Assembly: GCA_001824825.1 (NCBI GenBank)
Contig: MHTK01000002.1
Coordinates: 6,020 to 70,019 of the forward strand
Length of the DNA stretch: 64,000 bases
Direction: 5' to 3'
DNA from: Candidatus Vogelbacteria bacterium RIFOXYD1_FULL_46_19
Lineage (GTDB): Bacteria > Patescibacteriota > Minisyncoccia > Phycocordibacterales > XYD1-FULL-46-19
This document shows positions 1-64,000 of the stretch, in pieces. The notes below the pieces were generated by a model. It saw only the letters and a list, made by a program, of their open reading frames with translations. It did no database searches and was not told the origin of the DNA. The first letter of the stretch is position 1. Every line of letters starts with the position of its first letter. The translations under genes and the position numbers were made by a program.

Positions 1-570
1 ACCAACCCCGGTGATGTGGTGACTGTCGCTTATGGTTACCGCTGGCGCAAGCACTTTGGACGAGACCAACTCGGCAAACTAATCGAACTACTCCAAAAAG
101 ATCCTAGCTCGAGACACGGCGTGATTGTGACATGGGACCCGGCGAGCGACGGCTTGGGTGGTGTGGCTAGGAAAAATGTCCCTTGCCCTTATACTTTTAC
201 AGTAAATATTATTGGCGGTAAATTGCATCTTCATAACATCATCCGCTCCAATGATATGATGCTTGGTATGCCGGCGGATGTAGCCGGCTTTGCTCTCTTG
301 CAATGTATGCTGGCTCAAAAATTAAACGTTAAACCTGGTATCTACACCCACTCCATTTCTAATGCCCATATTTATGATATCCACTACGCTGGGGCTCAGG
401 AAATTATTGACCGCAAGCATAACCATAAGCCAATCAACTTACACTTACCGGAAAATTCTTTCGATCGAGCTGAGAATCGTGATCCAAAATTGTATCAGGA
501 AATAGTCGACGATCTAGAGGCCCAGTATCACCCAGGTGAACCCATTAGTGGTTTAAAAATAGTTTTGTGA
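1..570 (+). CDS. thyA: Thymidylate synthase, 5'-truncated at window edge
   Basis: The translation matches the ThyA C-terminal half, including the Cys-containing PCPY region and the conserved HxxIRSND motif. The frame is open from base 1 and the stop overlaps the folA start (GTGA). Confidence 0.88.
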   Translation, partial: TNPGDVVTVAYGYRWRKHFGRDQLGKLIELLQKDPSSRHGVIVTWDPASDGLGGVARKNVPCPYTFTVNIIGGKLHLHNIIRSNDMMLGMPADVAGFALLQCMLAQKLNVKPGIYTHSISNAHIYDIHYAGAQEIIDRKHNHKPINLHLPENSFDRAENRDPKLYQEIVDDLEAQYHPGEPISGLKIVL

Positions 571-1064
571 AAACCTTTATTGTGGCCGCCATGTCGGCCG
601 ACGGCTTCATCGCCAAAAATCGAGATGAGGCTTCGACCAGCTGGACCAGTAAAGCCGACAAAAAACATTTTATTGCCCTCACCAAAAAAGCGGGCGTAAT
701 AGTAATGGGAGCGAAAACCTACGAAACTTTCGGGGCCCAGCCCCTGGCCGGTCGCCGTAATATTATCTACTCTCTCGACGTTGAATATGAAGGCGTTGAA
801 ACAACCACCGAACCCCCAGAACAACTACTCCTGCGACTAGAGCGAGAAGGTGTGTCTGAAGTAGCAATTTGTGGTGGGGCATCAATATATACCCTCTTTC
901 TAGATAATAATTTGGTCGACAAATTATATTTGACAGTTGAAGGGGTTATTTTTGGCCAAGGATTAAATTTACTATCAAAAAACTTGCCAAGACAGCTATC
1001 TCTTGTTTCACTTAACAAAATTGGAGACAATACGGTTCTATTAGAATACGACCTAATAAAGTAA
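567..1064 (+). CDS. folA: Dihydrofolate reductase
   Basis: 165 aa with a DHFR-like N-terminus (MKTFIVAAMSADGFIAKN...) and a GVIVMGAKTYE motif. The GTG start overlaps the thyA stop, the classic thyA-folA arrangement. Confidence 0.78.
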   Translation: MKTFIVAAMSADGFIAKNRDEASTSWTSKADKKHFIALTKKAGVIVMGAKTYETFGAQPLAGRRNIIYSLDVEYEGVETTTEPPEQLLLRLEREGVSEVAICGGASIYTLFLDNNLVDKLYLTVEGVIFGQGLNLLSKNLPRQLSLVSLNKIGDNTVLLEYDLIK

Positions 1065-1065
1065 T

Positions 1066-1710
1066 ATGGCTATCCTAACCAAAGACCAGATTTTAAAACG
1101 AATTCAAACTGCTGACCTAAAATTCAAGCCAAGCTTAGATATTTTTCAGCTTCAGGCTCACGCAGTGGATTTGCGTTTGGGCTATACTTTTTTAATCCCC
1201 AAAAAGTGGCACCTAACAAAAGCCGGTCGAGAAGCTTTAAATATCAACTATTTTGATAAAAACAGGCCAGCTTACTTCGACATCATCGAATTAGAGGAAG
1301 GCCAGGTGTTTGACCTGTTGCCGGGAGAATATGTTTTAGTAAGCACTTTGGAATCTATTACTCTGCCAAGAGATATTATGGCAGTGCTTTACCCTCGGTC
1401 TTCCACCAACCGCAAAGGCTTGTCCGTCGATCTAACCGGCATAGTTGACTCAGGTTATGAAGGACAACTAGCCATACCTATTACCAATAACACTGACTCT
1501 CAAGTGATAAAACTTTATCCGGGCGAACGTTTTTGTCAACTTGTGTTTGAACAATTAGACCAAGCGGTGGATGCGCGCCAAAGTCGCTATCACCATAAAG
1601 ACATTATTGAAGGGTTTATTGCCAAGCACCTATCCAAAGACAACACTGAAATAAACTTAATCAAGAAAGGAGAGATAAAAAAACTTAAAAGCCAGTATAA
1701 AATTAAGTAA
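1066..1710 (+). CDS. dcd: dCTP deaminase / dUTPase-fold protein with Lys-rich C-terminal tail
   Basis: 214 aa with dCTP deaminase family motifs (DLRLG, the VLYPRSS...GL region and GYEG). It starts 2 nt after the folA stop. Confidence 0.72.
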   Translation: MAILTKDQILKRIQTADLKFKPSLDIFQLQAHAVDLRLGYTFLIPKKWHLTKAGREALNINYFDKNRPAYFDIIELEEGQVFDLLPGEYVLVSTLESITLPRDIMAVLYPRSSTNRKGLSVDLTGIVDSGYEGQLAIPITNNTDSQVIKLYPGERFCQLVFEQLDQAVDARQSRYHHKDIIEGFIAKHLSKDNTEINLIKKGEIKKLKSQYKIK

Positions 1711-1712
1711 AG

Positions 1713-1740
1713 AAAAACCCCCAGTACTGGGGGTTTTTCT
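1713..1740. terminator. Bidirectional rho-independent terminator between dcd (+) and rplK (-)
   Basis: AAAAACCCCC-agtact-GGGGGTTTTT hairpin flanked by A and T runs. Confidence 0.7.
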
Positions 1741-1839
1741 TTGTGTATATTTTATTTCACCTCCACCCACACATATTTTTCTGCTGAAAAATTGCGCGGG
1801 CCCGCCTCGGCTCGTCAGCCTCCGGCCGGTGGAAGTTGC

Positions 1840-2262
1840 CTATTTCACTTCCACCCCCATCGAACGAGCGGTGCCGGCAATAATTTTAGCAGCCGCGGTC
1901 ACGTCGTTAGCATTCAAATCCGGCATTTTCCTCTCAGCAATTTCATTAATTTGAGCTTTGGTAATAGTGCCAACTTTTTTAGCCACATTTTTACCCGAGC
2001 CTTTCTCGACTCCGATCGCTTTAAGAATCAAACTCGAAGCTGGTGGGGTTTTTAAAACAAAGTCAAAACTCCGGTCTTCATAAACCGAAATTTCAACCGG
2101 GATAATATCCCCTCTCATTTCTTGAGTTTTAGAATTGAACTGATTGACGAACTCGCCAATGTTAATACCAGCCTGACCTAAGGCTGGACCAACCGGTGGC
2201 GCTGGGTTAGCCGCCCCCGCGGGAATCTGCAGTTTTAATTTTTTGATGATTTTTTTAGCCAT
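1840..2262 (-). CDS. rplK: 50S ribosomal protein L11
   Basis: 140 aa with an unmistakable L11 sequence ([30 protein letters not shown]). Confidence 0.95.
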
Positions 2263-2331
2263 AACGATAGAAATCTACCTTATTTTTGTAAAAATGTCCA
2301 ATTCAAGCTGATGAGCGAAAAATTCATTAAT

Positions 2332-2877
2332 CTAAATCTTCTTGACTTGGAGAAAATCCAACTCTACCGGGGTTTCGCGGCCAAACATCGATACCAGGAC
2401 TTTGACCTTGCCACGCTCGGAATCGATCTCGCTAACTTTACCTTCAAAGTCTTTAAACGGACCATCGACAATCACTACCGGCTCCTCTACCGACAAGTCG
2501 ATAGCGTGCTTAGTGGAGTCGTCGCTCATCCGGCGGAACAATTCATCCACTTCCTCTTTAGCGAGCGGCACCGGAATCACTCCCGAACCAATAAAGCCAG
2601 TTACCCGCGGCGTGTTACGTACCACGTACCAAGAATCGTCGGTGACGATCATATCCACCAAGACATAACCGGGGTAAATTTTTTCTTCTTCGGTCACGCG
2701 TTTACCCCCCTTAATTTTTACCTTTTTCTCGCTGGGTACCAAGACATTGAAAATTTTAGTTTCCATCCCCAACGACTCGATGCGTTGTTTTAGGTTTCTC
2801 GCCACCGCATTTTCATAACCGGCGTAAGTATGAATAGCATACCAATTACGCCCTTGGTCTAGTTCTTGTTTAGCCAT
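2332..2877 (-). CDS. nusG: Transcription termination/antitermination factor NusG
   Basis: 181 aa with a NusG NGN domain (WYAIHTYAGYENAV) and a KOW motif near the C-terminus. It lies directly upstream of rplK as in the conserved cluster. Confidence 0.9.
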   Translation of the reverse strand: MAKQELDQGRNWYAIHTYAGYENAVARNLKQRIESLGMETKIFNVLVPSEKKVKIKGGKRVTEEEKIYPGYVLVDMIVTDDSWYVVRNTPRVTGFIGSGVIPVPLAKEEVDELFRRMSDDSTKHAIDLSVEEPVVIVDGPFKDFEGKVSEIDSERGKVKVLVSMFGRETPVELDFLQVKKI

Positions 2878-2881
2878 AGGT

Positions 2882-3061
2882 TTAGATTAAAAAATTTCTT
2901 AAAATAGTAGTGAAAATAAAATCAAAAGCCCCCAAGTAAAATCCAATGACAAAAGCAATCGCAATCACAATCGTCGTATAAGCAATCGCCTGATTTTTGG
3001 TCGGCCAGTTCACGTGCTTGAGTTCTCCCTTGGTGGACTTAAGATAGTCGATGAATGACAT
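2882..3061 (-). CDS. secE: Preprotein translocase subunit SecE (59 aa, below the ORF-track size cut-off)
   Basis: Hand translation gives MSFIDYLKSTKGELKHVNWPTKNQAIAYTTIVIAIAFVIGFYLGAFDFIFTTILRNFLI. It has the SecE-like K..V.WP motif plus a single TM segment and sits in the canonical position upstream of nusG. Confidence 0.6.
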   Translation of the reverse strand: MSFIDYLKSTKGELKHVNWPTKNQAIAYTTIVIAIAFVIGFYLGAFDFIFTTILRNFLI

Positions 3062-3081
3062 AAATTAGAAATTATCGCTGT

Positions 3082-3105
3082 AATAAAAAAGCCCCGCGGG
3101 GCCCT
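3082..3105 (-). terminator. Rho-independent terminator (minus strand)
   Basis: GCCCCGCGGGGC hairpin followed on the minus strand by a T run (A7 on the plus strand at 3084-3090). Confidence 0.5.
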
Positions 3106-3284
3106 TTCATACTACAAGGCTATCAAGGGAAAGTCAACCCTGTGAAATAGGTAGTTTAAAGTCTCACTGTAAGCTCATAGTGATTCGGAGTACTAAATAT
3201 AAGCACAATATTCCGATGGCTTATTTCACAGGGTCAACTCCAGCACCAATGCCTTAGTTGGTGCTGGGTGTCCCAACACTTCTT

Positions 3285-4712
3285 TTAACTCACACTAGGT
3301 AAGTCGCCTCGGCGGTAGCGCGTTAGGGGCAACTTGTTCAGCTGATTTAAAATAGGTGTAATAAATTGCCACGATGCAATAATTTCGCCGCGAGTAGGAA
3401 AGAGGGTACTGTCCCCCATCAAGGCGTCAAACAACAGCCGCTCATAGTCGGAAGGTATCAGCCGATCGGGCCAGCCGGTCGCATAAGCAAACTCCAGGTT
3501 TTTTTCTGTGACCAGATAGTCTAAACCCGGCTCTTTAGCCAGAAGCGACAGTGCCACCCCTTCGTTGGGTTGAATGGTGAAAGTTAAGACATTACCCACC
3601 TCTCCACTCTCCACCTCTACCGGTATCAACTTTAAATTTTTAAAGTAAATTTTGATCTCGGTTTTTTTAACCGGTAAACCTTTGCCACTTTCTAAAGTAA
3701 ATGGAACACCACGTAAGGGGCCAGTGGTTACAGTGGCGTTAATTTTAAAATAAGTTTCCGTAGTTGAGTAAGGAGCCACTCCGGACTCATTTAAGTATCC
3801 CTCATATTGGCCCCGTTGCACCGACTCTTTAAAATCAGAATGGGCCAGTTTTAAACCTTTTAATACTCTCTCCCGAGCCGCTCTAATACTAGCGGCTGTC
3901 AGGGTAGCCGGTGTCTCCATCGCCACCAAAGCGAGCATTTGCAGTAAATGATTCTGACCCACATCCCGTAAGGCTCCCACCTCGTCATAAAAAGACCCCC
4001 GACCCACTATTCCTTCTTGCTCTAAGAGACGCACCTCTACGCGGACAATGTGCCCGCGATTCCAAATATTGGCAAATAAGGGGTTGGCCAATCTAAAAGT
4101 AATAATATTTTGCAAAGTCTCCTTGGCTAAATAATGATCAATCCGAAAAATTTGATCCTCGGTAAAAATATTCTTAAGTTGGCGTTCTAAAGATCTGGCG
4201 GTTCCTAAATCACGACCAAAAGGCTTTTCCACCAAAAAACGCGTCCAGCCGGTACCAGCCCGCGCGCTTTCGCAAGCTTTAGCCAAGTGACTCTTTTTAA
4301 TTAACGGGAAAATCGTCGGATAAAGCGCTGGGGGCACGGCAAGGTAAAATAGCTTATTAGTACAAACACCTAAACTGTTATCTAAAGACTTAAGTTGTTC
4401 GCCTAAGCGCTCGTAAGCCGCCGGGTCGTCAAATTGGCCCTGCTCCAATACTATCAACTTTAAAAATTTTTTAAGACTAGTTGAACTCGCCCCACGGTGA
4501 TACTTGGTGAGACTGTCTTGAATCAAAGTTTGAAATTCCAGTTTAGATAAGTCACGCCGCATAAACCCCACCAGCCGGAACTGGCTGGGCAGCAACCCCT
4601 TTAGATATAAATCGAAAATGGCCGGCAACAGTTTACGCCGGGCTAAATCACCGGTAATACCAAAAACCACCACAATGGTGGGAGGTAAGGGCGTGGTTTT
4701 TGGTCTGGTCAT
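3285..4712 (-). CDS. zwf: Glucose-6-phosphate 1-dehydrogenase
   Basis: 475 aa with the G6PD signature RIDHYLAKE, an EKPFG motif and an N-terminal NADP-binding GITGDLA region. Confidence 0.9.
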   Translation of the reverse strand: MTRPKTTPLPPTIVVVFGITGDLARRKLLPAIFDLYLKGLLPSQFRLVGFMRRDLSKLEFQTLIQDSLTKYHRGASSTSLKKFLKLIVLEQGQFDDPAAYERLGEQLKSLDNSLGVCTNKLFYLAVPPALYPTIFPLIKKSHLAKACESARAGTGWTRFLVEKPFGRDLGTARSLERQLKNIFTEDQIFRIDHYLAKETLQNIITFRLANPLFANIWNRGHIVRVEVRLLEQEGIVGRGSFYDEVGALRDVGQNHLLQMLALVAMETPATLTAASIRAARERVLKGLKLAHSDFKESVQRGQYEGYLNESGVAPYSTTETYFKINATVTTGPLRGVPFTLESGKGLPVKKTEIKIYFKNLKLIPVEVESGEVGNVLTFTIQPNEGVALSLLAKEPGLDYLVTEKNLEFAYATGWPDRLIPSDYERLLFDALMGDSTLFPTRGEIIASWQFITPILNQLNKLPLTRYRRGDLPSVS

Positions 4713-4744
4713 AAAACTTATTCTACCACCTCACTTCTAGATCG

Positions 4745-4966
4745 CTAAGCCGACGCCTCAGTCGAGGTGACAGTCGAATCCGGTCCTTGGGGCACTATAA
4801 GAATGGCTAGTAAGTAGCCAATAACACCAGGAAAAATACCCGTCATTAAAACAATTAAAATAAAAATAACGCGCAGTAAAACCGGGTCAATACTAGAATA
4901 CTCCCCCAAGCCACCCAAGACCCCAGCCACTGTTCGATCTTTTTGGCTACGATAAAGTTTTTTCAT
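4745..4966 (-). CDS. PspC-domain small membrane protein
   Basis: 73 aa. The motif LYRSQKDRTVAGVLGGLGEY followed by a TM helix is typical of the PspC domain. Confidence 0.6.
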   Translation of the reverse strand: MKKLYRSQKDRTVAGVLGGLGEYSSIDPVLLRVIFILIVLMTGIFPGVIGYLLAILIVPQGPDSTVTSTEASA

Positions 4967-5091
4967 AGATTCTTTAAATTTAGACTTTAATAATTATAGA
5001 TTTACTCTTTTTAAGCCGAAAAGCAAGGTCTACTTGCTAGTTTTTTTAAGAAGCCCCCGCCGTCGAGTGACGTCGGGGGCGATAGGTGCTC

Positions 5092-5409
5092 TTACACCAC
5101 ATGGCCGCAGCGAGCTAAGCTCTGGCGTATAATCGATAGATTCGACCTGGTCCTAGCATCGGTAATCCAGGGTGGCAAAGTCGCATCTCGATCAAGGCAA
5201 AACTGACGTGGAAGCGTAGGATGAGCAAGAATTACTCCCGCCCCTTTACCGCCCCAGTCTTTGGCCGGCCACACCTTGACCAATTTCAGATTTGAAGCAA
5301 GGATAAGATCCACGACTTCTGGCGGTAAAACAGGAGCCGGCCGAGCCAACTTACCCCTTCGAACCTCCAGTACATTTGGGTCTACCACATCCTTGTCCGG
5401 AGTATACAT
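5092..5409 (-). CDS. Hypothetical protein
   Basis: 105 aa ORF with no recognisable motif. Its GC is somewhat higher than its neighbours. Confidence 0.35.
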   Translation of the reverse strand: MYTPDKDVVDPNVLEVRRGKLARPAPVLPPEVVDLILASNLKLVKVWPAKDWGGKGAGVILAHPTLPRQFCLDRDATLPPWITDARTRSNLSIIRQSLARCGHVV

Positions 5410-5472
5410 AACTCACCTCCCTAAGTTGAGTCCTATTTCTACTCTTAATAAACCAGAAAACTCATGCGCTGT

Positions 5473-6477
5473 CTATATTCCCAAGGTCCGACCTAGGGAA
5501 GTAGCCACTTTGGCTTTAGCTTCGGCTAGGGGCATTAAAAGCAGTGCCCCGGCGGCGGCCCGATGCCCGCCGCCGCCGAAGGTGGCGGCAATTTTAGACA
5601 CATCAACCAGGTCGGGGTTCTTAGACCGGAGGGATAATCTAACTCGTCCCAGCTCCTTTTCCACCAAAGTGGCAACCACTACATAATCCCTAACCAAAAG
5701 TAAGTCCCCCGAAATCGACAAGCCTTCCGTATCGGCGTAATTAATCCCCGCTGACTCCAAATCAGAAAAACTTAAAGCTACCATCCCCGCTCGTCCCCCA
5801 GCCACTTCCTCAGCCGAATTAAGAGCTAAGCCCCAATACCGCAAAGCGCCCTTGGTCATACTCCGCTCCAGGTCTAAAACCACTCGGGTAGCTTGGGGAT
5901 TCACTTTTAAAAGTTCCGCCCCCACCTCGAGTGTACGCGGGGTCACTTCCGGATATTTAAAACCCCCGGTGTCACTATACAGGCCAGCGTATAAATTGGC
6001 CGCCATAGTAGCAGTCAAGGCCACATGCCAAGCGGTTAGTAATTCAAAAATTATCTCAGCGGTGGCTGGCCGCGACGAATCGATTAAGTTGATCTGACCA
6101 AAGCCGGGATTGGAGATGTGATGATCAATCACTACTGTCTTTAAGTGAGACGGAAACACTACCGCCCCCTTTTTAGAAATCATATTAACTGAAGCGGAAT
6201 CCAAAATTAAAAACAAATCAAACTGGCCCACCTCAATATCGGAGTAAGCGGTCGGGATAATAGTTTCAAAACCTGGCAAAGCGGCAAGTGACGGGGATAA
6301 ATCCGAATCACCACCAATGGCCACCACCTCCTTACCCAAACTACGACACGCTTCAGCGAGAGCCAGCACCGACCCGGCCGAATCAGGGTCCGGACTCGGG
6401 TGTAAATGCAGCAATATCCGGTTTGAATTTTTAATAGCGTTTAGAATCTCGTCGGCAATTTTGAAAAAATCATTCAT
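5473..6477 (-). CDS. nrnA: DHH-family phosphoesterase (NrnA-like oligoribonuclease / pAp phosphatase)
   Basis: 334 aa with a DHH motif (VVIDHHISN) and a C-terminal DHHA1 GGGH motif (FGGGGHRAAAG). Confidence 0.8.
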   Translation of the reverse strand: MNDFFKIADEILNAIKNSNRILLHLHPSPDPDSAGSVLALAEACRSLGKEVVAIGGDSDLSPSLAALPGFETIIPTAYSDIEVGQFDLFLILDSASVNMISKKGAVVFPSHLKTVVIDHHISNPGFGQINLIDSSRPATAEIIFELLTAWHVALTATMAANLYAGLYSDTGGFKYPEVTPRTLEVGAELLKVNPQATRVVLDLERSMTKGALRYWGLALNSAEEVAGGRAGMVALSFSDLESAGINYADTEGLSISGDLLLVRDYVVVATLVEKELGRVRLSLRSKNPDLVDVSKIAATFGGGGHRAAAGALLLMPLAEAKAKVATSLGRTLGI

Positions 6478-6543
6478 AAGTAAAAAACTAGTTTTTAAAC
6501 AAGCCCTTGAATTATAACCTATCCGAGGGTAGCCTATAAATCA

Positions 6544-7395
6544 ATGCCCCTCGTTCAACAATACCCCGCTCTACAGTGCCTGGCCACCGCCTGCGATAAT
6601 TTAAATATTCCGTATCGCTACCTAGACCGCCATCACAACTTTATTGAAGTTAAACCGGCCGGCTCTTTGTCTCTATTTTTTGCCAACGCCGCCACTCCCT
6701 TTAACTCTGATGTGGTAAACCGTATCTGTGCGGACAAAGAATTTACCTACCTCCTGCTAAACGAAGTGATCGCGATGCCGGCCACGCTTGGCTTTTTCAA
6801 CCCGGATTCACTCGATATTTACGAACTTTATCGCAATGTTAAATCAAGGACAGAAATTATTGAAACCATCCAACAAAATTTTTCTTGGCCCCTAATAATG
6901 AAACGGAACGCCGGCCAACAAGGCAACAATGTTTTTCTCTGCCCCACCGAAAAAGATTTACATCGCGCTCTAAAAAAAATCTACAATCCCAAGTCCCAGC
7001 AGTACGACTACGTGGCCCTGGCCCAAGAGTACATCAAACCAAAAGCGGAGTACCGCTTGATTTTCTTCCGTGAGAAACTTTTACTTGCTTATGAAAAAAG
7101 CATAGTCGGCGCCACCTTTAATGGCAATCTAAGCCCCCTACACTGGGACCAAGCCCAGGCAATACCAATTGAAGACCAAGCTCAGTTGGCCGCTTTAGCG
7201 GATTTCGCCCAACCTATTTTTGCGCCCTTGCCGGTCACTTTTGCCGGCTTAGACGTCATTGAAGACGAACAAGGTAAATTGTGGCTAATTGAAATCAATA
7301 CCCGGCCGGGCTTTAAATTTTTCATTCATTCCAACGGTGAACAACCCTTAATTGAGATGTATGAAAAAATTCTTCAGGCGATCTTGGCCCACTAA
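6544..7395 (+). CDS. ATP-grasp domain protein (RimK/GshB-like ligase, specificity unknown)
   Basis: 283 aa with ATP-grasp C-terminal motifs (KLWLIEINTRPGF) and a lysine-rich nucleotide-binding region. Confidence 0.62.
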   Translation: MPLVQQYPALQCLATACDNLNIPYRYLDRHHNFIEVKPAGSLSLFFANAATPFNSDVVNRICADKEFTYLLLNEVIAMPATLGFFNPDSLDIYELYRNVKSRTEIIETIQQNFSWPLIMKRNAGQQGNNVFLCPTEKDLHRALKKIYNPKSQQYDYVALAQEYIKPKAEYRLIFFREKLLLAYEKSIVGATFNGNLSPLHWDQAQAIPIEDQAQLAALADFAQPIFAPLPVTFAGLDVIEDEQGKLWLIEINTRPGFKFFIHSNGEQPLIEMYEKILQAILAH

Positions 7396-7399
7396 AAAA

Positions 7400-8005
7400 T
7401 TATTTAAACTTTAAGCGAGGTTTCCAATACAGCATCACGGCCATAAAGATTGCTCCCACCGCATTAAACACTAAATCGAGACCAGTATTAAAGTACCCAC
7501 CCACCCCGGTCGACGGCATAAAAACGACAGCGGCAAATTCCACCAATTCATTAATCGCCCCCAAGCCCAAGCCGCCCAAAGCGGCTATAAAAACTAAAAG
7601 CCCCCGACTACCCGTAAAATACCGCTTCGTGATTTCATACATCACCAAAGTCGCCACGGCAAAGCCAAAAGCGTGAACCACTTGGTCAAATTTTAGAATG
7701 AAAAACTCACCGCCTCGATCCACCAAAGGCAGTAAGCGATAAGCGTATAAAACGTCGCCAGCCACCAGCACACTCCCCCCGGCCATATGTAAGAGCCCCC
7801 AGAGTGATAAGCCCCAGATTGACCAGTGACTAAGTCTGGTGTATTTAATCGTGCCTAATATTAGGGCAAAAAATAAAACAGTGACCGCCACGTACCAAAT
7901 AAACTCTGCATCGCCCTTGAAAATATAATAGACACTAAAAACAAGTAAGTAACCACTGGTAAAAACTAAGGGTCGCCAAAACTGATACCATAATTTTTTA
8001 GTCAT
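7400..8005 (-). CDS. Polytopic membrane protein (hypothetical)
   Basis: 201 aa with multiple hydrophobic helices. It overlaps the next gene by 8 nt, so the two are likely co-transcribed. Confidence 0.5.
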   Translation of the reverse strand: MTKKLWYQFWRPLVFTSGYLLVFSVYYIFKGDAEFIWYVAVTVLFFALILGTIKYTRLSHWSIWGLSLWGLLHMAGGSVLVAGDVLYAYRLLPLVDRGGEFFILKFDQVVHAFGFAVATLVMYEITKRYFTGSRGLLVFIAALGGLGLGAINELVEFAAVVFMPSTGVGGYFNTGLDLVFNAVGAIFMAVMLYWKPRLKFK

Positions 8006-8471
8006 ATTTATTACATAATGGACAAAGGACTTTCCACAAGCGAGCTAAGGCTAGGGCCACCGACCCGGTTAAAGCCAGCTGGACCGTGGGCGACCAACCC
8101 ACTTTAAAGACCGGCACCAGAGGCATTAGATCGTTATAAGCCCAGCGGCCAGTATAAAGAGCAAAGAGTTCGAACCCGACAGCAAAGATAAGAGCTAAAA
8201 CAGAGAGCCAGATTAACTCTTTTTTAATATCCCGCCCACCAACCAAGAACCTAGCTATAGCGGCCAAAAAGGTAATCACCACGGCATCAAACACAGCCGC
8301 CCGCAGTAAAATGAAAATGGTAATCGATTCCCCTTGGTAGTGGGTATACAAAACCTCATGTGTGAGCTCCCAGCCAGCATTAAAAATAAAAGCGGCCGAC
8401 CAAACAGCAATAAACTCCACAACTATATGGGGTCTAAAAGTAAGCGCTAGAACCTTGGTGGTATTACACAT
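7998..8471 (-). CDS. Polytopic membrane protein (hypothetical)
   Basis: 157 aa with 4-5 predicted TM helices. It is translationally coupled to the 7400..8005 gene. Confidence 0.5.
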   Translation of the reverse strand: MCNTTKVLALTFRPHIVVEFIAVWSAAFIFNAGWELTHEVLYTHYQGESITIFILLRAAVFDAVVITFLAAIARFLVGGRDIKKELIWLSVLALIFAVGFELFALYTGRWAYNDLMPLVPVFKVGWSPTVQLALTGSVALALARLWKVLCPLCNKYD

Positions 8472-8607
8472 CCTATCAATTATATAAGATTTTTTAGTAG
8501 GATACCTCTACCCTATTAACAATAGACCAACGACAAGTAAGTTCAAGTGTATTAAAATGTAAATACTAAATATAAGATCTCTTATTTCGATCAATAAAAG
8601 ATATTCT

Positions 8608-11600
8608 ATGAATGAAAATAATATTGAGTCTAATATTCCCAAACTGGATTACAATAATCTCCGGCTAACTCTTCACGACCTAACCCGAAAATTAAAAAAT
8701 TTACCAAAGCCTGACTTGTCGGGCTTTGGACCATCTAGAATTGAAGAAATTAAAAAACAATTAGAGAAACTCGCACCAGAAATTGAGGCCATAATATCTG
8801 ACCCGGCTATCAAATCCGAAAATAAAGAGCTTCTAAAAAATCAACTAAACAGAATCGAGGATAGATTAAATAAAACCTCTGACAATGAAACAAGCCCTTC
8901 AACCACTAAAGGCAGTGCAACAAAGGAAGAAAAGGAAGAGCAACTTGAAGTGGTGAAAAAAGCTTTTTTGAACGCTAAAGATATTATTGACACCCCAGAG
9001 GTAGACCCGGCCGATAAAAAGTCCGCAGTTGAAGCTTTCTATCAAGCTCGACAAGATTACTACCACCAAATGGAAGGAGGAGAAAAAGTGCCCGAAGAAT
9101 TAAAAGATGCCAACTTGCGTATTGCTAAAGTGGAAAAAGACCTGCAAACTCCCACCAATCAGGAATCCATTAAATCACCTGCAAAAACCAAACTAAAGCC
9201 AGATGAAATAACTCTAGAACCGGTCGACAAAACCGCCGGTAGGGCAATTAAATTTTCCGACACCGACCATCGAGAAATACAATCCGCCCTAAAACCAGAA
9301 ACCGAAACAGACAGTGCTCTTGATAGTTACTGGCGACTAGTAGAAGAAACGGCTAACCCCCAAGTACCCCCAACCATTCAAACACCGGAAGAACAAAAAC
9401 GTTCGAGGGGGCAGGTTAAAACCAATCAATTTGTCCAAGACCATCTCGGAATGCTATCACGTGCCGAAAGAGAAAAAATACCCTCAGGATTAAAACCTCA
9501 AGACCCAATTCAAGAACACCCGCCGGTAGTGGAGCCAGCGGCCACACTAGGGGCCGAGGCAACTCCTGTGTTAGTAGACAACGAGGAAAAAAAACCAGAC
9601 GAGCTGACTGCCTTGCTGGAAGAATCAAAGGTGCAAGAACAAGCGGAACTAGACAAAATTACTCAAGCCATCAGTGAAACTACCACTTTAGACGAACTTC
9701 AAACAGCGATCGATAACCTAGGTGGCTTGCAAGGAAGCGACTACTATTCATCGGAAGATCTGAAAAAGCAAATAGACCGTTATTTAATATCGTCAAATAA
9801 ATTCTTTTTAACTGGAGCCGGTGGCTTTCGCGACAAAATAGTGGAACTAGTAAAGCTAGATTCAACTAAAAGCTCAGAGGCCAAACTCCAGGAGCTCCCA
9901 GGATTTAAATTTAGAGACGGAGCAACAAGTACAGCCAGTAGCAATCAAGTAGAGCCAGCAACATCTGAGGTGGGTTCAGAAACAGAAGAAAAAACGGAAA
10001 AGGATGAAAACCTTCAAGACTTATTAGAAGCACTACTAGCTGAAGCTGATGATGAAAAAAATGCGTCTTTAACTCCAAACAACTTCTCCTCGACCAAATT
10101 ACCAACCCTAGAAAACAATGATGATAACACGGAGTTACCAGCTTTAGATCCAGTATTTGTCCAAGAAATGATGGCTAGCCTACCTCCAGAGGAAGTAGGT
10201 TCAGCCACCAACTTTGAAAGCTTGCCGACACCCACTCAAGAAAAAATTAAAGTAGGACTATACAATCTGGGCTGGCAGTTTAAAAAAACTAAAAGCGACT
10301 GGATGGCTCTGGCTCTTGAAAGTATGACCAGCAAGAAAGTTTCCGCTGACGAACTAAAAAATTTAAGCCCAGGCAAGCGTTTAGCCCACGGCTTAGCCGC
10401 CAGCTATCACCGCGATAGCCAGCAAGCCGAATCGCGAATGAGGGAAATAGCCCAGTTAAAAGCTAGGGGTGAAAGTACAAGTTTACTGAGGCATAAGCTA
10501 GGCAATGTAGGCCAACCTTTAAGCACACTTGTAAAAATCGGCCGCACTGTGGCTGACTTAACTGGGGTGGCGATCATTAATCCAACCCGATATGTTTTAG
10601 CCGCCAGTATGATGGCCGGACGAGTAGCGGAAGCTGGTAAAGAAGCTCGTTTTTCCAGTCAGATAACACTAAAGCGAGCTGGTGTAGAAAAGTATCAAAA
10701 CGAGCTTAATTTTGAAGAGCTGGCCTTTGGATCACTAAAAGAAAAATTTCAGCAATTTGAAAATTTTAAAAATCGTAAAAATCATTTACGAAAAATTGCT
10801 CGCGGTATCGCCGCAATGCCTAAAAGAACAACTGGTATGTCGGAAGAAGAAAAGACACAGTTCCAAGAGAATAAATTCACTGGCAATGAAGAACAACTAG
10901 ACTCAGTAAACATCGAAAATGCTTTGACTAAAGTGTCCGATTTTATTGCCGACGGCGTCCAAGGACTTTTACGTTTCGATACCCAACAAAACATTAACGC
11001 CATTGATAAGAAACTCCGTAAGTTAGAAACAAATAGCAAACTGACAGCCGAACAAAAAGAAGCGGTCAAACAAAAAATATTCAAGGCTCATAGCCGGCGA
11101 ATAAAAGATTTAGAAAGAATGACCAGTCGCTATGCCACCATTGATGTTTTGGCTCACACCGCGCGCACTTTAGAATTTGGCGCCAAAGCCACTACAAACA
11201 TTATGATGGTGGAAAGTTTACTGTTGGCGGCTGCCAATATTTACGATCACTTGTTACAGCAAACAGACGAAACAGTAGCCACCACTAATCAAATAGAACA
11301 AATTGAGAAAACCATAAGTGATGATTCACAATCTACCCCAGATGAAACCAATAAATCAACAGAAGATACCGGTCGTTTGTCCTACAACTACCTTTTACCA
11401 AGTGATGAAATGGAAACACAATCTGTCCCTGTTGCTAATGTCGGCTCAACACCAACAGAAAAATTAACAGCAGGTGACCCAGTAGATGTTGAACCTCAAG
11501 CTTCAAGCGAGAGGGTTATCCCACCTGTTTATCAAGAACTAGCCAAGTCAACCTCTCCAGCAGAAAGCGTCACCCCAGATGGAGAAAAACTACCCCTCCT

Positions 11601-12942
11601 CGAACAAACTGGGGCAGAAGTGTCCTATGGTGATAAAATCAGCGTCATTTATGACATCGGTCGCGGGGGCGACTTCGACTCACTCGACCAAGCTCTGCGC
11701 CGAATTGTGGTTCAAGAATACGACTTTAGTAGCGGTGACAAAATTTTAAGCCCAGTGGAAGCGGCTCAACTTGAAAATGTCTTGGCCAATGTCCGGGAGA
11801 TATTAGGCGGACGCACGATCGCCAGCCTCGGGCCTGATGACTTAAAAGGGGTAGCGGAATTTTCAGGTGGCAAACTCACTATTACCGACTACCAAGAATT
11901 TGATCAGAAAATTCTAAGCCCCTTATTTGAGCGAGCTAGCGAAAACATTACCGCCGACTCCCCGGCTGTAAAATTTGCTCAAGCTACTTCCATCGACAAA
12001 TGGCAAGAAATGTTAAGTCAACGGTTTACCTCAGACGACTATAAAGTGGCCACCAACTTCACCGAATCTCCAGCCAGCCCCGCTGTCATCGAGCCTGAAT
12101 CGGAAATGTCCAAAATAAACATCTCCACCAACTCAAGCATCCAACCCACCTCGGCTGAGGAAATTCTAATAAAAACCAAGGTTCCGGAAACACCAGCTGG
12201 TGAGCAAATTACACTTAAGGGCCCCGAAAGCTACAACTCGCCAGCCCCTACCGAAACTCCCCGTATCCCTGATAGTAAACTGATTGATCGAATAGCTGTC
12301 GAAGAAGCCATAGTAAATCTAGGTTACCGCTATAGCCTCCCCACTCCCTTAGCCAGAGCGGTTATGGAATTGGGGCTATCTGATCAGGTAGAGGGCTTAA
12401 CTGAAAGCGGAGTTGCGAAGCCCGGCAGTCAGTTTGATTTTCTGATCAAAATCTGTGGCCCTGATGGCTTTAGTCAAATCTTAAATGACTTAGGGCAAAT
12501 TGATCGTAATCAATTAAATATCTTTAATCAGCTTCACACCGACGGGGCCACTATCGAGCAAATTCGAAGCGCCATCAACTTTACCGATAAGATAAAGTGG
12601 GAGACCGGCCGAGAACTAGCTTTGGCGCGGGCCATCGCCTTCAATAAAACCGAATATTGGCAAGCTGCTTTGGGTAAGGATCTAGTCCCCAATGGGCCAC
12701 AAACAACGAGATTTACCAAAGACGGTGACTTAGTCTTAAAGCAAATTGAAGGACTGAAAGGATCTCTCATTATTGACCCCAACCGACAAAAAATAATGTT
12801 GACCAATCTATTCGACCGGAAGGGTATCAAACTTGAACCGGACCGCTATATTAGTTTTAAAGATAAACCAATTGCTGAGGCTCTAAATAAAGCCCGGGAA
12901 ATAGTGGCTAGCGCTCGCCTACGTGCTACCAAAGCGACCTAA
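8608..12942 (+). CDS. Giant acidic/lysine-rich low-complexity protein (1444 aa), hypothetical
   Basis: Single uninterrupted ORF of 4.3 kb. The product is E/K/Q/S/T-rich with coiled-coil-like segments, no signal peptide and no recognisable catalytic motif. Confidence 0.7.
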   Translation: MNENNIESNIPKLDYNNLRLTLHDLTRKLKNLPKPDLSGFGPSRIEEIKKQLEKLAPEIEAIISDPAIKSENKELLKNQLNRIEDRLNKTSDNETSPSTTKGSATKEEKEEQLEVVKKAFLNAKDIIDTPEVDPADKKSAVEAFYQARQDYYHQMEGGEKVPEELKDANLRIAKVEKDLQTPTNQESIKSPAKTKLKPDEITLEPVDKTAGRAIKFSDTDHREIQSALKPETETDSALDSYWRLVEETANPQVPPTIQTPEEQKRSRGQVKTNQFVQDHLGMLSRAEREKIPSGLKPQDPIQEHPPVVEPAATLGAEATPVLVDNEEKKPDELTALLEESKVQEQAELDKITQAISETTTLDELQTAIDNLGGLQGSDYYSSEDLKKQIDRYLISSNKFFLTGAGGFRDKIVELVKLDSTKSSEAKLQELPGFKFRDGATSTASSNQVEPATSEVGSETEEKTEKDENLQDLLEALLAEADDEKNASLTPNNFSSTKLPTLENNDDNTELPALDPVFVQEMMASLPPEEVGSATNFESLPTPTQEKIKVGLYNLGWQFKKTKSDWMALALESMTSKKVSADELKNLSPGKRLAHGLAASYHRDSQQAESRMREIAQLKARGESTSLLRHKLGNVGQPLSTLVKIGRTVADLTGVAIINPTRYVLAASMMAGRVAEAGKEARFSSQITLKRAGVEKYQNELNFEELAFGSLKEKFQQFENFKNRKNHLRKIARGIAAMPKRTTGMSEEEKTQFQENKFTGNEEQLDSVNIENALTKVSDFIADGVQGLLRFDTQQNINAIDKKLRKLETNSKLTAEQKEAVKQKIFKAHSRRIKDLERMTSRYATIDVLAHTARTLEFGAKATTNIMMVESLLLAAANIYDHLLQQTDETVATTNQIEQIEKTISDDSQSTPDETNKSTEDTGRLSYNYLLPSDEMETQSVPVANVGSTPTEKLTAGDPVDVEPQASSERVIPPVYQELAKSTSPAESVTPDGEKLPLLEQTGAEVSYGDKISVIYDIGRGGDFDSLDQALRRIVVQEYDFSSGDKILSPVEAAQLENVLANVREILGGRTIASLGPDDLKGVAEFSGGKLTITDYQEFDQKILSPLFERASENITADSPAVKFAQATSIDKWQEMLSQRFTSDDYKVATNFTESPASPAVIEPESEMSKINISTNSSIQPTSAEEILIKTKVPETPAGEQITLKGPESYNSPAPTETPRIPDSKLIDRIAVEEAIVNLGYRYSLPTPLARAVMELGLSDQVEGLTESGVAKPGSQFDFLIKICGPDGFSQILNDLGQIDRNQLNIFNQLHTDGATIEQIRSAINFTDKIKWETGRELALARAIAFNKTEYWQAALGKDLVPNGPQTTRFTKDGDLVLKQIEGLKGSLIIDPNRQKIMLTNLFDRKGIKLEPDRYISFKDKPIAEALNKAREIVASARLRATKAT

Positions 12943-12991
12943 ACAGCCCGACCCACCCGGGCCCCCACTTGAAGTTCTACCTTAAAAATAG

Positions 12992-13024
12992 TTATCCACA
13001 ACTATTCCACTTGGCTGTGGATAA
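12992..13024. promoter_or_regulatory. Pair of perfect DnaA boxes in inverted orientation (TTATCCACA at 12992-13000, TGTGGATAA at 13016-13024)
   Basis: Exact consensus 9-mers spaced 15 bp apart, about 65 bp upstream of the 13090 gene. Confidence 0.45.
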
Positions 13025-13089
13025 CATCTCATCAATGTTATAATTACCACTATATTTACTAGCTTAAAAGTATTAACTGCCGTCTTTTT

Positions 13090-15237
13090 ATGAAATATTT
13101 ATTCAACTTATTAACCCTCGTGGCCCTGATTTTAATCCCCACTTTTGGACGAGCCCAATCAGGATCTACTGGCTACTGTTACAACTTCACCCGAAATTTA
13201 ATTCCAACATCAGTAGGAGCAGACGTTACCGCTCTACAAGATCTACTTCGCAGTGAAGGACATTTACAAATAGACAATTCCACTCGCTACTACGGCACGC
13301 AAACGACCGCCGCTTTAGCTAGCTGGCAAAGGGCTCACTGGCCCATCCCAGCCATTGGCCTCTTTGGTCCCTTAACTCGGGCAGCCTTTGTCAATCTCTG
13401 TCAGCAAGACGATAATCAAACAGATAATGAAACGGAAACCGGTACCACTCCCAACCTTAACCTATCAACCTCCGGCCCCAGCAAACTTACTACCGGCGAA
13501 ATAGGTACCTGGCAAGTAACTTCCAACGCGGAAATGGAACACACTGTCGTCTACAGCGCCAACTGGGGTGACAATATAATGACTCCGGCCTTTAGACGAG
13601 CCGGTCCTAGAACTGTCCCCTTTACTCACACCTACCAAAAAGCCGGAACTTATGAAATTACCTTTACGGGTGACCAAACCACTGATATCACCGAAGTAAC
13701 GGTTTCGGACCCCAGTCCAACCACCGACAACCCTGATACCAATGAAAACCCCACTAACGAGGCGAACGACGAAGATGATCCAAATAACACCGAGAAGGAC
13801 CCCACTATCTCTTTCACTCCAGAAATAAGTAGCCCTGTTAATCTTGAGCCCTCAGACTCAATTAACTGGGAAGTCAAAGCGCAAGACAGCAACAATGATT
13901 TAAGATCTTTATCTTACCGCTGGGTCGACCAGAGAACGACTAACAAAGTAAATTCTCCAACAACTAGAGGCACTAGCCAGCTAACCAGAACAGTCAAGCG
14001 AGTATTTACCAGACCAGGAACCTATACCCTCTCAGTCGCCGCCGAAGATGCGGAGAAACGAGTCACCACTGAAAGTATTAAAGTGGTGGTCGGCGAAGTA
14101 TCGGCCAATAACGCCGGGCCATCAATTATACTTAACCCTAACAACCTGGATGGATCCACTCACACTATCCCGGCCGCTGTTAACTGGAGTGTAACTGCCA
14201 CCGATCCAACAGGCAACTTAAGCTCTTTAACTTATAAATGGTCAGACGAAGTTTACACTCACTACGCGGCCAGCAACCTTAACACGAGCAAAATTACTCG
14301 ATCAATCAGTCGTAGTTTTGCTCGAGCCGGCGCCTACAGTTTAACCATCATCGCCATCGACCGCACCGGCAACAAGGTCAACAAAACTGTCAAGATTACG
14401 GTCAATTCTACTGTTTCTGGCACCAACTCAGCTCCCGCCATCCAAGTAAGGTCCACCCCTCCCTCTAGCGCCCCCAGCGCTAATCAAAGCGCTAATATGC
14501 TAGGTACGATTAGTGGCACGGCTCCGATGACTGCCACTTGGAATGTCACCATTACCGATGCCGACCGCAACCTAAAATCTCTAACCTATTGGTGGTCTGG
14601 TGACTCCGGTTCAGAAATTGTCATGAATGCTCCCAACCTCACCACCGGCACCGATTACCTGACGACTCGCATCACCAAAACCTTCACTTCACCCGGCCAG
14701 TATTCTCTAAACTTAGTAGCGGTTGACACGGCCGGCGAGCGAACCAACCGACAAGCCGGAGCTAATATTCAATCACCAGTAAATCTAAGCAGTTATGCTC
14801 AACCGATTTTCATTAGTGAAATTCCCAGCACTTTAACCGTCGGTCAAAGGCTACCAGTCACTATTAAGATGATGAATACCGGCAACAGTACTTGGTACAG
14901 AAGTCAGACTATCGGAACAGTTGACCGTTCATTTAAACTTGGCTCTCAAAGTCCTCAAGACAATATCAACTGGGGAACAGCTCGGGTTAATTTAGAAGAA
15001 GATGTGACTCCTGGTAAAATTACAACGTTTAACTTTACGGTGACAGCTCCTAGTGAAGCGGGCTTCTACAATTTTCAGTGGAAAATGCTCCAGGAAAACT
15101 TAGGCTGGTTTGGCCGAGCCTTCCCTATCAATCCTAAAGTGATCGAGGTCAAAGCTGGCTCGACCACTTCCTCTGGTGAACTTAGTCAACTAGCTTCTTC
15201 CCTCCAAGCCTTAACCCAATTACTGAAAAATTACTAA
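13090..15237 (+). CDS. Secreted protein with peptidoglycan-binding-like domain, three PKD/Ig-like repeats and a C-terminal NBR1-FW-like domain
   Basis: N-terminal signal peptide (LLTLVALILIPTFGRAQS). A PG_binding_1-like segment follows (VTALQDLLRSEGHL...YYGTQTTAALASWQRAH). Three repeats share the pattern ...PGxYxLxxxAxDxxG.... The C-terminal W-rich segment (WYRSQ...NWGTARV...FQWKMLQENLGWFG) resembles the FW / N_BRCA1_IG fold. Confidence 0.65.
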   Translation: MKYLFNLLTLVALILIPTFGRAQSGSTGYCYNFTRNLIPTSVGADVTALQDLLRSEGHLQIDNSTRYYGTQTTAALASWQRAHWPIPAIGLFGPLTRAAFVNLCQQDDNQTDNETETGTTPNLNLSTSGPSKLTTGEIGTWQVTSNAEMEHTVVYSANWGDNIMTPAFRRAGPRTVPFTHTYQKAGTYEITFTGDQTTDITEVTVSDPSPTTDNPDTNENPTNEANDEDDPNNTEKDPTISFTPEISSPVNLEPSDSINWEVKAQDSNNDLRSLSYRWVDQRTTNKVNSPTTRGTSQLTRTVKRVFTRPGTYTLSVAAEDAEKRVTTESIKVVVGEVSANNAGPSIILNPNNLDGSTHTIPAAVNWSVTATDPTGNLSSLTYKWSDEVYTHYAASNLNTSKITRSISRSFARAGAYSLTIIAIDRTGNKVNKTVKITVNSTVSGTNSAPAIQVRSTPPSSAPSANQSANMLGTISGTAPMTATWNVTITDADRNLKSLTYWWSGDSGSEIVMNAPNLTTGTDYLTTRITKTFTSPGQYSLNLVAVDTAGERTNRQAGANIQSPVNLSSYAQPIFISEIPSTLTVGQRLPVTIKMMNTGNSTWYRSQTIGTVDRSFKLGSQSPQDNINWGTARVNLEEDVTPGKITTFNFTVTAPSEAGFYNFQWKMLQENLGWFGRAFPINPKVIEVKAGSTTSSGELSQLASSLQALTQLLKNY

Positions 15238-15258
15238 AATTACTTTACAGTAACAAGC

Positions 15259-15295
15259 AAACTCTCGGTCCCACCAGACCGAGAGTTTTTGTTTG
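15259..15295 (+). terminator. Rho-independent terminator
   Basis: AAACTCTCGGTC-ccacca-GACCGAGAGTTTTTGTTT hairpin. Confidence 0.7.
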
Positions 15296-15428
15296 GTTTT
15301 ATTCTATCAAAAATATTTAGCTCACCTTACCAGCTAAGGTATAATATAAATTATTCCCTGACTGACAATCAGCCTATCTACCAACCAAATTGAAAGTGCG
15401 TTTTAACCCAATTATTTAAGTTTACATT

Positions 15429-16391
15429 ATGATTTGGATTCTAAACCTTGCTTTGTTTGTAGGATCAGCCAGCCTCCTATACATAGCTAGTGAAATGATT
15501 GTCTCTGGACTAGTACGCCTGGCTCGCTATTTTGGTTGGAAAGAGTTTGTGGTAGCTTTTTTTGTGATGGCTATGGCCGCCTCTTTACCTAATTTTTTTG
15601 TTGGCCTAACTTCAGCCCTTAAAAACATTCCTCAGTTATCCTTCGGGGATATTATGGGTAATAACATTATTGCTCTTACTGTCGCCGTCGCTTTAGCGAC
15701 TTTTTTTGCTCCCAAAAAGGAACTCCCAGCCGATGGTCAGACTATTCAGTCGACCCTTATTTTCACCACCGTGGCCGCCCTCCTACCCCTCCTACTCATT
15801 GTCGATAATGTTTTGTCCCGGGGTGATGGGCTAATTTTAATTTTATTTTTCCTGTCTTACATTTATTGGCTGTTTTCTAAAAAAGAAAGATTCACTAAAA
15901 CTTATGATCCAACTGACACAGCCAAGCTAAACTTATCCCAAGCCCTACTAACCACCACTAAAATTACCGGTGGAATTGGCATCTTGTTTGTAGCCTCTCA
16001 AGGCATTGTACTATCAGCCACCTTCTTAGCCACTGACCTAGGACTGCCTTTGATTTTGGTCGGTATTATAATTTTGGGTCTGGGTAGCGCTCTGCCGGAA
16101 ATTTATTTTGCTTTCAGTTCAGCCAGGCGGGGGGAAACCGATATGATCTTAGGTAACTTGATGGGTTCGGTTATTATCCCCGCCTCTTTAATCTTAGGAT
16201 TAGTGGCCATTATTCACCCCATCAGCAGTCAAAGCCTAGCGTGGATTGCTAGCAGCCGGATGGTGCTCCTTCTAGCCATCATTCTATTTTTTGTCTTCAC
16301 GCGTTCCAGTCACAAAATTTCCCAACGTGAAAGTTTGATTTTACTGCTAGTTTATCTCGTGTTTATAATGACCATCATTTTTTATAAGTAG
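15429..16391 (+). CDS. Ca2+/Na+ antiporter (CaCA / YrbG family)
   Basis: 320 aa, about 10 TM segments, with two alpha-repeat motifs (GDIMGNNI... and LGSALPE...GNLMGS). Confidence 0.8.
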   Translation: MIWILNLALFVGSASLLYIASEMIVSGLVRLARYFGWKEFVVAFFVMAMAASLPNFFVGLTSALKNIPQLSFGDIMGNNIIALTVAVALATFFAPKKELPADGQTIQSTLIFTTVAALLPLLLIVDNVLSRGDGLILILFFLSYIYWLFSKKERFTKTYDPTDTAKLNLSQALLTTTKITGGIGILFVASQGIVLSATFLATDLGLPLILVGIIILGLGSALPEIYFAFSSARRGETDMILGNLMGSVIIPASLILGLVAIIHPISSQSLAWIASSRMVLLLAIILFFVFTRSSHKISQRESLILLLVYLVFIMTIIFYK

Positions 16392-16404
16392 AAAAATGAA
16401 TGAT

Positions 16405-18069
16405 CTAAATTTTACCAACAATTGGTTTAACCGGTAATTTAACATAGAAAGTACTGCCATGGCCGGAACCCTCCGACTCCGCCCAAATCTTACCCTGGTG
16501 AGCCTCCACAATTTTTTTAGCGATAAATAGGCCGTGTCCAGTGCTGTGAACGTTAATCTTGGCTGATTCCCTGCCTTTGCCACCTTCAGTAAATAGCTTT
16601 TTCTGATCATCATTAGAAAGACCAACACCTGTATCTTCAATCGAAAAAAGATAATTATTTGTATCTTGAGTTAACTTAACTTTAATGCCCCCGGTTAATG
16701 TGTAATTTAAAGCATTGTCAATTAGATTTTTAAATACATGTTCCACCAGTTGACCCTGATCCCCGGTAATCAAACCTTCGCCACTCGGTAGCCCAACCTC
16801 AAAACTTAACCCTTTATGCTTGGCCTGTTTTTCGTAATCGAGGCTTAATTTTTTTATAGTTTCAGTTAAAGAAAAAACTTTAAAATTATACTCTACCTTA
16901 CCACTACTAAGATCGGCTGACTTTAATATATTTTCTACAGTTTGACGTCCTTTGGCGTTAGATTCAGACGCTTCCTTAATCAATGATTTTACTGATTCTG
17001 GAACCAATCCATAGTCACCGCTTAAAATTGACTCATACGCAAATTGATTCTTAGTTAAATAATTTTTTACCTCGTGGCTTAAAAAATGAAGAAAATCCTC
17101 CTGCCCTTCATTAGATAAAGCCAATTTGTCATTGGTCGCTTTTAATTGTAGAGAAATCATTTCCTCACGTTCCTTGGCTTTGATTTCTCTCTTAACCCCA
17201 CGAATAGTGATAGCACTTAATATAATATAAACGACTAAGGTCAAAACAATAACAAAATAAATATAGGTCAGATCTTGCACAAATAGAAGTGAAGCAATGA
17301 CCAAACCCTGAGTCACTAATAGGGCTTTGACCCCAATTAACTTAATGTTAAAAGTATGAAATTTAACAATTAAGTAAGACAAAATGGCAGTAAAGATGAG
17401 CATCCCAAACAAACCCAACTGTTCTAGGGCAAACAGACCCAAAACCGAAGCGACCTGCCACGTAAAAATTAACAAGGCCACGAAAAATATAAGCCCCAAG
17501 GAAAACAGAAGTTTTTGCAGTCGATCTTTAGGATTGGCCGCTCGCTTTACTTTAACCACCCCCACCACCACCAACCAGACAAAAATTAATCCGGAAACAA
17601 TGTTTTGATAAAGATCCATCGCTGGTGAGGTAACTAGTTCACAATTAGTTAAATCAAAATATAGAATATTCCACGGTGAAAAAATCAAAGCTCCGGTTAA
17701 GGCAAACAAAGCAAACCAGAACAACTTGTAAGTCATCTTTACCGGCTTATCATTAAGAAACACATATAGCAAATACAGTGAAACGAGGGGTATGGAAAAC
17801 TGAATAAGCTGAGACAGTGGCCAAATAATGGTAATTAGATTAACGTTAACATTTGTCCATAAGATAAGGTTAAAAAATACTAATAGACAAAATAAAATAT
17901 TTAAGATTAATAAAACTTTAACGGCTAAACTTTGACGATTCTTATAAAATAAATATATCCCTGATCCTAACGCGACAAAAAAAGCCGGTAAATGTGAGTA
18001 ATACAAAAGCGGCAAAGCATCAGTTGAAAATAAGAAGTAAATTGGCGGTGCAACGTCAGTACAAAACAT
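16405..18069 (-). CDS. Sensor histidine kinase with large multi-TM N-terminal sensor domain
   Basis: 554 aa. The N-terminal 300 aa is polytopic membrane. There is an H-box (SHEVKNYL) and an HATPase_c domain with N, G1 and G2 boxes (DNALNYT..., IEDTGVGL, GHGLFIAKKIV). No response regulator is adjacent. Confidence 0.85.
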   Translation of the reverse strand: MFCTDVAPPIYFLFSTDALPLLYYSHLPAFFVALGSGIYLFYKNRQSLAVKVLLILNILFCLLVFFNLILWTNVNVNLITIIWPLSQLIQFSIPLVSLYLLYVFLNDKPVKMTYKLFWFALFALTGALIFSPWNILYFDLTNCELVTSPAMDLYQNIVSGLIFVWLVVVGVVKVKRAANPKDRLQKLLFSLGLIFFVALLIFTWQVASVLGLFALEQLGLFGMLIFTAILSYLIVKFHTFNIKLIGVKALLVTQGLVIASLLFVQDLTYIYFVIVLTLVVYIILSAITIRGVKREIKAKEREEMISLQLKATNDKLALSNEGQEDFLHFLSHEVKNYLTKNQFAYESILSGDYGLVPESVKSLIKEASESNAKGRQTVENILKSADLSSGKVEYNFKVFSLTETIKKLSLDYEKQAKHKGLSFEVGLPSGEGLITGDQGQLVEHVFKNLIDNALNYTLTGGIKVKLTQDTNNYLFSIEDTGVGLSNDDQKKLFTEGGKGRESAKINVHSTGHGLFIAKKIVEAHQGKIWAESEGSGHGSTFYVKLPVKPIVGKI

Positions 18070-18072
18070 GGT

Positions 18073-18405
18073 TTATATGTTAAATTCTTCAGGGCCGGTA
18101 CAAGTCTCCCCTTCTTCGACCTCATCTTCGGTGCAATAAGTTATACGACAATTTCCCGTACGACAAAAATCATAACAATCGTCACGAGCAGAACATAGTC
18201 CATAATCTTCAGCAGACATCAGGGTATATTTATAAAAACTCTGACTATCATAAAAACAAGCTTCCACTGCTGGATCACAATTAATAGTTGTTTTTATTAA
18301 AAATTTTTGACTAACAACAACGTAAAAATATCCCCACCCGCTCACCAAGACCAAGACCGAGACTGAAGCTGCAAATATAATCTTGTTGAGGTCTTTAGGC
18401 TTCAT
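18073..18405 (-). CDS. Small membrane-anchored cysteine-rich protein (10 Cys in 75 aa ectodomain)
   Basis: 110 aa with one N-terminal TM helix and a Cys-rich acidic C-terminal part. Its stop lies 3 nt before the start of the histidine kinase gene. Confidence 0.5.
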   Translation of the reverse strand: MKPKDLNKIIFAASVSVLVLVSGWGYFYVVVSQKFLIKTTINCDPAVEACFYDSQSFYKYTLMSAEDYGLCSARDDCYDFCRTGNCRITYCTEDEVEEGETCTGPEEFNI

Positions 18406-18573
18406 AGACTAATCCAAGATTGAAATTAAAAGACGAGGCCCTTTTCTAATATGGTATTTAAAAAAAATATAACAACCGTCACAATTACTAAAATAACTAC
18501 GGAATTGAAATAACCTAGATCTAACTTCTGACAACAACTTTGAAGAAACTTTCATTAACTAAGTATATCAGCT

Positions 18574-19491
18574 TCAGGCTACGAACAGAAGATAAGTACC
18601 CACCCCAACCACCACCATAGCAAGCAACTTCTGAAAGATATATTTCAGCTCAATTTTTTCAGCTACTAAATTAGGAAAAACCAGAGTTAGTATGATTCCC
18701 AAGATGAGAACACTTAACGGTTGATAGGAGTTAACCAAGAGAACCAAGGCCACTGGTGCCAAAATAAAAGAATAGGCAAACAGAAAGTTGCCGACTAATA
18801 CTAATATTTCGTTTAAGATATTTATAGAAAATACTCCAGCTGAATTTCTTTTTACCATATAAACAAAGCCTTGCCGACACGATCTAAATCCAATAACTAG
18901 AAATAGTCCGACTAGAGCTAAACTAAAACTCTGCCAAAATAACGATATCCACAAGCTCTCTTCAACCGCCGCCAATTTAAATAAGACTGATTCAAAAGAT
19001 GAAAAAAAAGCAGCCAGAGTCATGAGGAACGCAGTTTTAGTTTTAAGATGAAACCGGTTGTCGCGGTCCACATCAATGGAAATAATTAAGGCCCCGATAA
19101 TAATTAAGGCCATAGCTGCTAACTGCATACTATTTAAAATTTCATTCAAGATGAAAAAACCCAGGATGTAACCGAAGACTGGTACTAGTTGATAAAAAAC
19201 TACCACCACCGAAGCTTCATCGTCCGCCAAAGCCACAAAGTAAAGATATAGGGCGGCTGTTTCCAATAAACCACTGGCTATAAGAATAGCCAAATTAAAA
19301 GGTGTGACATTAAAAACCAAGGGATTTAACCAATATAAAACGGGCATAGCCAAAAAACCAATCAGTGAAGAAAAAACCATCAAAGTTGAAATACCGGCAG
19401 TTTTGAAGTACTTCTCCAGTAACAACTTGTCTATATGGTTACCAATACTCCACAGTATCGGAGCGGCTATGGCGACAAAAAACCAACTCAT
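18574..19491 (-). CDS. EamA/DMT-superfamily transporter
   Basis: 305 aa with 10 TM helices and a two-EamA-repeat architecture. It starts 3 nt after the upstream ATP-grasp gene. Confidence 0.75.
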   Translation of the reverse strand: MSWFFVAIAAPILWSIGNHIDKLLLEKYFKTAGISTLMVFSSLIGFLAMPVLYWLNPLVFNVTPFNLAILIASGLLETAALYLYFVALADDEASVVVVFYQLVPVFGYILGFFILNEILNSMQLAAMALIIIGALIISIDVDRDNRFHLKTKTAFLMTLAAFFSSFESVLFKLAAVEESLWISLFWQSFSLALVGLFLVIGFRSCRQGFVYMVKRNSAGVFSINILNEILVLVGNFLFAYSFILAPVALVLLVNSYQPLSVLILGIILTLVFPNLVAEKIELKYIFQKLLAMVVVGVGTYLLFVA

Positions 19492-19494
19492 ATA

Positions 19495-20859
19495 TTATCG
19501 CTTAATCGGAATAATAGAATCTTGATCACTAAATACAAACTTGGAAATGTGCTTTAAATATCCCCATTTAACGAGCTTTAAATAATCATGTTTAACAAAT
19601 TTAGCACCTATATCATGACGATAAAACATTTGGGGAATTTTTATGTTTAACAACAATTTATAGGCCTTTTGTCGTGCCTGACTTATAGTGGAACCAAAAC
19701 CTGTTACATACATTGCATACCCACGCCGATCGGAAATGTAATATTGAGATTGTACCTCCTTAGCACCACGTAAAGCCACTTCTTCAAAATGGATATGCTT
19801 TAAATCGGTTTGAGTTACTTTTCGACTAAAGTGGATATCAGTATTATAAGAAGAATTTTTATCTAATTTATAGTTATATGGGAAAGGAGGTAGGGCTACG
19901 GTTACCACCACACCATAACCTTTCTTCCATTTGAGGTTAAATTTTTGTCCTGAAGCAACCGCGAAGAGCAGATCTCCCCAGGGAGAGCTATTTATTTCAG
20001 ATTGAAGGTGTACAATCGGCGAACCTAAACGAGCAGTAGCCTCTAGAGGAAACGCCCCTTTTTGATTAACAATGCAGTTAACAGAAATATCCCCACGGAA
20101 GTTAGCTTTGACTAGAAAGGGTTTTAACTTGGCTAAAGTTTCAGTGAATAACTTATTTTTTTCATCGTTATCATACCAAGCCAGAGTTCCCATCTCGCTT
20201 GTTACTGGACCAATATCGCCAGGAAAGAGCCTGGTGTGTTCAAAATTAACTTCAATCGGACCAACCCAATCATATCCGTTGAAAAATCTTCCCACTCCCA
20301 TTTCAATACCATCAACATATTCTTGAAGAGTAATCTCATTCATCTTAAGTAAACCATTACGGTTGTAAGACTCTAAAACGTTAACCACATCCTCACCGGT
20401 GTCCATATGCCCAGTGTAAGTCAGACTTTTAAAACTATGATTATTATGCTTCAACACCCAACGCTTTGGGTTTTTTCTTATAAAAGAAATAGCACTCTTG
20501 ATATCAAAAAAATTTTTTAACTCAGCGATTTGTAAACCACTTACTTTAAAAATTTGTTGACCAAATTCACGGTCAGTTTCAAGTTTTTCACCTAGTTCTG
20601 AACCACCAAAAACAGTATAACCCTCCTCTCTCAACTTATCCTGAATAGCCCCATAACCAACATCATCAAAAATAATAAGGCCATCCGTTCCCACCCATGA
20701 TAAATCCTGGCGCCAATTATTAGTTTTTGGTACTAAATTATTAAAATTCTCCCGAGCTGATTTTTCCTCAATAAATAAATGCACATCATGACCTTCACGG
20801 TGAAGCAATAATGAAAGGTGACCCGCGATTAAATCGTTGGAGACAAAGAGTATTTTCAT
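19495..20859 (-). CDS. PurD-like ATP-grasp ligase (divergent; not a canonical GAR synthetase)
   Basis: 454 aa with GAR-synthetase-like N/A/B-domain layout (WVGTDGLIIFDD..., RWVLKHNNH..., PGDIGPVTSEMG). It lacks the PurD GGREHA signature. Confidence 0.68.
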   Translation of the reverse strand: MKILFVSNDLIAGHLSLLLHREGHDVHLFIEEKSARENFNNLVPKTNNWRQDLSWVGTDGLIIFDDVGYGAIQDKLREEGYTVFGGSELGEKLETDREFGQQIFKVSGLQIAELKNFFDIKSAISFIRKNPKRWVLKHNNHSFKSLTYTGHMDTGEDVVNVLESYNRNGLLKMNEITLQEYVDGIEMGVGRFFNGYDWVGPIEVNFEHTRLFPGDIGPVTSEMGTLAWYDNDEKNKLFTETLAKLKPFLVKANFRGDISVNCIVNQKGAFPLEATARLGSPIVHLQSEINSSPWGDLLFAVASGQKFNLKWKKGYGVVVTVALPPFPYNYKLDKNSSYNTDIHFSRKVTQTDLKHIHFEEVALRGAKEVQSQYYISDRRGYAMYVTGFGSTISQARQKAYKLLLNIKIPQMFYRHDIGAKFVKHDYLKLVKWGYLKHISKFVFSDQDSIIPIKR

Positions 20860-20916
20860 GCTAAATATTATACATATTTTAGAATCTTTGTCAATACTAC
20901 AGATTTAGCTGACTAA

Positions 20917-21372
20917 TTACTTACGCCGTAACACCAGCATCCAGTGTTTGGAATTTTTCCGACCATTGTGCCAGCGTCGCATAAACTCGTTTTGCTTCAA
21001 TTTAAAACGCTCCCCCAGCCACGGATCGTTTAGAATTACTTCCGTTTCAGACAGTCCCACCACGACAGCGTAATGACCCTGATTGGTAGCTGGTTCGATA
21101 TAATTTACCATTACCGGCGAGCCTTTTTTTAAATAATATCCAATAAGGGCCAGACTACCACGACCAGCAAAAGTACAAGCAAAACCTAGTTGGCGTGACA
21201 CCCCCTCCAGGCGACGGTGACTAACACCATGACGAGGGTCGGTTTTAAGCTTGCGTTCTAACCAGGCTTCGCTTTTATGGCAGCCCCAGTGACCAAGCAC
21301 CGATTGCAGGGCCGCCGCTGCACAAGTATAGACTTTATCTTGTTTATAGTAAGGAGTCTGGAGAACGGTCAT
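20917..21372 (-). CDS. Peptidase C39-like (papain-fold; BtrH-like) domain protein
   Basis: 151 aa with a Cys nucleophile context (YTCAAAALQSVLGHWG) and a downstream His (GHYAVVVG), typical of the C39-like family. Confidence 0.58.
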   Translation of the reverse strand: MTVLQTPYYKQDKVYTCAAAALQSVLGHWGCHKSEAWLERKLKTDPRHGVSHRRLEGVSRQLGFACTFAGRGSLALIGYYLKKGSPVMVNYIEPATNQGHYAVVVGLSETEVILNDPWLGERFKLKQNEFMRRWHNGRKNSKHWMLVLRRK

Positions 21373-21866
21373 TTATTTAGAGTAAAGAGTTATTAAAATT
21401 GAGGGCTCGTTCAGGCAAAGCAAAGCCCGTCTAAGGACGAGCTTTTGGAGTGCAAAGTGTAAATGTCATATTTCTTTTCCTTCCGACACCAAGCGCAAAC
21501 TCGAAGCTGATCCAAATTGGCCACAAATGCGGTCTTCCTCATCAATCACCGCTTGAGTTGACTGACTCCACCGGAACAGCCGCAGCACCCCGGTGGGCAG
21601 ATAACACATTTGCACCACCCTCGATCCCGCAATAAGACTGGTCGAAATAATTTCCCACCAGCGGCCACCACAACAAGAACACCTAAACTGCTGACCTGGG
21701 ACCAAATTGTTGAAATCAGATTCCGTGCGAATCACTTTACACCTCCTTTCTAAGATCAACCGACCTGTCTACATTAGAGCAAATTATTTTCTTTAAAGGA
21801 AGAGCAAGTAGTGGTTAGCACATTCAAACCATCAAAAAAGCCAAGCGGATAATAACCACTTGGCCA

Positions 21867-22457
21867 CTAAACAGGTTGCCAGACAAAGTAGCTCGTCTTG
21901 TCTGGGTCCGTTTCGACATAACCCTCCGGTTGGTACAAATGGACCGGCAGAACAGTTTCAAACAGGTGCGCCCGGTGCTTGGTCCCCAGCCCTGGATAAG
22001 AAATGGAGGCTTGAACCGGAAAGATTTTCGTACCTAGAAAATTTAAAGAAATATTATCTTCAATTCCCAGTTCCTCCCGTAGGCCACGGCTGGCTGCCTC
22101 GGTTGGTGTTTCGCCTGGTAACATTTTTTCCGACATACTGTAATCCAGACTACGCCGGTTCTCTCGACCGTCTCGAAACACTTGGCGGTCTTCCCTCAGG
22201 CGCAAGCGATCCGTCGGCAAGTCAAAGTAAACATTAATCCTAACTGCCTCAACACAGCGGACGAGCGGCCAAGTGGTCGAACCCTCGCCCCAGCTACACT
22301 CACCTAAGACCAGCTCGCGGTGTAAATGCTTGATGGTTTTGGCTCGGCCCTGCTCCCCCCAGCTACCAAAGGGGATATTATGGCGAGTAAGTAACTCTAA
22401 AAGAGCTTCAATATCCACTACCAATCCTCCTCGATCGGTTAAGTTCGAATTGTACAT
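21867..22457 (-). CDS. NUDIX-like hydrolase (degenerate Nudix box)
   Basis: 196 aa. The segment PGETPTEAASRGLREELGIED resembles the Nudix box. GC is clearly higher than in flanking genes. Confidence 0.4.
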   Translation of the reverse strand: MYNSNLTDRGGLVVDIEALLELLTRHNIPFGSWGEQGRAKTIKHLHRELVLGECSWGEGSTTWPLVRCVEAVRINVYFDLPTDRLRLREDRQVFRDGRENRRSLDYSMSEKMLPGETPTEAASRGLREELGIEDNISLNFLGTKIFPVQASISYPGLGTKHRAHLFETVLPVHLYQPEGYVETDPDKTSYFVWQPV

Positions 22458-22567
22458 CTACCCTATACTGCCCCAAAACGGCTGGGTTGGCAATTTAAAT
22501 AAAGGCTATTATACCCAGCACTTTAAAAAGAACCCGGAAAAAGCTTTTGCTCTTCCGGGTTCGTGCA

Positions 22568-24244
22568 CTACAGTGACTTCAAGAGCTGTGATGCCCGCTC
22601 CTCCGCCTGTGCCACATATGTCTTGTAATCAGGAATCCTAGTGAGAACCCCTTCAGATAAGGTATAAGTAGAATCAAGTCGTGCTTTTTCAAGGAAGTAT
22701 CGATCGTGGGACACGAGCAATATGGTTCCTCGATAGGCTTCGATTGTTTCCTCTAGAGCTTCGAGTGCCTCGAGATCGAGATGATTGGTAGGCTCATCTA
22801 GGACCAGCACATTGACTGATTGGGCGGAAAACAAAGCAAGAAGCAATCGAGCGCGGCCGCCGGGACTCAGAGTACCGATTGGCTGCTTAACTTGACTCTC
22901 CTCGAAACCAAACCTTGCAAGCTTGGCATATGAATCTTGTTCTCTGAACCCTGCGCGCTCCTTGAGGAATTCGAGAAGCGTGCGATCACGAGGCAAGCTT
23001 TCGTGCTCCTGCATCATGTTTCCGATTTTGACACCAGAACCGATCTCGATCGTGCCACCACGTGCCACCAGTTGACCAGTAATGGTCTTGAGAAGAGTTG
23101 ACTTTCCTGTGCCGTTTAAGCCCATGATGCCAACCCTGCTCCCATACCGCGCCTCAAATGACATTGGACCGATAGTGAAACCCTCCGGATATCCTGCTAC
23201 AACGTCAACGAGACGTATATCAAGCGTCCCGGGACCGACTTCGGCCTTGAGCGGAATCTCAAACGGATCGCGTTCGATAGGTTTTTCAACTTTCTCCATC
23301 TGGTCGATCCGTTTTTCAATTACTTTCGCTTTCCTTCCAGATCCTCCTGCGCGATCTCGCTTGAAACCTCGCAAGAACTTGTCATTGTCGCTTCCCTGCC
23401 AGTTCGATCCTTTGGCCGAAGCAGCTCTCTGCTGTCGTGCTTGATCAGAAAGTCGTTCAATCTCCTCCCGTTGGAGTCGATATTCTTCCTTCTGCCGAGC
23501 AATGCGTTTCGCCACCATCGCCAGGTAATCACTATATGTACCACCTGAGATGTTGAGTACGCGCGTATGTCGGTCAAGTTCCAAGATTTTCCTCACGACT
23601 CGATCAAGAAACCGGCGATCGTGAGAAATGACAATGCAAGCAGCATCAGACTTCCGGAGGAAATCCTCAAGCCAGATAAGTGCTGGTAGGTCAAGATTAT
23701 TTGTCGGCTCATCAAGGAGTAAGAGATCGACACCTTTGAGGAGAATCCCCGCTAGTGCCACCTTGCTTTTCTGTCCGCTACTTAAATCGGACAGACGATG
23801 ATCAATGCCGACGTTTTCAAGACCGAAACCTGCAAGCATCACTTTGATGTGATGCTCAAAGGCGTAACCATCGAGACGCTCGTATTGATGGTGCGCCTCC
23901 CCATACTCATCGGACTTCGCCTTGTCCTCAAGCTGAGAAGCAAGGGTCTCGAGTTTTTGTTCAAGAGCATCGACGCCTGTGATCCGCCTCAAGTACTCAC
24001 TAATCGTTTCATCGCCCGAGAGACTGGTGTCCTGCGGTAGATATCCGATGCACGTATTCTTAGCAAGTTCAATCTCGCCAGCATCAGGCTCCACCAATCC
24101 TGCAACGATCTTGAGAATGGTTGTCTTACCAGTCCCGTTGTCGCCGACTAATGCCACCTTCTGCCCTTTTGCCAAGGAGAAGGAGACATCGGCAAGCACA
24201 GTCAGACTGCCGTAATTTTTTTGAATGTGTTTTGCTTGTATCAT
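22568..24244 (-). CDS. ABC-F family ATPase (two tandem ABC domains, no TMD)
   Basis: 558 aa with two Walker A motifs (GDNGTGKTT, GLNGTGKST), two ABC signatures (LSGGQKSKV, LSPGGRARL) and an approximately 80 aa charged interdomain linker. GC is about 52% against about 40% background. Confidence 0.9.
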   Translation of the reverse strand: MIQAKHIQKNYGSLTVLADVSFSLAKGQKVALVGDNGTGKTTILKIVAGLVEPDAGEIELAKNTCIGYLPQDTSLSGDETISEYLRRITGVDALEQKLETLASQLEDKAKSDEYGEAHHQYERLDGYAFEHHIKVMLAGFGLENVGIDHRLSDLSSGQKSKVALAGILLKGVDLLLLDEPTNNLDLPALIWLEDFLRKSDAACIVISHDRRFLDRVVRKILELDRHTRVLNISGGTYSDYLAMVAKRIARQKEEYRLQREEIERLSDQARQQRAASAKGSNWQGSDNDKFLRGFKRDRAGGSGRKAKVIEKRIDQMEKVEKPIERDPFEIPLKAEVGPGTLDIRLVDVVAGYPEGFTIGPMSFEARYGSRVGIMGLNGTGKSTLLKTITGQLVARGGTIEIGSGVKIGNMMQEHESLPRDRTLLEFLKERAGFREQDSYAKLARFGFEESQVKQPIGTLSPGGRARLLLALFSAQSVNVLVLDEPTNHLDLEALEALEETIEAYRGTILLVSHDRYFLEKARLDSTYTLSEGVLTRIPDYKTYVAQAEERASQLLKSL

Positions 24245-24295
24245 AATTGTCTCCTTTCTTGTTATTTTACCACCGTTAAAGAACTTTTGCCGGAC

Positions 24296-24385
24296 TTAAA
24301 GAACCTTTTCGATTCCTGACCGGAAACAAATCAGTTTGTTTCTTATCGGGAATCTTTCCCTACGGGAACGGTATAGGTTTTCCAT
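24296..24385 (-). CDS. Candidate 29-aa leader uORF upstream of ABC-F (MENLYRSRRERFPIRNKLICFRSGIEKVL)
   Basis: The ATG is preceded by AGGTGA at -6. It lies in the 240-nt leader between tRNA-His and the ABC-F start and contains a perfect 8-bp hairpin (GAAACAAA-ctga-TTTGTTTC). This is a speculative call. Confidence 0.25.
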   Translation of the reverse strand: MENLYRSRRERFPIRNKLICFRSGIEKVL

Positions 24386-24486
24386 TTTTTCACCTAACGG
24401 CTCAAAAATATGGAAGAACCTTTTCGATTCCCGATGGGCACTGATTTACCCAAAAAGAAAAACCCCTAGATAGAGGTTTTTCTTTT

Positions 24487-24562
24487 TGGGGTGCCCATCG
24501 GGAATCGAACCCGAATTAGAGGTTCCACAAACCTCTGTGTTAACCGTTACACCATGGGCACC
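24487..24562 (-). tRNA. tRNA-His (GTG), with G-1 and encoded CCA
   Basis: Hand-folded cloverleaf: acceptor GTGCCCA/TGGGCAC, anticodon stem GAGGT/ACCTC, loop TTGTGGA, T-loop TTCGATT, extra 5' G and discriminator C. Confidence 0.85.
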
Positions 24563-24630
24563 ATGTTTAATAAATGGTATGGAGTATTGAATCAATATCC
24601 TATACTAAATACCCCCATACACCCCACCCC

Positions 24631-25188
24631 CTACTCATACTTCGGCGGCTCCTCTTTTATACCAGACAAGTGGTTGGTAAGTCTAGCCAAAGCGTACAAT
24701 AGGCTCGATAGTCGGTTTAAGTAAGCGCGGGTATTGTCATCGATTGATCTAACTCCTTCCTCTTGCACCGCCACTACTCGTCGTTCAGCCCGGCGAGCCA
24801 AGGTCCGCGCGTAATCGAAATGGGCCGCCAGTTCTGTCCCCCCGGAAATGAAAAAGGTGTTAATAGGTGGCATTAGTTTTTCAATTTCATTAATTAAGGT
24901 TTCAGTGGCCACCACTTTGTCCCGACTTATTTTTTTATCCGCTCCGGCTAGCTCGGCTTGTACAATAAACAAATTTTGCTGGGTCTGGTGGACGAGTTCA
25001 TGGACCGGAACATTGTCCGGCGGTACAGCGAAGCCCGCTCGAGCTTTTTCCTTACAAATTCCTAAAAATGAGTTAATCTCATCCAAAGTACCGAGAGCCT
25101 CCGCGATACCGGAACTTTTTGATACCCGCTGGTCACAACCAAAAGTCTTGGTTGTACCCCCATCGCCTTTACCAGTGAACAATGCCAT
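24631..25188 (-). CDS. ATP:cob(I)alamin adenosyltransferase, PduO/MMAB type
   Basis: 185 aa with an N-terminal TGKGDGGTT motif and the Cob_adeno_trans fold signature (VSKSSGIAEALGTLDEINS). Confidence 0.8.
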   Translation of the reverse strand: MALFTGKGDGGTTKTFGCDQRVSKSSGIAEALGTLDEINSFLGICKEKARAGFAVPPDNVPVHELVHQTQQNLFIVQAELAGADKKISRDKVVATETLINEIEKLMPPINTFFISGGTELAAHFDYARTLARRAERRVVAVQEEGVRSIDDNTRAYLNRLSSLLYALARLTNHLSGIKEEPPKYE

Positions 25189-25279
25189 AAAATCTAGTTT
25201 AGCAAAAAATGGGTAAAAAGAAACCGCTTCCGAGAATGATTATTTCAAACTCGAAAGCGGTAATCTATTAGCACCGCCA

Positions 25280-25552
25280 CTAGACCCCCGGGAGCAGTAG
25301 CTGAAACCCCAGGAAAGACTCCAATTGGGGCCAGCTATGTTTCCGAATGGTGGGACGACGAGACCCAACTTTCGTGCCAGCCCCCTCGATCACCTGACCG
25401 AAGAGAAGGGGTCGGCGGTCGGCTGGAATTTTCCCGCCCCGACGGTAAACGACATTGTTCACCGCCTGTCGCTCGCTTGAAGCCCAGGTATTACCCTGGA
25501 ATTTTACGAGTTGGCCGTCTTTTTCATAGACGGCGTAAAGTTCCCTTTTCAC
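25280..25552 (-). CDS. Hypothetical small protein
   Basis: 90 aa ORF with no motif. Its coding status is uncertain. Confidence 0.3.
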   Translation of the reverse strand: MKRELYAVYEKDGQLVKFQGNTWASSERQAVNNVVYRRGGKIPADRRPLLFGQVIEGAGTKVGSRRPTIRKHSWPQLESFLGFQLLLPGV

Positions 25553-25794
25553 AAAACCTCCTTGGCCACGGAAAGCCGTTTAGAAATCCAACGAATCTTC
25601 TCTTATTATACCATAGTTAATATATAAAGCAAGGAGCTCGGGAGAGGACTTTCCCCCAACGGGGGCTGGTACTTTTCGTTTCATTCGCTTAACAGCTCAT
25701 TCTTATCGAAAAGTCTTTCAAGTCCCCACGCGACTAAAGCAGTTTAGTCGCTTCCCGAGCACAAATAAAAGCACCCGGTAGGTGCTTTTATTTG

Positions 25795-25876
25795 TGCTCG
25801 GGAGAGGACTTGAACCTCCACGCCTTTCGGCACTGGTACCTCATACCAGCGTGTATACCAATTTCACCACCCGAGC
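25795..25876 (-). tRNA. tRNA-Leu (GAG), long variable arm, CCA not encoded
   Basis: Acceptor GCTCGGG/CCCGAGC, anticodon stem CTGGT/ACCAG with loop ATGAGGT, variable arm GCC-GAAA-GGC and T-loop TTCAAGT. Confidence 0.8.
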
Positions 25877-25947
25877 ATTTACACGACTTATTGTAAGGAA
25901 ATCAGAGCAAAAAACAAGCCGGCGGAGCCGGCTTGTTTTTTGTTTGA

Positions 25948-26451
25948 TTATTTGGTTTCAGTTTCGTCCGTAGATTCAAGAGCCTCAGAAGAACTTGCTT
26001 CAGTTTGATCGGCAGTTACTACTTCCACTTCCGGCTCAATCGCCTCTTCTTCCATTGCCACCTCATCATCAGTGTCTCCCACGCTGGCCTTGGTACCCAC
26101 TACCTGCTTCATGCGACGGCGGATTTCCTTAGCCGCCTTGTCCCTAATATAGTAAAGCTTAGACCGGCGAACTTTAGACTGCTTCACCACCTCAATCTTA
26201 TCGATCATCGGCGAATACAGCGGAAAAATTTTTTCCATTCCTACCCCACTGGCCACTTTACGAACCGTAAAAGTCGAACCAGCTTCGTGGCCATGCTTAA
26301 CGGCAATTACCAACCCTTCAAAAATCTGAATACGAGTTTTGCCTTTTTCTTGAATCTTTTGGTGGACCCGCACCGTACTACCAGGAACCACTTTAACCTT
26401 GGCTCTTTTGTCAGTATCAATAGGTGAAATTTTAAATATAGGTGCTTGCAT
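25948..26451 (-). CDS. rplS: 50S ribosomal protein L19 with acidic C-terminal extension
   Basis: L19 core ([37 protein letters not shown]) followed by an approximately 45 aa Glu/Asp-rich tail. Confidence 0.9.
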
Positions 26452-26463
26452 AACAGCGAAAGT

Positions 26464-27201
26464 TTAGCACGAGCCCCGAAGATTATCAAGGGCGACTGTC
26501 ATATCCTGGGGTAAGTCCGCCTCCAGGGTCACCTTTTGGCCCCCTAAGAGCGCAATCTGAAGCTTAGCCGCGTGCAGAGCTTGTCGCTTTAACCCCAAGG
26601 CTTCGGTAGGCTTGTTCTGGGCGTATAAGTGGTCACCTACAATCGGGTGCTGTAGGGCCTTAAAATGGGCCCGAAGCTGGTGAGTGCGGCCAGTCTCGGG
26701 CTTGGCCTCCACCAAAGAGTAGCCGGAAAAAGTTTCTAGAACTTTAAAAATGGTGCGGGCCGAACGTAAATGGCTAGCGGCCTTAGGGCTTGCCACTCGC
26801 AGGCGCGGGTCGCGTTTACTCCGACCAATTGGCAGATCGATTACTTTTTCTTCTTCCGGGTTGGCAAAAACCCCGTGGACAATAGCCAGATAGGTTTTTT
26901 TCACCAACCGATTCTTAAACTGCTGTTTTAAGTATTGGAAACTGGGCTCATTTTTGGCAATCACCATTACCCCGCTGGTATCGCGGTCCAGGCGGTGAAC
27001 AATCCCCGGTCGGGGAATCTCCCGGCCGTCTGGCATTTTCGCCGGTTCACCCACCTCCAGCGTATCCGGAAACCGGCCAATAACCCAGTCAGCTAAGGTT
27101 AACTCCGGCCGGCGGCCATCAGAGTGCACCGCGAGACCAGCCGGCTTGTCGATAGCCACCGTATTATCGTCCTCAAAGATTATGGTCGGTTCCAGATTCA
27201 T
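26464..27201 (-). CDS. RluA-family pseudouridine synthase
   Basis: Catalytic HRLDRDTSG motif. The start was chosen at MNLEPTIIFEDD; the ORF track extends 12 codons further upstream. Confidence 0.85.
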   Translation of the reverse strand: MNLEPTIIFEDDNTVAIDKPAGLAVHSDGRRPELTLADWVIGRFPDTLEVGEPAKMPDGREIPRPGIVHRLDRDTSGVMVIAKNEPSFQYLKQQFKNRLVKKTYLAIVHGVFANPEEEKVIDLPIGRSKRDPRLRVASPKAASHLRSARTIFKVLETFSGYSLVEAKPETGRTHQLRAHFKALQHPIVGDHLYAQNKPTEALGLKRQALHAAKLQIALLGGQKVTLEADLPQDMTVALDNLRGSC

Positions 27202-27248
27202 TCTTGATAAAGTAATACAAATACGGTATTGTAGCAATGTTACAAGCT

Positions 27249-27322
27249 GCGCGCTTAGCTCAGTTGGCTAGAGCATCTCGTTTACACCGAGAGGGTCGGG
27301 GGTTCGAGTCCCTCAGCGCGCA
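27249..27322 (+). tRNA. tRNA-Val (TAC), CCA not encoded
   Basis: Acceptor GCGCGCT/AGCGCGC, D-arm GCTC-AGTTGGCTA-GAGC, anticodon stem TCTCG/CGAGA with loop TTTACAC, and T-loop TTCGAGT. Confidence 0.85.
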
Positions 27323-27326
27323 CAAG

Positions 27327-27352
27327 AAAAGGCTGCTTCGGCAGCTTTTTAT
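27327..27352 (+). terminator. Rho-independent terminator after tRNA-Val
   Basis: GGCTGC-ttcg-GCAGC hairpin followed by TTTTTATT. Confidence 0.7.
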
Positions 27353-27475
27353 TGTGCGCACTAGGAAGTGCACTGCTGCACTTCCGTGAGGGACTCGAAA
27401 GGAGTTTCGTTATCAAGCACCTGCCAAAGGTGCCTTGATCGAAACTCACCAGCCCCCGTAGGGGGAGAGTCCCTC
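27353..27475. repeat. tRNA-Val 3'-flanking module: hairpin-interrupted inverted copy of the tRNA 3' end, hairpins, degenerate direct copy of the T-arm
   Basis: GTGCGCAC (27354-61) plus a 26-nt hairpin insert plus GAGGGACTCGAA (27388-99) is the reverse complement of the tRNA-Val 3' 22 nt, split at the acceptor/T-stem junction. GAGTCCCTC recurs at 27466-74. Confidence 0.6.
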
Positions 27476-27655
27476 GATTCCCAAAATCAAAAGCCCAAAG
27501 CTTTCGCTTCAGGACTTTTGATTTTACAGCAACGCTGAGAGACTCGAACCAAGTTTCCACGAAGCCTGATTTTTTACTCGAGTTATTTTGCTTGTCGCCT
27601 TCGCGATCCTTCTGGTGGACTGCATCACGCCGTAGGTTCGCAGTAGCGAACCTAC

Positions 27656-27825
27656 GGCGGAGGGGGCTAGATTCTAAACTTACAGTTTCAGTCCCCTTGT
27701 TGGATAAATTTTTCGTCCTTCGGACTTAAATTTATGCTCAACAAAGCTTCGAATCCCTCCTTCCGCTTTGCGAAACCGTCCTTCAGACGGCTTCCGCAAA
27801 AAAGCTTTCGGGTCTCGCTTTTTTG
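27656..27825. repeat. tRNA-Ser 3'-flanking module: degenerate direct copy of the tRNA 3' end plus trailer hairpin
   Basis: GGCGGAGGGGGCTAGATTCTAAACT (27656-80) matches TGCGGAGGGGGCGAGATTCGAACTCG of the gene (27824-49). There is a hairpin CGCAAAAAAGC...GCTTTTTTGCG at 27796-27830 and a perfect 12-bp hairpin at 27612-27643. Confidence 0.6.
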
Positions 27826-27912
27826 CGGAGGGGGCGAGATTCGAACTCGCGATGCCCTTGCGGACATGCTGGTTTTCAAGACCAGTGCTTTAAACCACTC
27901 AGCCACCCCTCC
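27826..27912 (-). tRNA. tRNA-Ser (TGA), long variable arm, CCA not encoded
   Basis: Acceptor GGAGGGG/CCCCTCC, anticodon stem CTGGT/ACCAG with loop CTTGAAA, an 18-nt variable arm and T-arm GCGAG-TTCGAAT-CTCGC. Confidence 0.8.
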
Positions 27913-27960
27913 AAACAACCAGCGATATTAACGCCGATTGAATTTAACTTATGCTTAAAC

Positions 27961-28284
27961 CTAAACCGAACTAGTAGTGTTGTGCTCGGCACTCACTGTC
28001 TCACTCGAAGAAACTTGAGCTGGCGTTGGTACTGACTGCTGCGTAGTCACTGGCCTGGCTGATGTTTTCCAACCACTAAAAAATTTGGCCACAAACACCA
28101 GGTAAATTATTTCTAAGATACCAGCGGTTTGTAAAATCAGCATGGCAATATACCAGCCCTTATCCCCGCGGCGCGCGGCTTGCCACAAAGCCAAACCCTT
28201 CCACACTGTGGACCACACAATTAAAACCAGTATCACCCCCCAAAAAAGCGAAGCAAAAACTAAAATGTCGTTGGGATTTTCCAT
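27961..28284 (-). CDS. Small membrane protein (two TM helices) with Ser/Thr-rich tail, hypothetical
   Basis: 107 aa hydrophobic ORF with coding-like composition. Confidence 0.45.
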   Translation of the reverse strand: MENPNDILVFASLFWGVILVLIVWSTVWKGLALWQAARRGDKGWYIAMLILQTAGILEIIYLVFVAKFFSGWKTSARPVTTQQSVPTPAQVSSSETVSAEHNTTSSV

Positions 28285-28380
28285 AACTAAATACTAGCAG
28301 TTTCCCTCAACAAATCAACAGCCTATTTTCAACTACCTCTCATACTAGATCAGCCAGAACTGATGCTATATACTGGTTTA

Positions 28381-28767
28381 ATGCGCTTACTTGGAATTGA
28401 TTATGGATCCAAAAAAATCGGCCTGGCCCTCTCCGACTCCACCGGACGCTTTGCCTCCCCGCTAGAGGTAATACCAAGCTCGCTGACCACCGCCGAAACT
28501 ATTGCCAAAATTTGTCAGCAAGAGGAAGTAACCAAAATCGTGATAGGCCACTCCTTAAATTATGCCAACGAGCCCAACTTGATTGTGGCTGATAGCGAGA
28601 AACTGGCCGAGAAACTACGAGTCTTAACCGGACTAGAAGTAATTTTTGAGCCAGAAGTCCTAACCACTCGCGAAGCCGAAAGAACAGTAGGAAAAGATGA
28701 GCTACTCGACGCTAGGGCGGCTGCTTTAATTTTAAAAAGTTATATTGATCGCCACCACCATGACTGA
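28381..28767 (+). CDS. ruvX: Holliday-junction resolvase-like RNase H-fold protein RuvX/YqgF
   Basis: LGIDYGSKKIGLALSD N-terminal motif. The start was moved to the internal Met (MRLLGIDYG). Confidence 0.8.
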   Translation: MRLLGIDYGSKKIGLALSDSTGRFASPLEVIPSSLTTAETIAKICQQEEVTKIVIGHSLNYANEPNLIVADSEKLAEKLRVLTGLEVIFEPEVLTTREAERTVGKDELLDARAAALILKSYIDRHHHD

Positions 28768-29356
28768 AAAATTAAATATTTATAAAGAAAAAATGCGCAG
28801 CTGGGCCAACAACCGCGCCGACCATAAACAGACCAGCTGGTGGCTGGCCCTTCTCTCTTTTTCCGAAAGCTCTTTTTTTCTAGTACCGCCAGATGTTTTT
28901 TTGATCGGGATTTTAATGACTAGTCGGCGTTTTGCCTACTACGCTTTTATTACTACTATTTCTTCCGTTTTAGGCGGGGCCTTTGGTTACTTGATCGGGA
29001 TATTCTTTTTTGACACCATCGGCCAAACTTTAGTCGACCTTTATGGCCTACAAGATGAAATGGCTAAAGTCGGACAGCTCTTTAACAATAACGCCCTTGT
29101 CGCTATTTTCCTGTCAGCTTTTACACCCATTCCCTACAAAATATTCACTATCTCGGCCGGCTTTTTCCATATTAACTTTATAATTTTTATGCTGGCCTCC
29201 CTCCTGGGCCGCGGTTTACGATTTTTCCTTGAAGCTTACGCGATGAAACTATGGGGTAAAACTGTAGGTAAAATGATTTACCACTACTTTAACTTATTTA
29301 CTTTCATTGTCGGGGCTTTGGTGGTTTTGGGTATTTTCTACTTTTACTACTTTTAA
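28760..29356 (+). CDS. DedA/YqaA (SNARE-associated, VTT domain) membrane protein
   Basis: Polytopic protein with VTT-domain-like motifs (FLVPPDVFLIGI...). The start was chosen at MTEKLN, overlapping the ruvX stop. Confidence 0.68.
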   Translation: MTEKLNIYKEKMRSWANNRADHKQTSWWLALLSFSESSFFLVPPDVFLIGILMTSRRFAYYAFITTISSVLGGAFGYLIGIFFFDTIGQTLVDLYGLQDEMAKVGQLFNNNALVAIFLSAFTPIPYKIFTISAGFFHINFIIFMLASLLGRGLRFFLEAYAMKLWGKTVGKMIYHYFNLFTFIVGALVVLGIFYFYYF

Positions 29357-29436
29357 CACTCACCACTCTACTGGCTACCGTTTTTAAATTTAGATATTGC
29401 AGTTGGTCAGCAAGTAAGGTATTTTAAGCGTATTCT

Positions 29437-29508
29437 GCCCTTGTAGTTCAATGGATAGAACAGCGGACTTCTAAGCCGTTAATGGGGGTTCGATTCCCTC
29501 CAGGGGCA
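29437..29508 (+). tRNA. tRNA-Arg (TCT) probable; one A·G mismatch at the loop-closing pair of the anticodon stem
   Basis: Acceptor GCCCTTG/CAGGGGC, D-arm GTTC-AATGGATA-GAAC, anticodon loop CTTCTAA and T-loop TTCGATT. CCA is not encoded. Confidence 0.65.
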
Positions 29509-29509
29509 C

Positions 29510-29553
29510 AAAATAAAATTTCACAGGATTATATTCCTGTGAAATTTTATTTT
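29510..29553 (+). terminator. Perfect 19-bp hairpin terminator after tRNA-Arg(TCT)
   Basis: AAAATAAAATTTCACAGGA-ttatat-TCCTGTGAAATTTTATTTT. Confidence 0.6.
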
Positions 29554-30100
29554 GTGCCCCTGAGCAAGCAAACTGCTTGGCTTGCGTGAGGGAATCGAAA
29601 GACTTTTCGTTACCAAGCACCTGATAAAGGTGACTTGGTCGAAAAGTACCTGCCCGCCATCGCTATGCTCAGGCATTGGCAGGCGGGCCAGCGAGTGTAG
29701 CTCGAGATTCCCTCTAGAACTTGGCGTCCGGGAATCGAAGAAGCTGAGCTTGTCGCAACGAGGCTGTAGGCCGAAGTGAGACGCGAAGCCTGTACTGTTC
29801 CTGCTGTGCCCGCTAGAGCTTTAGCGTAAGCGGGTAATGAAAGATTCCCGATGTGTGTAAAGGAACCGAAAGACTTTTCGCTGCCGAAACTTATCGCAGT
29901 GAGCGTAGCGAAACGAGATGTGAAGCCTGTACCGTTTAGGTTTTACTCTCCTTGGCTCGGAAATGAGAAATATTACTTTCTCATTTCACTCGCTCTACAT
30001 CAGCAATAAAAACGAAAGCCGCTTAGGGGTTAACCAAAGCGGCTGAATCACATTTGATGATATATAAACCAAGGTCGGACCTTGGGAAAGAAATTGGGGG
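29554..30100. repeat. Expanded tRNA-Arg(TCT) 3'-flanking repeat field (split inverted 3'-end copy, multiple T-arm fragments, repeated ~100-nt units, many hairpins), non-coding
   Basis: GTGCCCCTG (29554-62) plus a 25-nt hairpin plus GAGGGAATCGAA (29588-99) is the exact reverse complement of the tRNA 3' 21 nt, split at the acceptor/T junction. ATTCCCTC, GGGAATCGAA and GATTCCCGA fragments follow. There are two GAAGCCTGTAC(T/C)GTT-containing repeat units at 29780-29940. 710 bp contain no ORF longer than 65 aa. Confidence 0.55.
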
Positions 30101-30220
30101 CATTTGCTCTACATCCGCCGGTCCATCTGTTGCCAGATTTCGCTAACGGCCAAGGTGGGTCTCTTCCTGTTTCTAACGAAACAATCCGTAGCCACACTCA
30201 AGCAAATTTACACTCGCACA

Positions 30221-31396
30221 CTAACCTCGAACTTGCATTCTTTGGAATTCTCGCTTGAAGCCGTCATCAGGGTCGTCCACCTTGGATGAAGGTAGCTGAA
30301 TTACGGCCAGTTTGCCATTTCCGTCGGCTTTTTCTTCAATCCTCCTCTGCTCGCGCCGACGACGATTCCTTTCAAACTGTTGAGGTGATGCCGATTGCCA
30401 CACTCCTCGATCATCTTGGTAAACGACTTCTCCGTTCATTAGGGGATATTGATTACCCTCAGAGTCAGTATATACATGATCCTGCACCACAGTTTCCAAC
30501 TCTGCCAATTTTGCCATTTGTTCCTCCACCTCGACTTTCTTTGCTTCTAGTTCTTGGTGGAGGCGCAACTTTTCAGTTGCTATACGAGATGTTTCTTCTC
30601 TCCCTTCTCGCAGTTTTGAGTTAACATCCCGTAAGCGCTGGTGGGCAAGTTCTGTCACATGAACTCGGCTGAGTTTGGGTCGACCTGAGGACTGGTGATT
30701 CTCTGCTCCAAAGGAAGATTGCGCCGGTTCACGGCGCCACCAGGCCACCACTAGTAACGAAAGTACCAACAACAGCCAAACTAGGCCAGTGGTAAGATTT
30801 TGTTCAAACCAGCTTACCAGGCCGATCTTTTTTTGAACCGAAGCCGATTGTAGTTGCAACAGACTCAAGGCCTGCTCCAGTTTTCCATTAACTACTACCA
30901 TCTCCTCCTGGAGCTGTTGTATGTCGGCCATCCCTTTCGCGACAGCCGGAGTGAGTTTTTGAACCACACTAGCCGAGACTTGTTCAACCGACTCGTTACC
31001 AAGCGTAGTGCTCGTGGCATTTTGGAGACTCTCGATCATTTTCACAATCCGATCGAGTTTCTCAGGAATAACAGGGATGGGAGAAATCTCAACCTCGGCG
31101 GTAGGCACCGTGGCAACTACAAAGTCAGCTGGTACTGGCCGCTCGTACGTTCCTGCCAACATTTTGTAGAATGCCTTTTCGGCGTTCTTCATGTGATGCA
31201 GTTTAGCAAAAGCAACCTGGTACTCTTCGGGGTCTGGCCAAACCTCGCGAACAAGGTCATTGGCCTGATAATCTTGGATTACCCAGGGGCCTTGGCCCTG
31301 GACCATTTCAAACTCTCCGAGGCCAAGATCAGCCTCGGCGGTTACTGCTGTCGCCATGACCAGCAGCACCATTAGCATCCATGCGACGCGCTTCAT
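30221..31396 (-). CDS. Secreted/membrane-spanning coiled-coil protein, hypothetical (anomalously GC-rich)
   Basis: Signal peptide MKRVAWMLMVLLVMATAVTAEA (start chosen there), one central TM helix and a C-terminal charged coiled-coil. GC is about 50% against about 40% background. Confidence 0.5.
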   Translation of the reverse strand: MKRVAWMLMVLLVMATAVTAEADLGLGEFEMVQGQGPWVIQDYQANDLVREVWPDPEEYQVAFAKLHHMKNAEKAFYKMLAGTYERPVPADFVVATVPTAEVEISPIPVIPEKLDRIVKMIESLQNATSTTLGNESVEQVSASVVQKLTPAVAKGMADIQQLQEEMVVVNGKLEQALSLLQLQSASVQKKIGLVSWFEQNLTTGLVWLLLVLSLLVVAWWRREPAQSSFGAENHQSSGRPKLSRVHVTELAHQRLRDVNSKLREGREETSRIATEKLRLHQELEAKKVEVEEQMAKLAELETVVQDHVYTDSEGNQYPLMNGEVVYQDDRGVWQSASPQQFERNRRRREQRRIEEKADGNGKLAVIQLPSSKVDDPDDGFKREFQRMQVRG

Positions 31397-31575
31397 AGTA
31401 AGACACCTCCTTTCTATATCTTCCACCCAAAATCGATAATGTCTAAAACTACAGGTTTTAGACATAAGCTTCACATCATCTATGTGTAAAAGAACTCCGC
31501 TGTTACCAACGATTTCTACTTTAGAAACTTACATAAAATTAGAAATATGTCAATACCACACCAGACTACCCGTTA

Positions 31576-33015
31576 CTAGTCAAAGTCTAGGTTGTAGATC
31601 TCGCTAGTATAATCTCGGAGCTTATCCACGTCGCCCTTTAGAGCCTCCGAGCCCAGCACTACCACCCCCAGGCGCCTCTCCTCGCCATTTTCCGTCTTAA
31701 CCTTAAACATAAAGAGGCCAGTGTTCTGAGCCACATCGGTGAAACCGCTTTTGCCACCGATAAACCCGGGTTCCGTCTGAAAATTATTTTTATTACGGAG
31801 ACTAGCTAGTGCAAAAGACACTTGGCCAAAACTTGTGACCTTCCGACCCCGCGTAATATCTAAAAGCGGACGCCGATTATTCGCCAAATAGCGACCCAAG
31901 AGATAAAGATCCTGGGCCGACGATTGGTTGCCGTCCTCTAAACCGGACGGGTCACTATAAGTGGTCGAATTCATAAACAAATGTTTGGCCTTCTCATTCA
32001 TTAAAGTTAAAGTGTGGCCACGTCCTAAAAATTCACTCAAAACTTCCGCCGCATCATTGGACGACTCGGTTAGAAGTGGGTAAAACAACTCCACAATCCG
32101 GTAATTAACGCCAGCTAGGAGGCCACTGGTTTCCCCAAAACCTCGCTCTAACATAGTGTCGGTCACTAAAATATTTCGGCGCAAATCAATATGCTCAGCT
32201 ACCACCGTCGCGGTCATTAGTTTGGTAATCGAGGCTATCGGTCGGACAGTGGTGCTATCTTTATCAATTAATATTTCGCCAGAATCCAAATCAGCCACTA
32301 AGTAACTTTTAGCCGTTAGAGCCAAAGTGGGACGCGTCCGACTAGCTTTATATTTAAAATTATCGTCATAATCTAGGTCTACCACCAAAGCCGGTAAGCC
32401 CTTGGACACCTTGTTGAAAAAGGCTGGTGCGTCCGTATCGGATAATCTAATACAACCCCCGGAGACATCAGACACTATTTTCTCGCCACTAGCATAATAG
32501 GGCTCACCGTGGATGAAGTACTTGCCGTACAAGTGCACAGCCTGAGGCATATAAGCTTCGGCTGAAGCGGAAAAGGTGCGTTCGTTTTTATCCAATACTG
32601 AGTAAAGGCCGGCCGGTGTACCGCCCCAGCCCTGCGGATCACCGACCGCCATAATAGAAGTAGTGCCCACAGTGCCATTGGGACGAAAATGGTGAATTTG
32701 TTTGGTCGAAAAATTAACTTCAATAAACTCCACCCCCGATTCCAATAGTTCTTTTTTAGCCGTAGTAAAAGGACGAATAAAGCGTTCGGATGGTTCGGCA
32801 AAAATCGGGGCCATCGGTGCCGGCTGGTACTCAATATCCACAGCTGGAGTTGGGAAAGCGGTAGCCGCCAAACTCACCGAGGAAGAGACAGCCGTATAAT
32901 TTGAAACTTTAGCCACAATAGCCTCCGGCCCGTAATAAGCCACCGCTAAAGTCGCCGAGGCGGTAATTAAACTAACCAGTACAAAAAAGAGGGCCAGCCG
33001 TTCGAGGATTGTCAT
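31576..33015 (-). CDS. Fusion of L,D-transpeptidase (YkuD) domain and serine-type D-Ala-D-Ala carboxypeptidase (S11/PBP5-like) domain
   Basis: N-terminal TM anchor, then an Ldt catalytic motif (HG...SGGCIRL), then an SxxK motif (ASITKLMTA) and S11-like downstream motifs. Confidence 0.72.
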   Translation of the reverse strand: MTILERLALFFVLVSLITASATLAVAYYGPEAIVAKVSNYTAVSSSVSLAATAFPTPAVDIEYQPAPMAPIFAEPSERFIRPFTTAKKELLESGVEFIEVNFSTKQIHHFRPNGTVGTTSIMAVGDPQGWGGTPAGLYSVLDKNERTFSASAEAYMPQAVHLYGKYFIHGEPYYASGEKIVSDVSGGCIRLSDTDAPAFFNKVSKGLPALVVDLDYDDNFKYKASRTRPTLALTAKSYLVADLDSGEILIDKDSTTVRPIASITKLMTATVVAEHIDLRRNILVTDTMLERGFGETSGLLAGVNYRIVELFYPLLTESSNDAAEVLSEFLGRGHTLTLMNEKAKHLFMNSTTYSDPSGLEDGNQSSAQDLYLLGRYLANNRRPLLDITRGRKVTSFGQVSFALASLRNKNNFQTEPGFIGGKSGFTDVAQNTGLFMFKVKTENGEERRLGVVVLGSEALKGDVDKLRDYTSEIYNLDFD

Positions 33016-33169
33016 TTATTTAGAAAAAACCACTATCATATTTCCCATCATTATAATGCAAGTGTTTAATTATCTCAAAGTCATCCATTACCCGTGACAA
33101 AAAATTTTGGGCTAAAAAATGAACACTTTTTTATTGCGGTTGACCAGGGGCGTTGCTACAATGTAAATA

Positions 33170-33664
33170 ATGGAAGAGCAAAATTCATCACCAGAAAAAA
33201 GCACGAGCGGCCCCGCTACCGAGTGGCTAGATTACGAATACATTCACTACGAAAAAAGTTCTAATTGGTTTTGGATTGTGGGCTTGGCCGGACTCCTAGG
33301 CATCATTCTCTCAATCGTATTTAAGAACTTCCTCCTGGCCATCATTTTATTGATCGGCACTTTAACAGTCATGCTTTACGGGGCGCGGGTCCCAGAGCTG
33401 GTTCACTTTAGTATTACCAATCGAGGCATAAAAGCTAAAGATGACCTCTATCCATTCAAAGCCCTAAAATCCTTTTCCATTAAAGATGACGATTATCCCT
33501 TTAAACTAGTTATCGAATCCGATCGCTTGTTTATGCCCCACATTATCATCCCTTTAGGTGATGCAGAACCAGAAGAAATTAGAGCAATTTTAGCCAAATT
33601 CCTTCCAGAAGAGCCTTATGAAGAGTCTTTAATTGATATTTTAGCCGACAGTCTTGGGTTTTAA
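33170..33664 (+). CDS. Hypothetical membrane protein (two TM helices)
   Basis: 164 aa. It has a coding-like composition but no recognisable motif. Confidence 0.45.
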   Translation: MEEQNSSPEKSTSGPATEWLDYEYIHYEKSSNWFWIVGLAGLLGIILSIVFKNFLLAIILLIGTLTVMLYGARVPELVHFSITNRGIKAKDDLYPFKALKSFSIKDDDYPFKLVIESDRLFMPHIIIPLGDAEPEEIRAILAKFLPEEPYEESLIDILADSLGF

Positions 33665-33702
33665 CTTAAAATGTGCTAGTTTTTTAGGGCTGATTAAGAA
33701 AA

Positions 33703-33727
33703 ACGATTTGCTCTCATAGTTCAATGG
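33703..33727 (+). repeat. Duplicated 5' fragment of the downstream tRNA (pseudo-tRNA 5' half)
   Basis: TTGCTCTCATAGTTCAATGGA is identical to the first 19-21 nt of the tRNA at 33827, then diverges. Confidence 0.5.
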
Positions 33728-33826
33728 ACCCCAAGTCAGATAGCTCACCAGTTCGCAAACCTGACGGGGCGAGATGTAGGCCAACAAAAGTTTCGGTATA
33801 ATTAAGTATAGGGTGTTTAACATTTT

Positions 33827-33898
33827 GCTCTCATAGTTCAATGGATAGAACGCTAGCTTGCGGAGCTGGTAATCCAGGTTCGAATCCTGGTGAGAGCA
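33827..33898 (+). tRNA. tRNA with anticodon GCG as read (Arg, atypical G34)
   Basis: Acceptor GCTCTCA/TGAGAGC, D-arm GTTC-AATGGATA-GAAC, anticodon stem CTAGC/GCTGG with loop TTGCGGA, and T-arm CCAGG-TTCGAAT-CCTGG. Confidence 0.55.
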
Positions 33899-34072
33899 CA
33901 CGAATGAAATGGGTGGATCTGACCAGGATTCGAACTCGAAAGGGGTCGGGAAAACTGTAGTTTTCCCGTGGAGGAAGGCAGAGCGAAGCTCGTCGGAAAA
34001 CCGTCCGCGTGTCGCTGAAGCTTTAGCGGAGGCACAGGGTTTCCGAAAGGTGAGATTCCTGATGAGAGCACC
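33899..34072. repeat. tRNA-Arg(GCG) 3'-flanking module
   Basis: Inverted T-arm copy CCAGGATTCGAA (33923-34) is followed by CTCGAAAGG and then the hairpin GGGAAAACTGTAGTTTTCCC. A degenerate direct copy GAGATTCCTGATGAGAGCACC lies at 34052-72. Confidence 0.55.
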
Positions 34073-34197
34073 ACTCTATTCGTACAGTACCTAGACTAAA
34101 ATTTGGCGACGGCCAAATTTTGAGTCGAAAGAAAATCCTGGCAAGCCCCCCCTACCAGTAGCTAATTACCAACCTAGTAGGTAGCAAACAAAAAACC

Positions 34198-34227
34198 TGT
34201 CAGTGACAGGTTTTTTGTTGGAGTTTA
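34198..34227. terminator. Bidirectional terminator downstream of rpsT
   Basis: AAAAAACCTGTCA-g-TGACAGGTTTTTT. Confidence 0.65.
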
Positions 34228-34238
34228 AGTTTTTTAAT

Positions 34239-34514
34239 TTAGACGATCGCTTTAGCTTTCTTTATCATTTTAGCCAAACGTGACTTTTTGCGAGCGGCAG
34301 TATTTTTTTTGATTACTCCCCGCTTAGCCGCTTTGTCGATAGCTTGATAGGCAGCCGAGAGGCCCGCTTCGGCGCCGGCAACATCCTTATTAATAGTTAG
34401 TACTTTTTTAACAGATTTTACTTGTTCACGCATCGCTTTTTTGCGAGCATCGTTAAAAACTCGCTTGCGAGCACCTTTGCGCAATTCCTTTTTGGCTGAA
34501 GTCGTGATAGGCAT
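34239..34514 (-). CDS. rpsT: 30S ribosomal protein S20
   Basis: MPITTSAKKELRKGARKRVFNDARK... matches the S20 family. The start was moved to the internal Met. Confidence 0.85.
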   Translation of the reverse strand: MPITTSAKKELRKGARKRVFNDARKKAMREQVKSVKKVLTINKDVAGAEAGLSAAYQAIDKAAKRGVIKKNTAARKKSRLAKMIKKAKAIV

Positions 34515-34651
34515 AGACAGAACGATACCGCATCTTCCGTGAAAATGCAAGGGTGGCTTAGAACAATATTATTGATCTTTATTAAGACTAAAGGAGTATT
34601 TGGTGGTTTTACCGGTTTAGCGGTCGATTCGGAACATGCTATGATTACCTT

Positions 34652-35233
34652 ATGATTGGCTACTTAAAAGGAGATGTCACACATTTTGACGACAAAATTG
34701 CCATTATTTCGGTAAGCGGCGTGGGTTACTCCGTCTATTTACCGGTTCACGTCTTAGTCGTGCTCGCCCTCGGTCAGTCGCTAAGCCTGTGGACACATCT
34801 AGCGGTACGAGAAGATGCGTTGGAGCTTTTTGGATTTACTGATCGGGAGGAACTAACCTACTTTAAACTCTTGATCGGCATTTCTGGCATCGGCCCCAAA
34901 AGCGCCTTAGCTATTCTGTCTCTGGCTCCGCCGACCACCTTAAGACAAGCTATTTTAACCAATAATACAGAGTATCTGACCAAAGTGTCAGGTATTGGCC
35001 GCAAAAGTGCCGAAAAAATTATTATCGAACTACGCGATAAACTAGGGTCTTTAGCTGACGGTGAAATAGGCTTACTGGATGCTGACAGTGATGTAGCGGC
35101 CGCCCTTTTGTCGCTTGGCTATCAGCCGAAGGAAATTCGTGAGGCCCTCAAAAATATATCTAACGATATAACCTCAACTGATAAAAAAATAAAAGAGGCC
35201 TTACGCTGGCTAAGCAGTGGTCGCAAAAGTTAA
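34652..35233 (+). CDS. ruvA: Holliday junction branch-migration complex subunit RuvA
   Basis: MIGYLKGDV N-terminal motif, two HhH motifs (ISGIGPKSA, VSGIGRKSAEKI) and C-terminal domain III. Confidence 0.9.
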   Translation: MIGYLKGDVTHFDDKIAIISVSGVGYSVYLPVHVLVVLALGQSLSLWTHLAVREDALELFGFTDREELTYFKLLIGISGIGPKSALAILSLAPPTTLRQAILTNNTEYLTKVSGIGRKSAEKIIIELRDKLGSLADGEIGLLDADSDVAAALLSLGYQPKEIREALKNISNDITSTDKKIKEALRWLSSGRKS

Positions 35234-35239
35234 TTCACT

Positions 35240-36271
35240 ATGGGTCGCTTAACTATTTCAAATATTACAAATAACGAGCCGTGGCCAAATAAAGCTGAGG
35301 CCGAGGCACACTTTACCCAATCTGAGCTTTTTGGTCAGTGGCAAATTGAGCGCGGTTTTAAAGTACGCCGCTTGGTCTTAAAAGACAACGACCGGCCCAT
35401 ATTATGGTGGCAAGCCCTTACTGCTCCCCTAATAAGACGTCACACTCAAATCTATATTCCACACGGACCGATTGTTTTAGACCCCTCCGATTTGAACCCA
35501 ACTGTAATAAAGTTATTTAAAGAGGAACTCTTTAAACTGGCCCGAGAAGATAAAGCGGTCTTTGTCCGTCTTGATCCCCAAATCAAAGACTGGACCAAGA
35601 GTGCCCTAAACAAAAATGGCTTTAAGACCGCTCCGGCCTTTGCTGCCCACTCAACTCTAACCCAGCCTCGCTACGAGTGGATTATGGATTTAATCGGCAG
35701 TGAAACTGATTGGTTTAACCGTATGTCTAAAGACACACGCTACTCTATTCGTACCGCCCAGAAACGCGGCACGGTAACGGAAATCATTAACGAAAACTTA
35801 ACCAGTGAACTCAATAACTTTTACCAACTTGTCCTTGAGACCAGCAAGCGAAACAACTTCCGCCTTCACCCTAAGTCTTATTATGAAAAAGTTTTGAGTG
35901 AAACCAGCCGGAATCAGAGCGGCTTTATCGTGAAAGCCTCTTTCAACGGCATTCCCCTAGTCATGAACTTGATCACCACCGGTAGTCCCACCGCCCTTCA
36001 CGTTTTTGGTGGCTCGACGACCGTCCATCGTGACCAGCTAGCTTCCTACTTAGCTCACTGGGCCGGCTTTATTGAAGCCAAGCGCCAAGGAGCCACGACT
36101 TATAGTTTCGGCGGGATTAGTTTCGGTGAAGATCAAAATCCTTCCTGGGTGGACTTAACCGCTTTTAAACAAAAGTTCCCCGGCCACATCAAAGATTATG
36201 GCCCCTTGTATGATCTCCCTATTTCCAGGCTATGGTATTATGCCTATGTCACCGCAAAAAAATTCCGCTAA
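35240..36271 (+). CDS. FemAB-family peptidoglycan peptide-bridge aminoacyltransferase-like protein
   Basis: 343 aa with a FemABX-like two-GNAT-lobe architecture. The call rests on overall sequence resemblance only. Confidence 0.55.
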   Translation: MGRLTISNITNNEPWPNKAEAEAHFTQSELFGQWQIERGFKVRRLVLKDNDRPILWWQALTAPLIRRHTQIYIPHGPIVLDPSDLNPTVIKLFKEELFKLAREDKAVFVRLDPQIKDWTKSALNKNGFKTAPAFAAHSTLTQPRYEWIMDLIGSETDWFNRMSKDTRYSIRTAQKRGTVTEIINENLTSELNNFYQLVLETSKRNNFRLHPKSYYEKVLSETSRNQSGFIVKASFNGIPLVMNLITTGSPTALHVFGGSTTVHRDQLASYLAHWAGFIEAKRQGATTYSFGGISFGEDQNPSWVDLTAFKQKFPGHIKDYGPLYDLPISRLWYYAYVTAKKFR

Positions 36272-36274
36272 ATT

Positions 36275-37564
36275 ATGGGCCAACTTAAACTCCAACTAAA
36301 AAAAATTACCCCGACTTGGATGCTGTCACTGTACCATTATAAGATGTCCCTGGTGGGCGCCCTGCGTTATGGTTTCCCGTCGCGAAACATAAAAGTAGTG
36401 GGCGTCACCGGCACCAAGGGTAAGTCTAGCACTGTCGAAATTTTAAACGCTATTTTAGAAGAGGCCGAGTTTACTACCGCCTTAGTGTCAACAGTCCGGT
36501 TTAAAGTGGGAAATGACTCCGAGCCCAATCGGCTTAAAATGACCACCCCAGGACGTTTCTTTCTGCAAAAGAAAATTCGAGAAGCAGTAGAAGCCGGTTG
36601 TGACTATATTATTATCGAGATGAGTTCGGAAGGGGTTAAACAGTGGCGCCACAAATTTATTACCCTTAACGCTCTCTTGGTTACCAACTTGTCGCCCGAG
36701 CATATTGAATCGCATGGATCCTACGCCAACTACCGCGAAGCTAAACTAAAAATAGCCAAAGCTTTGACTCGCTCGTCGAAACCCCACAAAGTTTTAGTCA
36801 CCAATGGTGACGATCCAGAACTTGAGGTTTTTCGCCAGCTTAAAAATGTGACTCAAGTCTCCACTCACCTAGTAGATGCTAGCCCTCACACTCTGCTAGC
36901 CGACGGACTTTTCTTTACATATAAAAATCAAAAAATCCAAACCAAACTGGTGGGCGAATTTAATTTGTATAATATCTTACTCGCTGTCGCTTATGCCGAA
37001 CATGAAAATGTTGATTCGGAAAAAATAAAAAAGGCTTTAGAAAAATTTACTGGTGTCCCCGGCCGGCTAGAGCTTGTCACCAGCTCCGATCCAACTTTGG
37101 CCCGACGGCAAAATTTTAAAGTAATTGTCGACTACGCCCACACCGCCGACTCCCTGAAAAAAGTTTACGAGATTTATAAAGACCATAAAATAATTGCGGT
37201 ATTGGGCGGCACCGGTGGGGGGCGAGACCGGGACCGCCGAACTATCATGGGCGGCCTGGCCAACAAGTATGCGAGCTTAGTGATTGTGACGGATGAAGAC
37301 CCTTACGACGAAGACCCACGCCAAATTGCCGAGGCAGTGGCCACCGGCGTCACCAGTACCCCTAAAAAGATCATTATGGACCGACGAGAAGCTATCCGAG
37401 TAGCACTTAAAAGTGCTACAGGCGACTCGGTGGTGATAATTACCGGCAAGGGCACCGACCCTTATATTATGAGAGCGGGTGGTACCAAAGAACTGTGGAG
37501 CGACGCCGAGGTGGCACGGGAGGAGCTGGAGATGGTACTAAAAGAACGAAGTGAACAGAAATAG
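36275..37564 (+). CDS. Mur-ligase-family protein lacking the usual N-terminal UDP-binding domain (MurT/CapB/MurE-like; substrate unresolved)
   Basis: The P-loop GVTGTKGKSST lies at residue about 45, with a Mur ligase middle domain and a C-terminal domain. Confidence 0.72.
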   Translation: MGQLKLQLKKITPTWMLSLYHYKMSLVGALRYGFPSRNIKVVGVTGTKGKSSTVEILNAILEEAEFTTALVSTVRFKVGNDSEPNRLKMTTPGRFFLQKKIREAVEAGCDYIIIEMSSEGVKQWRHKFITLNALLVTNLSPEHIESHGSYANYREAKLKIAKALTRSSKPHKVLVTNGDDPELEVFRQLKNVTQVSTHLVDASPHTLLADGLFFTYKNQKIQTKLVGEFNLYNILLAVAYAEHENVDSEKIKKALEKFTGVPGRLELVTSSDPTLARRQNFKVIVDYAHTADSLKKVYEIYKDHKIIAVLGGTGGGRDRDRRTIMGGLANKYASLVIVTDEDPYDEDPRQIAEAVATGVTSTPKKIIMDRREAIRVALKSATGDSVVIITGKGTDPYIMRAGGTKELWSDAEVAREELEMVLKERSEQK

Positions 37565-37572
37565 CTTAGATA

Positions 37573-37726
37573 CCCCGCCTCGCTTTTTACCTTTTCAATT
37601 TAAAGTAAGAGGTAACCCAGTGTGGTGTGGTAGAATTTTAGCCAACACGCTTCGCGCGTAACGTAAGGAATGGCCTATACGGCCCCGCGTGTTGAAAAAA
37701 TAATTAACAGTAAAAGCGAGGCGGGG
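37573..37726. repeat. 15-bp perfect inverted repeats (CCCCGCCTCGCTTTT / AAAAGCGAGGCGGGG) flanking a 124-nt structured segment
   Basis: Read directly from the sequence. There is an inner inverted repeat CAACACGC...GCGTGTTG. It lies immediately upstream of the AT-rich GIY-YIG gene. Confidence 0.5.
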
Positions 37727-37803
37727 CGATGATTTTATAAAGCTCGCCTTCCCCGCTAAAAATTCACCCTGTTTAGTAAACTTTAAATTTTTTCAAAAAT
37801 ATT

Positions 37804-38058
37804 ATGTACTTTACATACGTTCTCCAATCTCAACTGGATAAAAAATTTTACACAGGTTTTACAAAAAATTTAAAGTTAAGATTTGACGATCACTGTGATG
37901 GTTTAGTAAATTCTACTAGCAGTAGACGACCCTTAAAACTAATTTATTATGAGGCTTGTTTGAATCAACATGACGCTACCTATAGAGAAAAATATTTAAA
38001 AACCACATATGGAAAACGTTTTATTAGAAATAGAGTCAAATCTTACTTAACAGGGTAA
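37804..38058 (+). CDS. Stand-alone GIY-YIG nuclease-domain protein (84 aa), AT-rich
   Basis: YVLQSQLDKKFYTGFTKNLKLRFDDH matches the GIY-YIG core. GC is about 33%, well below the flanks. Confidence 0.62.
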   Translation: MYFTYVLQSQLDKKFYTGFTKNLKLRFDDHCDGLVNSTSSRRPLKLIYYEACLNQHDATYREKYLKTTYGKRFIRNRVKSYLTG

Positions 38059-38940
38059 ATGCCCGAACTACCCGAAGTTGAAACGGTGGCCCGTGACCTC
38101 AACCGTGTTTTAAAAAACCACGTTATTAAAAAGGTTGTGGTCCGTGTGCCCAAAATGATTTTACCGCTCTCGGCGGAAGATTTTGGTAGTGGCTTAAAAA
38201 CTTGGTCCATCGAGAAAGTCTCCCGCCGAGCCAAAATTATCGTAATAAATTTATCTAAACCCAAAGCTAAAGCCAAGAAATTTTTACTGATTCACCTCAA
38301 AATGACCGGCCAACTTATTTGGATGCCTAAAATCGGCCAAGCAGTAATCGGCGGCCACCCCCAGCCCGGCGGTGGTCATAATTTGCCCCACAAACACACC
38401 CACGCCGAATTCCACTTCCAAGACGGGTCAGTTTTGTATTTCAACGATATGCGTAAATTTGGCTGGCTTAAATTGGTGACTGAATCAGAAAAAGAAATCA
38501 TTCTTAGCCCGCACGGCGTGGAGCCACTGGCTAAAGATTTTAGTTTGACCATTTTTACCAACCTAATCACCAAGTACCCCAACCGCACTCTTAAGCACAC
38601 CCTGCTAGACCAAAAGCTGATCGCCGGCTTAGGCAACATTTATGTGGATGAAGCCTGCTTTAAGACCGGTGTTCTACCCACGCGTCCGGTTCATACTTTA
38701 TCAAGATCAGATTTAACAAAACTTCACCAAGAGATTGTGGCTGTTTTAAAACTCTCCATCAAAAAGAAAGGGACTTCGGCCCGCAATTATGTCCGAGCCG
38801 ACGGCACCAAAGGTGGCTTTGTCCCCTACTTAAATGTGTACGGCCGCGCGGGCTTAGCCTGCAAACAATGTGGCAACCTAATTTCGAAAACTAAACATGC
38901 CGGCCGGGGCACTCATTTTTGCAGTAAATGTCAAAAATGA
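38059..38940 (+). CDS. mutM: Formamidopyrimidine-DNA glycosylase (Fpg/MutM)
   Basis: MPELPEVETV N-terminus, H2TH domain and a C-terminal zinc finger (CKQCG...CSKCQ). Confidence 0.9.
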   Translation: MPELPEVETVARDLNRVLKNHVIKKVVVRVPKMILPLSAEDFGSGLKTWSIEKVSRRAKIIVINLSKPKAKAKKFLLIHLKMTGQLIWMPKIGQAVIGGHPQPGGGHNLPHKHTHAEFHFQDGSVLYFNDMRKFGWLKLVTESEKEIILSPHGVEPLAKDFSLTIFTNLITKYPNRTLKHTLLDQKLIAGLGNIYVDEACFKTGVLPTRPVHTLSRSDLTKLHQEIVAVLKLSIKKKGTSARNYVRADGTKGGFVPYLNVYGRAGLACKQCGNLISKTKHAGRGTHFCSKCQK

Positions 38941-39013
38941 TATAGACCAAAGGGCCCTCATTTTTTCGTCACAGTTCGAGATAGAAAACATTAATTTACT
39001 ATGCTTTAATAGT

Positions 39014-39137
39014 AAAAGCCGACACAAATTCACCTTTAGTTTAACCAACTGAAGTTACCCTAAGCCTAGAACCGCCAACTAGGGACGGGCCCTGATACGG
39101 GGCAGGAAGGAGGGTGTTGAATTTAGTGTCGGCTTTT
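39014..39137. repeat. 18-bp near-perfect inverted repeats (AAAAGCCGACACAAATTC / GAATTTAGTGTCGGCTTTT) flanking an 87-nt segment
   Basis: Read directly. The 3' arm is followed by TTTTTAT, so it can act as a long-stem terminator for mutM. Confidence 0.45.
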
Positions 39138-39202
39138 TATCTACCCATAATTTCAAAAAACCTAACCACACTAAGTGACTAGTTGTTATAGAAAGTGTCA
39201 GA

Positions 39203-39245
39203 AATAAAAAAATGAAACCCCCGATTCGTCAAAACGAATCGGGGG
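39203..39245 (-). terminator. Rho-independent terminator for the 39254..39865 gene
   Basis: CCCCCGATTCGT-caaa-ACGAATCGGGGG hairpin followed on the minus strand by a T run. Confidence 0.6.
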
Positions 39246-39253
39246 CTAATTCT

Positions 39254-39865
39254 CTACTTGCGAAAAGCGAGAAACCGGCAATTGCCACCCCAGCCATCTT
39301 CGAACCAACCCAAGCTCAAGACGCGCCGCGAGTCATTCCCGTCGAGGAAAGGCACACGACGGTCACCACACACCTCCGCACTAGAGCCAAGAGCGACAAC
39401 CAGAAACTCTTGTTGAACCTCGGGGCAAGTCGCCCCAAAAGCAAGCAATTCCGCGAGTGTGCCGGGGCGCAAACCACGTTTCTCGAGCTCGGCCAGCACC
39501 ACCTCGGACGACCTATCATGACCGAAGTGGACCAGCTCAGGCTCAAGCTCCACTTGCCCTTCCCCCTCCACTTCGAAAAGATCCGGGGTAATGTTGAGGT
39601 CGACCAAGTCGTAACAACCAGCGATCACCATCTGCTCGAGAGTCATAGTATAATCCACGACAATCTTGCAAATTTTCGCCACCAGACCAAGTAGCTGACG
39701 AAACGCAAAGCGATCCACCCTCTTCAACTTTCCCACCACGGCCGCCTCGTAGAGATCAGCTTGAAGTCCAGTTTGAACAAGGTCGTCACAAGCCTCTTCG
39801 GTGAGGCCTTTATGATCAGCCAAATTTATGAGATGTTTTGCATTGCCCAAAATCACTATACTCAT
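39254..39865 (-). CDS. Hypothetical protein, anomalously GC-rich (~52%)
   Basis: 203 aa ORF with its own terminator and no recognisable motif. Confidence 0.42.
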   Translation of the reverse strand: MSIVILGNAKHLINLADHKGLTEEACDDLVQTGLQADLYEAAVVGKLKRVDRFAFRQLLGLVAKICKIVVDYTMTLEQMVIAGCYDLVDLNITPDLFEVEGEGQVELEPELVHFGHDRSSEVVLAELEKRGLRPGTLAELLAFGATCPEVQQEFLVVALGSSAEVCGDRRVPFLDGNDSRRVLSLGWFEDGWGGNCRFLAFRK

Positions 39866-40049
39866 AGAATTATCTCCCAGTGTTACTCTATTTAGTAATA
39901 GTAGTTTAAGTTATCCTTGGTGGAAAAACCGCCAGAGAACTTATCTGCATAAGATAATACACTTATTTTAATACCTTATCAAGATACACCCAGCTCAGAA
40001 TATCCCTATTCATAGCCGCATTCTTAGCAATTTTTGAGTCTACTTAAGT

Positions 40050-40355
40050 CTATTTCACCTTTCGCTCCAACATTATCACCCTCTTTTCCAGACGGGCAAA
40101 TTCTTGTCGATCCACTTTTTGTTTCGTTTCATATTTAATATCTGCCAGGTCTAACAGTATCTGCCCCATCCGTTCGGTATGACTATCTAATTTTTTCTCG
40201 ACAACACTAAATTTAGTCTCCACCTTTTGGTTTAATCCTAACAGCCCCTCACCGAATATTTTGAACTGCGAACGCAGATCTTCCAACACGACCGTATATT
40301 GGTCTTTCTTAGGTGCTCCTTTATTGGCCTTGGATTCTGGAGTTTTCTTCTTCAT
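40050..40355 (-). CDS. Small coiled-coil protein, hypothetical
   Basis: 101 aa, Lys/Glu-rich with a heptad-like periodicity. Confidence 0.45.
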   Translation of the reverse strand: MKKKTPESKANKGAPKKDQYTVVLEDLRSQFKIFGEGLLGLNQKVETKFSVVEKKLDSHTERMGQILLDLADIKYETKQKVDRQEFARLEKRVIMLERKVK

Positions 40356-40376
40356 AAATTGATTATACTCCCAGAC

Positions 40377-40844
40377 TTAAATCAGGCCAAACAAGGCTAC
40401 CCCGGCCGCCACTGAAACATTGAGCGACTCTTTCTTCCCCCTCATGGGGATTTCGGTAATAAGATCGCATTTATTTAAAACTGACGTGGGTAAACCCTTA
40501 GTTTCTTCACCTAAGACTAAAGCCCAACTACCCTTTAGCTTTAGTTTCCGGTAATCGACTGAGTGGTCCGTTTGCTCTAAAGCCACCGTTTTAAGGCCGG
40601 CTTTTTTAAGTTTGACCAGAATGGAGGCAATGGTTTTATGATAAGTCCAGGAAACAGATTTTTCCGCCCCTAAGGCTGTTTTAGCAATTCGCGAATTCAC
40701 CCGACCAAACCGGTCGACAGGGCATGGGGTGACACCGATAAGAAATATTTTTACTATCCCCACCGCGTCCGCCGTCCGAAAAATCGCCCCCACATTGTAG
40801 GCTGAACGGATGTTATAAAGAATTAAAAAAACTTTTCGTTTCAT
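40377..40844 (-). CDS. SpoU/TrmH-family RNA 2'-O-methyltransferase (TrmL-like)
   Basis: 155 aa with SPOUT motifs (YNVGAIFRTADAVG, LVLGEE, the IPM.G...SLNVSVAAGV region). Confidence 0.8.
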   Translation of the reverse strand: MKRKVFLILYNIRSAYNVGAIFRTADAVGIVKIFLIGVTPCPVDRFGRVNSRIAKTALGAEKSVSWTYHKTIASILVKLKKAGLKTVALEQTDHSVDYRKLKLKGSWALVLGEETKGLPTSVLNKCDLITEIPMRGKKESLNVSVAAGVALFGLI

Positions 40845-40884
40845 CTTTTGAAACTATCAGGAATTAAACTAGAAGTAAACTTGA

Positions 40885-41106
40885 TGCCCCGTGCAAGATT
40901 CTGTCCCTACCTGCCCGCCAGCGCCTAAGCCAGCAGGGCGACTCGCCTGCCATGCAAGGTACGAACGGGTACCCCGCCCTGTGCACAGGGCGGGGTCTTT
41001 CGAATCCTGACGCAAGCCAAGTCCTAAAGCCGTCCGGACTCGGAGTAGGCCAGTTGACTTGCTCACGGGGCACAAAATAAAAACGCCTAGCGGCGTCTTC
41101 ATTTTG
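40885..41106. repeat. tRNA-Lys 3'-flanking module
   Basis: Direct copy TGCCCCGTGCAAGATTC (40885-901) matches 16 of 17 positions of the gene's TGCCCCGTGCAGGATTC (41107-23). There is an inverted T-arm fragment TTTCGAATCCTG (40999-41010), a hairpin CCGCCCTGTG-ca-CAGGGCGG, and a 15-bp perfect inverted repeat CACGGGGCACAAAAT (41064-78) / ATTTTGTGCCCCGTG (41101-15) that includes the tRNA acceptor end. Confidence 0.6.
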
Positions 41107-41179
41107 TGCCCCGTGCAGGATTCGAACCTGCGACCGTTCGCTTAAAAGGCGACTGCTCTACCAACTGAGCTAACGGGGC
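41107..41179 (-). tRNA. tRNA-Lys (TTT), CCA not encoded
   Basis: Acceptor GCCCCGT/ACGGGGC, D-arm GCTC-AGTTGGTA-GAGC, anticodon loop CTTTTAA and T-arm GCAGG-TTCGAAT-CCTGC. It closely resembles canonical bacterial tRNA-Lys. Confidence 0.8.
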
Positions 41180-41226
41180 AAAAGAGTTTAAACGCAAATT
41201 ATTCTACCTTAAAAATTTCACCTAGT

Positions 41227-41943
41227 CTACACCCCCAACACCCACCGCTCCAGCGCCACGTCCAAATCACGACTGCGACGCCTAGTCTCATGATATAAAA
41301 CCAACAACTCGCCCATTATCGACAGCAACTCCGCTTCGGTATAATTACGGCCAAACCGGCGCAACTTGGAAGCCACAAACGGCGCCACCGGCAATTTTTG
41401 ATTATCCGGCTCCCCGGCGGCTAGACTCAAGTTGACCACCATCCCCCACAACTGCCAAAACACCTCTTCGGCCACATAGCCCCGCAATTTGGCTTCGGCT
41501 AGAGTCAGCCATAACTTTTGACGATTTCTTTCACCGAAAGCATCGCCAATGGAATAAATAAAATTGTCTCGCTTGGCTTTAGACGTTACCGCCGAAAATT
41601 CTTTCAACTGAGCCCCGGCCTCCGTCAACCTTTTCTTAAGTAGGGCTAAAATTTTGGTCTCCACCACCACAAAAATATGTTCAGCCTGTACTAAACCGGG
41701 AAGCTCCGCCTCTAGCCACTCCAGCCCATTCGGCTGAGCTAAAATATCCCTTAACTCCACTATATGTTTAGCCTCAAACAAACCTTGAGCCGACACCAGC
41801 TCACTGGCCACCCGACTGTCAAAATTATCTTCATTAAATATAAAGTGTTCAGCCTCGGGCCGCTTGTGGTGCACCGCCGTTAAAAATTTAGCCGTATAAG
41901 CTAAACATTTGGCTCGGTCTGATCCGTAAAATACGTAAAGCAT
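41227..41943 (-). CDS. DNA polymerase III delta-subunit-like protein (HolA-like), tentative
   Basis: 238 aa with an MLYVFYGSD N-terminus and a clamp-loader-like helical C-terminus. The assignment is weak. Confidence 0.38.
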   Translation of the reverse strand: MLYVFYGSDRAKCLAYTAKFLTAVHHKRPEAEHFIFNEDNFDSRVASELVSAQGLFEAKHIVELRDILAQPNGLEWLEAELPGLVQAEHIFVVVETKILALLKKRLTEAGAQLKEFSAVTSKAKRDNFIYSIGDAFGERNRQKLWLTLAEAKLRGYVAEEVFWQLWGMVVNLSLAAGEPDNQKLPVAPFVASKLRRFGRNYTEAELLSIMGELLVLYHETRRRSRDLDVALERWVLGV

Positions 41944-41960
41944 AATTTATTAGACCCAAG

Positions 41961-42743
41961 TTACAACTTTAGGGTAAGTAAAATTGGCGCATGATCTGAA
42001 CCCAAAACCTCATCCAAAATATCGGCCTGGACCACTCTCTTAGCCAAAGAAGTTGAAACATAAAAGTAGTCGATCCGCCACCCCACCCCTCGCTCGCGCG
42101 AGCGAGTTTTTTGATCCCACCAACTATACTTAACCATCTGCGGGTGCTTTAGGCGAAAGGTGTCCACAAAGCCCAACTCGGTAAACTGATCAAGCCAGGC
42201 CCGCTCCACGGGCATAAAGCCGGAGGTATTCTCATTTTGCTTGGGTCTCGCCAAGTCGATAGCTTGATGCGCCGTGTTCACGTCACCGCAAAATATAATA
42301 TTAGGTTGGATTTTTTGAAGTTTTTTTAGATGCTTGGTAAACTCCTGATAAAAATCCAGTTTATACTTGAGTCTCTCGGCACTAGCTCCCCCATTCGGAA
42401 AATAAACATTTAACAAGACAAATTTTTCAAAATGAAGTTCAATCACCCGCCCCTCCTGTGACAATAAGCTAGTGCCAAAATCTGTTACAATTTTATGTGG
42501 TACCAATTTGGAGTAAACCGCAACACCACTATAACCTTTCTTGGGAGTACAACAATGCCAATAAGAGTTATAACCATCGGGGTGAAGTAAATTTTCTGAC
42601 AAGTGCGAAGAATCGTGGGTCTTGGTTTCTTGAATACCCACTAGGTCGTAGCGCCCGGCTAACATAAAGTCAATAAAACCTTTGCGCTCAGCGGCGCGCA
42701 CGCCGTTAACATTCCACGATACCAGCGAGAGGGTTTGGGCCAT
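41961..42743 (-). CDS. xthA: Exodeoxyribonuclease III / AP endonuclease
   Basis: LSLVSWNVNGVRA and LVGIQETK motifs and a C-terminal SDHAP motif. Confidence 0.9.
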   Translation of the reverse strand: MAQTLSLVSWNVNGVRAAERKGFIDFMLAGRYDLVGIQETKTHDSSHLSENLLHPDGYNSYWHCCTPKKGYSGVAVYSKLVPHKIVTDFGTSLLSQEGRVIELHFEKFVLLNVYFPNGGASAERLKYKLDFYQEFTKHLKKLQKIQPNIIFCGDVNTAHQAIDLARPKQNENTSGFMPVERAWLDQFTELGFVDTFRLKHPQMVKYSWWDQKTRSRERGVGWRIDYFYVSTSLAKRVVQADILDEVLGSDHAPILLTLKL

Positions 42744-42764
42744 AAAATTTAGTATAACATAGGC

Positions 42765-43367
42765 TTATGTTAGAACTTTTAAGACTTGGAAATCTTTAAA
42801 CAAAGTATTTTTAAGAGCTTGGTTATAAATAGCAGCGGCCGGGTGGTAAAGCGGTAATACCGACATCGCGAGCCCTTTAAGGGAACCCGGAATAACTCGA
42901 CCGTGAAGCTCACCAATCGAACGCAACCTTTCCGACGAATCAAACTTGTCTAAAATATATTTCATCGAGAAGCGTCCCAGGGTGGCAATAATTTCAGGTT
43001 CGATAATCTCAATTTGTCGATCCAGAAAAGGTCCGTAAAAAATTATTTCCTCCGGACTAGGGTCGCGATTGGCCGGCGGCCGGTCTTTAACAATATTGGT
43101 CACGTACACATCGGACCGTTTTAAACCAATCGAGTTTAAAAGCTCGTCTAAAATCCGTCCCGAGGCGCCACAAAAAGGTTTAGCGGTTAAAGCCTCGTTT
43201 TTACCAGGCGCTTCACCCACGAACATAACCCTCGCCTCATGGTTACCCTCACCAATGACCGGATAATATTTATTGGCTTGCCGATACTCATATAAAGGCG
43301 AGCTCGTTAAATTTAAAAGCTCATCCTTAATCTCTTTTAAGCCCTGATGTTTTTCGTCTAGAGTCAT
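42765..43367 (-). CDS. Uracil-DNA glycosylase, family 4
   Basis: VMFVGEAPGKNEALTAKPFCGASG motif (GEAPG...PF.G..G). Confidence 0.8.
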   Translation of the reverse strand: MTLDEKHQGLKEIKDELLNLTSSPLYEYRQANKYYPVIGEGNHEARVMFVGEAPGKNEALTAKPFCGASGRILDELLNSIGLKRSDVYVTNIVKDRPPANRDPSPEEIIFYGPFLDRQIEIIEPEIIATLGRFSMKYILDKFDSSERLRSIGELHGRVIPGSLKGLAMSVLPLYHPAAAIYNQALKNTLFKDFQVLKVLT

Positions 43368-43627
43368 TTGGTTTTTTCCGATGAAAGTAACTTGGCTTTA
43401 GCCTTAGGACCTCCCCGATTGTACCCGCCCACCCCACCGTCGGAACGCACCACCCGGTGGCAGGGAATGCTGGGATTATAATTTTTACTTAAAATTATCC
43501 CCACCGCGCGGCAGGCCCGGGGATTCCCCGCCAAACGCGCCACCTCTTGGTAGGTTAGGGTTTGGCCGCGTTTAATATGTTTTACCACTTGATAAACTTG
43601 CTGGGTAAAGGTTGGGGTCTGTTTCAT
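43364..43627 (-). CDS. Methylated-DNA-protein-cysteine methyltransferase, DNA-binding/catalytic C-terminal domain only (Ogt-like)
   Basis: 87 aa with the IPCHRVV active-site motif. It overlaps the udg start by 4 nt. Confidence 0.75.
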   Translation of the reverse strand: MKQTPTFTQQVYQVVKHIKRGQTLTYQEVARLAGNPRACRAVGIILSKNYNPSIPCHRVVRSDGGVGGYNRGGPKAKAKLLSSEKTK

Positions 43628-43646
43628 AACCTTATCCTAACATTAC

Positions 43647-43700
43647 AAAAACCCCGCTTACAAACAATTTAAGCTTAAATTGTTTGTAAGCGGGGTTTTT
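43647..43700. terminator. Long perfect hairpin (22-bp stem) terminator
   Basis: AAAAACCCCGCTTACAAACAATTT-aagc-TTAAATTGTTTGTAAGCGGGGTTTTT. Confidence 0.65.
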
Positions 43701-43714
43701 AATTTTTTGTTGAG

Positions 43715-43936
43715 TTAGATCTGAGCTTCAGCGGCGGCATCAACTTCACCTTCCGCAGCACCAGCGTCAGCACCTTCAGTTACGAAAGAACCAGCACCAG
43801 CATCACCGGTCACATCAATCACTTCAGCCTCGTTGTCAATTGCATCAACTGGAGTATCGTTCTGACCCATGTACCAGATAACACCAGCAATAATGATAAC
43901 AATTACAACGATAGCAATGATTACATTTTTGGACAT
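43715..43936 (-). CDS. Small N-terminally anchored membrane protein with acidic Ala/Gly/Glu-rich tail, hypothetical
   Basis: 73 aa. It has a single TM segment (IIAIVVIVIIIAGVIWY). Confidence 0.4.
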   Translation of the reverse strand: MSKNVIIAIVVIVIIIAGVIWYMGQNDTPVDAIDNEAEVIDVTGDAGAGSFVTEGADAGAAEGEVDAAAEAQI

Positions 43937-44050
43937 AATTGCTTTAGTTGTTTAGTAATCGACCTTTCCTTGATTGTCAATAATTAAACACTACCATTTC
44001 CGTGGTTTATTTTCAACATTTAAGCCCATGTGGATAATTAAACCCCAACT

Positions 44051-46414
44051 TTAGCCCTCTTGCAACTGACCCCAACTGGGCCCGGTTTCAATATTTACGT
44101 CTAGGGGGATCTCCGCGGTTAAAACCCCCTTCATTTCTTTTTCAATAATCACCCGCACCCGATCAACCACAGGCTGTTCGACCTCATAGATCAACTCATC
44201 ATGAACTTGAAGTAAGAAATGGGCCTGATTAATGAGCCCTGCTTGGCGGAGAGACTCATCAATCCTAATGGTCGCCAGCTTCACAATATCCGCTTCGGTG
44301 CCTTGGATCGGAGCGTTAAAAGCGGCCCGCTCCGCTTGAGCCCGCACAAAGGGTAGTTTAGATTTAAGCCCAGGGAAATAACGCCGCCGCCCAAACATGG
44401 TCTCAGTGTAACCACTAGTGTAAGCCGCCGCAATCACCGTATCAAAATACTCCCGCACCCCGGCAAATTGCTGGAAATAGTTGTCGTGAAAAGTTTGAGC
44501 CTCCTCCCGGGTCGAACCGAGATTGGCCCGCAAAGCATTAACTCCCATACCGTAAATAATCCCAAAGTTAATCACTTTAGCCTGCCGACGCATATCTTTA
44601 GTAACTTCTTCGGGGGCTACCCCAAACACCAGAGAGGCCACCGACCGGTGGACATCTTGGCCGGTTTTAAAAATTTCCAGCAGTTGCGAATCTTTGGACA
44701 ATAAAGCTAACACCCGCAATTCGATTTGCGAGTAGTCTCCGGCCACCCACACATGACCCGGGGTCGCCACAAAACCGCGGCGAATAGCCGCCCCGTAAGC
44801 GTCACTGGAAGGTATATTTTGTAAATTGGGGTCAGTGCTAGACATCCGACCAGTGGTGGTACCGGCTTGATTTAACTTGGAGTGGAGGCGGTTTTGCTCA
44901 TCAACCAACTTAGGAATCGCATCCAAATAGGTGGAGACTAATTTTTGTAGCTCCCGGTATTTAAGAATATCGGTCACAATCGGATGGGCGGCTTGAAGTT
45001 TAAGAAGCTCCGACTCCCTGGTCGAGCGGGCCCCACCGGCTGTTTTTTTCAAACCCTTCGTCGATACCATAAGTTTATCAAACAAAATTTCTCCCAATTG
45101 GCGCGGTGAGTTTAGATTAAATTCCTGACCGGCCACCGTGAAAATCTGTTGCTCCAACTTTTTAAGTTGACCGTGAAAATCTTTCGACAGTCCGGCTAAA
45201 TATTTTACATCCACCAAAATACCTCGCTGTTCGGCCTGTTTTAAAATCGGTAGCAGTGGCTCTTCAATTTCTTGATAAACCGCCAGCAAACTTTTTTCTT
45301 TTAATTCAGCCATTAAAGCCGGCCAAGCCTCTTCGAGGGTTTTTTTACCGGTATAATTCAGCAGGTCAGCCAGGTCGGGGTTGGTTTGATTGGAATCCAA
45401 AATCCACCACGCCACCGCTGCCTGGCGCCACAGCGAGGGGTCCACTTTTACCTCCACTTGATCCTCGGGGGCCACCACTTTCTTATCAGTCAACACCGCC
45501 CGGGCTCGAGCCAGCAAAGTTTTAAAGTCCAATTCCTGAAAAGTTTTTTCCACCCCTCCAAAATCTAGTGTATCCCGCCAGTAGTCACCGGCCAGAGTAA
45601 ACTCAATCGGGGCATCACGCCTGATAGTGGCCAAGGTTTTGGAAAAAAGGGCTTCCTCTTCACCTTCCTTCAACAAGCTAATAATCCGCGGTTTAATACC
45701 GGCGTCCAAAAACTTTTGCTCCCCACCTTTCTTCTGACCCAAGGTTTTATAAATTTTTTCAATCGAACCAAATTCTTGAATCAAAGTGGTAGCGGTTTTC
45801 TCTCCAATGCCCGAGATACCAATAATATTGTCAGACGGGTCGCCCCGTAAACCCTTAAAGTCGGTTAAATATTCCGGCGCAAAGCCAAAGCGGGCGCGAA
45901 CACTCTCTTCGTCATACAAAATAGTATCGTTTAAACCCCGCTTTAGAGTGTAAACCAACACCTGGTCCCCGGTTACCAACTGCATAGTGTCCATATCCCC
46001 TGAGGCGATCACCACCTGCAAATCTTTTTTAGCTTTAGTTTGCTCAACGATAGTGCCGATAATGTCGTCCGCTTCAAAACCCACCGCATCGTAAATAGGA
46101 ATCCCAAAAGCGGTAAAAATATCGCGTGAGCGATTCATCTGAGCCACCAAGGCCTCATCCGCCTTGGCTCGGCCAGCTTTATAGTTATCGTAAACTTTCT
46201 TCCTAAAGGTAGGTTCAGCCAAATCGTAACAAGCGGCCATATAGTCGGGCTTTAACTCTTGGATTATTTTTAAAAGCATGGAAGCCAAGCCATATAAGCC
46301 ACCGGTCGGCTCACCCGCGGCCGACACAAAATCGGGCAAGGCATGATAGGCCCGATGCAAAATAGCGTGAGCATCAAATAAAACCAGTTTCTGACTGTAT
46401 TTTTTAGTGGCCAT
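44051..46414 (-). CDS. polA: DNA polymerase I (5'-3' exonuclease plus polymerase domains)
   Basis: An N-terminal 5'-nuclease domain and C-terminal pol motifs A/B/C (DYSQIELR, RRQAKVINFGIIYG, VHDELIYE). The start was chosen at MATKKY. Confidence 0.9.
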   Translation of the reverse strand: MATKKYSQKLVLFDAHAILHRAYHALPDFVSAAGEPTGGLYGLASMLLKIIQELKPDYMAACYDLAEPTFRKKVYDNYKAGRAKADEALVAQMNRSRDIFTAFGIPIYDAVGFEADDIIGTIVEQTKAKKDLQVVIASGDMDTMQLVTGDQVLVYTLKRGLNDTILYDEESVRARFGFAPEYLTDFKGLRGDPSDNIIGISGIGEKTATTLIQEFGSIEKIYKTLGQKKGGEQKFLDAGIKPRIISLLKEGEEEALFSKTLATIRRDAPIEFTLAGDYWRDTLDFGGVEKTFQELDFKTLLARARAVLTDKKVVAPEDQVEVKVDPSLWRQAAVAWWILDSNQTNPDLADLLNYTGKKTLEEAWPALMAELKEKSLLAVYQEIEEPLLPILKQAEQRGILVDVKYLAGLSKDFHGQLKKLEQQIFTVAGQEFNLNSPRQLGEILFDKLMVSTKGLKKTAGGARSTRESELLKLQAAHPIVTDILKYRELQKLVSTYLDAIPKLVDEQNRLHSKLNQAGTTTGRMSSTDPNLQNIPSSDAYGAAIRRGFVATPGHVWVAGDYSQIELRVLALLSKDSQLLEIFKTGQDVHRSVASLVFGVAPEEVTKDMRRQAKVINFGIIYGMGVNALRANLGSTREEAQTFHDNYFQQFAGVREYFDTVIAAAYTSGYTETMFGRRRYFPGLKSKLPFVRAQAERAAFNAPIQGTEADIVKLATIRIDESLRQAGLINQAHFLLQVHDELIYEVEQPVVDRVRVIIEKEMKGVLTAEIPLDVNIETGPSWGQLQEG

Positions 46415-46844
46415 AACTAATACTTCTAGTGGTGTCGTCAATAAATTTAAAATCAATATTCACCAGTTCCGCCGGTAAAACATCCGCCACTCGCTCCGGC
46501 CACTCGATAACTATTAAATGGCCAGGCTCGGATAACAAATCGGCGAAACCTAGTTGGACCAGCTCTTCCACTCGCTCCAGCCGATAGGCATCAATATGGA
46601 TCAGGCGCTTAAATTTTGACCCGAGTGGCAAATCATAAATTTTTTCAATCACAAAAGTCGGACTAATAACCGTCTCGATAATTCCGAGCGCCTCGGCCAA
46701 CCCTTGCGTAAACGCAGTTTTACCCGCCCCCAAGTCACCCCGCAGGGCCACCACCGTGGCCCGGTCAACTCCGGGAGATAGCTCATTTATAAAATCAGCC
46801 GCCAGTTGCTTGGTTTCCGCTAGACTTTTCGTGATCGTTTCCAT
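46404..46844 (-). CDS. tsaE: tRNA t6A biosynthesis ATPase TsaE (YjeE)
   Basis: Walker A GDLGAGKTAFTQG motif and the typical approximately 150 aa size. The start was chosen at METITKS. It overlaps the polA start by 11 nt. Confidence 0.75.
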   Translation of the reverse strand: METITKSLAETKQLAADFINELSPGVDRATVVALRGDLGAGKTAFTQGLAEALGIIETVISPTFVIEKIYDLPLGSKFKRLIHIDAYRLERVEELVQLGFADLLSEPGHLIVIEWPERVADVLPAELVNIDFKFIDDTTRSISYGH

Positions 46845-46947
46845 AACCAAAATTGTAGCACAAGGACTCCCTTTGCCCACGCTGACCTCTGGTAACAAAA
46901 AAGCGCGCAAGGGTCTAAAGACTCTTGCGCGCTATCCACAGAACAAT

Positions 46948-47583
46948 TTATCGCTGGGGGCCTCGGACCACGCGGTCCGAGGATGACTTCCGTGGCCCTG
47001 GCGGGGGTGGCGTGTGCTGCTTCGGCAGGGCCGGCAGGTGCGCCGCGTCGGCCGAGCGAGACGGGGCTCGCTCCACACTCCGGCTGGGCGCCGGGGTGGT
47101 GCGCCGGCTCACACTGGGCGTAGACACCGAGCGCGACCGCGTCTCGACATGCGGGCGCGTCGTCGGCCCGATTGGACGCGGACGACTGGGCCGCTCGATC
47201 ACAATGGGTTGTGACTCGAGCTGGCGGTTTTCCACCCGCACGTCGTGGCGAAATTCCGCCCACTCTCTCGCTTCACGCGAGATAGTTTGAAGCTGACGCG
47301 TTTGTTCCCGCGCAGCCCGCTCGGCCGCGCGATCCTCGTCCCGCCGACGTTGCTCGTCCAGCCGCGCCCAGTCCATCGCTCGGTCGTGGGCTTGATCACG
47401 CTCATAGGCATCTTGCCGACGCAGCATGACCTGATCGCGGGGATCCTCATAAACCACAACAGTATTCCCCGGTTGGACATACTGTCCATTCCGGTAGTGG
47501 TACGTCATACCACTACCTGTCGAGGCACACCCACCACTAACCAACACCGCGAGCACCAACATCAATCCAACGAACTTACTCAT
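46948..47583 (-). CDS. Lipoprotein, Arg/Pro/Glu-rich, strongly GC-rich (~60%)
   Basis: Signal peptide plus lipobox (LVSGGCAS). The mature part is low-complexity (RRRDEDRAAERAARE..., PSRPRPIGPTTRP...). Several overlapping alternative ORFs exist because of the high GC, so the frame assignment is tentative. Confidence 0.5.
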   Translation of the reverse strand: MSKFVGLMLVLAVLVSGGCASTGSGMTYHYRNGQYVQPGNTVVVYEDPRDQVMLRRQDAYERDQAHDRAMDWARLDEQRRRDEDRAAERAAREQTRQLQTISREAREWAEFRHDVRVENRQLESQPIVIERPSRPRPIGPTTRPHVETRSRSVSTPSVSRRTTPAPSRSVERAPSRSADAAHLPALPKQHTPPPPGPRKSSSDRVVRGPQR

Positions 47584-48213
47584 GTTAAAGTCCTCCCAGT
47601 TGAGGCCTAAGATAGGCCATATTTAGTTACTCTAGGTTTATTATATCACAATCAACAGCAATTTGTCAAGGCCTACCAGGTCGCCCTCTTTTAGCTCAAA
47701 CCTTCTCATAATCAGCTCAATTCTACGGTCAAGGTGTCACCTTGACCGTAGAATTGAGCTCTTCGCACTTACCTATCCGGCCAGTCGTACAAGATAGGTA
47801 GGTTTTATAAACCAGTCCGTCCGTCGATCCCTGGGGCAAAGCCCCGCGGTACTCGCGGACGGCAACGGGGCTGGTTTTTTGCCTGCCCGCCATCGCTTCG
47901 CTCAGGCGCTAGCAGGCGGGGAAGAAGAAACGGCTCCGCCGTTCCATATCACTTTGCCTCCCATCCCCGCCACAAAGTGGACGGGGTATTCTCGGCACCC
48001 AATAAAAATTTATTAAAAAATGTTTTGAAAGTTTAAACAACCCCGACGCAAACCTTCTAACTTAACGGTTTTTCACAATTTAAAGTCTTATGACTTTTTT
48101 CATCCACAGCGTCAATGTTGCTTGCCTAAAATTCGAGTGCTAGGAATAAACTTAGTAATACCGCTCGACTGTGAAATTGTGTTTACGCCGACAAGCAAGT
48201 ACAATAGATAGTA

Positions 48214-49911
48214 ATGTCGCCTACTTTCAATGAAGAAAAGCAAGAAAAACGCTTAGAAGAATTACATTTGAAAGAAGCCGAGGAACTAGCTCAGGTATTG
48301 TCGCAGCGTTACTCTCTGCCCTACATCGATCTTTCAAAAACATCAATAAATACCGATGCTCTTAAATTAATTCCCGAGGTAGTGGCTAGGGAGGCCGGGG
48401 TCGCCACTTTCAAGGTGATTGGTAAAAAGGTTTTTATCGCCGTCATCTCGCCCAACAACGATAAACTTAAAAGCATTCTGGAAGACTTGAAGCAAAAAAA
48501 CTACCAACTAACCGTTTACCTCACTTCCACCAATAGCTTAGACCGAGCTTACGAGCGTTATGCCGAAGTGTCTGACACCAAAAAAACTGAGGCCGGAATG
48601 ATTGATATTTCCAATGACAATATCACCGCCTTCCTGGAAGAATTTAAGGAGTTAGACGATATCACCAAGGCTATTGGTGATGAAGGGGTGCGCGTCGTGC
48701 GCGAAGGCGGGATTTCCACCATCCTGGAAATTATTCTTTCCGGCGCTCTGGCTATCGACGCTTCAGACATTCATATCGAACCGGAAGAAGAAGGTATTCG
48801 CTTGCGTTACCGCATTGACGGCGTCCTGCAAGACGCGGCCTCCTTTAACCCACTGATTTATCGGCCGATTCTATCGCGGATTAAGTTGGTCTCGGGTTTA
48901 AAGCTTAATGTTAAGCAGTCGGCCCAAGATGGACGGTTTTCCATTGGGGCGGGTGATGAAACCAACATCGAAATTCGAACTTCCATCATTCCCGGCGCCT
49001 ATGGCGAATCCATTGTGATGAGAGTTTTGAATCCGAAAAACATTCAAACCACCTTTAATCACCTCGGGATTCCCGACGACCTCCTAGAAATCTTTAAACG
49101 CGAAATTCACAAGCCTAATGGTTTGGTGCTACTAACCGGACCTACCGGCTCCGGCAAAACCACGACGCTTTACTCTTTTCTGCGTGAAGTTAATGATCCA
49201 GAATCTAAAATCATCACGATTGAGGACCCGATTGAGTATCACTTGAAAGGAATCAACCAAACTCAAGTAAATCGAGACAAGGGCTACACCTTTTTATCCG
49301 GCTTGCGTAGTGCTTTGCGCCAAGATCCGGATATTATAATGGTGGGCGAAATCCGCGACTCGGAAACCGCCAAGATTGCCATCAACTCCGCCTTAACCGG
49401 CCACTTGGTTTTCTCCACTCTACACACCAATAATGCAGCCGGCACCATTCCCCGTCTGATCGACTTGGGGGTAAACAGTAAGATTATTAGTTCGGCCCTC
49501 ACTCTCTCCATCGCTCAGCGCCTAGTTCGTCGCTTGTGTCCAACGTGTAAAATTGAAATTCCTCTGAGCGATAGCGAAGAGAAGCTTATTAACGAAGTGG
49601 TGGCCGGGATTAAAAAGAAAAAACCCGACTTTACGCCGGCTCAAACTACTAAAATGTGGTCCCCGGGTAAATGCCGAGAGTGTAATAATACCGGCTACAA
49701 AGGCCGCCAAGGGATTTACGAAGCCATTGTGATGGATGAAGCTATTGCCGAGGTTTGCGCCCAAAATCCGAATGAGCGCGATATTTGGCTCGCCGCCTTA
49801 CCACAAAGCATCCTCGATATGCGTGAAGACGGAATTATGAAAGTTTTGGCCGGGCTGACTTCCCTACGTGAACTTAGTCGAGTTATCGACTTATACGAAA
49901 AAACGGTTTAA
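48214..49911 (+). CDS. pilB: Type IV pilus / type II secretion assembly ATPase (PilB/GspE family)
   Basis: N-terminal GSPII_E domain, Walker A GPTGSGKTTT, Asp and His boxes, and a C-terminal CxxC...CxxC zinc motif. Confidence 0.85.
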   Translation: MSPTFNEEKQEKRLEELHLKEAEELAQVLSQRYSLPYIDLSKTSINTDALKLIPEVVAREAGVATFKVIGKKVFIAVISPNNDKLKSILEDLKQKNYQLTVYLTSTNSLDRAYERYAEVSDTKKTEAGMIDISNDNITAFLEEFKELDDITKAIGDEGVRVVREGGISTILEIILSGALAIDASDIHIEPEEEGIRLRYRIDGVLQDAASFNPLIYRPILSRIKLVSGLKLNVKQSAQDGRFSIGAGDETNIEIRTSIIPGAYGESIVMRVLNPKNIQTTFNHLGIPDDLLEIFKREIHKPNGLVLLTGPTGSGKTTTLYSFLREVNDPESKIITIEDPIEYHLKGINQTQVNRDKGYTFLSGLRSALRQDPDIIMVGEIRDSETAKIAINSALTGHLVFSTLHTNNAAGTIPRLIDLGVNSKIISSALTLSIAQRLVRRLCPTCKIEIPLSDSEEKLINEVVAGIKKKKPDFTPAQTTKMWSPGKCRECNNTGYKGRQGIYEAIVMDEAIAEVCAQNPNERDIWLAALPQSILDMREDGIMKVLAGLTSLRELSRVIDLYEKTV

Positions 49912-49930
49912 CCGAAGTTCCTTGTCATCA

Positions 49931-50099
49931 AGAATATAAACCTCCAAGTAATCTCTTTACTTGTGCAAATAAAGTTAGGTAAATTGGCCAGGATGGTTCC
50001 AGACATACTTGCTATAAAGCGAGCCACCAAAACGTCCTTTTCAACAAACCCGTTAAGCTGTAAACAGCCTAAATTGCTTGGAGGTTTATGTTCTTGATT
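49931..50099. repeat. 22-bp inverted repeats (21/22) flanking a 125-nt segment upstream of ruvB
   Basis: ATCAAGAATATAAACCTCCAAG (49931-52) pairs with CTTGGAGGTTTATGTTCTTGAT (50078-99). Confidence 0.45.
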
Positions 50100-50262
50100 C
50101 TTTCAAAGTAGATTTTTGAGTGAAAAGTAGCCTTTCTGCCTCCCGCGTCGCCCTTTTTACTAAAAATGCTATTATAGGCAAAGGCCGATAAATAGTAAAG
50201 GGGTGGCTTGGTTTTCTATCACCCAACTCAACTTTTCAGAATGTTAGCATAAAGTTTTATAT

Positions 50263-51282
50263 ATGTCAAGTAGCTCACCCATCATCCCCCCTCTCGGGAG
50301 TAGTGATTTAAAATCAGATACTTTTTTAGATAAATCCCTCCGCCCAGAAACCTGGAGTGAATATATTGGTCAACAAAACATTAAAGATAATCTCCGTATC
50401 CTGTTGGAAGCTGCTAGGCGGCGTAAGCACCCGCCCGAGCACCTCCTGTTTTATGGTCCACCCGGTTTAGGCAAAACCACTCTGGCCTACCTAATTGCCA
50501 AAGAGCTTGGCGTCCAAATTAAATCCACCTCCGGGCCGGCTATAGAAAAGGTCGGCGACCTAGCTTCCATCCTCACCAACTTAGAAGCCGGCGATATTAT
50601 ATTTATCGATGAGATTCACCGGTTAAATAAAATGATTGAGGAAGTTTTATACCCAGCCATGGAACAGGGCAGTCTAAATATCATTATCGGCAAGGGTCCT
50701 GGTGCTCGGGTAATCCAACTAGACCTACCGCCCTTTACCCTCGTCGCCGCTACCACGCGAATTGCCCTCTTATCGGCTCCTCTCCGCTCCCGCTTTTCCG
50801 GCGGGGTACATCGTCTAGAATTTTATTCCGACCAGGAAATCAGCACTATTATTGAGCGATCCGCCAGAATTTTAGGGATTAATATTGAAAACGAAGCGGT
50901 CGGTGAAATCGCCAAACGGAGCCGCTTTACCCCCCGGATTGCTAACCACTTGGTTAAAAGGGCCCGTGACTACGCCGAGGTTGAGGAACTACCGCTCTCA
51001 GTGGAAACTATTGCCAAGGCCCTCGATCTTTTAGGTATCGACCAGTTGGGCTTATCCGGAGCTGATCGCTCGGTCTTGGAAGTTTTAGCTCATAAATTTA
51101 ACGGTGGTCCGGTCGGCTTAAACACTTTGGCCACCGCCCTCTCAGAAGAAGAAGCTACGGTAGAAGACGTGTATGAACCCTTTTTAATCCAGTGCGGTTT
51201 GATAGAAAGAACTCCGCGCGGTCGCATTTTAACCAATCGGGGTTATGGACACTTGAATTTAAAACCTCCCGAACATATCTAG
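50263..51282 (+). CDS. ruvB: Holliday junction ATP-dependent DNA helicase RuvB
   Basis: Walker A GPPGLGKTT, Walker B IIFIDEIHRL, sensor motifs and a winged-helix C-terminus. Confidence 0.95.
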   Translation: MSSSSPIIPPLGSSDLKSDTFLDKSLRPETWSEYIGQQNIKDNLRILLEAARRRKHPPEHLLFYGPPGLGKTTLAYLIAKELGVQIKSTSGPAIEKVGDLASILTNLEAGDIIFIDEIHRLNKMIEEVLYPAMEQGSLNIIIGKGPGARVIQLDLPPFTLVAATTRIALLSAPLRSRFSGGVHRLEFYSDQEISTIIERSARILGINIENEAVGEIAKRSRFTPRIANHLVKRARDYAEVEELPLSVETIAKALDLLGIDQLGLSGADRSVLEVLAHKFNGGPVGLNTLATALSEEEATVEDVYEPFLIQCGLIERTPRGRILTNRGYGHLNLKPPEHI

Positions 51283-51331
51283 TCAGCCTAATCCATTTAA
51301 CACTTTTCTTTTTAATTTCTTACACCAAACT

Positions 51332-51868
51332 ATGTCCGGACATAATAAGTGGTCTAAAATAAAAAATAAAAAAGCCGTCGAGGACGCCAAAAAAAGCAAG
51401 TTATTTTCTATGTACAGCAAAACCATCACTATTGAATCAAAAAAAGCTGGGGGTGACATTAACTCACCCGGTCTGCGGGCAGCCGTTGAACGAGCCCGGG
51501 CGGTCAATATGCCAGCTGACAATATTAACCGGGCCGTCGAGAAAGGGCGCCCGGGTAATAACTCCAATTTGGAAGAGGTGCTTTATGAAGCTTTCGCTCC
51601 CGGTGGTGTGGCGATGATTATTGAAGGCATCACCGATAACAAAAACCGGACCACCCCAGAAATAAAACACTTATTATCTCTCCACCAGGCAAGTTTAGGT
51701 GGCACCAACTCTGCCTTGTGGGCTTTTACTAAAACTGATCAGGGTTGGCAAGCCGGCAGTCTGATGCCGGTGGTTGAGTCGGTAAAAAACAGTGTTCAGT
51801 CTTTAATTGAAGACTTAGAAAGCCATGACGATGTCAACCGTATTTTTATTAATGCCGAGTTAAACTAA
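51332..51868 (+). CDS. YebC/PmpR-family protein (short, 178 aa)
   Basis: The N-terminus MSGHNKWSKIKNKKAVEDAKKSKLFSM is the YebC signature. It is shorter than typical approximately 240-aa members. Confidence 0.78.
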   Translation: MSGHNKWSKIKNKKAVEDAKKSKLFSMYSKTITIESKKAGGDINSPGLRAAVERARAVNMPADNINRAVEKGRPGNNSNLEEVLYEAFAPGGVAMIIEGITDNKNRTTPEIKHLLSLHQASLGGTNSALWAFTKTDQGWQAGSLMPVVESVKNSVQSLIEDLESHDDVNRIFINAELN

Positions 51869-51871
51869 ATT

Positions 51872-52360
51872 ATGCTCATTTTAGGGATTGACCCGGGTTA
51901 TGATCGTTTGGGCCTGGCGGTAATACAGAAACTCCCTCACCAAAAAGAAACTTTGTTGGAGAGTTGTTGTATTACCAGTGCCAAGCAGGATGAATTTTCT
52001 CGCCGGCTGGCCACCTTGGGAGAGCCGATTGTTTCTATTTTAAACCGACTACCTATTGACGGCATTGCAATTGAAAATTTGTTTGTCACCAAAAATCAAA
52101 AAACCGCCACCCGAGTGGCTGAGGTTCGGGGAATGATTTTATACCTCGCTGGTAGCAAAAAAATTCCCGTGATTGAATTTACACCACCCGCTATTAAACT
52201 GGCGGTCACCGGCTTTGGTCGGGCTGATAAAAAACAAGTGACCGCGATGGCCCAAAAATTACTGGCCATCCCGCCGGAAACCAAGCGACTTGATGATGAA
52301 TTTGACGCTATGGTCATAGCCCTCGCGGGCCTGGCCCACGCCAGTACTTGGCTTAAATAA
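51872..52360 (+). CDS. ruvC: Crossover junction endodeoxyribonuclease RuvC
   Basis: ILGIDPGYDRLGLAVI N-terminal catalytic Asp motif and the RNase H-like fold. Confidence 0.9.
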   Translation: MLILGIDPGYDRLGLAVIQKLPHQKETLLESCCITSAKQDEFSRRLATLGEPIVSILNRLPIDGIAIENLFVTKNQKTATRVAEVRGMILYLAGSKKIPVIEFTPPAIKLAVTGFGRADKKQVTAMAQKLLAIPPETKRLDDEFDAMVIALAGLAHASTWLK

Positions 52361-52581
52361 TATTTATCCAATTCTATCCCTTTACTCCAGACTCAGAAGC
52401 GTAGTCGCCTGACCGAGAGCGTCGAGTCTGGAGTAAAGGGATACACTCTTAATTATCCACAGTGGGGCCATTAAAAATTTGCCAAGTCACATCTCTTTTG
52501 TTACAACATTTAAAATCTTCGACTTGATTTAAAGTCGCCTGAGTTTTAATAAATTAATTGCATAGCCAGTCAATATAATAT

Positions 52582-52743
52582 ATGGATGACGAGAATAACT
52601 TAAACAACAGCGACGAACTACCAATTCTTGACGAAGACTTGTTGGATTCGGAACTAACAGAAGATGAGTTAGATGAACTCTACGATGATGATGACGAGGA
52701 TGAAGCTTCTTATGAAGCTGACTACGACAACTACGACGAGTAA
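52582..52743 (+). CDS. Candidate 53-aa extremely acidic protein (over 50% Asp/Glu), below the ORF-track cut-off
   Basis: Hand translation gives MDDENNLNNSDELPILDEDLLDSELTEDELDELYDDDDEDEASYEADYDNYDE. It is followed immediately by a strong terminator. A TTGCAT upstream has poor spacing to a -10 element, so the call is speculative. Confidence 0.3.
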   Translation: MDDENNLNNSDELPILDEDLLDSELTEDELDELYDDDDEDEASYEADYDNYDE

Positions 52744-52744
52744 G

Positions 52745-52775
52745 AAAAAAACCGGCGCTAGGGCCGGTTTTTTTC
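52745..52775. terminator. Bidirectional rho-independent terminator (between the small acidic ORF and tyrS)
   Basis: AAAAAAACCGGC-gctagg-GCCGGTTTTTTT. Confidence 0.7.
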
Positions 52776-53960
52776 TTACTCGTCTCTTTTAACGGCCAGT
52801 TTAATAAACTTCTTTTTTCCTACCCGAATAACTTGATCTGAACTGGCGACAGCTGTCAGAGTACTAACCTTAGAATCCGGCAAAACGGTAATACCACCCC
52901 CGTCCACTAAGCGCTTATATTCAGCCTTCGACTCCACTAGCCCAGCTTTGATTAAAACATCGCGCAACATATCTCCGGCTGTGAAGTAAAAAACTTCAAC
53001 CCGTTCCGGCACCTCCGACGTTTGAAATTTGGCAATAAAGTCGGCCTCGGCCGCCTCCACTTGGTCGTCCCCGGCAAAAATCGAGACGATCTCGCGCGCC
53101 AACCTCATTTTAGCATCACGTGGATGCTCGGAGAGAATAGTCTCCACCTCAGCCGCCGGCACTCTGGTACAAATTTCAAAAGCTAGGGGCATCAAGGTAT
53201 CTGGCCAACTCATTATTTTACCGTACATTAGGGCTGGTTCATCTGATAGTGTCACCATATTCCCCTCGCTTTTACCCATTTTCTTCCCGGTCGGATCCAC
53301 TAAAAGTTTGGTCGTCAGCACAAATTTTTCCTGCCCTCGCCGCTTCATCATGGTCCGACCGGTTAACATATTAAAAGTTTGGTCGCTGCCGCCAATTTCA
53401 GCGTTAATATCCATCTGCACCGAATCATAACCCTGCATTAATGGGTAAAGAAACTCGTGTAAATAAATAGGTTCATCTCGCTTGAGGCGCTCCTGGAACA
53501 TATCTCTTTCAATCATTTGGGAAACGGTAAATTCCGACGCTATTTCCACCACCTCTTCAAAATTAAGTCGTCCCAACCACTCTTTATTAAAAACAAACTT
53601 AATTTGGCTTAAGTCTAAAATTTTAGCGATTTGACTTTGGTAGGACTGGTAGTTGGCTTTTACCTCTTCCGCCGAGAGTTTCCGCCGAGCCGATGTTTTA
53701 TCGGTCGGGTCGCCAATCATAGCGGTAAAATCGCCTATTAAGATGGTGATTTGATGTCCGGCCACTTGCAAGTCGCGCAATTTAAGTAAAATAGAGCCGT
53801 GACCAATGTGAATATGTGGCCCAGTCGGATCAAGACCTAGAAAAACCTTTAACTGGCCTCCACTTTGTAAGAATTCATCAAGCTCACCCGTTGAAGGGTA
53901 AATTCGCTCCAAACCGCGTTCCCATAAATTATCCGAAAAAACCGGCTGACTTGTAGACAT
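52776..53960 (-). CDS. tyrS: Tyrosyl-tRNA synthetase
   Basis: HIGH motif (PHIHIGHG), KMGKS motif and a C-terminal S4-like domain. The start was chosen at MSTSQPVF. Confidence 0.9.
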   Translation of the reverse strand: MSTSQPVFSDNLWERGLERIYPSTGELDEFLQSGGQLKVFLGLDPTGPHIHIGHGSILLKLRDLQVAGHQITILIGDFTAMIGDPTDKTSARRKLSAEEVKANYQSYQSQIAKILDLSQIKFVFNKEWLGRLNFEEVVEIASEFTVSQMIERDMFQERLKRDEPIYLHEFLYPLMQGYDSVQMDINAEIGGSDQTFNMLTGRTMMKRRGQEKFVLTTKLLVDPTGKKMGKSEGNMVTLSDEPALMYGKIMSWPDTLMPLAFEICTRVPAAEVETILSEHPRDAKMRLAREIVSIFAGDDQVEAAEADFIAKFQTSEVPERVEVFYFTAGDMLRDVLIKAGLVESKAEYKRLVDGGGITVLPDSKVSTLTAVASSDQVIRVGKKKFIKLAVKRDE

Positions 53961-54018
53961 AATATACCAAATGTACCACGGCTTACGCTTTTTTTCTAGA
54001 TATGCTAGCATTAGCCAC

Positions 54019-56463
54019 ATGAAAAGATGGAGGGCTTTTATTAAAATCTGGGGCCTAAAAATAGTTATCGTGATAGCTGGCCTTGGCCTTTTTTTGGGTA
54101 GTGCTGGTATTTTATGGGCCCTAACTTTACAAATTCCCGATTTTAACTCTTATTTCGACCAAAGAATAATTGCCGAATCGACCAAACTTTATGACCGAAC
54201 CGGCAAAATCCTCCTTTATAACGCTCATAGCGACATCCGACGGACCATTGTACCTTTGGACCAAATGTCCGACCATGTTAAAAAAGCCACTATTGCTATT
54301 GAGGATGTGGATTTTTACAACCACCGCGGTATTAAACCGACCGCCATTTTAAGAGCTTTTTGGGTTAATGTGAGTAGTGGCCGAGTAGAACAAGGTGGAT
54401 CCACCTTAACTCAGCAGGTAATAAAAAATACTTTGCTAACTAAAGATAAAAGTATTGCCCGCAAAGTTAAGGAAGCCATTTTATCTATAAAATTGGAAAG
54501 TGAGTTACCTAAGGACGAAATTTTAGAGCTCTACTTAAATGAGGTACCCTATGGGGGTAATCTCTACGGTATTGAAGAAGCTTCTAAAGCTTATTTCGGC
54601 AAAGAGTCTAAAAACTTAAGTCTGGCTGAAGCGGCTTACTTAGCCTCTCTCCCCCAAGCTCCGTCTTATTTATCTCCTTATGGTAGCCACCAAGACAAAC
54701 TGGAAGAAAGAAAAAATTTAGTTTTGTCCCGCTTGAAAAGTTTAGACTGGATAACCGATGAAGAATATCAGCAAGCCAAAGCCGAAGAAGTTTTGTTTGC
54801 CAAACCGGATAAAAACAGTATCAAGGCTCCCCACTTTGTGTTCTTTGTCTTGGAATACCTAGAAGATAAATATGGACAAGACACAGTTAAAAATGGCGGT
54901 TTTCGGGTAATCACTAGTCTAGATTGGGAACTACAACAAAAAGCAGAGGAAATTGTTTATCAGTACGGCACTCAGAATGCCGCCAACTACCAAGCTCGGA
55001 ATGCCGGCTTGGTGGCCTTGGACCCGCAAACTGGCCAAATTTTGGCGATGGTAGGATCAATTGATTATTTTGATTTGGAAAATGAGGGCAACTTTAATGT
55101 CACAACCGCCAGACGCCAACCAGGCTCAGCCTTTAAACCCTTTGTGTATGCCACCGCTTTTAATGAAGGCTACACCGCTGACACGATTGTTTTTGATCTA
55201 AAGACTGAATTCAACGCCAGCTGTAGCCCCGAACATATTCCACTGTCCTCTGGTATTACTTGTTACTCACCTACCAACTACGACGGCAGTACCGTTGGCC
55301 CTATTAGTCTTAAAAATGCCCTAGCCCAATCGAGAAATATTCCGGCGGTTAAAGTGTTGTATTTGGCCGGCCTAAAGGATTCTTTTGACACCGCTCGAAA
55401 ACTTGGTATTTCCACTTTACGAGATTACCGTCAGTATGGACTCACTTTAGTCTTAGGTGGTGGTGAAGTCACTCTCTTGGATATGACTAGTGCTTACGGT
55501 GTTTTTGCTAATGATGGGGCTCGTCAGCCCTACTCCTTCATTATGGAAATTAATGACCGCAATAAAAAAACTTTAGAAAAGTACAATAGTCAGAGTACCC
55601 AGGTTTTACCTCCAAATACTGCTCGCCTAATTTCTAATATCTTGTCGGACAACTCCGCGCGGGCGCCGATTTTTGGCACCAATTCTCAACTTAATATTCC
55701 CGGCTATCAAGTAGCTGTCAAAACCGGTACCACTAACGATTATAAAGATGCTTGGATTGTTGGTTATACTCCTAGTTTAGTGGTAGGAGCCTGGGTTGGT
55801 AATAATGATAATACCCCTATGGATAAACGAATTGCCGGGGTAATTGTCGCCCCTATTTGGAATACTTTTATGAAAGATTATTTGAAAAACAAATCAGTTC
55901 AGTATTTCATACCACCAGAACCAGCTCCTAGTGATGTTAAACCTATTCTAAGGGGTATTTGGTCTGGTTTGGCAGGTGGAGAATTGGCTGACGAAGGGGT
56001 TCATTCTATCTTGCACTGGGTTAATAAAAATAATCCCCAAGGACCAGTTCCAATTAACCCAGCTAGCGACCCTCAATACTACAACTGGGAAGCCCCAGTT
56101 CAGGCCTGGGCGGCCGCTACTGGTAACAACTTTTTACTTACCCCTGGTATTTTACCCAGTGGTCTAAACGAACCTACTAAAGAAGAATTCGGCTCTGATC
56201 GAGTGGAAATAAGATCCCTTAGAAATTCCTACAAGCCTGATGATAATATTACCGTGTCTTTAGACGAGACAAGGGCAGTAATAAAAGCTGAATTTTTCTT
56301 AAATGACAGGCTCTTAGGTACCGTCACTAGAACCCCGTTTCGCTTTTCTTTTGTACCAGAAGAATCAGCTGACTTAAGCTCAATAAATACTATTATAGTG
56401 ATTGTTTATGACTCTAAAGGTAATAAACAGCAACTAGAAGAAACTTTTAGACTAAACGACTAA
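54019..56463 (+). CDS. Class A penicillin-binding protein (bifunctional glycosyltransferase/transpeptidase, PBP1A-like)
   Basis: N-terminal TM, GT51 motifs (EDVDFYNHRGI, GGSTLTQQ), transpeptidase SxxK (GSAFKP), SxN and KTG (KTGTT) motifs, and a C-terminal extension. The start was chosen at the internal MKRWRAF. Confidence 0.85.
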   Translation: MKRWRAFIKIWGLKIVIVIAGLGLFLGSAGILWALTLQIPDFNSYFDQRIIAESTKLYDRTGKILLYNAHSDIRRTIVPLDQMSDHVKKATIAIEDVDFYNHRGIKPTAILRAFWVNVSSGRVEQGGSTLTQQVIKNTLLTKDKSIARKVKEAILSIKLESELPKDEILELYLNEVPYGGNLYGIEEASKAYFGKESKNLSLAEAAYLASLPQAPSYLSPYGSHQDKLEERKNLVLSRLKSLDWITDEEYQQAKAEEVLFAKPDKNSIKAPHFVFFVLEYLEDKYGQDTVKNGGFRVITSLDWELQQKAEEIVYQYGTQNAANYQARNAGLVALDPQTGQILAMVGSIDYFDLENEGNFNVTTARRQPGSAFKPFVYATAFNEGYTADTIVFDLKTEFNASCSPEHIPLSSGITCYSPTNYDGSTVGPISLKNALAQSRNIPAVKVLYLAGLKDSFDTARKLGISTLRDYRQYGLTLVLGGGEVTLLDMTSAYGVFANDGARQPYSFIMEINDRNKKTLEKYNSQSTQVLPPNTARLISNILSDNSARAPIFGTNSQLNIPGYQVAVKTGTTNDYKDAWIVGYTPSLVVGAWVGNNDNTPMDKRIAGVIVAPIWNTFMKDYLKNKSVQYFIPPEPAPSDVKPILRGIWSGLAGGELADEGVHSILHWVNKNNPQGPVPINPASDPQYYNWEAPVQAWAAATGNNFLLTPGILPSGLNEPTKEEFGSDRVEIRSLRNSYKPDDNITVSLDETRAVIKAEFFLNDRLLGTVTRTPFRFSFVPEESADLSSINTIIVIVYDSKGNKQQLEETFRLND

Positions 56464-56471
56464 CTTCTTGC

Positions 56472-56729
56472 CTAGCTAATACGAGTAATTACAAAACCAT
56501 CTGGGTGGTTTTTAATAACTTTTAAAATAACTATTTGTCTTAAAAAAACTTCGGATTTAACTACTGGTGGCACATTTAAAATTATTTCAGATCCTCTAAT
56601 CAAAACTTGAGAATTTTCAATCTTTAAACCTGTTAAATCCTTAATTACCTCCACCACCACTTTTTTTTGTCTTTCACCTTCTCCCCCTAGGCGATTATAT
56701 TTATCTAATAAATTTTTTATCAGGTCCAT
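56472..56729 (-). CDS. Small DUF721/DciA-like protein downstream of dnaN, tentative
   Basis: 85 aa. The pattern IILNVPPVVKSEVFLRQIVILKVIKN resembles the DUF721 core, and the position after dnaN is typical. Confidence 0.38.
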   Translation of the reverse strand: MDLIKNLLDKYNRLGGEGERQKKVVVEVIKDLTGLKIENSQVLIRGSEIILNVPPVVKSEVFLRQIVILKVIKNHPDGFVITRIS

Positions 56730-56733
56730 TATT

Positions 56734-57840
56734 TTAACGATTAACCGGCATAATTATATAAGAAAAACTTTTATTTTCTGTGCCTTGAATTAAAAGTGGA
56801 CGATTAGGTTCCGTCATTCCAATTAATAAATTTAAGGCCGGAATAGATTGAAATGACTCTAAAATATAACGAGCATTATAGTGAGCGGAAAAATCATTAC
56901 CCTCTATTTTAGCTTTAATTGTAGCCGTACTTTCACCAATATCCGAACTGGCTGAATAAATTATAATCTGTTCTTTAGCGGCATCTACATCTAGTTTAAT
57001 TTGATTAAATTTACCGGAAAAAATATTGGCCATTTTTAAAACTTGTCCCAAATCATCTTTACTTAAAGTGATAGTGGAAGTAGAAGTTTTGGGCATTATT
57101 TGCCGATAATCCGGATAAATACCATCAATCAATCTTGAGGTTAAATGAATTCCAACACTAGTAATAGATAATTGGTTACTGTCCGAACATAATTCTAATT
57201 CACCCTCTTCCCCTTCAAATACTTTTATAATCTCAGCGGCATTTTTTAAAGGAATAATCAGTCGGAAATCAACATCCTTATTTTGATTTGAAATTGTTAA
57301 CTTTTTTTCTGCCAATCTAAAGGAATCAGTAGCCACAAAAATTAATTCATTATTATTCTGGTAGATATAAACACTGGAAATTTCAGGTTTAATATCAGAT
57401 ACCGCCGCAGCATAAATAACAGATTTAAGTCCATAAACTAAATCGGTATTTTTTAACTTAAGTTTATTAGTGGTTGATATTTTAGGAATCAGTGGAAAAT
57501 CTTCATATTCTTCACTCTTTATAACCGTGTTATAAGTACTCGTTTTAATTAGTAAATTATTATTCTGTAACTCAACAGTTATTTTATCTTCATCTTTTAA
57601 ATTAGTTAGAAAATTACTTAGAGTAGTGGGATTACAAGAAGTCATTCCTTCTTCTAAAACCTTAGCCGGCAACTCCACTTCTAGACCAATTTCTAAGTTA
57701 GTCGACTTAATTACTAAGTTATTCTTTTTAACCTCTAAAATAAGGTTCTTTAAAACCGGTAAAGATAAATTATGAGAAGTAGCTCTTTCGGCGATTAGGA
57801 CAGCTTTCTGAAGTTTTTGTTTAGAGCATTCTATTTTCAT
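56734..57840 (-). CDS. dnaN: DNA polymerase III beta sliding clamp
   Basis: 368 aa with a three-domain clamp architecture, immediately downstream of dnaA. Confidence 0.9.
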   Translation of the reverse strand: MKIECSKQKLQKAVLIAERATSHNLSLPVLKNLILEVKKNNLVIKSTNLEIGLEVELPAKVLEEGMTSCNPTTLSNFLTNLKDEDKITVELQNNNLLIKTSTYNTVIKSEEYEDFPLIPKISTTNKLKLKNTDLVYGLKSVIYAAAVSDIKPEISSVYIYQNNNELIFVATDSFRLAEKKLTISNQNKDVDFRLIIPLKNAAEIIKVFEGEEGELELCSDSNQLSITSVGIHLTSRLIDGIYPDYRQIMPKTSTSTITLSKDDLGQVLKMANIFSGKFNQIKLDVDAAKEQIIIYSASSDIGESTATIKAKIEGNDFSAHYNARYILESFQSIPALNLLIGMTEPNRPLLIQGTENKSFSYIIMPVNR

Positions 57841-58060
57841 ATTTTAAAAAAGTAGAGCTATTAAGGTTGTGGATAGGTGGATAAGTTACTTTAAGGTTGA
57901 TAATTAAGGAAAATTTTATAACTTAAATTGTTTAATTTGGGGATAAAGCATTGGATGAGTTGGGATTAACTTTTTCATTTTTTATTATTAGACATTAATC
58001 CCAACTTTAATCTTCTTTTACTTCTGACTTATACCCAAGTTAATCCACATAATTTATTGT
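57841..58060. promoter_or_regulatory. Candidate oriC in the dnaA-dnaN intergenic region
   Basis: AT-rich 220 bp with clustered DnaA-box-like 9-mers (TGTGGATAG, GGTGGATAA, TGGGGATAA, TAATCCACA) and a T/A-rich putative unwinding stretch (TTTTTCATTTTTTATTATTAGACATTAAT). Confidence 0.5.
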
Positions 58061-59422
58061 TTAATTATTACTATATAGTTGTGATCTAATTTGTTCTATT
58101 TCTTGACCAAGTAAAGAGTCGGTTTTAGAGTCTTTTTTAATCTTCTCGTAGGCGTGAATAACTGTAGTATGATCTCGACCACCTAATTTTTGACCAATAT
58201 AAGGGTAGGAGGTGTTAAAGTCTTCTCGCAAAATATACATAATTATTTGACGCGGTTTTACTACCTCCTTTCGCCTAGTTTTCTCATAGAGAGTTTTTTC
58301 ATCCACACTGTAAAAATTAGCAATAGTTTTTATCACATCCTTATAAGAGATAGACTTTTTGGGCTTTATATTGCTTTTTAAGAGATGTTTAACCTCAGCT
58401 AAGCTTATTTCCTTCTTCTTAGCTTGAGCTTGGACAATAATTGATTTTAAAGTGCCTTCCAACTCTCTAATACTATCTTGAACCACTGAGGCTATATACT
58501 CTAAAACCTCGTCCGAGACTGGGGTGTTCAGGAAATTAGCCTTATTTTTTAAAATTGCTAAGCGGGACTCGTAGTCCGGTTTACTTATATCCACTATCAT
58601 TCCCCCTTCAAACCGAGACCGTAGTCGATCTTCTAAATGTTCTATATATTTAGGTGGTTGATCGGAGGAAAAAATAATTTGCTTGTTATTCTCATAAAAA
58701 TGATTAAAGAGATGAAACAATTCTTCCTGAGTTTTCTCTTTATTAGAGAAGAACTGAATATCATCCATAATAATCAGATCATATTTGCGATATTTTTCCT
58801 TAAACAGGTTTACTTTGTTGTTTAAAATAGAATTAACACAATCAATAGTGAAATTTTCCGAAGTGGTGTAAAAAACCCTCTTATTAGTGTTTAAACGGCT
58901 AATTTGGTTGCCAACTGCTTGTAAAAGATGGGTTTTTCCCACTCCAGTAACCCCGTAAATATATAGCGGGTTGTAATTCATCCCTGGGTTTTTAATTACC
59001 GCCTGGGAAGCGGCGTAAGCCACCTCGTTAAAAGAGCCCACCACGAAAGATTCAAAGGTGTATTTAGGGTTTAAATTACTATCCTGATTGATGTAGAGCT
59101 CATTTAGCCCTAAATCCGAAGAACTATGACTAGGAGCCTGGGTGGGAGCGGGATCGAGGGGTGGTTTGTCATCCCTTTTTACTATTATATATTCTAAACT
59201 TCTAACATTAGGCTCTATTTCCCTTAGGGCTTTTAAAATAAACTTGTGATATTTAGCTTTTAACCAGTCTTTAACGAAGGTGTTGGGAGTACTTAAAAAA
59301 ACCATCCCGTCGTCTAATTTATAAATGTAAGTGTTTTTAAACCAAGTGCCGAAGTTAGCTTTGGAAATATTTAACTCAATCTGAGCTAAGGCATTTTCCC
59401 AAAGTTGTTTATTTTCGACCAT
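58061..59422 (-). CDS. dnaA: Chromosomal replication initiator protein DnaA
   Basis: AAA+ Walker A GVTGVGKTHLL, Walker B LIIMDDIQF, sensor motifs and a C-terminal DNA-binding domain (GGRDHTTVIHAYEKI). Confidence 0.95.
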   Translation of the reverse strand: MVENKQLWENALAQIELNISKANFGTWFKNTYIYKLDDGMVFLSTPNTFVKDWLKAKYHKFILKALREIEPNVRSLEYIIVKRDDKPPLDPAPTQAPSHSSSDLGLNELYINQDSNLNPKYTFESFVVGSFNEVAYAASQAVIKNPGMNYNPLYIYGVTGVGKTHLLQAVGNQISRLNTNKRVFYTTSENFTIDCVNSILNNKVNLFKEKYRKYDLIIMDDIQFFSNKEKTQEELFHLFNHFYENNKQIIFSSDQPPKYIEHLEDRLRSRFEGGMIVDISKPDYESRLAILKNKANFLNTPVSDEVLEYIASVVQDSIRELEGTLKSIIVQAQAKKKEISLAEVKHLLKSNIKPKKSISYKDVIKTIANFYSVDEKTLYEKTRRKEVVKPRQIIMYILREDFNTSYPYIGQKLGGRDHTTVIHAYEKIKKDSKTDSLLGQEIEQIRSQLYSNN

Positions 59423-59608
59423 AAGATAAGAATGAAAAAGGGTTAAGAAAAGTGGAGATAATTTTTCTAATTATAGGAGGATAAGCTATTATAACAAACC
59501 CTGTCTAATTGTTGATAACCGGTGGATTAGTTGAGGATAGTCATTATTTCATATTTGAGGCCTCGGGGACAGTTGCCAAGGCTATTTTTTTAATGTAGAC
59601 TAGCCTTC

Positions 59609-59743
59609 ATGTCACAAACCTATCAACCCAACAAGCGCAAAAGAGCCACTACTCATGGTTTTTTGGTTCGGAGTCAGTCGGCCTCAGGCCGGAAGGTTTT
59701 ACTGCGTCGTAGGCGTAAAGGACGGGCCAAATTAAGCGTTTAA
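59609..59743 (+). CDS. rpmH: 50S ribosomal protein L34 (44 aa, below the ORF-track cut-off)
   Basis: Hand translation gives [44 protein letters not shown]. It lies directly upstream of rnpA as in the conserved rpmH-rnpA-yidC cluster. Confidence 0.85.
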
Positions 59744-59745
59744 AT

Positions 59746-60087
59746 ATGCTTGATAGACCTTCTCGGGTCACTAAAGACGAAATTGGTACGATTTTAAAGC
59801 AGGGACGTACTTACCACTCCCCTAAAGTCTCCTTTAGGGTTTTTTACAAACCTAATACTAGTACGGCTTTTGGGGTGGTAGTATCTAAAAAGGTGGCGGT
59901 CCAAGCTGTAGTTCGTAATAAAATAAAGCGGCGGGTTAAAAGTATTCTAAGAAAAAATTTAGCTCAAACCAAAAGTGGCTATAAATCCTTATTTTTTATT
60001 AAAAAAGAGGGAGTGGAAGCTAGGTTTAAGGATTTAGAGGCAGATATTGTATACTTACTAGAAGCGGCGCGGATTTTAAAAAAATAA
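59746..60087 (+). CDS. rnpA: RNase P protein component
   Basis: 113 aa basic protein with RnpA-like motifs (KVSFRVFYKP, VRNKIKRRVKS). It starts 2 nt after the rpmH stop. Confidence 0.8.
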   Translation: MLDRPSRVTKDEIGTILKQGRTYHSPKVSFRVFYKPNTSTAFGVVVSKKVAVQAVVRNKIKRRVKSILRKNLAQTKSGYKSLFFIKKEGVEARFKDLEADIVYLLEAARILKK

Positions 60088-60105
60088 TTAAATACTCCTT
60101 AAACA

Positions 60106-60834
60106 ATGATTGGTTTTTTTAATATAATTTTGTTTCAACCTTTGTACAATGCTTTGGTCTGGTTGAGTGGGGTGATGCCGGGCCACAGTATTGCCCTCGC
60201 GATTATTGCTTTAACGGTCATTATTAAAACTTTACTTACTCCTTTGTATCATAAGTCTTCTAAGACCCAACGCAAACTTAAAGAAATAGAACCGGAGCTC
60301 TCGAAGCTTAAAGAACAACATAAAGACGACAAACAACTGCAAGCTCAAAAAATGATGGAACTGTACCGTGAACATGGTATTAATCCCCTGACCGGCTTTA
60401 TGGTCCTTCTAATTCAACTGCCGATTATTTTAGCTTTGTTTTATGTTTTTTCTAAGGGTTTTGAGCTTAATTTGGATATTTTATACCCCTTTGTGTCGAG
60501 TCCAGAGGTGGTAGATCGAACAGTTTTTGGTTGGATTCTCTTAACGGAAAAAAGTTACTGGTTGGCTTTACTTGTTGGCTTGACTCAGTATGTGCAAATT
60601 CGCCTAACTTTGCCCCCCTTACCCCAGCGATTGCCTAAGTCCGATACCCCCTCTTTTAAAGAAGATTTAGCGCGCAGTATGAATATGCAAATGCGCTACG
60701 TGATGCCGGTTATTATTACGGTGATTGCCTCCCAGTTCCCTTCAGCGATCGCTTTATACTGGCTCACTGGTAACCTTTTTGCTATTGGTCACGAGTTAAT
60801 TGTGAGGAGTAAGGCGAAGAAACTAGTAGTTTAA
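60106..60834 (+). CDS. yidC: Membrane protein insertase YidC (short form)
   Basis: 242 aa, about 5 TM segments, with conserved MELYREHGINPLTG and LPIIL motifs of YidC/Oxa1. Confidence 0.8.
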   Translation: MIGFFNIILFQPLYNALVWLSGVMPGHSIALAIIALTVIIKTLLTPLYHKSSKTQRKLKEIEPELSKLKEQHKDDKQLQAQKMMELYREHGINPLTGFMVLLIQLPIILALFYVFSKGFELNLDILYPFVSSPEVVDRTVFGWILLTEKSYWLALLVGLTQYVQIRLTLPPLPQRLPKSDTPSFKEDLARSMNMQMRYVMPVIITVIASQFPSAIALYWLTGNLFAIGHELIVRSKAKKLVV

Positions 60835-62040
60835 TTCACTAACCCACAAAGACATATCTTTCTTATTTTGAAGGACAATGTACCGTCCATCTTCGACTAG
60901 TTTAATTTTGTTAGTATCAAAATTTTCCGGCAAAGTGGTAACGACTAGAAAATCGTTTGAGTTATTTATTCCCACTACTACAATATCGTCACTAAAAGAT
61001 ATAATCCCTTTGTACCAATCGTCTGGGTATTCACCAAAAGGGATGTGACGTGGAGCTCCACAATAAATGTTTAAAGAATCTTCAGTCCAGACACATTTGT
61101 CGGCGAATGTTAAGAAAGGTAAGGGGGTAGAGTTTTTAGTTGCTGTGTCGTAAAGATTAAGACTAAGGCTTTGATTGGTAGATAATGAGTAAAGTATTTT
61201 ATTACCATCAGGGCTAGGAAGAATACTTAGACCATTAGAACTATTTGATAATAATATTTTTTCTAAACTTGGATTATTAGCAGTCTTTAGATATAAGTAT
61301 CCAGGATAACTTTTTGTAGGCTTGGTAGATAAAAATACTTTATTTTGACTTTGATCTACAAAGGTAGACCAATTAGAAGTTGGAGAAGTAAAGACTTCTT
61401 TCTTGTTTTCAAGATTAATGTTTGATAAATATAAATAATATAAGGAGTTAACTTTCTCAGTAGTTAAAATATTTTTACCCATTGTTTCAATTTCTTCGAT
61501 ATAAGAAGGCAAATTTTTAGGTTTTATGCCTGACAGAATGGATGATTCATTACTTAAGTTAGATATAGGAATATCAAAATATTGGTAATTTATCTTTGTG
61601 TTATTATTGGATCCCGCAAAAATTCTAAGGAAATCATCCCCGTTTAAAGCTGTTAGGGAATGGGGAGATGTAATGGTGGTGTTGGTTAGTCGGCTTTTAA
61701 TTTTATTAATAATATCCCAGGAAATAATGTTGCCGTTCTTTAGGTCACTATAAACTATATAATATTGATCTACTCCTAAATTTACCAAATCAAAATCAGC
61801 CACCAAATCATTCACTTTATATATCCCCTTTTCAGAATCATCATCTTTATCTAATAGACCAGGGTTTTGATTATTATTCTGGGCTTCATTTCCGTCATCT
61901 AAAGGAAAAAAACTGGAAAGTTTATTTATTACCGACGAGGTTTCTAGGTTGTTGGTTGGCTTAAAGAGTAGAAGTAAAACAACTACTCCAACTATTATTA
62001 CTAGAATAATCCCAATGAGTATTGTTTTTTTATTTAACAT
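60823..62040 (-). CDS. N-terminally anchored extracytoplasmic protein, hypothetical (possible beta-propeller-like repeats)
   Basis: 405 aa with a single N-terminal TM helix and an Asn/Ser/Tyr-rich beta-strand-like composition. Confidence 0.45.
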   Translation of the reverse strand: MLNKKTILIGIILVIIVGVVVLLLLFKPTNNLETSSVINKLSSFFPLDDGNEAQNNNQNPGLLDKDDDSEKGIYKVNDLVADFDLVNLGVDQYYIVYSDLKNGNIISWDIINKIKSRLTNTTITSPHSLTALNGDDFLRIFAGSNNNTKINYQYFDIPISNLSNESSILSGIKPKNLPSYIEEIETMGKNILTTEKVNSLYYLYLSNINLENKKEVFTSPTSNWSTFVDQSQNKVFLSTKPTKSYPGYLYLKTANNPSLEKILLSNSSNGLSILPSPDGNKILYSLSTNQSLSLNLYDTATKNSTPLPFLTFADKCVWTEDSLNIYCGAPRHIPFGEYPDDWYKGIISFSDDIVVVGINNSNDFLVVTTLPENFDTNKIKLVEDGRYIVLQNKKDMSLWVSELNY

Positions 62041-62056
62041 AAAATTAAGTTATTTA

Positions 62057-62965
62057 TTAGCGAGCATCACAATGAACATGTCGATTTTCTACTAAAACAT
62101 AAGTAAAGCCAGCTTGTCGACAGTAGTCAGCAATTATATTTAGATTTGAACTAGTTACATTTCCTCCGGTTGGCTGAATATCAACAGCCCTACCTTCATA
62201 ATGTTCACTGCCGGCACTATGTCCAACACCCTCAGTGTGTGCCGCGGTAATTTGGGTGCTTAAATTGTGGTCGGAGTTTAGGTTTTGTTGAACCCAAACA
62301 GTTGCTTCGGCCACATCTCTATGAACACGATCAGTTCTGCCGGGGCCATTAATCCCACTATAACCATTAGCCACTGTAGCCCCGGCTTCATTCAAGGAAA
62401 CACACTCGGTGTTAGAGGCTTCATGACAATCACTTTGGGCTGGAACTGAACCACTTAATACGGCCCCGGGGCCGGCATTACCATTTCCTGTACCTGGATT
62501 TTGTGAATCTGGTCGAGTTGTGCCCGAGGTGCCAGTTGGGGCCGAAGGGCCGGAATTCATAGATTGTCCCACTCGGTCTAGACTAAAATTAATATTAACC
62601 AAATCAGGGTTAATGGTGTAGAGGATCAACCAAGAAGTTAGAGCGAGAACTAGTCCCCCGACGGCGGCGTAAACCCGCCGCTGACCGGTGGTTTTGGTAG
62701 CGACTGCGGCGCCAAAAATGTACTCCAACCCCCCCACCACAATCATTAAGACCGATATTAAGACGACTAGGCCCAAAAAGACATCAAAGGCTCTTTTGGC
62801 ATAATCGGAAAAATCAATCTGGGTTTCACCAGACAAACCGACCGCTGTCGGCTCTAACAGAGTATAGTTTTGGGCCCAAGACATTGTTGGTATTAAAAAT
62901 AGCCCCACCAGTATGAGGATGGTGGTGAAAGTTATAACCCTGGTTAGTAAAAGTTGTACCCGCAT
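62057..62965 (-). CDS. Membrane-anchored protein with C-terminal LAS-type zinc peptidase (M15/VanY-like) domain
   Basis: N-terminal signal plus a second TM helix (pilin/TrbC-like topology), then a Gly/Thr/Pro-rich linker. The C-terminal motifs SEHYEGRAVD and HVHCD match the HxxxxxxD...H.H zinc-binding pattern of M15 peptidases. Confidence 0.42.
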   Translation of the reverse strand: MRVQLLLTRVITFTTILILVGLFLIPTMSWAQNYTLLEPTAVGLSGETQIDFSDYAKRAFDVFLGLVVLISVLMIVVGGLEYIFGAAVATKTTGQRRVYAAVGGLVLALTSWLILYTINPDLVNINFSLDRVGQSMNSGPSAPTGTSGTTRPDSQNPGTGNGNAGPGAVLSGSVPAQSDCHEASNTECVSLNEAGATVANGYSGINGPGRTDRVHRDVAEATVWVQQNLNSDHNLSTQITAAHTEGVGHSAGSEHYEGRAVDIQPTGGNVTSSNLNIIADYCRQAGFTYVLVENRHVHCDAR

Positions 62966-62968
62966 AGT

Positions 62969-64000
62969 TTATAGGCCAAAGAAACTCTTATCTAATATAA
63001 TTTTAAAAGATTTAGAAGCTCGTCTTAAGTTATTATTTAAGCTTGATACGAAGATTTCGACATTAGCCTCTCCTTGATCTGCCTTTTTTTGGGTGGTATT
63101 TAGGACTCGTGGGGTCTCGACATTAGTGACAATTGGTTCGCTGTTTATCCGCCAGGTGTAGGTTAAGTAATTACTGGCTACTTCACTCTTGGTAAAATAG
63201 TAAGGCTCGACGATAAACGACTCTTCCTCAGCTTTTGATTGGTAGGTCTCGGCAATAGCTTCACTCGCTACTACCCCAGCCAGAGGTTTTAAAGGGTAGA
63301 TGATGATCTCCGGCACTGTGACCGGAACAGTTATTTTGCGGTAGGCTGTTGCGTCGGAGGTAGGAGAGGTAACGGTTATTTCGATGACAGGGGCGTCGCT
63401 AGAGGCGGAGGGAGCAGTTATTTCAATATAGTCTTTACCTCGGCCTGATTGTTGGACTAGATTACGATAATTATGACGCCAAGTAAAAGTGAGTTGGCTA
63501 GAAGGGATCAATCGTCCACTGGTGGTAGTTAATTGAGGGATAGCCGTGAGGCGGACGCGGCTACCTTCGGTTACTAAAGGAGCTCCTGGGTAAAAAGGGG
63601 GTACATAGGTGTCGGCTTCCCATAAAATGTCGACCTCGGCCGGAATAAAGATTAGTTGTTTGGCGATGGCCCGTCCTTCTTTGGTTTTCACCGCCACGGT
63701 AATAACCGTGATTTCACCAAGTTTACCGGTGGTAAACTTAAAGCTTTTCTCGCCGATCCCCCGTTGTTGTTCTTTATTATTTAAAGCCCAAGCGATGGTG
63801 CTTTCGTTTAAGTCGTAACCATAACCCGCCAAGGTAATAGTGACATCTGTTTGGGGGCCCGGTGCTTTGGGTAAGACCGTAGCCACTAGACTGCCACCGG
63901 CAGTGGTTTCTTGATAAGCCTCGGCGAGGTGGCTGGGGGTGAGTCCGACTACCAAAGCCATTAAGGTGGTTAATATAATTCCAACTGCTGAATATTTCTT
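62969..64000 (-). CDS. Secreted hypothetical protein, N-terminus beyond window end
   Basis: The ORF stays open past 63961 to the window edge, with the upstream frame encoding a signal-peptide-like ...KKYSAVGIILTTLMALVVG. Thr/Val-rich beta composition. Confidence 0.45.
   Translation of the reverse strand, partial: KKYSAVGIILTTLMALVVGLTPSHLAEAYQETTAGGSLVATVLPKAPGPQTDVTITLAGYGYDLNESTIAWALNNKEQQRGIGEKSFKFTTGKLGEITVITVAVKTKEGRAIAKQLIFIPAEVDILWEADTYVPPFYPGAPLVTEGSRVRLTAIPQLTTTSGRLIPSSQLTFTWRHNYRNLVQQSGRGKDYIEITAPSASSDAPVIEITVTSPTSDATAYRKITVPVTVPEIIIYPLKPLAGVVASEAIAETYQSKAEEESFIVEPYYFTKSEVASNYLTYTWRINSEPIVTNVETPRVLNTTQKKADQGEANVEIFVSSLNNNLRRASKSFKIILDKSFFGL

Follow-up and report, generated by a model that had tools for sequence, protein, structure and literature searches.

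The window, a 64-kb stretch of DNA from Candidatus Vogelbacteria RIFOXYD1_FULL_46_19, contains five minus-strand ORFs within positions 16405–21372. From the C39-like peptidase gene to the kinase gene, the successive intergenic gaps are 57, 3, 168 and 3 bp. These ORF calls agree exactly with a first-pass annotation of the same sequence, whose family calls were also upheld by Pfam and NCBIfam searches. The features are as follows:

20917–21372, minus strand: stand-alone C39-like cysteine peptidase, 151 aa (Pfam), outside the module
20867..20894, minus strand: promoter-like site (TTGACA, 16 nt, TATAAT), a consensus match inside the 57-bp gap
19495–20859, minus strand: PurD-fold ATP-grasp ligase, 454 aa (Pfam, fold match), the module's defining gene
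18574–19491, minus strand: EamA/DMT permease, 305 aa (Pfam EamA, hydropathy)
18073–18405, minus strand: single-pass membrane protein, 110 aa (alignment and HMM of the family anchor)
16405–18069, minus strand: sensor histidine kinase, 554 aa (HATPase_c, conservation among homologues)

Judged from the sequence, these five genes are not one unit, as a candidate promoter and a step in GC content separate the C39-like gene from the other four. The candidate sigma-70 promoter between the C39-like gene and the ligase matches the consensus at 12 of 12 positions and is the sole such match in positions 16000–22600. As the end of its −10 hexamer lies only 7 nt from the ligase ATG, the predicted transcript would have little or no leader. 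The GC content steps sharply from 0.48 in the C39-like gene to 0.36–0.38 in each of the other four genes. No polyamine, tailoring or receiver genes were found in the whole 64-kb window.

The remaining four genes (16405–20916), encoding the ligase, the EamA/DMT permease, the small membrane protein and a HisKA_7TM-type kinase, form a conserved module of the class Paceibacteria. This was observed in 80 species-representative loci with ligases 48–68% identical, where genes within 5 kb of the ligase were counted as linked. A permease homologue was linked in 62 loci, the small membrane protein in 57 and a kinase homologue in 63, counts that are inflated by the common ancestry of the genomes. All three partner types were found in 40 of the 80 loci and at least one in every locus, and a kinase or permease was present in 46 of the 48 loci whose sequence extends at least 5 kb to either side (window included). 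Gene order and orientation vary by lineage, while adjacency is retained. The earlier suggestion that these four genes belong together is thus borne out, and their linkage over 80 loci means that its reading of the locus as a module for small-molecule conjugate formation, transport and sensing stands for the four genes; the membership of the peptidase does not. In two assemblies from the same population (L090 and L091), the ligase ends at residue 270–271 and the other three genes are absent, which may mean that the module is dispensable or, alternatively, that the two contigs are chimeric. We found no published description of this module in the literature.

The ligase is related to PurD, which is its best match in Pfam, NCBIfam, PDB-sequence and fold searches alike. 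Pfam detected GARS_A and GARS_C above cut-off and no match to GARS_N (PF02844), and the TIGR00877 purD model scored 106 bits, compared with a cut-off of 288. The N-terminus reads MKILFVSNDLIAGHLSLLLHREGH, which shows that the GGREHA loop is absent, and HMM alignments to PurD chains start at about residue 73. A Foldseek search with the AF2 model (pLDDT 86.9) returned PurD as the best match (TM ~0.72, identity 18–20%), with biotin carboxylase and PurK among the other fold matches. ATP, Mg and glycine-carboxylate residues of Aquifex PurD have aligned counterparts in E94, R97, K137, E186, E273 and R277 of the ligase, all of them invariant in the ligase family alignment. The fold and these conserved Lys/Glu/Arg ATP/Mg ligands place the ligase in the ATP-grasp superfamily. 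Thus, the ligase resembles PurD (TIGR00877; PDB 2yw2, 2ys6, 1gso) in its four-domain fold, in GARS_A and GARS_C and in its ATP/Mg/carboxylate residues, from which its acyl-phosphate chemistry is predicted to match that of PurD. However, with so low an identity and no purine genes alongside, it is not a PurD member.

In PurD, glycine is bound by Asp212, Arg287 and Glu292 in Aquifex numbering (PMC8880213). Two of these three ligands, E207 (at the D212 position) and R277, are kept in the ligase, and glycine therefore stays a candidate for the carboxylate; the position of Glu292 is occupied by I282, an invariant Ile. In the ligase family, the Mg-site Asn of PurD (N285) is replaced by an invariant Thr, and GPNTGGMG by GPxTSEMGT. 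The PS00184 signature R-[LF]-G-D-P-E-x-[EQIM] has been used as a criterion for GAR synthetases (PMC3261824). The ligase carries RLGSPIVH in place of R[LF]GDPE, and in an alignment of 20 sequences the Asp of the signature gives way to Ser, Thr or Cys and the Glu to an invariant Ile. As far as conserved residues can tell, the ligase is a cytoplasmic, PurD-derived ATP-grasp enzyme that retains the acyl-phosphate machinery (ATP, Mg and carboxylate residues) and has lost what equips PurD to ligate glycine and phosphoribosylamine. It is predicted not to be a GAR synthetase, in agreement with the first-pass view that it is not a housekeeping PurD.

Homology searches recovered 1652 homologues of the ligase; among the matches listed, identities are 53–68% and the named organisms are Patescibacteria. 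JGI annotation labels homologues phosphoribosylamine--glycine ligase. A wider PurD-paralogue family (659 representatives at E<=1e-30) is found in Omnitrophota, DPANN archaea, Thermoplasmata and others. Ten of its members score 59–124 bits with TIGR00877, and an FDD...TGEMGT...ETRGYP signature is common to the members among the matches listed. Brown et al. 2011 (PMC3261824) concluded that comparable 'extra PurD-like' proteins are not GAR synthetases. The haloarchaeal examples Hlac_1553 and rrnAC0307 (PMC3261824), like the ligase, have no GARS_N and do not conserve the Asp of PS00184; it is by these diagnostic losses that the ligase is likened to the haloarchaeal proteins and the wider paralogue family, which include no member of known function. 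Distant relatives in free-living bacteria and archaea occur in contexts unrelated to the module, with neighbours such as MgtE, DUF1611 with an enolase-family gene, an aminotransferase and AsnC-type domains, and the set of permease, kinase and small protein was absent from the four contexts sampled outside Paceibacteria. This means that the chemistry of the ligase family need not involve polyamines.

The permease gene starts 3 bp after the ligase. Its EamA match (46 bits) comprises one repeat above cut-off (residues 2–138), with the second repeat unscored by Pfam. EamA/DMT proteins normally consist of two repeats of five helices, and hydropathy indicates about 9–10 hydrophobic segments over the full length, nine of them clear. 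The EamA family assignment in the first-pass annotation stands, whereas the word 'exporter' reflects family habit only. In six loci (L074, L077, L078, L084, L085 and L087), a different polytopic protein replaces the permease beside the ligase.

The gene of the 110-aa protein ends 3 bp upstream of the kinase. The protein consists of an N-terminal anchor with the family motif and a C-terminal domain, probably external, that contains eight Cys; it is indeed membrane-anchored and Cys-rich, although ten Cys had been counted previously. Alignment revealed two forms of the small protein, one long and Cys-rich and one short (~42 aa), with the anchor common to both. An HMM of this anchor matched 58 of 81 loci, mostly adjoining the ligase or kinase, and one locus (L062) has the anchor and the kinase fused in a single ORF.

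In the kinase (HATPase_c, 82 bits in Pfam), an N-terminal polytopic sensor of ~290 aa with at least seven hydrophobic segments is followed by a phospho-acceptor helix and an ATPase domain. The phospho-acceptor His and the N, G1 and G2 boxes that identify a histidine kinase are all present, and H332, N448, N452, D479, G481, G483, G511 and G513 show at least 90% conservation across 64 homologues. In these homologues, conservation of the sensor region equals that of the kinase core, with C3 and C143 equally conserved. HisKA_7TM (PF16927) matched five of 20 kinase homologues, the window kinase itself falling below the model. The domain layout is that of HisKA_7TM-type kinases. However, unlike these, the window kinase has a dedicated single-pass partner, fused in one lineage, and no adjacent regulator. 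A receiver-domain HMM built from neighbours at related loci identified no response regulator in the whole 64-kb window, which confirms the description of the kinase as an orphan; receiver-only proteins were found in about 12 of the 80 related loci. PADLOC defence-system models gave no match to the genes beyond a generic hit to the ATPase domain of the kinase.

In half of the loci (40/80), at least one counted polyamine or amine-modifying family lies within 5 kb of the ligase, with GNAT left out of the count. Homologues of AdoMet_dc, frequently right next to the ligase gene, occur in 19 loci; 8 loci have arginase-family genes and 5 have genes of the Orn/DAP/Arg-decarboxylase fold. A GAMT homologue was found in 6 loci (E 1.7e-42 to rat GAMT), SET in 8 and Formyl_trans_N in 4, and GNAT genes occur in L008 and L001–L003. 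An AdoMetDC homologue from Kaiserbacteria has been proven to be an ornithine decarboxylase (PMC10407285). The presence of amine-producing decarboxylase genes inside many modules suggests that the amine is made in the cell.

We tentatively favour, with a little less than even confidence, a reading in which the ligase forms a small amide with an amine of the polyamine or agmatine type, which the permease transports and the kinase senses together with its small partner; here the amine is assigned from the gene neighbourhood only. The ligase would link two partners, a small carboxylate that is probably a small amino acid and an amine that is most likely of the polyamine or agmatine type in view of the decarboxylase and ureohydrolase genes often found in the module. 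One extra enzyme per lineage, encoded just upstream of the kinase, would modify a free amino or guanidino group. Depending on the lineage, this would be a methyltransferase of the GAMT (guanidinoacetate N-methyltransferase) type, a SET protein, a formyltransferase, a GNAT or a member of the arginase family. The permease would take the product out or, less likely, bring a precursor in. At the membrane, the kinase may then sense the compound or its effect, assisted by the small membrane protein as accessory subunit, and the kinase output would reach a regulator encoded elsewhere.

As mechanistic analogues of the ligase we propose the glutathionylspermidine/trypanothione synthetases, HsvB/HsvC of phevamine (PMC6187163) and the ATP-grasp step of E-64 (PMC12568646). 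These enzymes activate a carboxylate and then form an amide with a polyamine- or agmatine-type amine, as the ligase may do by analogy, and papain-fold amidases are sometimes found nearby. However, they belong to other ATP-grasp subfamilies, with no sequence relation to the ligase detectable beyond the superfamily, and, in contrast to the module, they come without a linked permease and sensor kinase.

The opposite direction of transport is unlikely, if still worth weighing: the permease would import a host-derived acid or amine, the ligase would trap it as an amide and the kinase would report the external supply, with nothing exported. DMT proteins of other host-dependent bacteria can be importers, as with the S-adenosylmethionine carriers of Rickettsia and Chlamydia; most characterised EamA-type proteins, however, export amino-acid derivatives. 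With most biosynthetic pathways missing, Patescibacteria rely on import (PMC11809585), and the module linkage data fit either direction of flux. However, the decarboxylase genes within many modules point to an amine made in the cell, and one variable tailoring enzyme per lineage suits a released product better than an assimilated nutrient.

The first-pass annotation had instead joined the C39-like peptidase to the ATP-grasp ligase, as a BtrH/C39-type pair acting on a peptide or aminoacyl conjugate that is exported and sensed. We consider this very improbable, and largely refuted by missing co-occurrence. The two genes are only 57 bp apart on the same strand, and the peptidase has the hallmarks of family C39 (clan CA): it matches Peptidase_C39 (PF03412) at 54.1 bits (cut-off 22) and C39_2 at 52.5 bits, and its intact Gln/Cys/His/Asp set (Q11, C17, H100, D116) falls on the catalytic positions of the ComA peptidase domain 3k8u in alignment and is invariant across three relatives. 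A precedent is glutathionylspermidine synthetase/amidase, in which a papain-fold amidase is paired with an ATP-grasp synthetase. Yet a C39 relative was found in only one of the 80 ligase loci, 7 kb off, and beside the ligase in none, while the ligase, permease and kinase were all absent from 31 independent metagenome loci with C39 relatives; in the window, the full-consensus candidate promoter and the GC step lie between the two genes. A 72%-identical relative of the peptidase keeps the upstream 89-aa gene, and its contig stops 92 bp past the peptidase, before any ligase position. As BtrH_N gave no Pfam match in the peptidase at E<=0.1, only the C39-like half of the C39/BtrH-like label is supported; an NlpC/P60 hydrolase, also considered, did not fit this C39-like protein. 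Like the C39 domains of bacteriocin and competence ABC exporters (ComA PEP, 3k8u), the peptidase matches Pfam C39 and has Gln11/Cys17/His100/Asp116. Unlike them, it is a stand-alone protein of 151 aa, neither fused to nor adjoining an ABC exporter: the nearest ABC gene (22568–24244) has two ABC_tran domains and no membrane domain, and encodes a soluble ATPase. No double-glycine leader peptide was recognisable in the 110-aa and 89-aa neighbours, which further argues against C39 processing of an exported peptide. The peptidase sequence has no N-terminal hydrophobic segment, and its weak similarity to the endoisopeptidase PeiR suggests that it may be an amidase or isopeptidase. It is an adjacent, separately composed gene outside the module.

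There is similarly little likelihood that the ATP-grasp is the organism's divergent PurD, with neighbours kept by inherited gene order and no joint function: PurD leads every search and the JGI name, but the low TIGR00877 score, the missing GARS_N, GGREHA loop and PS00184, the lost glycine ligand, the verdict of Brown et al. 2011 on comparable proteins (PMC3261824), the lack of any recurring purine gene near the ligase in ~1.3 Mb of neighbourhoods across the 80 loci, a linkage that outlasts gene rearrangement and the nucleotide synthesis reported absent or incomplete in Patescibacteria (in genomes of the class ABY1, not Paceibacteria) all speak against it.

The reading of the module as one for making, transporting and sensing a polyamine- or agmatine-type amide can be taken a step further, to a proposal that we regard as distinctly improbable. 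The module would then be a self-contained chemical signalling system, in which the amide is released by the permease and read back by the kinase and its single-pass partner. If this were true, lineage-specific 'dialects' would arise from the tailoring enzyme of each lineage (methyl, formyl or acetyl transfer, or guanidino removal) together with the small protein's variable ectodomain, in a signalling system of ultrasmall, host-dependent bacteria.

Five ORFs on the minus strand are separated by gaps of 57, 3, 168 and 3 bp, listed here in order from the peptidase:

20917-21372, minus strand: C39-like peptidase, 151 aa; Peptidase_C39 and C39_2 above cut-offs
19495-20859, minus strand: ATP-grasp ligase, 454 aa; GARS_A and GARS_C matches, without GARS_N
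18574-19491, minus strand: permease, 305 aa; EamA match
18073-18405, minus strand: small protein, 110 aa; no family match in profile searches
16405-18069, minus strand: sensor kinase, 554 aa; HATPase_c match and generic histidine-kinase matches

The gap sizes are those reported in the first-pass annotation, and its family calls for the peptidase, ligase, EamA permease and kinase were borne out by profile searches. It had also described the kinase as lacking a partner response regulator, and no receiver domain was found in the window. Its count of ten cysteines in the 110-aa protein was too high, as this protein contains eight, together with one hydrophobic segment at the N-terminus. The window peptidase and a Candidatus Vogelbacteria RIFOXYD1_FULL_46_19 protein are 100% identical, and the window is thereby assigned to Parcubacteria/Paceibacteria. 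A 48-aa basic ORF (18409-18555, minus strand) almost fills the gap between the permease and small-protein genes. No homologue of it was found in related loci, and in the closest relative (loci L001 and L008) this gap is only 27 bp, versus 168 bp in the window; the ORF is probably non-coding.

A structure model of the ligase, built from 20 homologues, was predicted with confidence (pLDDT 86.9). Its top structural matches are PurD structures (TM about 0.72, 18-20% identity), followed by biotin carboxylases. We mapped the substrate residues of Aquifex PurD, as listed in PMC8880213, onto the ligase through HMM and pairwise alignments. Kept in the ligase are E100 (E94), K103 (R97), K143 (K137), E192 (E186), E283 (E273) and R287 (R277), and D212 is conservatively changed to E207. 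The position of N285 is occupied by an invariant Thr and that of E292 by an invariant Ile in the ligase family, while the position of K214 is variable. The PurD motif GPNTGGMG reads GPxTSEMGT, the glycine-rich GLAAGKG loop is missing, and the Prosite motif R[LF]GDPE reads RLGSPI. Against the purD equivalog model, the ligase scores 106 bits versus a cut-off of 288. Haloarchaeal 'extra PurD-like' proteins with the same defects, a missing GARS_N and a lost motif Asp, were judged on these grounds not to be GAR synthetases (Brown et al., PMC3261824). The window ligase is not PurD. From the residues that are kept and changed, it should form an acyl-phosphate from a carboxylate and then hand the acyl group to an amine, and PurD's own substrates are not to be presumed for either partner.

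An exhaustive profile search for this ligase family recovered 659 cluster representatives at E≤1e-30. The 110 full-length representatives that we examined have FDD, TGEMGT and ETRGYP in common, a signature absent from PurD, and all ten members tested fell far under the purD cut-off. Named members come from Omnitrophota, Micrarchaeota, Woesearchaeota, Thermoplasmata, Nitrosopumilaceae and others. Deriving a function from distant members was abandoned, as the four contexts considered (Omnitrophota, Thermoplasmata, a Chlorobi relative and Nitrosopumilaceae) revealed no common theme. A phage origin was also dropped: searching the proteins of phage records turned up, for the most part, genuine purD genes in records with contamination, plus one distant hit at 27% identity. 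Some family members (P0138, P0144 and others of about 750-1120 aa) contain inteins around profile position 275, the catalytic ExTxR motif, and member P0220 (1236 aa) combines the ligase with a minor capsid domain of the phage SPP1 gp7 type in one chain. The window encodes a second, unrelated ATP-grasp protein (6544-7395, plus strand; RimK-like, 283 aa) 9 kb past the kinase end of the module, and in the related loci L006 and L007 a RimK/MvdD-like ATP-grasp and an adjacent 39-aa ORF adjoin the PurD-like ligase.

Next to the ligase, the permease, small protein and kinase recur in related genomes. ORFs up to 5 kb from the ligase, a span that holds about 13 ORFs, were clustered for 80 loci. Raw counts, which are inflated by the shared ancestry of the genomes, place a polytopic kinase in 63 and an EamA permease in 62 of these loci. 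The Cys-rich small protein shares an N-terminal anchor (MDKKSKILL...GYTFYKTVI..DY) with a family of about 42-aa ORFs. An HMM of this anchor detected a copy in 57 of the 80 loci, in most cases either just ahead of the kinase gene or in head-to-head orientation to the ligase. All three partners are found in 40 of the 80 loci and at least one in every locus, with contig ends cutting many of them; where at least 5 kb is available on both sides (48 loci, window counted), a kinase or permease is present in 46. In the commonest layout, the kinase, an optional enzyme and the small protein lie on one strand, the ligase diverges from them and the permease converges on the ligase. Other gene orders were also seen, that of the window being collinear. 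In six loci without EamA, another polytopic protein adjoins the ligase. Locus L062 (8148-10013, minus strand) encodes a predicted protein in which the small-protein anchor is fused to the N-terminus of the kinase (611 aa versus about 555), a natural fusion of two module components as read from its ORF. As the linkage outlasts rearrangement and includes one fusion and one apparent replacement, it argues for the four genes being a functional unit rather than a frozen gene order.

Among the other recurrent neighbours, clusters c9, c18, c19 and c25 had no Pfam match and c23 only a weak one below threshold; PDB sequence searches with c18 and c25 gave nothing useful. PADLOC returned nothing specific for the module genes, and a known anti-phage defence system was dropped from consideration for lack of a specific model match. 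In many of the loci L012-L085, only about 10-70 bp separate the ligase start codon from that of the divergent small-protein gene. Of 49 related loci, 30 have a TAnnnT motif at a distance of 4-12 nt ahead of the ligase ATG, and a Shine-Dalgarno sequence is not obvious there; in such AT-rich DNA, this weakly hints at possible leaderless ligase transcripts in these relatives.

In the kinase, the phospho-acceptor histidine is His332, and the N, G1 and G2 boxes are intact. The membrane part of the protein spans about 290 residues and at least seven hydrophobic segments; it is conserved to the same degree as the catalytic core, and two of its cysteines, C3 and C143, are at least 90% conserved. The Pfam model HisKA_7TM matches 5 of 20 kinase homologues. 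A minority of relatives have receiver-only proteins and a second short kinase after the sensor. The constant pairing of the small single-pass protein with the kinase, and their fusion in one lineage, suggest that it is an accessory subunit of the sensor. A gap of 13 bp separates the kinase gene from a convergent Na/Ca exchanger gene. Just past the kinase are two very large predicted surface proteins (8608-15237, plus strand); one (1444 aa) has no Pfam match, and the other (715 aa) contains PKD repeats together with a peptidoglycan-binding domain.

The gene directly upstream of the kinase differs by lineage. It encodes a GAMT (guanidinoacetate N-methyltransferase) homologue in six loci (L009, L016, L018, L034, L053 and L065), always just upstream, and elsewhere a SET-domain protein (adjacent in three loci, within 5 kb in eight), a formyltransferase (four loci), an arginase-family protein (four loci) or a GNAT protein. 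The GAMT homologues match the rat enzyme at E 1.7e-42; such close relatives of animal GAMT are unexpected in ultrasmall bacteria. All of these enzymes have amino or guanidino groups as targets. AdoMet_dc-family proteins occur in 19 loci, several of them abutting the ligase or sitting between permease and ligase, arginase-family proteins in eight and Orn/DAP/Arg-decarboxylase-fold proteins in five. In locus L074, a decarboxylase appears, by reading rather than profile search, to carry a spermidine-synthase-like region as a fusion. Ornithine or arginine decarboxylase activity has been demonstrated for AdoMetDC homologues of the candidate phyla radiation, and one validated ornithine decarboxylase is from Kaiserbacteria (PMC10407285). 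At least one counted amine-related gene lies within 5 kb in 40 of the 80 loci; none was found anywhere in the 64 kb of the window. Because the recurrent neighbours have an amine theme in common, the amine partner of the ligase may be a polyamine- or agmatine-type compound, and its free end may be decorated differently between lineages, both readings being drawn from gene neighbourhoods.

Building on the gene content, the linkage and the non-PurD status of the ligase, which these comparisons establish, we infer the substrates, transport direction and sensed signal as follows. The ligase would join a small carboxylate to a polyamine-type amine, yielding a small amide. The permease would carry this amide out of the cell, or possibly bring a precursor in, and the kinase with its small partner would monitor the compound at the membrane and signal to a regulator encoded elsewhere. 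Taken whole, this scheme is tentative, with a chance of being right slightly below even. The same parts working in the import direction make an unlikely arrangement. A true but divergent PurD with incidental neighbours would agree with the fold of the structure model, and is highly improbable in view of the lost motifs and the retained linkage.

Equally improbable is a model centred on the peptidase, in which the first-pass annotation paired the C39 protein with the ATP-grasp ligase. Used as a phmmer query, the window peptidase found no homologue within up to 10 kb on either side of the ligase homologue in 80 species-representative genomes, and an HMM of the three known close peptidase relatives gave a single match there, in locus L050, 7 kb from the ligase and beyond the kinase. 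From the peptidase side, a metagenome scan yielded 36 loci with relatives at 33-45% identity, and the peptidase ORF was recovered in 32. No PurD-like ligase, and neither the module's EamA nor its kinase, was near the peptidase in these 32 loci, the sole exception being a fragment of the window's own organism. After these tests from both sides the pairing was rejected: the C39-like peptidase is a neighbour of the module and not a partner. Across 6.6 kb, TTGACA-16-TATAAT is matched 12/12 only once, in the 57-bp gap between peptidase and ligase; this promoter-like consensus match ends 7 nt before the ligase ATG. Gene GC is 0.48 for the peptidase, 0.50-0.51 for the next two genes and 0.36-0.38 for the four module genes, and climbs again past the kinase end.

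Low GC was dropped as proof of horizontal transfer: the window's dnaN-dnaA region is just as poor in GC, and low GC alone is thus not evidence of transfer. This second GC-poor stretch (56734-62040, gene GC 0.31-0.41) contains dnaN, dnaA, yidC and an unknown 405-aa gene, and is probably the replication origin region; the cumulative GC skew has its minimum at about 56-58 kb. The most GC-rich stretch (46404-47610, 0.54) contains several overlapping ORFs on both strands, the longest without a Pfam match, and Rfam found no RNA there.

The peptidase itself looks functional from its sequence: Gln11, Cys17, His100 and Asp116 line up with the catalytic positions in the peptidase domain of ComA, and PeiR, an endoisopeptidase, gives a weaker match. 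An 89-aa ORF (21466-21735, minus strand) lies 93 bp upstream of it, with a GTG start 5 nt after a AAAGGAGGTG ribosome-binding site and a CSCCGG stretch, and has neither a Pfam nor a PADLOC match. As a gene of the same size lies upstream of a 72%-identical peptidase on another contig, this ORF may be the peptidase's real partner; a 43%-identical relative (L092) has a different gene upstream.

Two assemblies from the same population (L090 and L091) share 99.97% identity with the window as far as position 20048, which falls within the ligase gene. Their ligase is cut there, at codon 270-271, just before the catalytic ExTxR motif, leaving a protein of 284 aa. Past the junction are SIMPL, PGK and Peptidase_S11 genes, unrelated to and absent from the window, and these assemblies lack the permease, small protein and kinase. 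The join sits at a short GC-rich GGGGCG...CGCCCC hairpin-like repeat. This variant represents either a strain deletion or rearrangement in which the module was lost, or a chimeric assembly join.

Paceibacteria make up a large share of the candidate phyla radiation and have very small genomes with few sensory systems. Our literature search found no published description of the module, or of PurD-like proteins in Patescibacteria, the paper on archaeal 'extra PurD-like' proteins being the relevant one. Each part of the module is of a known kind; the combination and its PurD-derived ligase family are uncharacterised. Annotations routinely, and wrongly, label this widespread PurD paralogue as phosphoribosylamine--glycine ligase, and metabolic reconstructions of reduced genomes are distorted as a result. 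As heterologous expression is feasible for the ligase, the permease and the kinase individually, the idea is directly testable. Conservation of a four-gene set in about 80 species probably means that it has an important role in these cells; polyamine handling, the cell envelope, and communication with hosts or with kin are candidates.

Follow-up and report, generated by a model that had tools for sequence, protein, structure and literature searches.

A family-typical Paceibacteria ABC-F gene beside tRNA-His, probably acquired as a 1.77-kb promoter-to-terminator copy from a Zambryskibacteria-like donor

EttA, the energy-dependent translational throttle (E. coli YjjK; NCBIfam NF008775 / TIGR03719), is a soluble protein with two ABC domains, an Arm in NBD1, and a helical interdomain hairpin (PtIM), and the working model applied below, in which the factor binds the E site and contacts the P-tRNA, derives from it. 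VmlR and VmlR2 (PDB 6ha8 and 8buu) are ARE2-type resistance ABC-Fs, while a broad paraphyletic group of YdiF-type or unclassified bacterial ABC-Fs fits none of EttA, Uup, YbiT, YheS, and ARE1-7 (Murina et al. 2019, PMC6723617); 'Parcubacteria' are absent from the main text of that study. Two further systems bear comparison with the locus described here, namely the genomic islands associated with tyrosine integrases and tRNA 3' ends, and the MutT-like Nudix hydrolases (PF00293). The material consisted of a 64-kb window (the whole stretch of DNA analysed) of one CPR/Paceibacteria genome, that of a small groundwater-type bacterium.

The four genes that the initial annotation had placed in this part of the window were all recovered, and all lie on the minus strand. 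The tRNA-His(GTG) gene (24487..24561; ARAGORN, with an Rfam tRNA match of 63.1 bits) has both G-1, at 24562, and CCA encoded. It is the last gene of a conserved block (RluA, L19, tRNA-Leu, a 90-aa gene, CobAT, and tRNA-His), with CobAT directly followed by tRNA-His in 16 of 16 related loci scanned, and it forms the edge of a hypervariable interval running to NusG-L11. This interval measures 21.75 kb in the window versus 3.1-7.0 kb in relatives, and is a mosaic whose pieces differ in composition. It includes the ABC-F coding sequence (22568..24244, 558 aa), a Nudix-like gene (ORF 21867..22457), and a doubtful Cys/Trp-rich small ORF from the ORF list (21466..21759, 97 aa from TTG).

The two ABC domains and long charged linker described earlier were found by Pfam as two ABC_tran domains and an ABC_tran_Xtn linker, and the identity of the ABC-F gene is further supported by NCBIfam, sequence motifs, AlphaFold, and Foldseek. 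Walker A (G34-T41 in NBD1; 375-382 in NBD2), signature (154; 459), Walker B-Glu (LLLLDEP, 174-180; VLVLDEP, 479-485), and H-loop (SHD, 207; 512) motifs are intact in both domains, giving two intact ATPase sites. In the AlphaFold model (pLDDT 86.3), the Arm is a helical hairpin at ~91-123 within NBD1, the linker is a helical hairpin (237-280 and 286-319) with its tip at 281-285, and the C-terminal helix is short (540-557). Top Foldseek matches are all ribosome-bound ABC-Fs (PoxtA, VmlR2, EttA, YbiT, YheS, and Uup), including close structural matches to EttA (E 1e-36 to 1e-33). While the protein shares with EttA its solubility, its two ABC domains, the NBD1 Arm, and the helical interdomain hairpin, it scores only 313 bits against the EttA cut-off of 599, sequence identity is only ~28-29%, and its linker is ~29 aa longer than that of M. 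tuberculosis EttA (and ~27 aa longer than that of YheS). Much as the YdiF-type group fits none of the named subfamilies, the protein is roughly equidistant from all characterised ones. Nearly all homologues, over an identity range of 95% to 57%, are 557-560 aa in length, and 40 of 41 sequences share an interdomain segment of 115 aa, with a tip conservation of 0.82. The protein is a soluble twin-ATPase and represents the ordinary, family-typical ABC-F of Paceibacteria, a group of CPR bacteria.

The initial annotation had raised the possibility of antibiotic resistance, and a genuine ARE-type resistance factor, carried on an island put at the tRNA-His 3' end by an integrase, would account for several features: the protein passes NCBIfam NF000355 ('ribosomal protection-like ABC-F'; 423 bits versus a cut-off of 380), among solved structures VmlR2 (8buu) matches its sequence best (249 bits, with an alignment unbroken through the linker), its linker extension of ~27-29 aa fits the ~30 aa reported for ARE1-5 (PMC6723617), and the gene borders a tRNA gene with variable content downstream. 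We nevertheless regard this reading as highly unlikely. Murina et al. (2019, PMC6723617) point out that linker length alone is not what makes an ABC-F a resistance factor, and each of the specific resistance-family HMMs scores the protein far under its cut-off (for example, in bits versus cut-off, Msr 266 vs 680, Vga 253 vs 725, Lsa 224 vs 750, Sal 250 vs 725, OptrA 243 vs 1450, CplR 272 vs 780, and producer type 310 vs 800). The linker is ~9 aa shorter than that of VmlR2, the alignment with VmlR2 skips window residues 83-126 while the Arm is kept in the window protein, and VmlR2 (622 aa) has a longer C-terminus that the window protein lacks. In contrast to VmlR and VmlR2, the gene has no antibiotic-responsive leader, neither a leader ORF nor an attenuator being present in its 5' UTR, and in its clade it is a core, syntenic, and length-invariant gene with a conserved linker tip. 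With the resistance HMMs failed, the gene core in the donors, and no leader, a role in resistance is not established.

As in tRNA-associated islands, variable DNA starts exactly after the tRNA gene. However, Pfam scans of ORFs between tRNA-His and NusG detected neither an integrase nor a recombinase family (ORFs 3285-4712 and 5473-6477 were assigned by visual inspection only), the block is not bounded by direct repeats, and there is no compositional signal. Partial repeats of the tRNA 3' end, previously described as att-like, do exist, but the perfect 19-nt copy (24423..24441, minus strand; repeat pair I1, 100% complementary) is inverted. It covers the T-loop through the acceptor 3' strand and forms the 5' arm of a structured tRNA-trailer element, the core of which (24343..24437, minus strand) is matched by covariance model R1 (81.5 bits, E = 4e-18). 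In this core an outer helix (P2), formed by the T-arm sequence and its complement, encloses a small hairpin (hp3) together with two junction motifs, GAAAAG and ACC, and the 10-nt direct copy of the tRNA end at 24345-24354 is the 3' arm of P2. Directly after the tRNA lies a palindromic, bidirectional terminator-like hairpin (24449..24490; repeat pair I2), with 20-nt arms that are 95% complementary and are flanked by an A-run and a T-run on opposite sides. Trailer homologues follow tRNA-His in L066, L067, and L069, and in the latter two the inverted copy co-varies with the acceptor stem of the genome's own tRNA-His; the covariation score is 0.54 versus 0.20 in shuffles, and an Rfam search of the element returned no matching family. 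A second tandem trailer copy starts at 24299..24321 (minus strand; CAGGAATCGAAAAGGTTCTT..., direct repeat D2, 21 nt, 95%), and another incomplete, inverted copy of the tRNA-His end lies at 24308-24319. The same trailer arrangement, with an equivalent inverted copy, follows each of the seven tRNA genes in the window, so these repeats are a genome-wide feature and are not specific to the tRNA-His locus. As candidate att sites they were rejected, given that the trailer mirrors the tRNA's own 3' end window-wide.

Base composition was equally uninformative. The block at 21400-24250, reported earlier as GC-rich, does have a GC content of ~0.49-0.50, but this is no anomaly, since its value of 0.494 is equalled by the right flank (24600-28000, 0.495). 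Windows of equal size are at least as GC-rich in 6.4% of cases, and among 57 ORFs the z-scores are +0.90 (GC) and +0.58 (GC3) for the ABC-F gene and +1.0 (GC) for the Nudix gene. The GC step at ~20.9-21.0 kb is the edge of a left-hand low-GC block (16405-20859; gene GC 0.36-0.38, z -1.3 to -1.6). In five of six related loci (L005, L007, L011, L013, and L015, with the exception of L009) the ABC-F gene (GC 0.47-0.51) lies above its own locus, which makes its GC content a property of the gene family and no sign of foreign origin. The GC "islet" was therefore rejected as evidence for transfer, the right flank having the same GC and only the left neighbour differing.

DNA homology to other genomes is confined to a cassette at 22522..24291 (minus strand; 1.77 kb, 81-92% identity), bounded by the promoter on one side and by the end of the terminator T-run on the other. 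Read from 24291 to 22522, blastn identity is 91.7% with L146 and 87.2% with L147, and L005-L016 give similar spans; in flank alignments A1 and A2, homology begins at GGCAAAAGTTC and stops after the terminator. The putative promoter is an extended -10 box, TGGTAAAAT (24264..24272, minus strand), identified from invariant columns of alignment A1, in which most of its bases are invariant across nine sequences (the window and eight relatives). It lies only ~20 nt upstream of the ABC-F start codon, and together with the AAGGAG ribosome-binding site at 24251-24256 it would set a 5' UTR of only ~20-25 nt. A simple sigma-70 two-hexamer scan found no promoter at the gene, a result that fits an extended -10 promoter acting independently of a -35 box. 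An intrinsic terminator with a 13-bp stem and T-run (22530..22562, minus strand), found by a terminator scan, is conserved with the donor genomes (alignment A2).

The Nudix-like gene and the small ORF are separate units outside this cassette, of different or unknown origin. For the former, the NUDIX assignment holds with a weak Pfam match (23.3 bits versus a cut-off of 21.1). Its ORF starts at 22457, while the true start is likely a GTG at 22418 (183 aa), 7 nt after GGAGGA at 22425-22430; a 183-aa gene is called on L004. The gene is equipped with a separate promoter-like TGGGTATAAT (22508-22517) and a separate terminator (21839-21865). The Nudix box is non-canonical (...EKMLPGE-x7-RGLREELGI): most of it, E-x7-R-x-L-x-E-E-L-G-I, is shared with Nudix hydrolases, but another residue takes the place of the first Gly, and family members consistently have Gly or Ala where the 'RE' pair has its Glu, along with an extra conserved N-terminal domain of ~50 aa. 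This altered box is family-wide (alignment A4), PF00293 is matched weakly by 25 of 26 members, and the family includes 1417 cluster representatives at E <= 1e-3, of ~180-200 aa each. The protein has no NCBIfam match, and solved relatives are limited to a 28-residue stretch. The small ORF, already considered questionable, has an 89-aa version from 21735 with AAGGAG at 21743-21748, called as a gene in one of four assemblies; its codon-usage signal is weak (0.084 versus 0.12-0.22 for real genes), and tblastn of the fetched loci found no homologue.

The ABC-F gene is core and syntenic in the donor clade, and there, as in most relatives, it belongs to a deeply conserved cluster of radical-SAM, PNP (PNP_UDP_1), ABC-F, and uridine kinase genes. 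Radical-SAM and PNP precede it in ~25 loci, one Vogelbacteria locus among them, and in the donors neighbour identities follow ABC-F identity (L011 versus L013: 88%, 89%, and 87.5%). In L013, ABC-F is followed by EamA and then a histidine kinase, an order also seen in the window, with the latter two proteins only 36% and 27% identical. The window gene lies outside this otherwise conserved cluster, and of 33 related loci that extend 3 kb or more beyond CobAT / tRNA-His, none has an ABC-F gene after tRNA-His.

The closest ABC-F alleles (88-95% identical, dS 0.35-0.63) occur in Zambryskibacteria-like genomes, which form another Paceibacteria clade, with a dS of 0.35 to L146 and of 0.42-0.63 to L017-L021 and L011, and in the tree the window allele is nested within the clade of L017, L018, L019, L020, L011, L021, and L013. 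For RuvB, PilB, TyrRS, CobAT, and L19, the best relatives are 63-87% identical and dS is saturated where measured: identities are 63-81% for the syntenic PilB, RuvB, and TyrRS of L063 and L065 (with dS at 3.0-5.1 where it could be computed), and the nearest locus, L067, has CobAT at 87%, L19 at 79%, and RluA at 65%. Among 5.8 billion proteins, the best non-self RuvB is 78-82% identical, in contrast to 16 ABC-F clusters at 84% identity or more. The case for discordance is built on a protein collection that contains no RuvB above 82%, and on dS values contrasted across different pairs of genomes. The horizontal acquisition proposed in the initial annotation is supported for the ABC-F gene, with its discordant dS and identity, its departure from the cluster, and homology that ends at the cassette edges, but not for the whole islet, as the shared unit is the 1.77-kb cassette only. 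Of the observations that the initial annotation named as speaking against it, two were made, in that the protein groups with ordinary ABC-Fs from related lineages and the GC difference lacks significance, whereas the locus is non-syntenic in relatives.

Vertical inheritance with local rearrangement, in which a native ABC-F gene was shuffled away from radical-SAM / PNP and remained similar through slow evolution, is unlikely on these data, even though the gene is a conserved core gene across Paceibacteria and gene order in CPR genomes is fluid (the radical-SAM / PNP context is missing from L007 and L025 as well). Further points in its favour are the gene order shared with L013 and the case of L007, in which ABC-F is 71% identical versus 44-57% for Mur, RuvA, S20, and RuvX, and lies ~6-10 kb from an S20 / RuvA / Mur block shared with the window. 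Against it stand the RuvB and ABC-F counts given above, dS values that are unsaturated to seven or more other species-level genomes but saturated for RuvB, PilB, and TyrRS versus the closest syntenic relatives, and nucleotide homology that ends sharply at promoter and terminator. Furthermore, a Vogelbacteria MAG with a 78% identical RuvB has an ABC-F only 59% identical to that of the window, making ABC-F the faster-diverging of the two, so slow evolution does not explain 93-95% identity. Slow evolution of ABC-F could inflate amino acid similarity; it would not explain unsaturated dS.

An assembly artefact, in which the cassette of a co-occurring Zambryskibacteria-like organism was spliced into the contig, is barely credible. 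The cassette is short, with unrelated sequence on both sides, and sample and record names suggest that donors and window organism come from similar groundwater-type metagenomes. However, four independent assemblies (99.99-100% identity), made with different assemblers from different samples and including a 277.8-kb contig, contain the same junctions, and one Logan contig spans both. Two chimeric joins would be needed without a long shared repeat, and the window allele is identical to no known donor allele (best 95% aa, 91.7% nt).

We therefore consider it probable that the ABC-F gene, an ordinary Paceibacteria ABC-F gene for a putative ribosome factor, is a 1.77-kb promoter-to-terminator copy from a Zambryskibacteria-like donor that entered by microhomology-type recombination. 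The copy would have passed from that lineage into the hypervariable tRNA-His to NusG-L11 interval. The second trailer copy breaks off where homology to the donor cassette starts, at a short motif, AAAAG(G)TTCTTTAA, shared with L146. An upstream junction placed within a truncated tRNA-trailer repeat copy, at short shared sequence, points to recombination that was probably illegitimate or microhomology-guided rather than integrase-driven. With a length of only 9-12 nt, the microhomology at the junction may have arisen by chance.

As judged from the 64-kb window, the transferred gene may either have replaced a native copy beside radical-SAM / PNP or been added to it, and it is probably expressed constitutively. 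By analogy with solved ABC-F / ribosome complexes, its ATP-bound closed form would enter the ribosomal E site, where the Arm would contact the L1 stalk and the hairpin would extend along the P-site tRNA toward the peptidyl-transferase centre. Repositioning of the tRNA CCA end by the hairpin may then relieve a stalled or drug-blocked centre, after which ATP hydrolysis would free the factor.

All genes that the initial annotation had placed beside tRNA-His, namely an ABC-F ATPase, a Nudix-like gene, a small ORF and the tRNA gene itself, are present as positioned, and its reading of one of them (22568-24244, minus strand) as a two-ABC-domain ABC-F protein with a long linker is confirmed by Pfam, sequence motifs and an AlphaFold model. 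The protein has two matches to PF00005 (E = 6.6e-47) and a linker match to PF12848 (ABC_tran_Xtn; 26.8 bits against a cut-off of 25.9), and it combines two ABC nucleotide-binding domains and a helical linker in one polypeptide without a transmembrane domain, as is characteristic of the ABC-F family. The model (pLDDT 86.3) shows an all-soluble fold in which the linker forms a hairpin at residues 237-319 (helices 237-280 and 286-319, tip 281-285), with an Arm hairpin in the first domain and a short C-terminal helix. The top 25 Foldseek matches to this model were all ABC-F proteins; with all subfamilies giving similar scores, the fold search provided no subfamily assignment. Judged by their motifs (Walker A, signature, Walker B Glu and H-loop: GDNGTGKT, LSSGQ, LLLLDEP and SHD in the first domain; GLNGTGKS, LSPGG, VLVLDEP and SHD in the second), both ATPase sites are intact and predicted to be catalytically competent. 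Functional statements on this protein are inferred by analogy from solved complexes of ABC-F proteins with the ribosome.

Among the NCBIfam models, NF000355 ("ribosomal protection-like ABC-F") was exceeded with 423 bits against 380 (protein residues 2-520, profile positions 3-491 of 499), although this is a broad parent model and exceeding its cut-off is no demonstration of resistance. The housekeeping models were not reached: EttA scored 313 and 304 bits against cut-offs of 599 and 806.75, Uup 282 against 900 and 252 against 936, YheS 272 against 917, and YbiT 279 against 762. The best sequence match among solved structures was VmlR2 (8buu), with an alignment unbroken across the linker, whereas alignments to EttA and YheS are interrupted there and imply some 27-29 additional amino acids in the protein studied here; the linker of Mycobacterium tuberculosis EttA is about 29 aa shorter, so the short linker typical of EttA is absent. 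The extension is of the size seen in ARE1-5 proteins, whose linker (antibiotic-resistance domain) is about 30 aa longer than that of EttA (PMC6723617), but such an extension is neither necessary nor sufficient for a resistance ABC-F (PMC6723617). The linker segment measures exactly 115 residues in 40 of 41 family members, at identities down to 57%, and its tip, with a conservation of 0.82, ranks with the better conserved regions. To judge from these alignments, constant length and a conserved tip would be more in keeping with a conserved contact to the ribosome than with an adaptation to particular drugs.

Homologues at 95-57% identity are almost all 557-560 aa long and come from Zambryskibacteria, Campbellbacteria, Vogelbacteria, Taylorbacteria and further Paceibacterota metagenome-assembled genomes (MAGs). 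At about 25 of the related loci fetched for comparison (designated by L-numbers), the synteny check found the gene in a conserved order of small ORF, radical-SAM, PNP_UDP_1 and ABC-F, usually followed by a uridine-kinase-like gene, and this cluster spans the Paceibacteria over ABC-F identities from 95% to about 57%. Gene sizes in L005-L057 (for example L011 5426-10363) are 61-64 aa for the small ORF, about 443 aa for radical-SAM and 284 aa for PNP_UDP_1, with overlapping reading frames at PNP_UDP_1. One cluster locus belongs to Vogelbacteria, its ABC-F being 60% identical to that of the window. Between L011 and L013, cluster identities are 88%, 89% and 87.5%; because the neighbours track the ABC-F in this way, the cluster is taken to be inherited vertically within this group. 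Contigs with a CPR-type ABC-F (L018, L022, L033, L039, L050 and L058) also occur in MAGs labelled Aquabacterium, Sphingomonadaceae, Gammaproteobacteria (a 876-kb contig), Fibrobacter and Myxococcales; given their CPR-type neighbours, these labels look like binning or labelling errors, not cross-phylum transfer.

The initial annotation had also raised the possibility of antibiotic resistance, which is not borne out. All named resistance models (Msr, Vga, Lsa, Sal, OptrA, CplR and the TlrC/CarA/OleB producer type) score 163-310 bits against cut-offs of 680-1450, and the gene is a core translation factor in the lineage from which it probably came. A drug-responsive leader or attenuator upstream is common, but not universal, in resistance ABC-Fs (vmlR, msr, vga, lsa). 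Here, a conserved extended -10 box (TGGTAAAAT; 24264-24272, minus strand), the predicted promoter, and a ribosome-binding site (24251-24256, minus strand) adjoin the start codon, so the untranslated region is probably short (about 20-25 nt) and leaderless; Rfam likewise returned no leader upstream of the gene. There is no evidence for a transferable resistance determinant here. A literature search on CPR ABC-Fs returned nothing relevant.

The phylogenetic position of the gene appears to differ from that of its genome. The window ABC-F is nested in a tight clade formed by L017 (Zambryskibacteria), L018, L019, L020, L011, L021 and L013. It is 95% identical at the amino acid level to L146, where the gene adjoins PNP_UDP_1 (dS 0.35), and 88-93.5% identical to L017-L021 (dS 0.42-0.63), compared with 59-60% and saturated dS for the Vogelbacteria loci. 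RuvB of the window falls in a 99% cluster consisting of itself, all other matches being at or below 82%, and the named ones are Vogelbacteria (78% and 75%). The two markers are therefore discordant: the closest named genome by RuvB carries a distant ABC-F and the genomes with a near-identical ABC-F carry no RuvB above 82%, a comparison that rests on different genome pairs and not on both markers within one donor genome. The gene order PilB, RuvB, RuvC, TyrRS, PBP1A is common to the window and two MAG loci (L063 and L065), with amino acid identities of 63-81% and dS of 3.0-5.1 or not computable. The window itself derives from a CPR/Paceibacteria genome, and the same 13-22 kb recur in four public assemblies at 99.99-100% identity.

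When all window ORFs were compared with the donor-clade loci by tblastn, they had nothing in common but the ABC-F and a few weak matches in L013, the only such locus with further shared genes (ABC-F 87%, Na/Ca exchanger 51%, and the syntenic EamA 36% and histidine kinase 27%). The analysis covered 64 kb of this genome. At the nucleotide level, homology to all donors sets in a short way upstream of the -10 box, at about 24291, and ends at about 22522, past the T-run of the terminator. Most likely, to go by these alignments, a 1.77-kb expression cassette (22522-24291, minus strand) was acquired from a Zambryskibacteria-like donor. Direction is indicated by the ancestral context retained in the donors and the nesting of the window allele among theirs, and the dS of 0.35 to the nearest known allele would place the event some time ago. 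The horizontal acquisition suggested in the initial annotation is thus judged most likely for the ABC-F, but as a single-gene cassette from a sister lineage, without integrase or att sites.

The proposed insertion site lies in a variable part of the genome. The genes to the right of tRNA-His are those for a PduO-type cobalamin adenosyltransferase (CobAT), a 90-aa protein, tRNA-Leu, ribosomal protein L19 and RluA. Scanning metagenomes with CobAT recovered 80 loci, the best being L066 and L067 (87% identical; in L067, L19 is 79% and RluA 65% identical to the window). tRNA-His lies directly 3' of CobAT in all 16 loci scanned, and gene content beyond it varies by lineage. In none of the 33 loci with at least 3 kb downstream is it followed by an ABC-F, a Nudix gene of the type seen here (Nudix-196) or a C39 peptidase, so that, as in a genomic island, the genes are absent from the same site in relatives. 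NusG and L11 follow 3.1-7.0 kb past tRNA-His in 13 of these 33 loci; in the window (2332-2877 and 1840-2262) they are 21.75 kb away. This size and the varying content downstream mark tRNA-His as the border of a hypervariable interval which is unusually large and mosaic here. L021, a donor locus with tRNA-His, was considered as a calibration and gave none, as no CobAT lies upstream. The interval (2877-24631) carries genes for G6PD and a DHH phosphoesterase (both recognized by eye), a RimK-like ATP-grasp protein, DUF2238, a 1444-aa protein without Pfam match, a 715-aa PKD-domain protein, an Na/Ca exchanger, a histidine kinase, EamA, a PurD-like ATP-grasp protein and a C39 peptidase, besides the Nudix-like gene and the ABC-F. 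No integrase or recombinase family was found among the Pfam-scanned ORFs from tRNA-His to NusG (ORFs 3285-4712 and 5473-6477 were judged by eye only).

Base composition does not set the block apart. Its GC content (21400-24250) is 0.494, as had been estimated, but the conserved right flank (24600-28000) has 0.495, so that there is no GC-rich islet, and among 57 ORFs gene z-scores remain below 1.1 (ABC-F +0.9, Nudix-like gene +1.0). Equal-sized windows are at least as GC-rich in 6.4% of cases, and of six related loci measured, five have an ABC-F that is GC-richer than its surroundings. The contrast perceived earlier reflects the boundary with a low-GC block to the left (16405-20859; gene GC 0.36-0.38, GC3 0.30-0.39, z -1.3 to -2.0), the real compositional outlier nearby, which contains the histidine kinase, a 110-aa ORF, EamA and the PurD-like ATP-grasp gene. 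GC, GC3 and sliding-window composition were accordingly discarded as signs of foreign origin; because the block equals its right flank, z-scores are low and the ABC-F is GC-rich in relatives too, composition is silent on where it came from. Elsewhere, the strongest GC outlier in the window is 46948-47583 (minus strand; GC 0.649, z = +3.6), a 211-aa ORF whose signal peptide (…VSGGCAS) resembles that of a lipoprotein and whose tail is rich in Arg, Glu and Pro. The replication-origin region (56734-62040) is strongly AT-rich, with z down to -2.6 and genes for dnaN (GC 0.305), dnaA (0.353), a 113-aa ORF, a YidC-like protein and a 405-aa ORF (0.315), which shows that composition is strongly heterogeneous even among the housekeeping genes of this genome.

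The repeats of the tRNA end, which had been taken as att-like, are real but are not att sites. tRNA-His(GTG) (24487-24561, minus strand) is separated from the ABC-F by a 242-nt spacer holding three copies of its end: a perfect 19-nt copy (24423-24441, inverted) on the far side of a palindromic terminator (24449-24490), a 10-nt copy (24345-24354) located 133 nt past the tRNA and upstream of the ABC-F, which is the only direct one, and a second, partial inverted copy (24308-24319). A further copy on the far side was looked for and none was found. The direct repeats expected of an attL and attR pair are thus lacking, as the long copy is inverted and the direct copy has only 10 nt. Moreover, the same layout follows all seven tRNA genes of the window, and for this reason the att-like argument falls.

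In each of these trailer elements, structured repeats 3' of tRNA genes, a terminator hairpin is followed by an inverted arm made of the last 9-19 nt of the tRNA itself (this arm is reverse-complementary to the 3' strand with its discriminator and does not repeat the 5' strand), often by a hairpin AGC..AAACTGCTT..GCGT, then by a core that contains a small hairpin and has GAAAG and ACC as its junction motifs, and finally, 130-220 nt downstream, by the tRNA end repeated in direct orientation. They occupy 24299-24445 (-), 25641-25762 (-), 27324-27478 (+), 27663-27824 (-), 29510-29939 (+), 33900-34075 (+) and 40890-41105 (-). Related loci also carry them (L066, L067, L069, L075, L083, L087, L088, L092, L095, L099, L105 and L143); the tRNA-His trailer is homologous to the post-tRNA-His elements of the nearest relatives L066, L067 and L069, in which the inverted arm co-varies with the acceptor stem of the respective genome.

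A strict hand-written structural pattern recovered only two trailer copies and one false match and was replaced by a covariance model built from eight copies. This model found six copies in the window at E <= 1e-5. In related loci totalling 1.0 Mb it found 22, of which 18 begin 39-108 nt past a same-strand tRNA gene. Covariation is strong, with 88% paired cells (68% in shuffles) and a covariation score of 0.54, where shuffles give 0.20 and slid controls no more than 0.17; these counts somewhat favour the model since the alignment was fitted to it. The inner hairpin, which is independent of the tRNA sequence, has compensatory changes at all five pairs. Rfam, applied to the tRNA-His/ABC-F spacer and the other trailers, returned only tRNAs and chance hairpin (miRNA-model) matches, and a literature search on tRNA-trailer inverted repeats found nothing relevant. 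tRNA-Arg(TCT) is followed by three tandem copies (29585-29717, 29725-29854 and 29856-29939, plus strand), the second of which has tRNA-His-type arms (CCGGGAATC ... GATTCCCGATG) and a core near that of the L067 tRNA-His element; on this ground, trailer copies appear to be moved or duplicated from one tRNA locus to another. One possibility is that the elements are functional trailer RNAs mimicking the minihelix of a tRNA; another is that they are DNA hairpins serving as recombination landing pads.

The upstream junction of the ABC-F cassette falls inside a second, truncated tandem trailer copy (24299-24321), where a short motif is shared between the trailer (...GAAAAGGTTCTTTAAG) and the donor (GCAAAAGTTCTTTAAC). 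The missing half of this copy was searched for beyond the cassette and not found. Entry of the cassette would have been by illegitimate recombination, without integrase or att sites. It is conceivable, if rather doubtful, that the repeats make up an undescribed family of structured elements in some Paceibacteria, that one of them took up the ABC-F cassette, and that gene cassettes enter these integrase-poor genomes at tRNA trailers.

The remaining genes of the block have other affinities. The Nudix-like gene (21867-22457, minus strand) is predicted to be its own transcription unit, with a promoter-like box at 22508-22517 and a terminator at 21839-21865; GGAGGA precedes a GTG at 22418, giving 183 aa, the length called on one assembly. 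Its description as degenerate is apt for the Nudix box, E-K-M-L-P-G-E-x7-R-G-L-R-E-E-L-G-I against the canonical G-x5-E-x7-R-E-U-x-E-E-x-G-U, in which two residues, the first Gly and the Glu of "RE", differ in this protein as in 25 relatives, and for the weak PF00293 match (23.3 bits against 21.1). This is a family trait, not decay, because the box is altered throughout a family of about 185-aa proteins with an extra N-terminal domain, for which an exhaustive HMMER search returned 1417 cluster representatives at E <= 1e-3; a word-indexed search had found almost nothing. The closest relative other than itself reaches only 51% identity, and the gene does not come from the ABC-F donor. The 97-aa ORF (21466-21759, minus strand; alternative start 21735, preceded by AAGGAG) has a weak codon signal and no homologue in any fetched locus; one of four assemblies has it as a called gene. 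Next in transcription order is a stand-alone C39 peptidase (20917-21372, minus strand), the first gene of a stretch (18574-21372, minus strand) that encodes this double-glycine-type peptidase (151 aa), a PurD-like ATP-grasp ligase (454 aa) whose score falls well short of the purD cut-off, and an EamA transporter. With the Cys/Trp-rich ORF upstream, these could form a peptide modification and export set.

For resistance surveillance the weight of these findings is modest. NF000355 would flag this ABC-F in surveys. If our reading is true, a whole order-level CPR group has a standard ABC-F with a linker of resistance-factor length, so that linker length alone would be unfit for calling resistance genes in metagenomes, and such a compact, conserved protein would be useful to test on the reduced CPR ribosome. 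Likewise, if true, a core translation factor would be exchangeable between CPR lineages as a promoter-gene-terminator unit, without recognisable mobile-element machinery.

Follow-up and report, generated by a model that had tools for sequence, protein, structure and literature searches.

The window analysed here, a 64,000-nt stretch of DNA from Candidatus Vogelbacteria bacterium RIFOXYD1_FULL_46_19, holds seven tRNA genes on which ARAGORN and Rfam agree, a check of gene ends that the earlier note had called for: tRNA-His(GTG) at 24487–24561 (−; Rfam 63 bits), tRNA-Leu(GAG) at 25794–25876 (−), tRNA-Val(TAC) at 27249–27323 (+), tRNA-Ser(TGA) at 27825–27912 (−), tRNA-Arg(TCT) at 29437–29509 (+), tRNA-Arg(GCG) at 33827–33899 (+), and tRNA-Lys(TTT) at 41106–41179 (−). 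Downstream of 7/7, on the tRNA strand, lies a protein-less, multi-hairpin cassette of about 90–220 nt with the same layout, tRNA[A B] - terminator - B' - hpA - A' - core - [A (B)] - original flank, where A is the 3' strand of the T-loop/T-stem, B is the acceptor 3' strand, and B' and A' are their reverse complements. The tRNA gene is left intact; in this layout a direct repeat of the tRNA end thus flanks the cassette on both sides, and an inverted copy lies inside it. The terminator (A-tract/hairpin/T-tract) is missing at Arg-GCG, and hpA, a conserved 9-bp hairpin with a CTGC loop, is optional. Cores fall into at least three families (family I, GAAAG-hp1-(G)TACC-hp2 with a GTA triloop, then GA; family II, ..GGGGTCG-hairpin-YGTGACC; family III, the Arg-GCG type) and are common to different tRNAs, the arms always matching the local tRNA.

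Statistically, these copies stand out from the surrounding DNA. An exact inverted copy of part of the last 24 tRNA nt occurs within 260 nt downstream of 7/7 genes (His 19, Leu 10, Val 13, Ser 8, Arg-TCT 12, Arg-GCG 14, and Lys 11 nt), as does a direct exact copy of 9–16 nt, against 4–8 nt for the corresponding copies in the 260 nt upstream. Compared with 2000 random 260-nt windows, 13/14 copy tests gave P = 0.003–0.02 and the Ser inverted copy gave P = 0.065, values that are conservative because the random windows include the tRNAs and the modules themselves. The structured module that the earlier note reported 3' of all seven tRNAs is thus borne out, and the three direct repeats it quoted are correct; the trailer hairpin that it placed first at every tRNA is found at six loci but not at Arg-GCG, which also has a different core. 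The inverted copy, described there as one of the T-loop/T-arm, is indeed present but also spans the acceptor 3' strand, the discriminator, and one further base, and is mostly interrupted at the T-stem/acceptor junction by a conserved hairpin. Similarly, the CTTTTCG and CGAAAG motifs noted beside it are there, but are really the two strands and junction of the first core hairpin.

The His module (24345–24486, −) comprises a terminator (24449–24486), a contiguous B'A' that is an antisense copy of the last 19 gene-specific nt without hpA (24423–24441), hp1 (24375–24422), hp2 with a GTA loop (24356–24369), and the sense copy GATTCCCGAT (24345–24354), with a match to covariance model (CM) R1 at 24329–24464 (E=2e-7). 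Behind it, a partial second unit (24273–24322, −; ..CAGGAATCGAAAAGGTTCTTT..) duplicates the beginning of the first unit. Val and Arg-TCT, too, have additional units, partial or complete, after the first module. The Leu module (family I; 25636–25793, −; CM R1 96.7 bits) has its terminator at 25763–25793, B' at 25753–25762, hpA at 25730–25752, A' at 25717–25729, hp1 at 25671–25714, hp2 at 25653–25666, and a 16/16 sense copy of T-stem and acceptor at 25636–25651. The Val module (family I; 27324–27475, +; CM R1 111 bits) runs through its terminator (27324–27353), B' (27354–27361), hpA (27363–27385), A' (27386–27399), hp1 (27402–27447), hp2 (27452–27465), and sense copy (27468–27475); its hp1 closing stem, GAGTTTCG/CGAAACTC, covaries with ACTTTTCG/CGAAAAGT. 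A second, degenerate unit (27483–27548, +) opens with a terminator-like hairpin (27483–27525) and carries a contiguous antisense copy, GCTGAGAGACTCGAA (27534–27548, +).

The Ser module (27657–27824, −) is a divergent family I member that the CM R1 search does not reach, with a terminator (27798–27824), a B' plus hairpin (27770–27797), B'A' (27748–27766), hp1 (27695–27747), hp2 AAACT-GTA-AGTTT (27676–27688), and the sense copy GAATCTAGCCCCCTCCGC (27657–27674). Immediately after this copy, the hairpin CGTAGGTTCGC..GCGAACCTACG (27631–27656, −) represents the ancestral tRNA flank, since in relative L001 it likewise comes after a tRNA-Ser 3' fragment that has been displaced. At Arg-TCT, the family I module (29510–29714, +; CM R1 97.8 bits) contains a terminator (29510–29553) that together with B' (29554–29562) forms a perfect 28-bp palindrome arm extending into the tRNA, then hpA (29563–29585), A' (29586–29599), hp1 (29602–29647), an extra hairpin (29651–29688), hp2 (29692–29704), and the sense copy (29706–29714). 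Array unit 2 (29720–29853, +) begins within the 3' half of hpA, and its arms, CCGGGAATCGAA ... GATTCCCGATG, match tRNA-His rather than tRNA-Arg, its core being homologous to that of the tRNA-His module of relative L001; unit 3 (GGAACCGAAAGACTTTTCG ... GAAGCCTGTACCGTT; 29862–29940, +) gives a weak CM match at 29857–29912. The Arg-GCG module (family III; 33900–34071, +), without a terminator or trailer hairpin and without an Rfam match at E<=10, consists of A' (33922–33935), the core GGGGTCGGG-hairpin-CCCGTGGAGGAAGGCAG..GGAAAACCG..GGGTTTCC (33936–34053, +), and the sense copy GATTCCTGATGAGAGCAC (34054–34071, +). The Lys module (family I with enlarged hairpins; 40885–41105, −; CM R1 44.9 bits, E=1e-11) includes a terminator (41074–41105), B' (41064–41073), a long hpA (41012–41063), A' (40999–41011), hp1 (40971–40996), an hp2 region (40902–40967), and the sense copy GAATCTTGCACGGGGCA (40885–40901).

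Beyond the window, a 24-base core pattern was found at at least 114 genome loci, all in Patescibacteria (CPR) MAGs of many lineages, and matched no viral contigs. Among exact-pattern matches, 83/115 lie within 200 nt 3' of a same-strand tRNA, as do, directly 3', 27/37 independent covariance-model hits, with only 3 hits on the opposite strand; about 20 tRNA isotypes carry a cassette, and three matches lie 3' of tmRNA genes (L045, L060, L061). Rfam scans returned no RNA family matching the modules and the literature searched held no description of such cassettes, in agreement with the earlier note; the cassettes are a Patescibacteria-wide family that matches none of the RNA families or mobile elements we found described.

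The arms are specific to the gene they adjoin. A' matches its cognate tRNA at 8.5/10 positions and non-cognate tRNAs at 6.15, and the longest exact matches average 7.2 nt (cognate) versus 4.45 for B' and 11.2 versus 5.3 nt for the sense copy. B' is the Watson–Crick complement of the tRNA 3' strand and not a copy of the 5' strand, as at Arg-TCT, where the 5' strand reads GCCCTTG (with a T.G wobble) and B' reads GCCCCTG. Pairing of A' is better with the tRNA (8.26/9) than with the sense copy (6.89/9), and where these two differ A' sides with the tRNA in 44 cases versus 4. The palindrome arms, 20–30 bp long and often perfect, mostly end 9 nt into the tRNA, exactly at the hpA position, and their mismatches are G.T in 34 cases versus A.C in 28. 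We infer that the inverted arms may be made, or held in register with the adjacent tRNA, by templated DNA synthesis across the terminator palindrome, a process that would amount to quasi-palindrome correction or gene conversion and not slow point mutation.

Structurally, 93.8% of cells are paired, versus 72.0% after shuffling, and the covariation score of 0.536 (0.144 shuffled) was reached by 0/500 shuffles, slid controls scoring at most 0.085. We infer that the conserved feature is the fold of the tRNA-sense strand, acting as read-through RNA or as single-stranded DNA. Paired to an A-B segment, B'/A' would recreate the cognate tRNA's acceptor/T-arm minihelix, hpA replacing the D and anticodon arms and the core replacing the T loop.

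We posit, at a probability of about 0.5, that the cassettes are non-autonomous insertions within a duplicated 3' end of tRNA/tmRNA genes, and that they are gained, lost, and moved between tRNA loci. Of the three readings offered in the earlier note, miniature non-autonomous tRNA-targeting elements are the best supported, on five grounds: modules are present at some and missing from other orthologous tRNAs in relatives L001, L003, and L005; in L069 the direct repeat is as long as 44 nt and takes in the terminator; arrays occur, with two identical tandem units in L082; a His-armed unit sits behind tRNA-Arg(TCT); and cores are more alike within a genome at different tRNAs (identity 0.72) than at the same anticodon in different genomes (0.61; background 0.58; P=1.6e-5). 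L035 and L050 share a 97% identical core on two different tRNA-Arg genes. The presence/absence polymorphism that the earlier note had proposed to look for thus exists between relatives, but strain-level comparison revealed no pair of empty and filled alleles, the three extra assemblies of this organism being identical. A transposase, integrase, or reverse transcriptase sought near the modules was not linked to them, and no free or excised cassette form was seen. Mechanistically, loss and tandem amplification could proceed via the direct repeats, and gain by way of the near-universal T-loop sequence, where recombination or template switching could occur, or alternatively through an enzyme encoded elsewhere. 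Against spread, concerted evolution between resident modules could mimic the within-genome likeness of cores.

The main rival, which we consider possible although less probable, is a host-encoded dicistronic tRNA-ncRNA unit, in which transcription starting at the tRNA promoter reads through into a promoter-less structured RNA. In this RNA, B'/A' would pair with the 3' end of the upstream tRNA, forming a long duplex that might be a processing site, or else with the downstream copy, forming a tRNA-like minihelix open to cleavage by tRNA-processing enzymes, and the core would be a functional RNA. The trailer RNA of the earlier note survives in this form, though not as "organism-specific", because the at least 114 loci span many lineages. 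The modules are strictly co-oriented with the tRNA, their junction and loop nucleotides are conserved as the stems covary, and plant dicistronic tRNA-snoRNA genes (cited in PMC12045711) offer an analogy. The sense-strand fold is the more stable in 68/86 modules and family II retains a G.T pair on the tRNA-sense strand in 23/24 and 19/19 cases, observations that fit RNA and count against insertion. In the window, L001, and L005, whose RluA proteins are only 52–66% identical, the Arg-GCG core is kept at the same tRNA with arms that follow each species' own gene; both this retention and the compensatory changes among orthologous His and tmRNA modules suggest a host function kept under long-term purifying selection. 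However, a strong intrinsic terminator separates tRNA and cassette in most copies, most modules have a degenerate downstream acceptor copy, and family I helices lack RNA-type wobble asymmetry (G.T 2.3% vs A.C 1.6%, against 4.8% vs 0.2% in tRNA stems at the same loci). By eye, the alignment showed no GNRA or UNCG loops, GTA-type triloops predominating, and the modules are dispensable, as a family I module follows only 23/70 unselected tRNAs of carrier genomes and relatives do without.

Retroposon-like (SINE-like) elements are improbable. Here a reverse transcriptase encoded in trans would copy, at nicked tRNA loci, a module RNA that terminates with the tRNA 3' end and terminator, yielding target duplications and 5'-truncated copies, which agrees with constant 3' ends, with variable 5' ends (full copies have B', others begin at hpA, inside it (29720), or at A'), and with a duplication that takes in the terminator, where a transcript would end. 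Yet no reverse transcriptase is linked to the modules, Patescibacteria are reported to lack group II introns (PMC13011429), internal array units begin at a fixed GT-A' boundary and not at random points, and arms matching each new tRNA are left unexplained. Least probable are attL/attR scars of integrase-mediated islands or prophages decayed to a few hundred bases, or, more mildly, ordinary terminators with chance T-loop similarity. In their favour, tRNA-targeted integration classically leaves direct repeats of the tRNA 3' end, tmRNA is likewise a classic target, and relatives have displaced tRNA fragments and homing-endonuclease genes at these loci; but the multi-hairpin interior is conserved and covarying phylum-wide and is not decaying DNA, which largely refutes the scars suggested in the earlier note, no integrase lies nearby, and inverted copies and hpA would not be expected. 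Chance similarity, named there as a refuting outcome, is excluded by the cognate-arm and random-window tests.

Among known systems, tRNA/tmRNA-targeted integrative elements (tyrosine-integrase islands, prophages, and IMEs with Campbell-type attL/attR) similarly insert in the tRNA/tmRNA 3' end, keep the gene intact with a replacement copy, displace the old 3' end as a direct repeat before the original flank, and can accumulate in arrays, whereas the cassettes have 90–220 nt without an integrase or other gene, an inverted target copy, a conserved covarying core, and a repeat of variable length (9–44 nt) that may include the terminator. REP/BIME elements and MITEs, palindromic repeats that are non-autonomous and depend on mobilisation in trans, are likewise small, multi-copy, protein-less, hairpin-rich, and extragenic just after transcription units, with Watson–Crick-only helices free of wobble bias and a presumed trans-acting enzyme; the cassettes, however, have terminal arms that are not constant but match the adjacent tRNA, are strictly tRNA/tmRNA-linked and co-oriented, have no identified parent IS or RAYT, and carry a duplication much longer than typical target-site duplications. 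In folded single-strand attachment sites (integron attC, CTX-phi attP), too, an inverted repeat folds one strand, marked by a side branch or by unpaired bases, to mimic a double-stranded target. Those sites are recombined by host or trans enzymes, as the cassettes might be, but the target mimicked by the cassettes is a tRNA 3' end differing at each locus, and their cores are far more elaborate than attC. Plant tRNA-snoRNA genes and bacterial 3' external transcribed spacers also place a small non-coding RNA directly behind a tRNA and make it dependent on that tRNA's transcription and processing, as a cassette RNA would be; the cassette usually lies past a terminator and holds the tRNA end in both sense and antisense copies. 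Finally, LTR-retroelement primer-binding sites and T-box leaders share ~19–21 nt of complementarity to the 3' end of one tRNA, but the cassette lacks a reverse transcriptase, LTR, specifier codon, or regulated downstream gene, complements gene sequence plus trailer (CCA only where it is encoded), and adjoins the tRNA gene itself.

Structurally, the seven tRNA genes between 24.4 and 41.2 kb of the window (His, Leu, Val, Ser, Arg-TCT, Arg-GCG and Lys; ARAGORN and Rfam concordant) follow one common plan in all seven 3' flanks, as seen when 420 nt downstream of each was inspected in tRNA orientation. The first element is a terminator (A-tract, hairpin, T-tract), missing only at Arg-GCG, so that the common module proposed in the earlier note holds at every tRNA and its trailer hairpin at all but this one. 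Next comes B', which is reverse-complementary to the 3' strand of the acceptor stem together with the discriminator and one base more; then hpA, a hairpin of 9 bp capped by a CTGC loop; then A', which stands in the same antisense relation to the 3' strand of the T stem and to the T loop as far as T54; then a conserved core; and last a sense copy, which repeats the 3' strand of the T stem directly and in some modules the acceptor strand as well. The His module lacks hpA, and its B' and A' run contiguously over 19 nt. The inverted copy had been described as one of the T arm, which is right for A' and incomplete for the whole, since B' adds the acceptor 3' strand and discriminator. Where tRNA-Arg(TCT) has a wobble pair, T5.G68, B' carries C and is thus Watson-Crick to the 3' strand, which rules out copying from the 5' acceptor strand. 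CCA is unencoded in six of the seven genes, which end in discriminator-C and then an A run; tRNA-His alone reads ..CACCCCA. The Val and Ser tRNAs are convergent, and Arg-TCT and Arg-GCG face opposite-strand neighbours. The RluA pseudouridine synthase encoded beside these genes gives a 100% match to Candidatus Vogelbacteria bacterium RIFOXYD1_FULL_46_19, a member of the Patescibacteria (CPR).

Statistically, exact matches to each window tRNA reach 8-19 nt (inverted) and 9-16 nt (direct) downstream, versus 4-8 nt upstream. Compared with random 260-nt windows, 13 of 14 tests gave P = 0.003-0.02, the inverted copy at Ser giving P = 0.065, and these values are conservative since the random windows contain the tRNAs themselves. 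The 13-mer GAAAGACTTTTCG occurs perfectly three times in the window, each time within a module. Chance T-loop similarity, which the earlier note had offered as a possible undoing of the pattern, fails as an explanation on these tests and on the preference of the arms for their cognate tRNA. Across 74 copies, A' agreed with the cognate tRNA at 8.5 of 10 positions (6.15 for non-cognate tRNAs), and mean longest exact matches were 7.2 versus 4.45 nt for B' and 11.2 versus 5.3 nt for the sense copy. A' also pairs better with the tRNA's own 3' strand (8.26/9) than with the downstream sense copy (6.89/9); where the two differ, it agrees with the tRNA 44 times and with the sense copy 4 times. B' extends the terminator palindrome, and in 33 of 63 copies the arm, without gaps, enters the tRNA by 7 nt or more; most such arms cover exactly 9 nt of it and end at the T-stem/acceptor junction, which is the hpA site, and about 12 palindrome arms are perfect over 20-30 bp. 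At tRNA-His of L001 (one of three relatives' syntenic loci, with L003 and L005), B' fits the present tRNA (GGTCGCC) and the sense copy retains the window allele (GGGCAC). Paralogous cores are 81-97% identical, yet their arms are fully re-tailored, so gradual mutation cannot account for the arms, which, we infer, must have been copied from the local tRNA.

Within the modules, RNAalifold and pair counting on 86 copies of family I revealed three hairpins, hpA and the core hairpins hp1 and hp2, with compensatory changes at 22 of 27 pairs. Paired cells amounted to 93.8% (72.0% in shuffles), and the covariation score was 0.536 versus 0.144 in shuffles, with none of 500 shuffles as high and slid controls at most 0.085. 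Conserved unpaired motifs are GAAAG, a TT bulge, (G)TACC, a GTA triloop, the CTGC loop and GCGT, and the core plan reads GAA(A/G)(A/G)-hp1-(G/A)TAC(C/T)-hp2(GTA)-GA. The window His core, the window Ser core and a 'type 3' core (L001 His and window 29720-29853), divergent at first look, follow the same plan. Family II likewise stands between A' and the sense copy, with a different core, ..GAGGC-GGGGTCG-hairpin-YGTGACC, and covaries at 11 of 18 pairs. Family III, the Arg-GCG core, hardly varies between the window, L001 and L005, where RluA is 66% (L001) and 52% (L005) identical to the window's, and its arms still follow each species' tRNA. Behind the window Arg-GCG module lies a degenerate further unit (34072-34240), comprising a hairpin with a GCGACGGC loop like that of family II, then GAGTCGAAAG and AATCCTGG, followed by a bidirectional terminator common to rpsT.

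In Rfam 15, searched with the window and six loci, only tRNA passes at gathering thresholds, and families I-III find no match even at E<=10; relaxed thresholds (E<=5-10) return spurious miRNA-like matches to the long hairpin only. A mere terminator was rejected because 100-190 nt of conserved, covarying structure comes after the first hairpin, which itself qualifies. Self-cleaving ribozymes and group I/II introns were set aside for want of an Rfam match and, by inspection, for a GAAA junction with no CUGANGA box; a hammerhead-like three-way junction has GAAA and GUA/GUC and misses the same box. A T-loop intron is at odds with the 5' arm, which reads as the antisense of the T loop (AATCGAA for a TTCGATT loop) rather than as a sense T loop.

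The genomes of Patescibacteria (CPR) are very small, so widespread non-coding modules are unexpected there. We scanned one genome per species for a pattern made of both strands of the first core hairpin, GAAAGACTTTTCG-N15-45-CGAAAAGTACC, and recovered at least 114 stretches (the L-numbered loci); among the matches listed, all were Patescibacteria MAGs, from Paceibacteria (including Nomura-, Vogel-, Lloyd-, Taylor- and Zambryskiibacteria), Peribacteria, Minisyncoccia and MAGs labelled Saccharibacteria. None of 2.9 million viral contigs matched the pattern. Again among the matches listed, a same-strand tRNA ends less than 200 nt upstream in 83 of 115, about 10 more belong to arrays as second units, and the remainder are mostly found at the edge of a locus, after a tRNA with an intron or after tmRNA (L045, L060 and L061, confirmed by ARAGORN); some 20 isotypes carry modules. 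A covariance model built from the 86 family I copies recovered the Val, Arg-TCT, Leu, Lys and His modules of the window, five of seven, and gave 136 matches in 100 loci, 37 of them independent of the search pattern; 27 of these 37 stand directly 3' of a same-strand tRNA, and only three model matches lie on the opposite strand. With the tRNAs that brought the loci in left out, 23 of 70 have a family I module within 300 nt downstream. In carrier genomes, 100-500 bp are taken up behind at least a third of the tRNA genes sampled, and behind seven of seven in the window.

Two module-bearing tRNAs deserve mention in their own right. At L018 (3834-3907), ARAGORN predicts a UAA-reading tRNA ('tRNA-Stop', anticodon TTA); it bears a family I module and could be a suppressor tRNA or else reflect recoding. 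At L056 (~200-1300, minus strand), a module-bearing tRNA 3' end is preceded by group I intron motifs (..GATATAGTCC..); the tRNA was missed by ARAGORN and is thus probably intron-containing, consistent with group I introns reported to be abundant in Patescibacteria tRNAs (PMC13011429).

Evolutionarily, the cassettes, as we call these modules, are dispensable and variable between relatives. The same tRNAs stand with or without modules in the three syntenic loci: in L001 they follow Leu, His and, as a tandem pair, Arg-GCG, with none behind Val; L003 has them at Arg-TCT and Val only, and L005 a single one, at Arg-GCG. The presence/absence differences at orthologous tRNAs that the earlier note associated with mobility do occur. 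Each cassette sits in a duplicated tRNA or tmRNA 3' end with a locally matched inverted copy, and the flank beyond the sense copy is ancestral, as seen from the hairpin at window 27631-27656, which recurs after a displaced tRNA-Ser 3' fragment in L001. The direct repeat may take in the whole terminator (L034, and L069 with 44 nt). Two identical units stand in tandem at L082, and arrays at L051 and L091 mix units with different types of core, each unit having local arms. Behind tRNA-Arg(TCT), a 5'-truncated unit (window 29720-29853) has arms that fit tRNA-His, 5 kb away, and a core that matches the L001 tRNA-His module. Cores are common to several loci and cluster by genome: identity is 0.72 between different tRNAs of one genome (n=16; excess P=1.6e-5), 0.61 between genomes at the same anticodon (n=79) and 0.58 in the background (n=2755), and L035 and L050 carry cores 97% identical on two different tRNA-Arg genes. 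Strain-level empty sites were not found, the other assemblies of the RIFOXYD1_FULL_46_19 organism being identical.

Some of these loci show further rearrangement. In L001 (5600-6100), from a Vogelbacteria relative, a GIY-YIG endonuclease ORF lies just upstream of tRNA-Ser, and the displaced 3' half of an older, window-like tRNA-Ser allele lies ~60 nt downstream of it, which looks like allele replacement through a free-standing homing endonuclease. Duplicated tRNA 5' fragments upstream of an intact gene, with an extra 3' half downstream (L007 ~2500-2700, L021 ~5100-5300), indicate that rearrangement there goes beyond cassettes. tRNA-Val (window 27249-27323, L001 9865-9938) is divergent from rluA in the window and L003 and co-directional in L001 and L005, so the gene was inverted or replaced between relatives.

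Mechanistically, we posit, at a probability of about 0.5, that the cassettes are non-autonomous. Loss and tandem amplification would run through the direct repeats. Gain would occur either by recombination or a template switch within the T-loop sequence, which is nearly universal and lies at both borders of the core (TTCGAA/GAATCC), or by the action of an enzyme whose gene lies elsewhere. Templated synthesis running across the terminator hairpin would write B' and the specific part of A' from the adjacent tRNA. Once folded, the strand would reproduce the minihelix that the acceptor and T arm form in the cognate tRNA; hpA would take the position of the D and anticodon arms, and the core that of the T loop. 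Such a fold might, speculatively, serve recognition by a protein or processing enzyme. If mobile, such cassettes would represent a new way to colonise the safest sites of a genome without disruption, and arms copied per target would pose the mechanistic problem of how inverted and direct target copies arise. We think it possible, though somewhat doubtful, that they are instead host non-coding RNAs made dicistronically with the tRNA, in which case several new RNA classes would be tied to tRNA biogenesis in an uncultivated phylum. Strict co-orientation with the tRNA and the more stable folding of the sense strand (68 of 86 copies) speak for this, and most strongly the deep conservation of the Arg-GCG core together with the family II G.T beside GTC:GAC pairs, which 19 of 19 aligned copies keep, as do 23 of 24 sites located by the 5' motif alone. 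A structured RNA acting on one strand is expected to show G.U strongly above A.C at covarying pairs, but for family I the hairpin mismatches are G.T 38 versus A.C 26 and those of the palindrome arms 34 versus 28, compared with 95 versus 4 in the acceptor and T stems of 164 tRNAs at the same loci. A G.T excess at P1 (32 versus 10) was discounted for strand assignment, as decay of the C-rich sense copy alone can yield it. Inspection of the family I alignment found no GNRA or UNCG loops, GTA-form triloops dominating instead, and a strong terminator usually stands ahead of the cassette, replaced in some copies by GCGAAGC/GCGGAGC mini-hairpins. Because templated correction of DNA quasi-palindromes would give Watson-Crick-only covariation, covariation alone leaves selection on an RNA fold unproven.

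Other readings carry less weight. The cassette could be the programmable part of an undescribed nucleic-acid-guided system for tRNA/tmRNA 3' ends, an unlikely reading under which the antisense arms B' and A', flanking a scaffold hairpin, and then a conserved, protein-binding core would guide an enzyme encoded in trans by Patescibacteria, be it a recombinase, a nuclease or a processing enzyme, to the gene or transcript of the cognate tRNA, with the arms re-written from the target at every insertion. Clustering of the ORFs within 3 kb of modules at the (at least) 114 loci gave only housekeeping synteny and a few LAGLIDADG ORFs, with no recurrent recombinase and no reverse transcriptase. It is very unlikely that the cassettes are SINE-like retroposons, which would have an RNA intermediate and a reverse transcriptase partner. 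Attachment-site scars or chance are scarcely credible. The tRNA 3' end is indeed repeated on both sides (exactly over 9-16 nt in the window, and over as many as 44 nt in L069), and a direct repeat with a tRNA or tmRNA as site is the likeness to integrase-type islands, but the cassettes have no integrase and, at 90-220 nt, are 100-fold smaller.

Comparison with further known systems gave partial likenesses. REP/BIME elements and MITEs are similarly small, multicopy and hairpin-bearing, but their terminal arms are constant; here A'/A and B' vary with the adjacent tRNA around common cores, without constant terminal inverted repeats or a fixed-length target-site duplication (the repeat runs from ~9 to at least 44 nt). 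REP/BIME elements are marked by GTAG at the foot of the hairpin and by a genome that also encodes a RAYT (Y1 HUH) transposase; the cassette GTA lies in the hp2 loop and not at the foot. Folded single-strand att sites (attC, CTX-phi) share the inverted target copy, but no recombinase is known for the cassettes. T-box riboswitches, 5' leaders of aminoacyl-tRNA-related genes with a specifier codon and a T-box sequence pairing with NCCA, and retroviral primer-binding sites share antisense to a tRNA 3' end; the modules, however, lie 3' of tRNAs and pair with the acceptor/T-arm 3' strand, leaving CCA uncovered. The CCA complement is missing unless CCA is encoded, because the complementarity merely continues the terminator palindrome. 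PMC13011429, on group I introns at position 35/36, and TIGR-Tas, with 36-nt box C/D units, do not describe the cassettes. Since no family considered has its full set of defining features here, we rate the cassettes as outside known kinds, in agreement with the earlier note; this covers Rfam 15 and the full-text literature searched, where no description was found, and is not proof that none is described. In practice, tRNA annotation, the prediction of att sites and islands, and the assembly of MAGs can all be misled by the long perfect palindromes and the repeated tRNA fragments that the cassettes create.

Among the window neighbours of the modules, Pfam returned housekeeping families or no match, with no integrase or recombinase beside them. 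A ~220-aa ORF with weak LAGLIDADG matches lies between rplS (L19) and tRNA-Leu in L003 (11424-12083) and L005 (11301-11966) and is missing in the window; a LAGLIDADG ORF also lies near three further module loci. Beside the Arg-TCT array, a 417-aa ORF (window 30221-31474, minus strand) without a Pfam match combines a signal/TM segment at its N terminus with another TM segment and a long coiled coil, and judged by these predicted features it does not look like an enzyme. Farther along, window 56700-60900 contains dnaN (56734-57840, minus), dnaA (58061-59422, minus) and yidC (60106-60834, plus), has low GC (0.32-0.36) and a cumulative GC skew that switches from falling to rising, and is probably the chromosomal replication origin.
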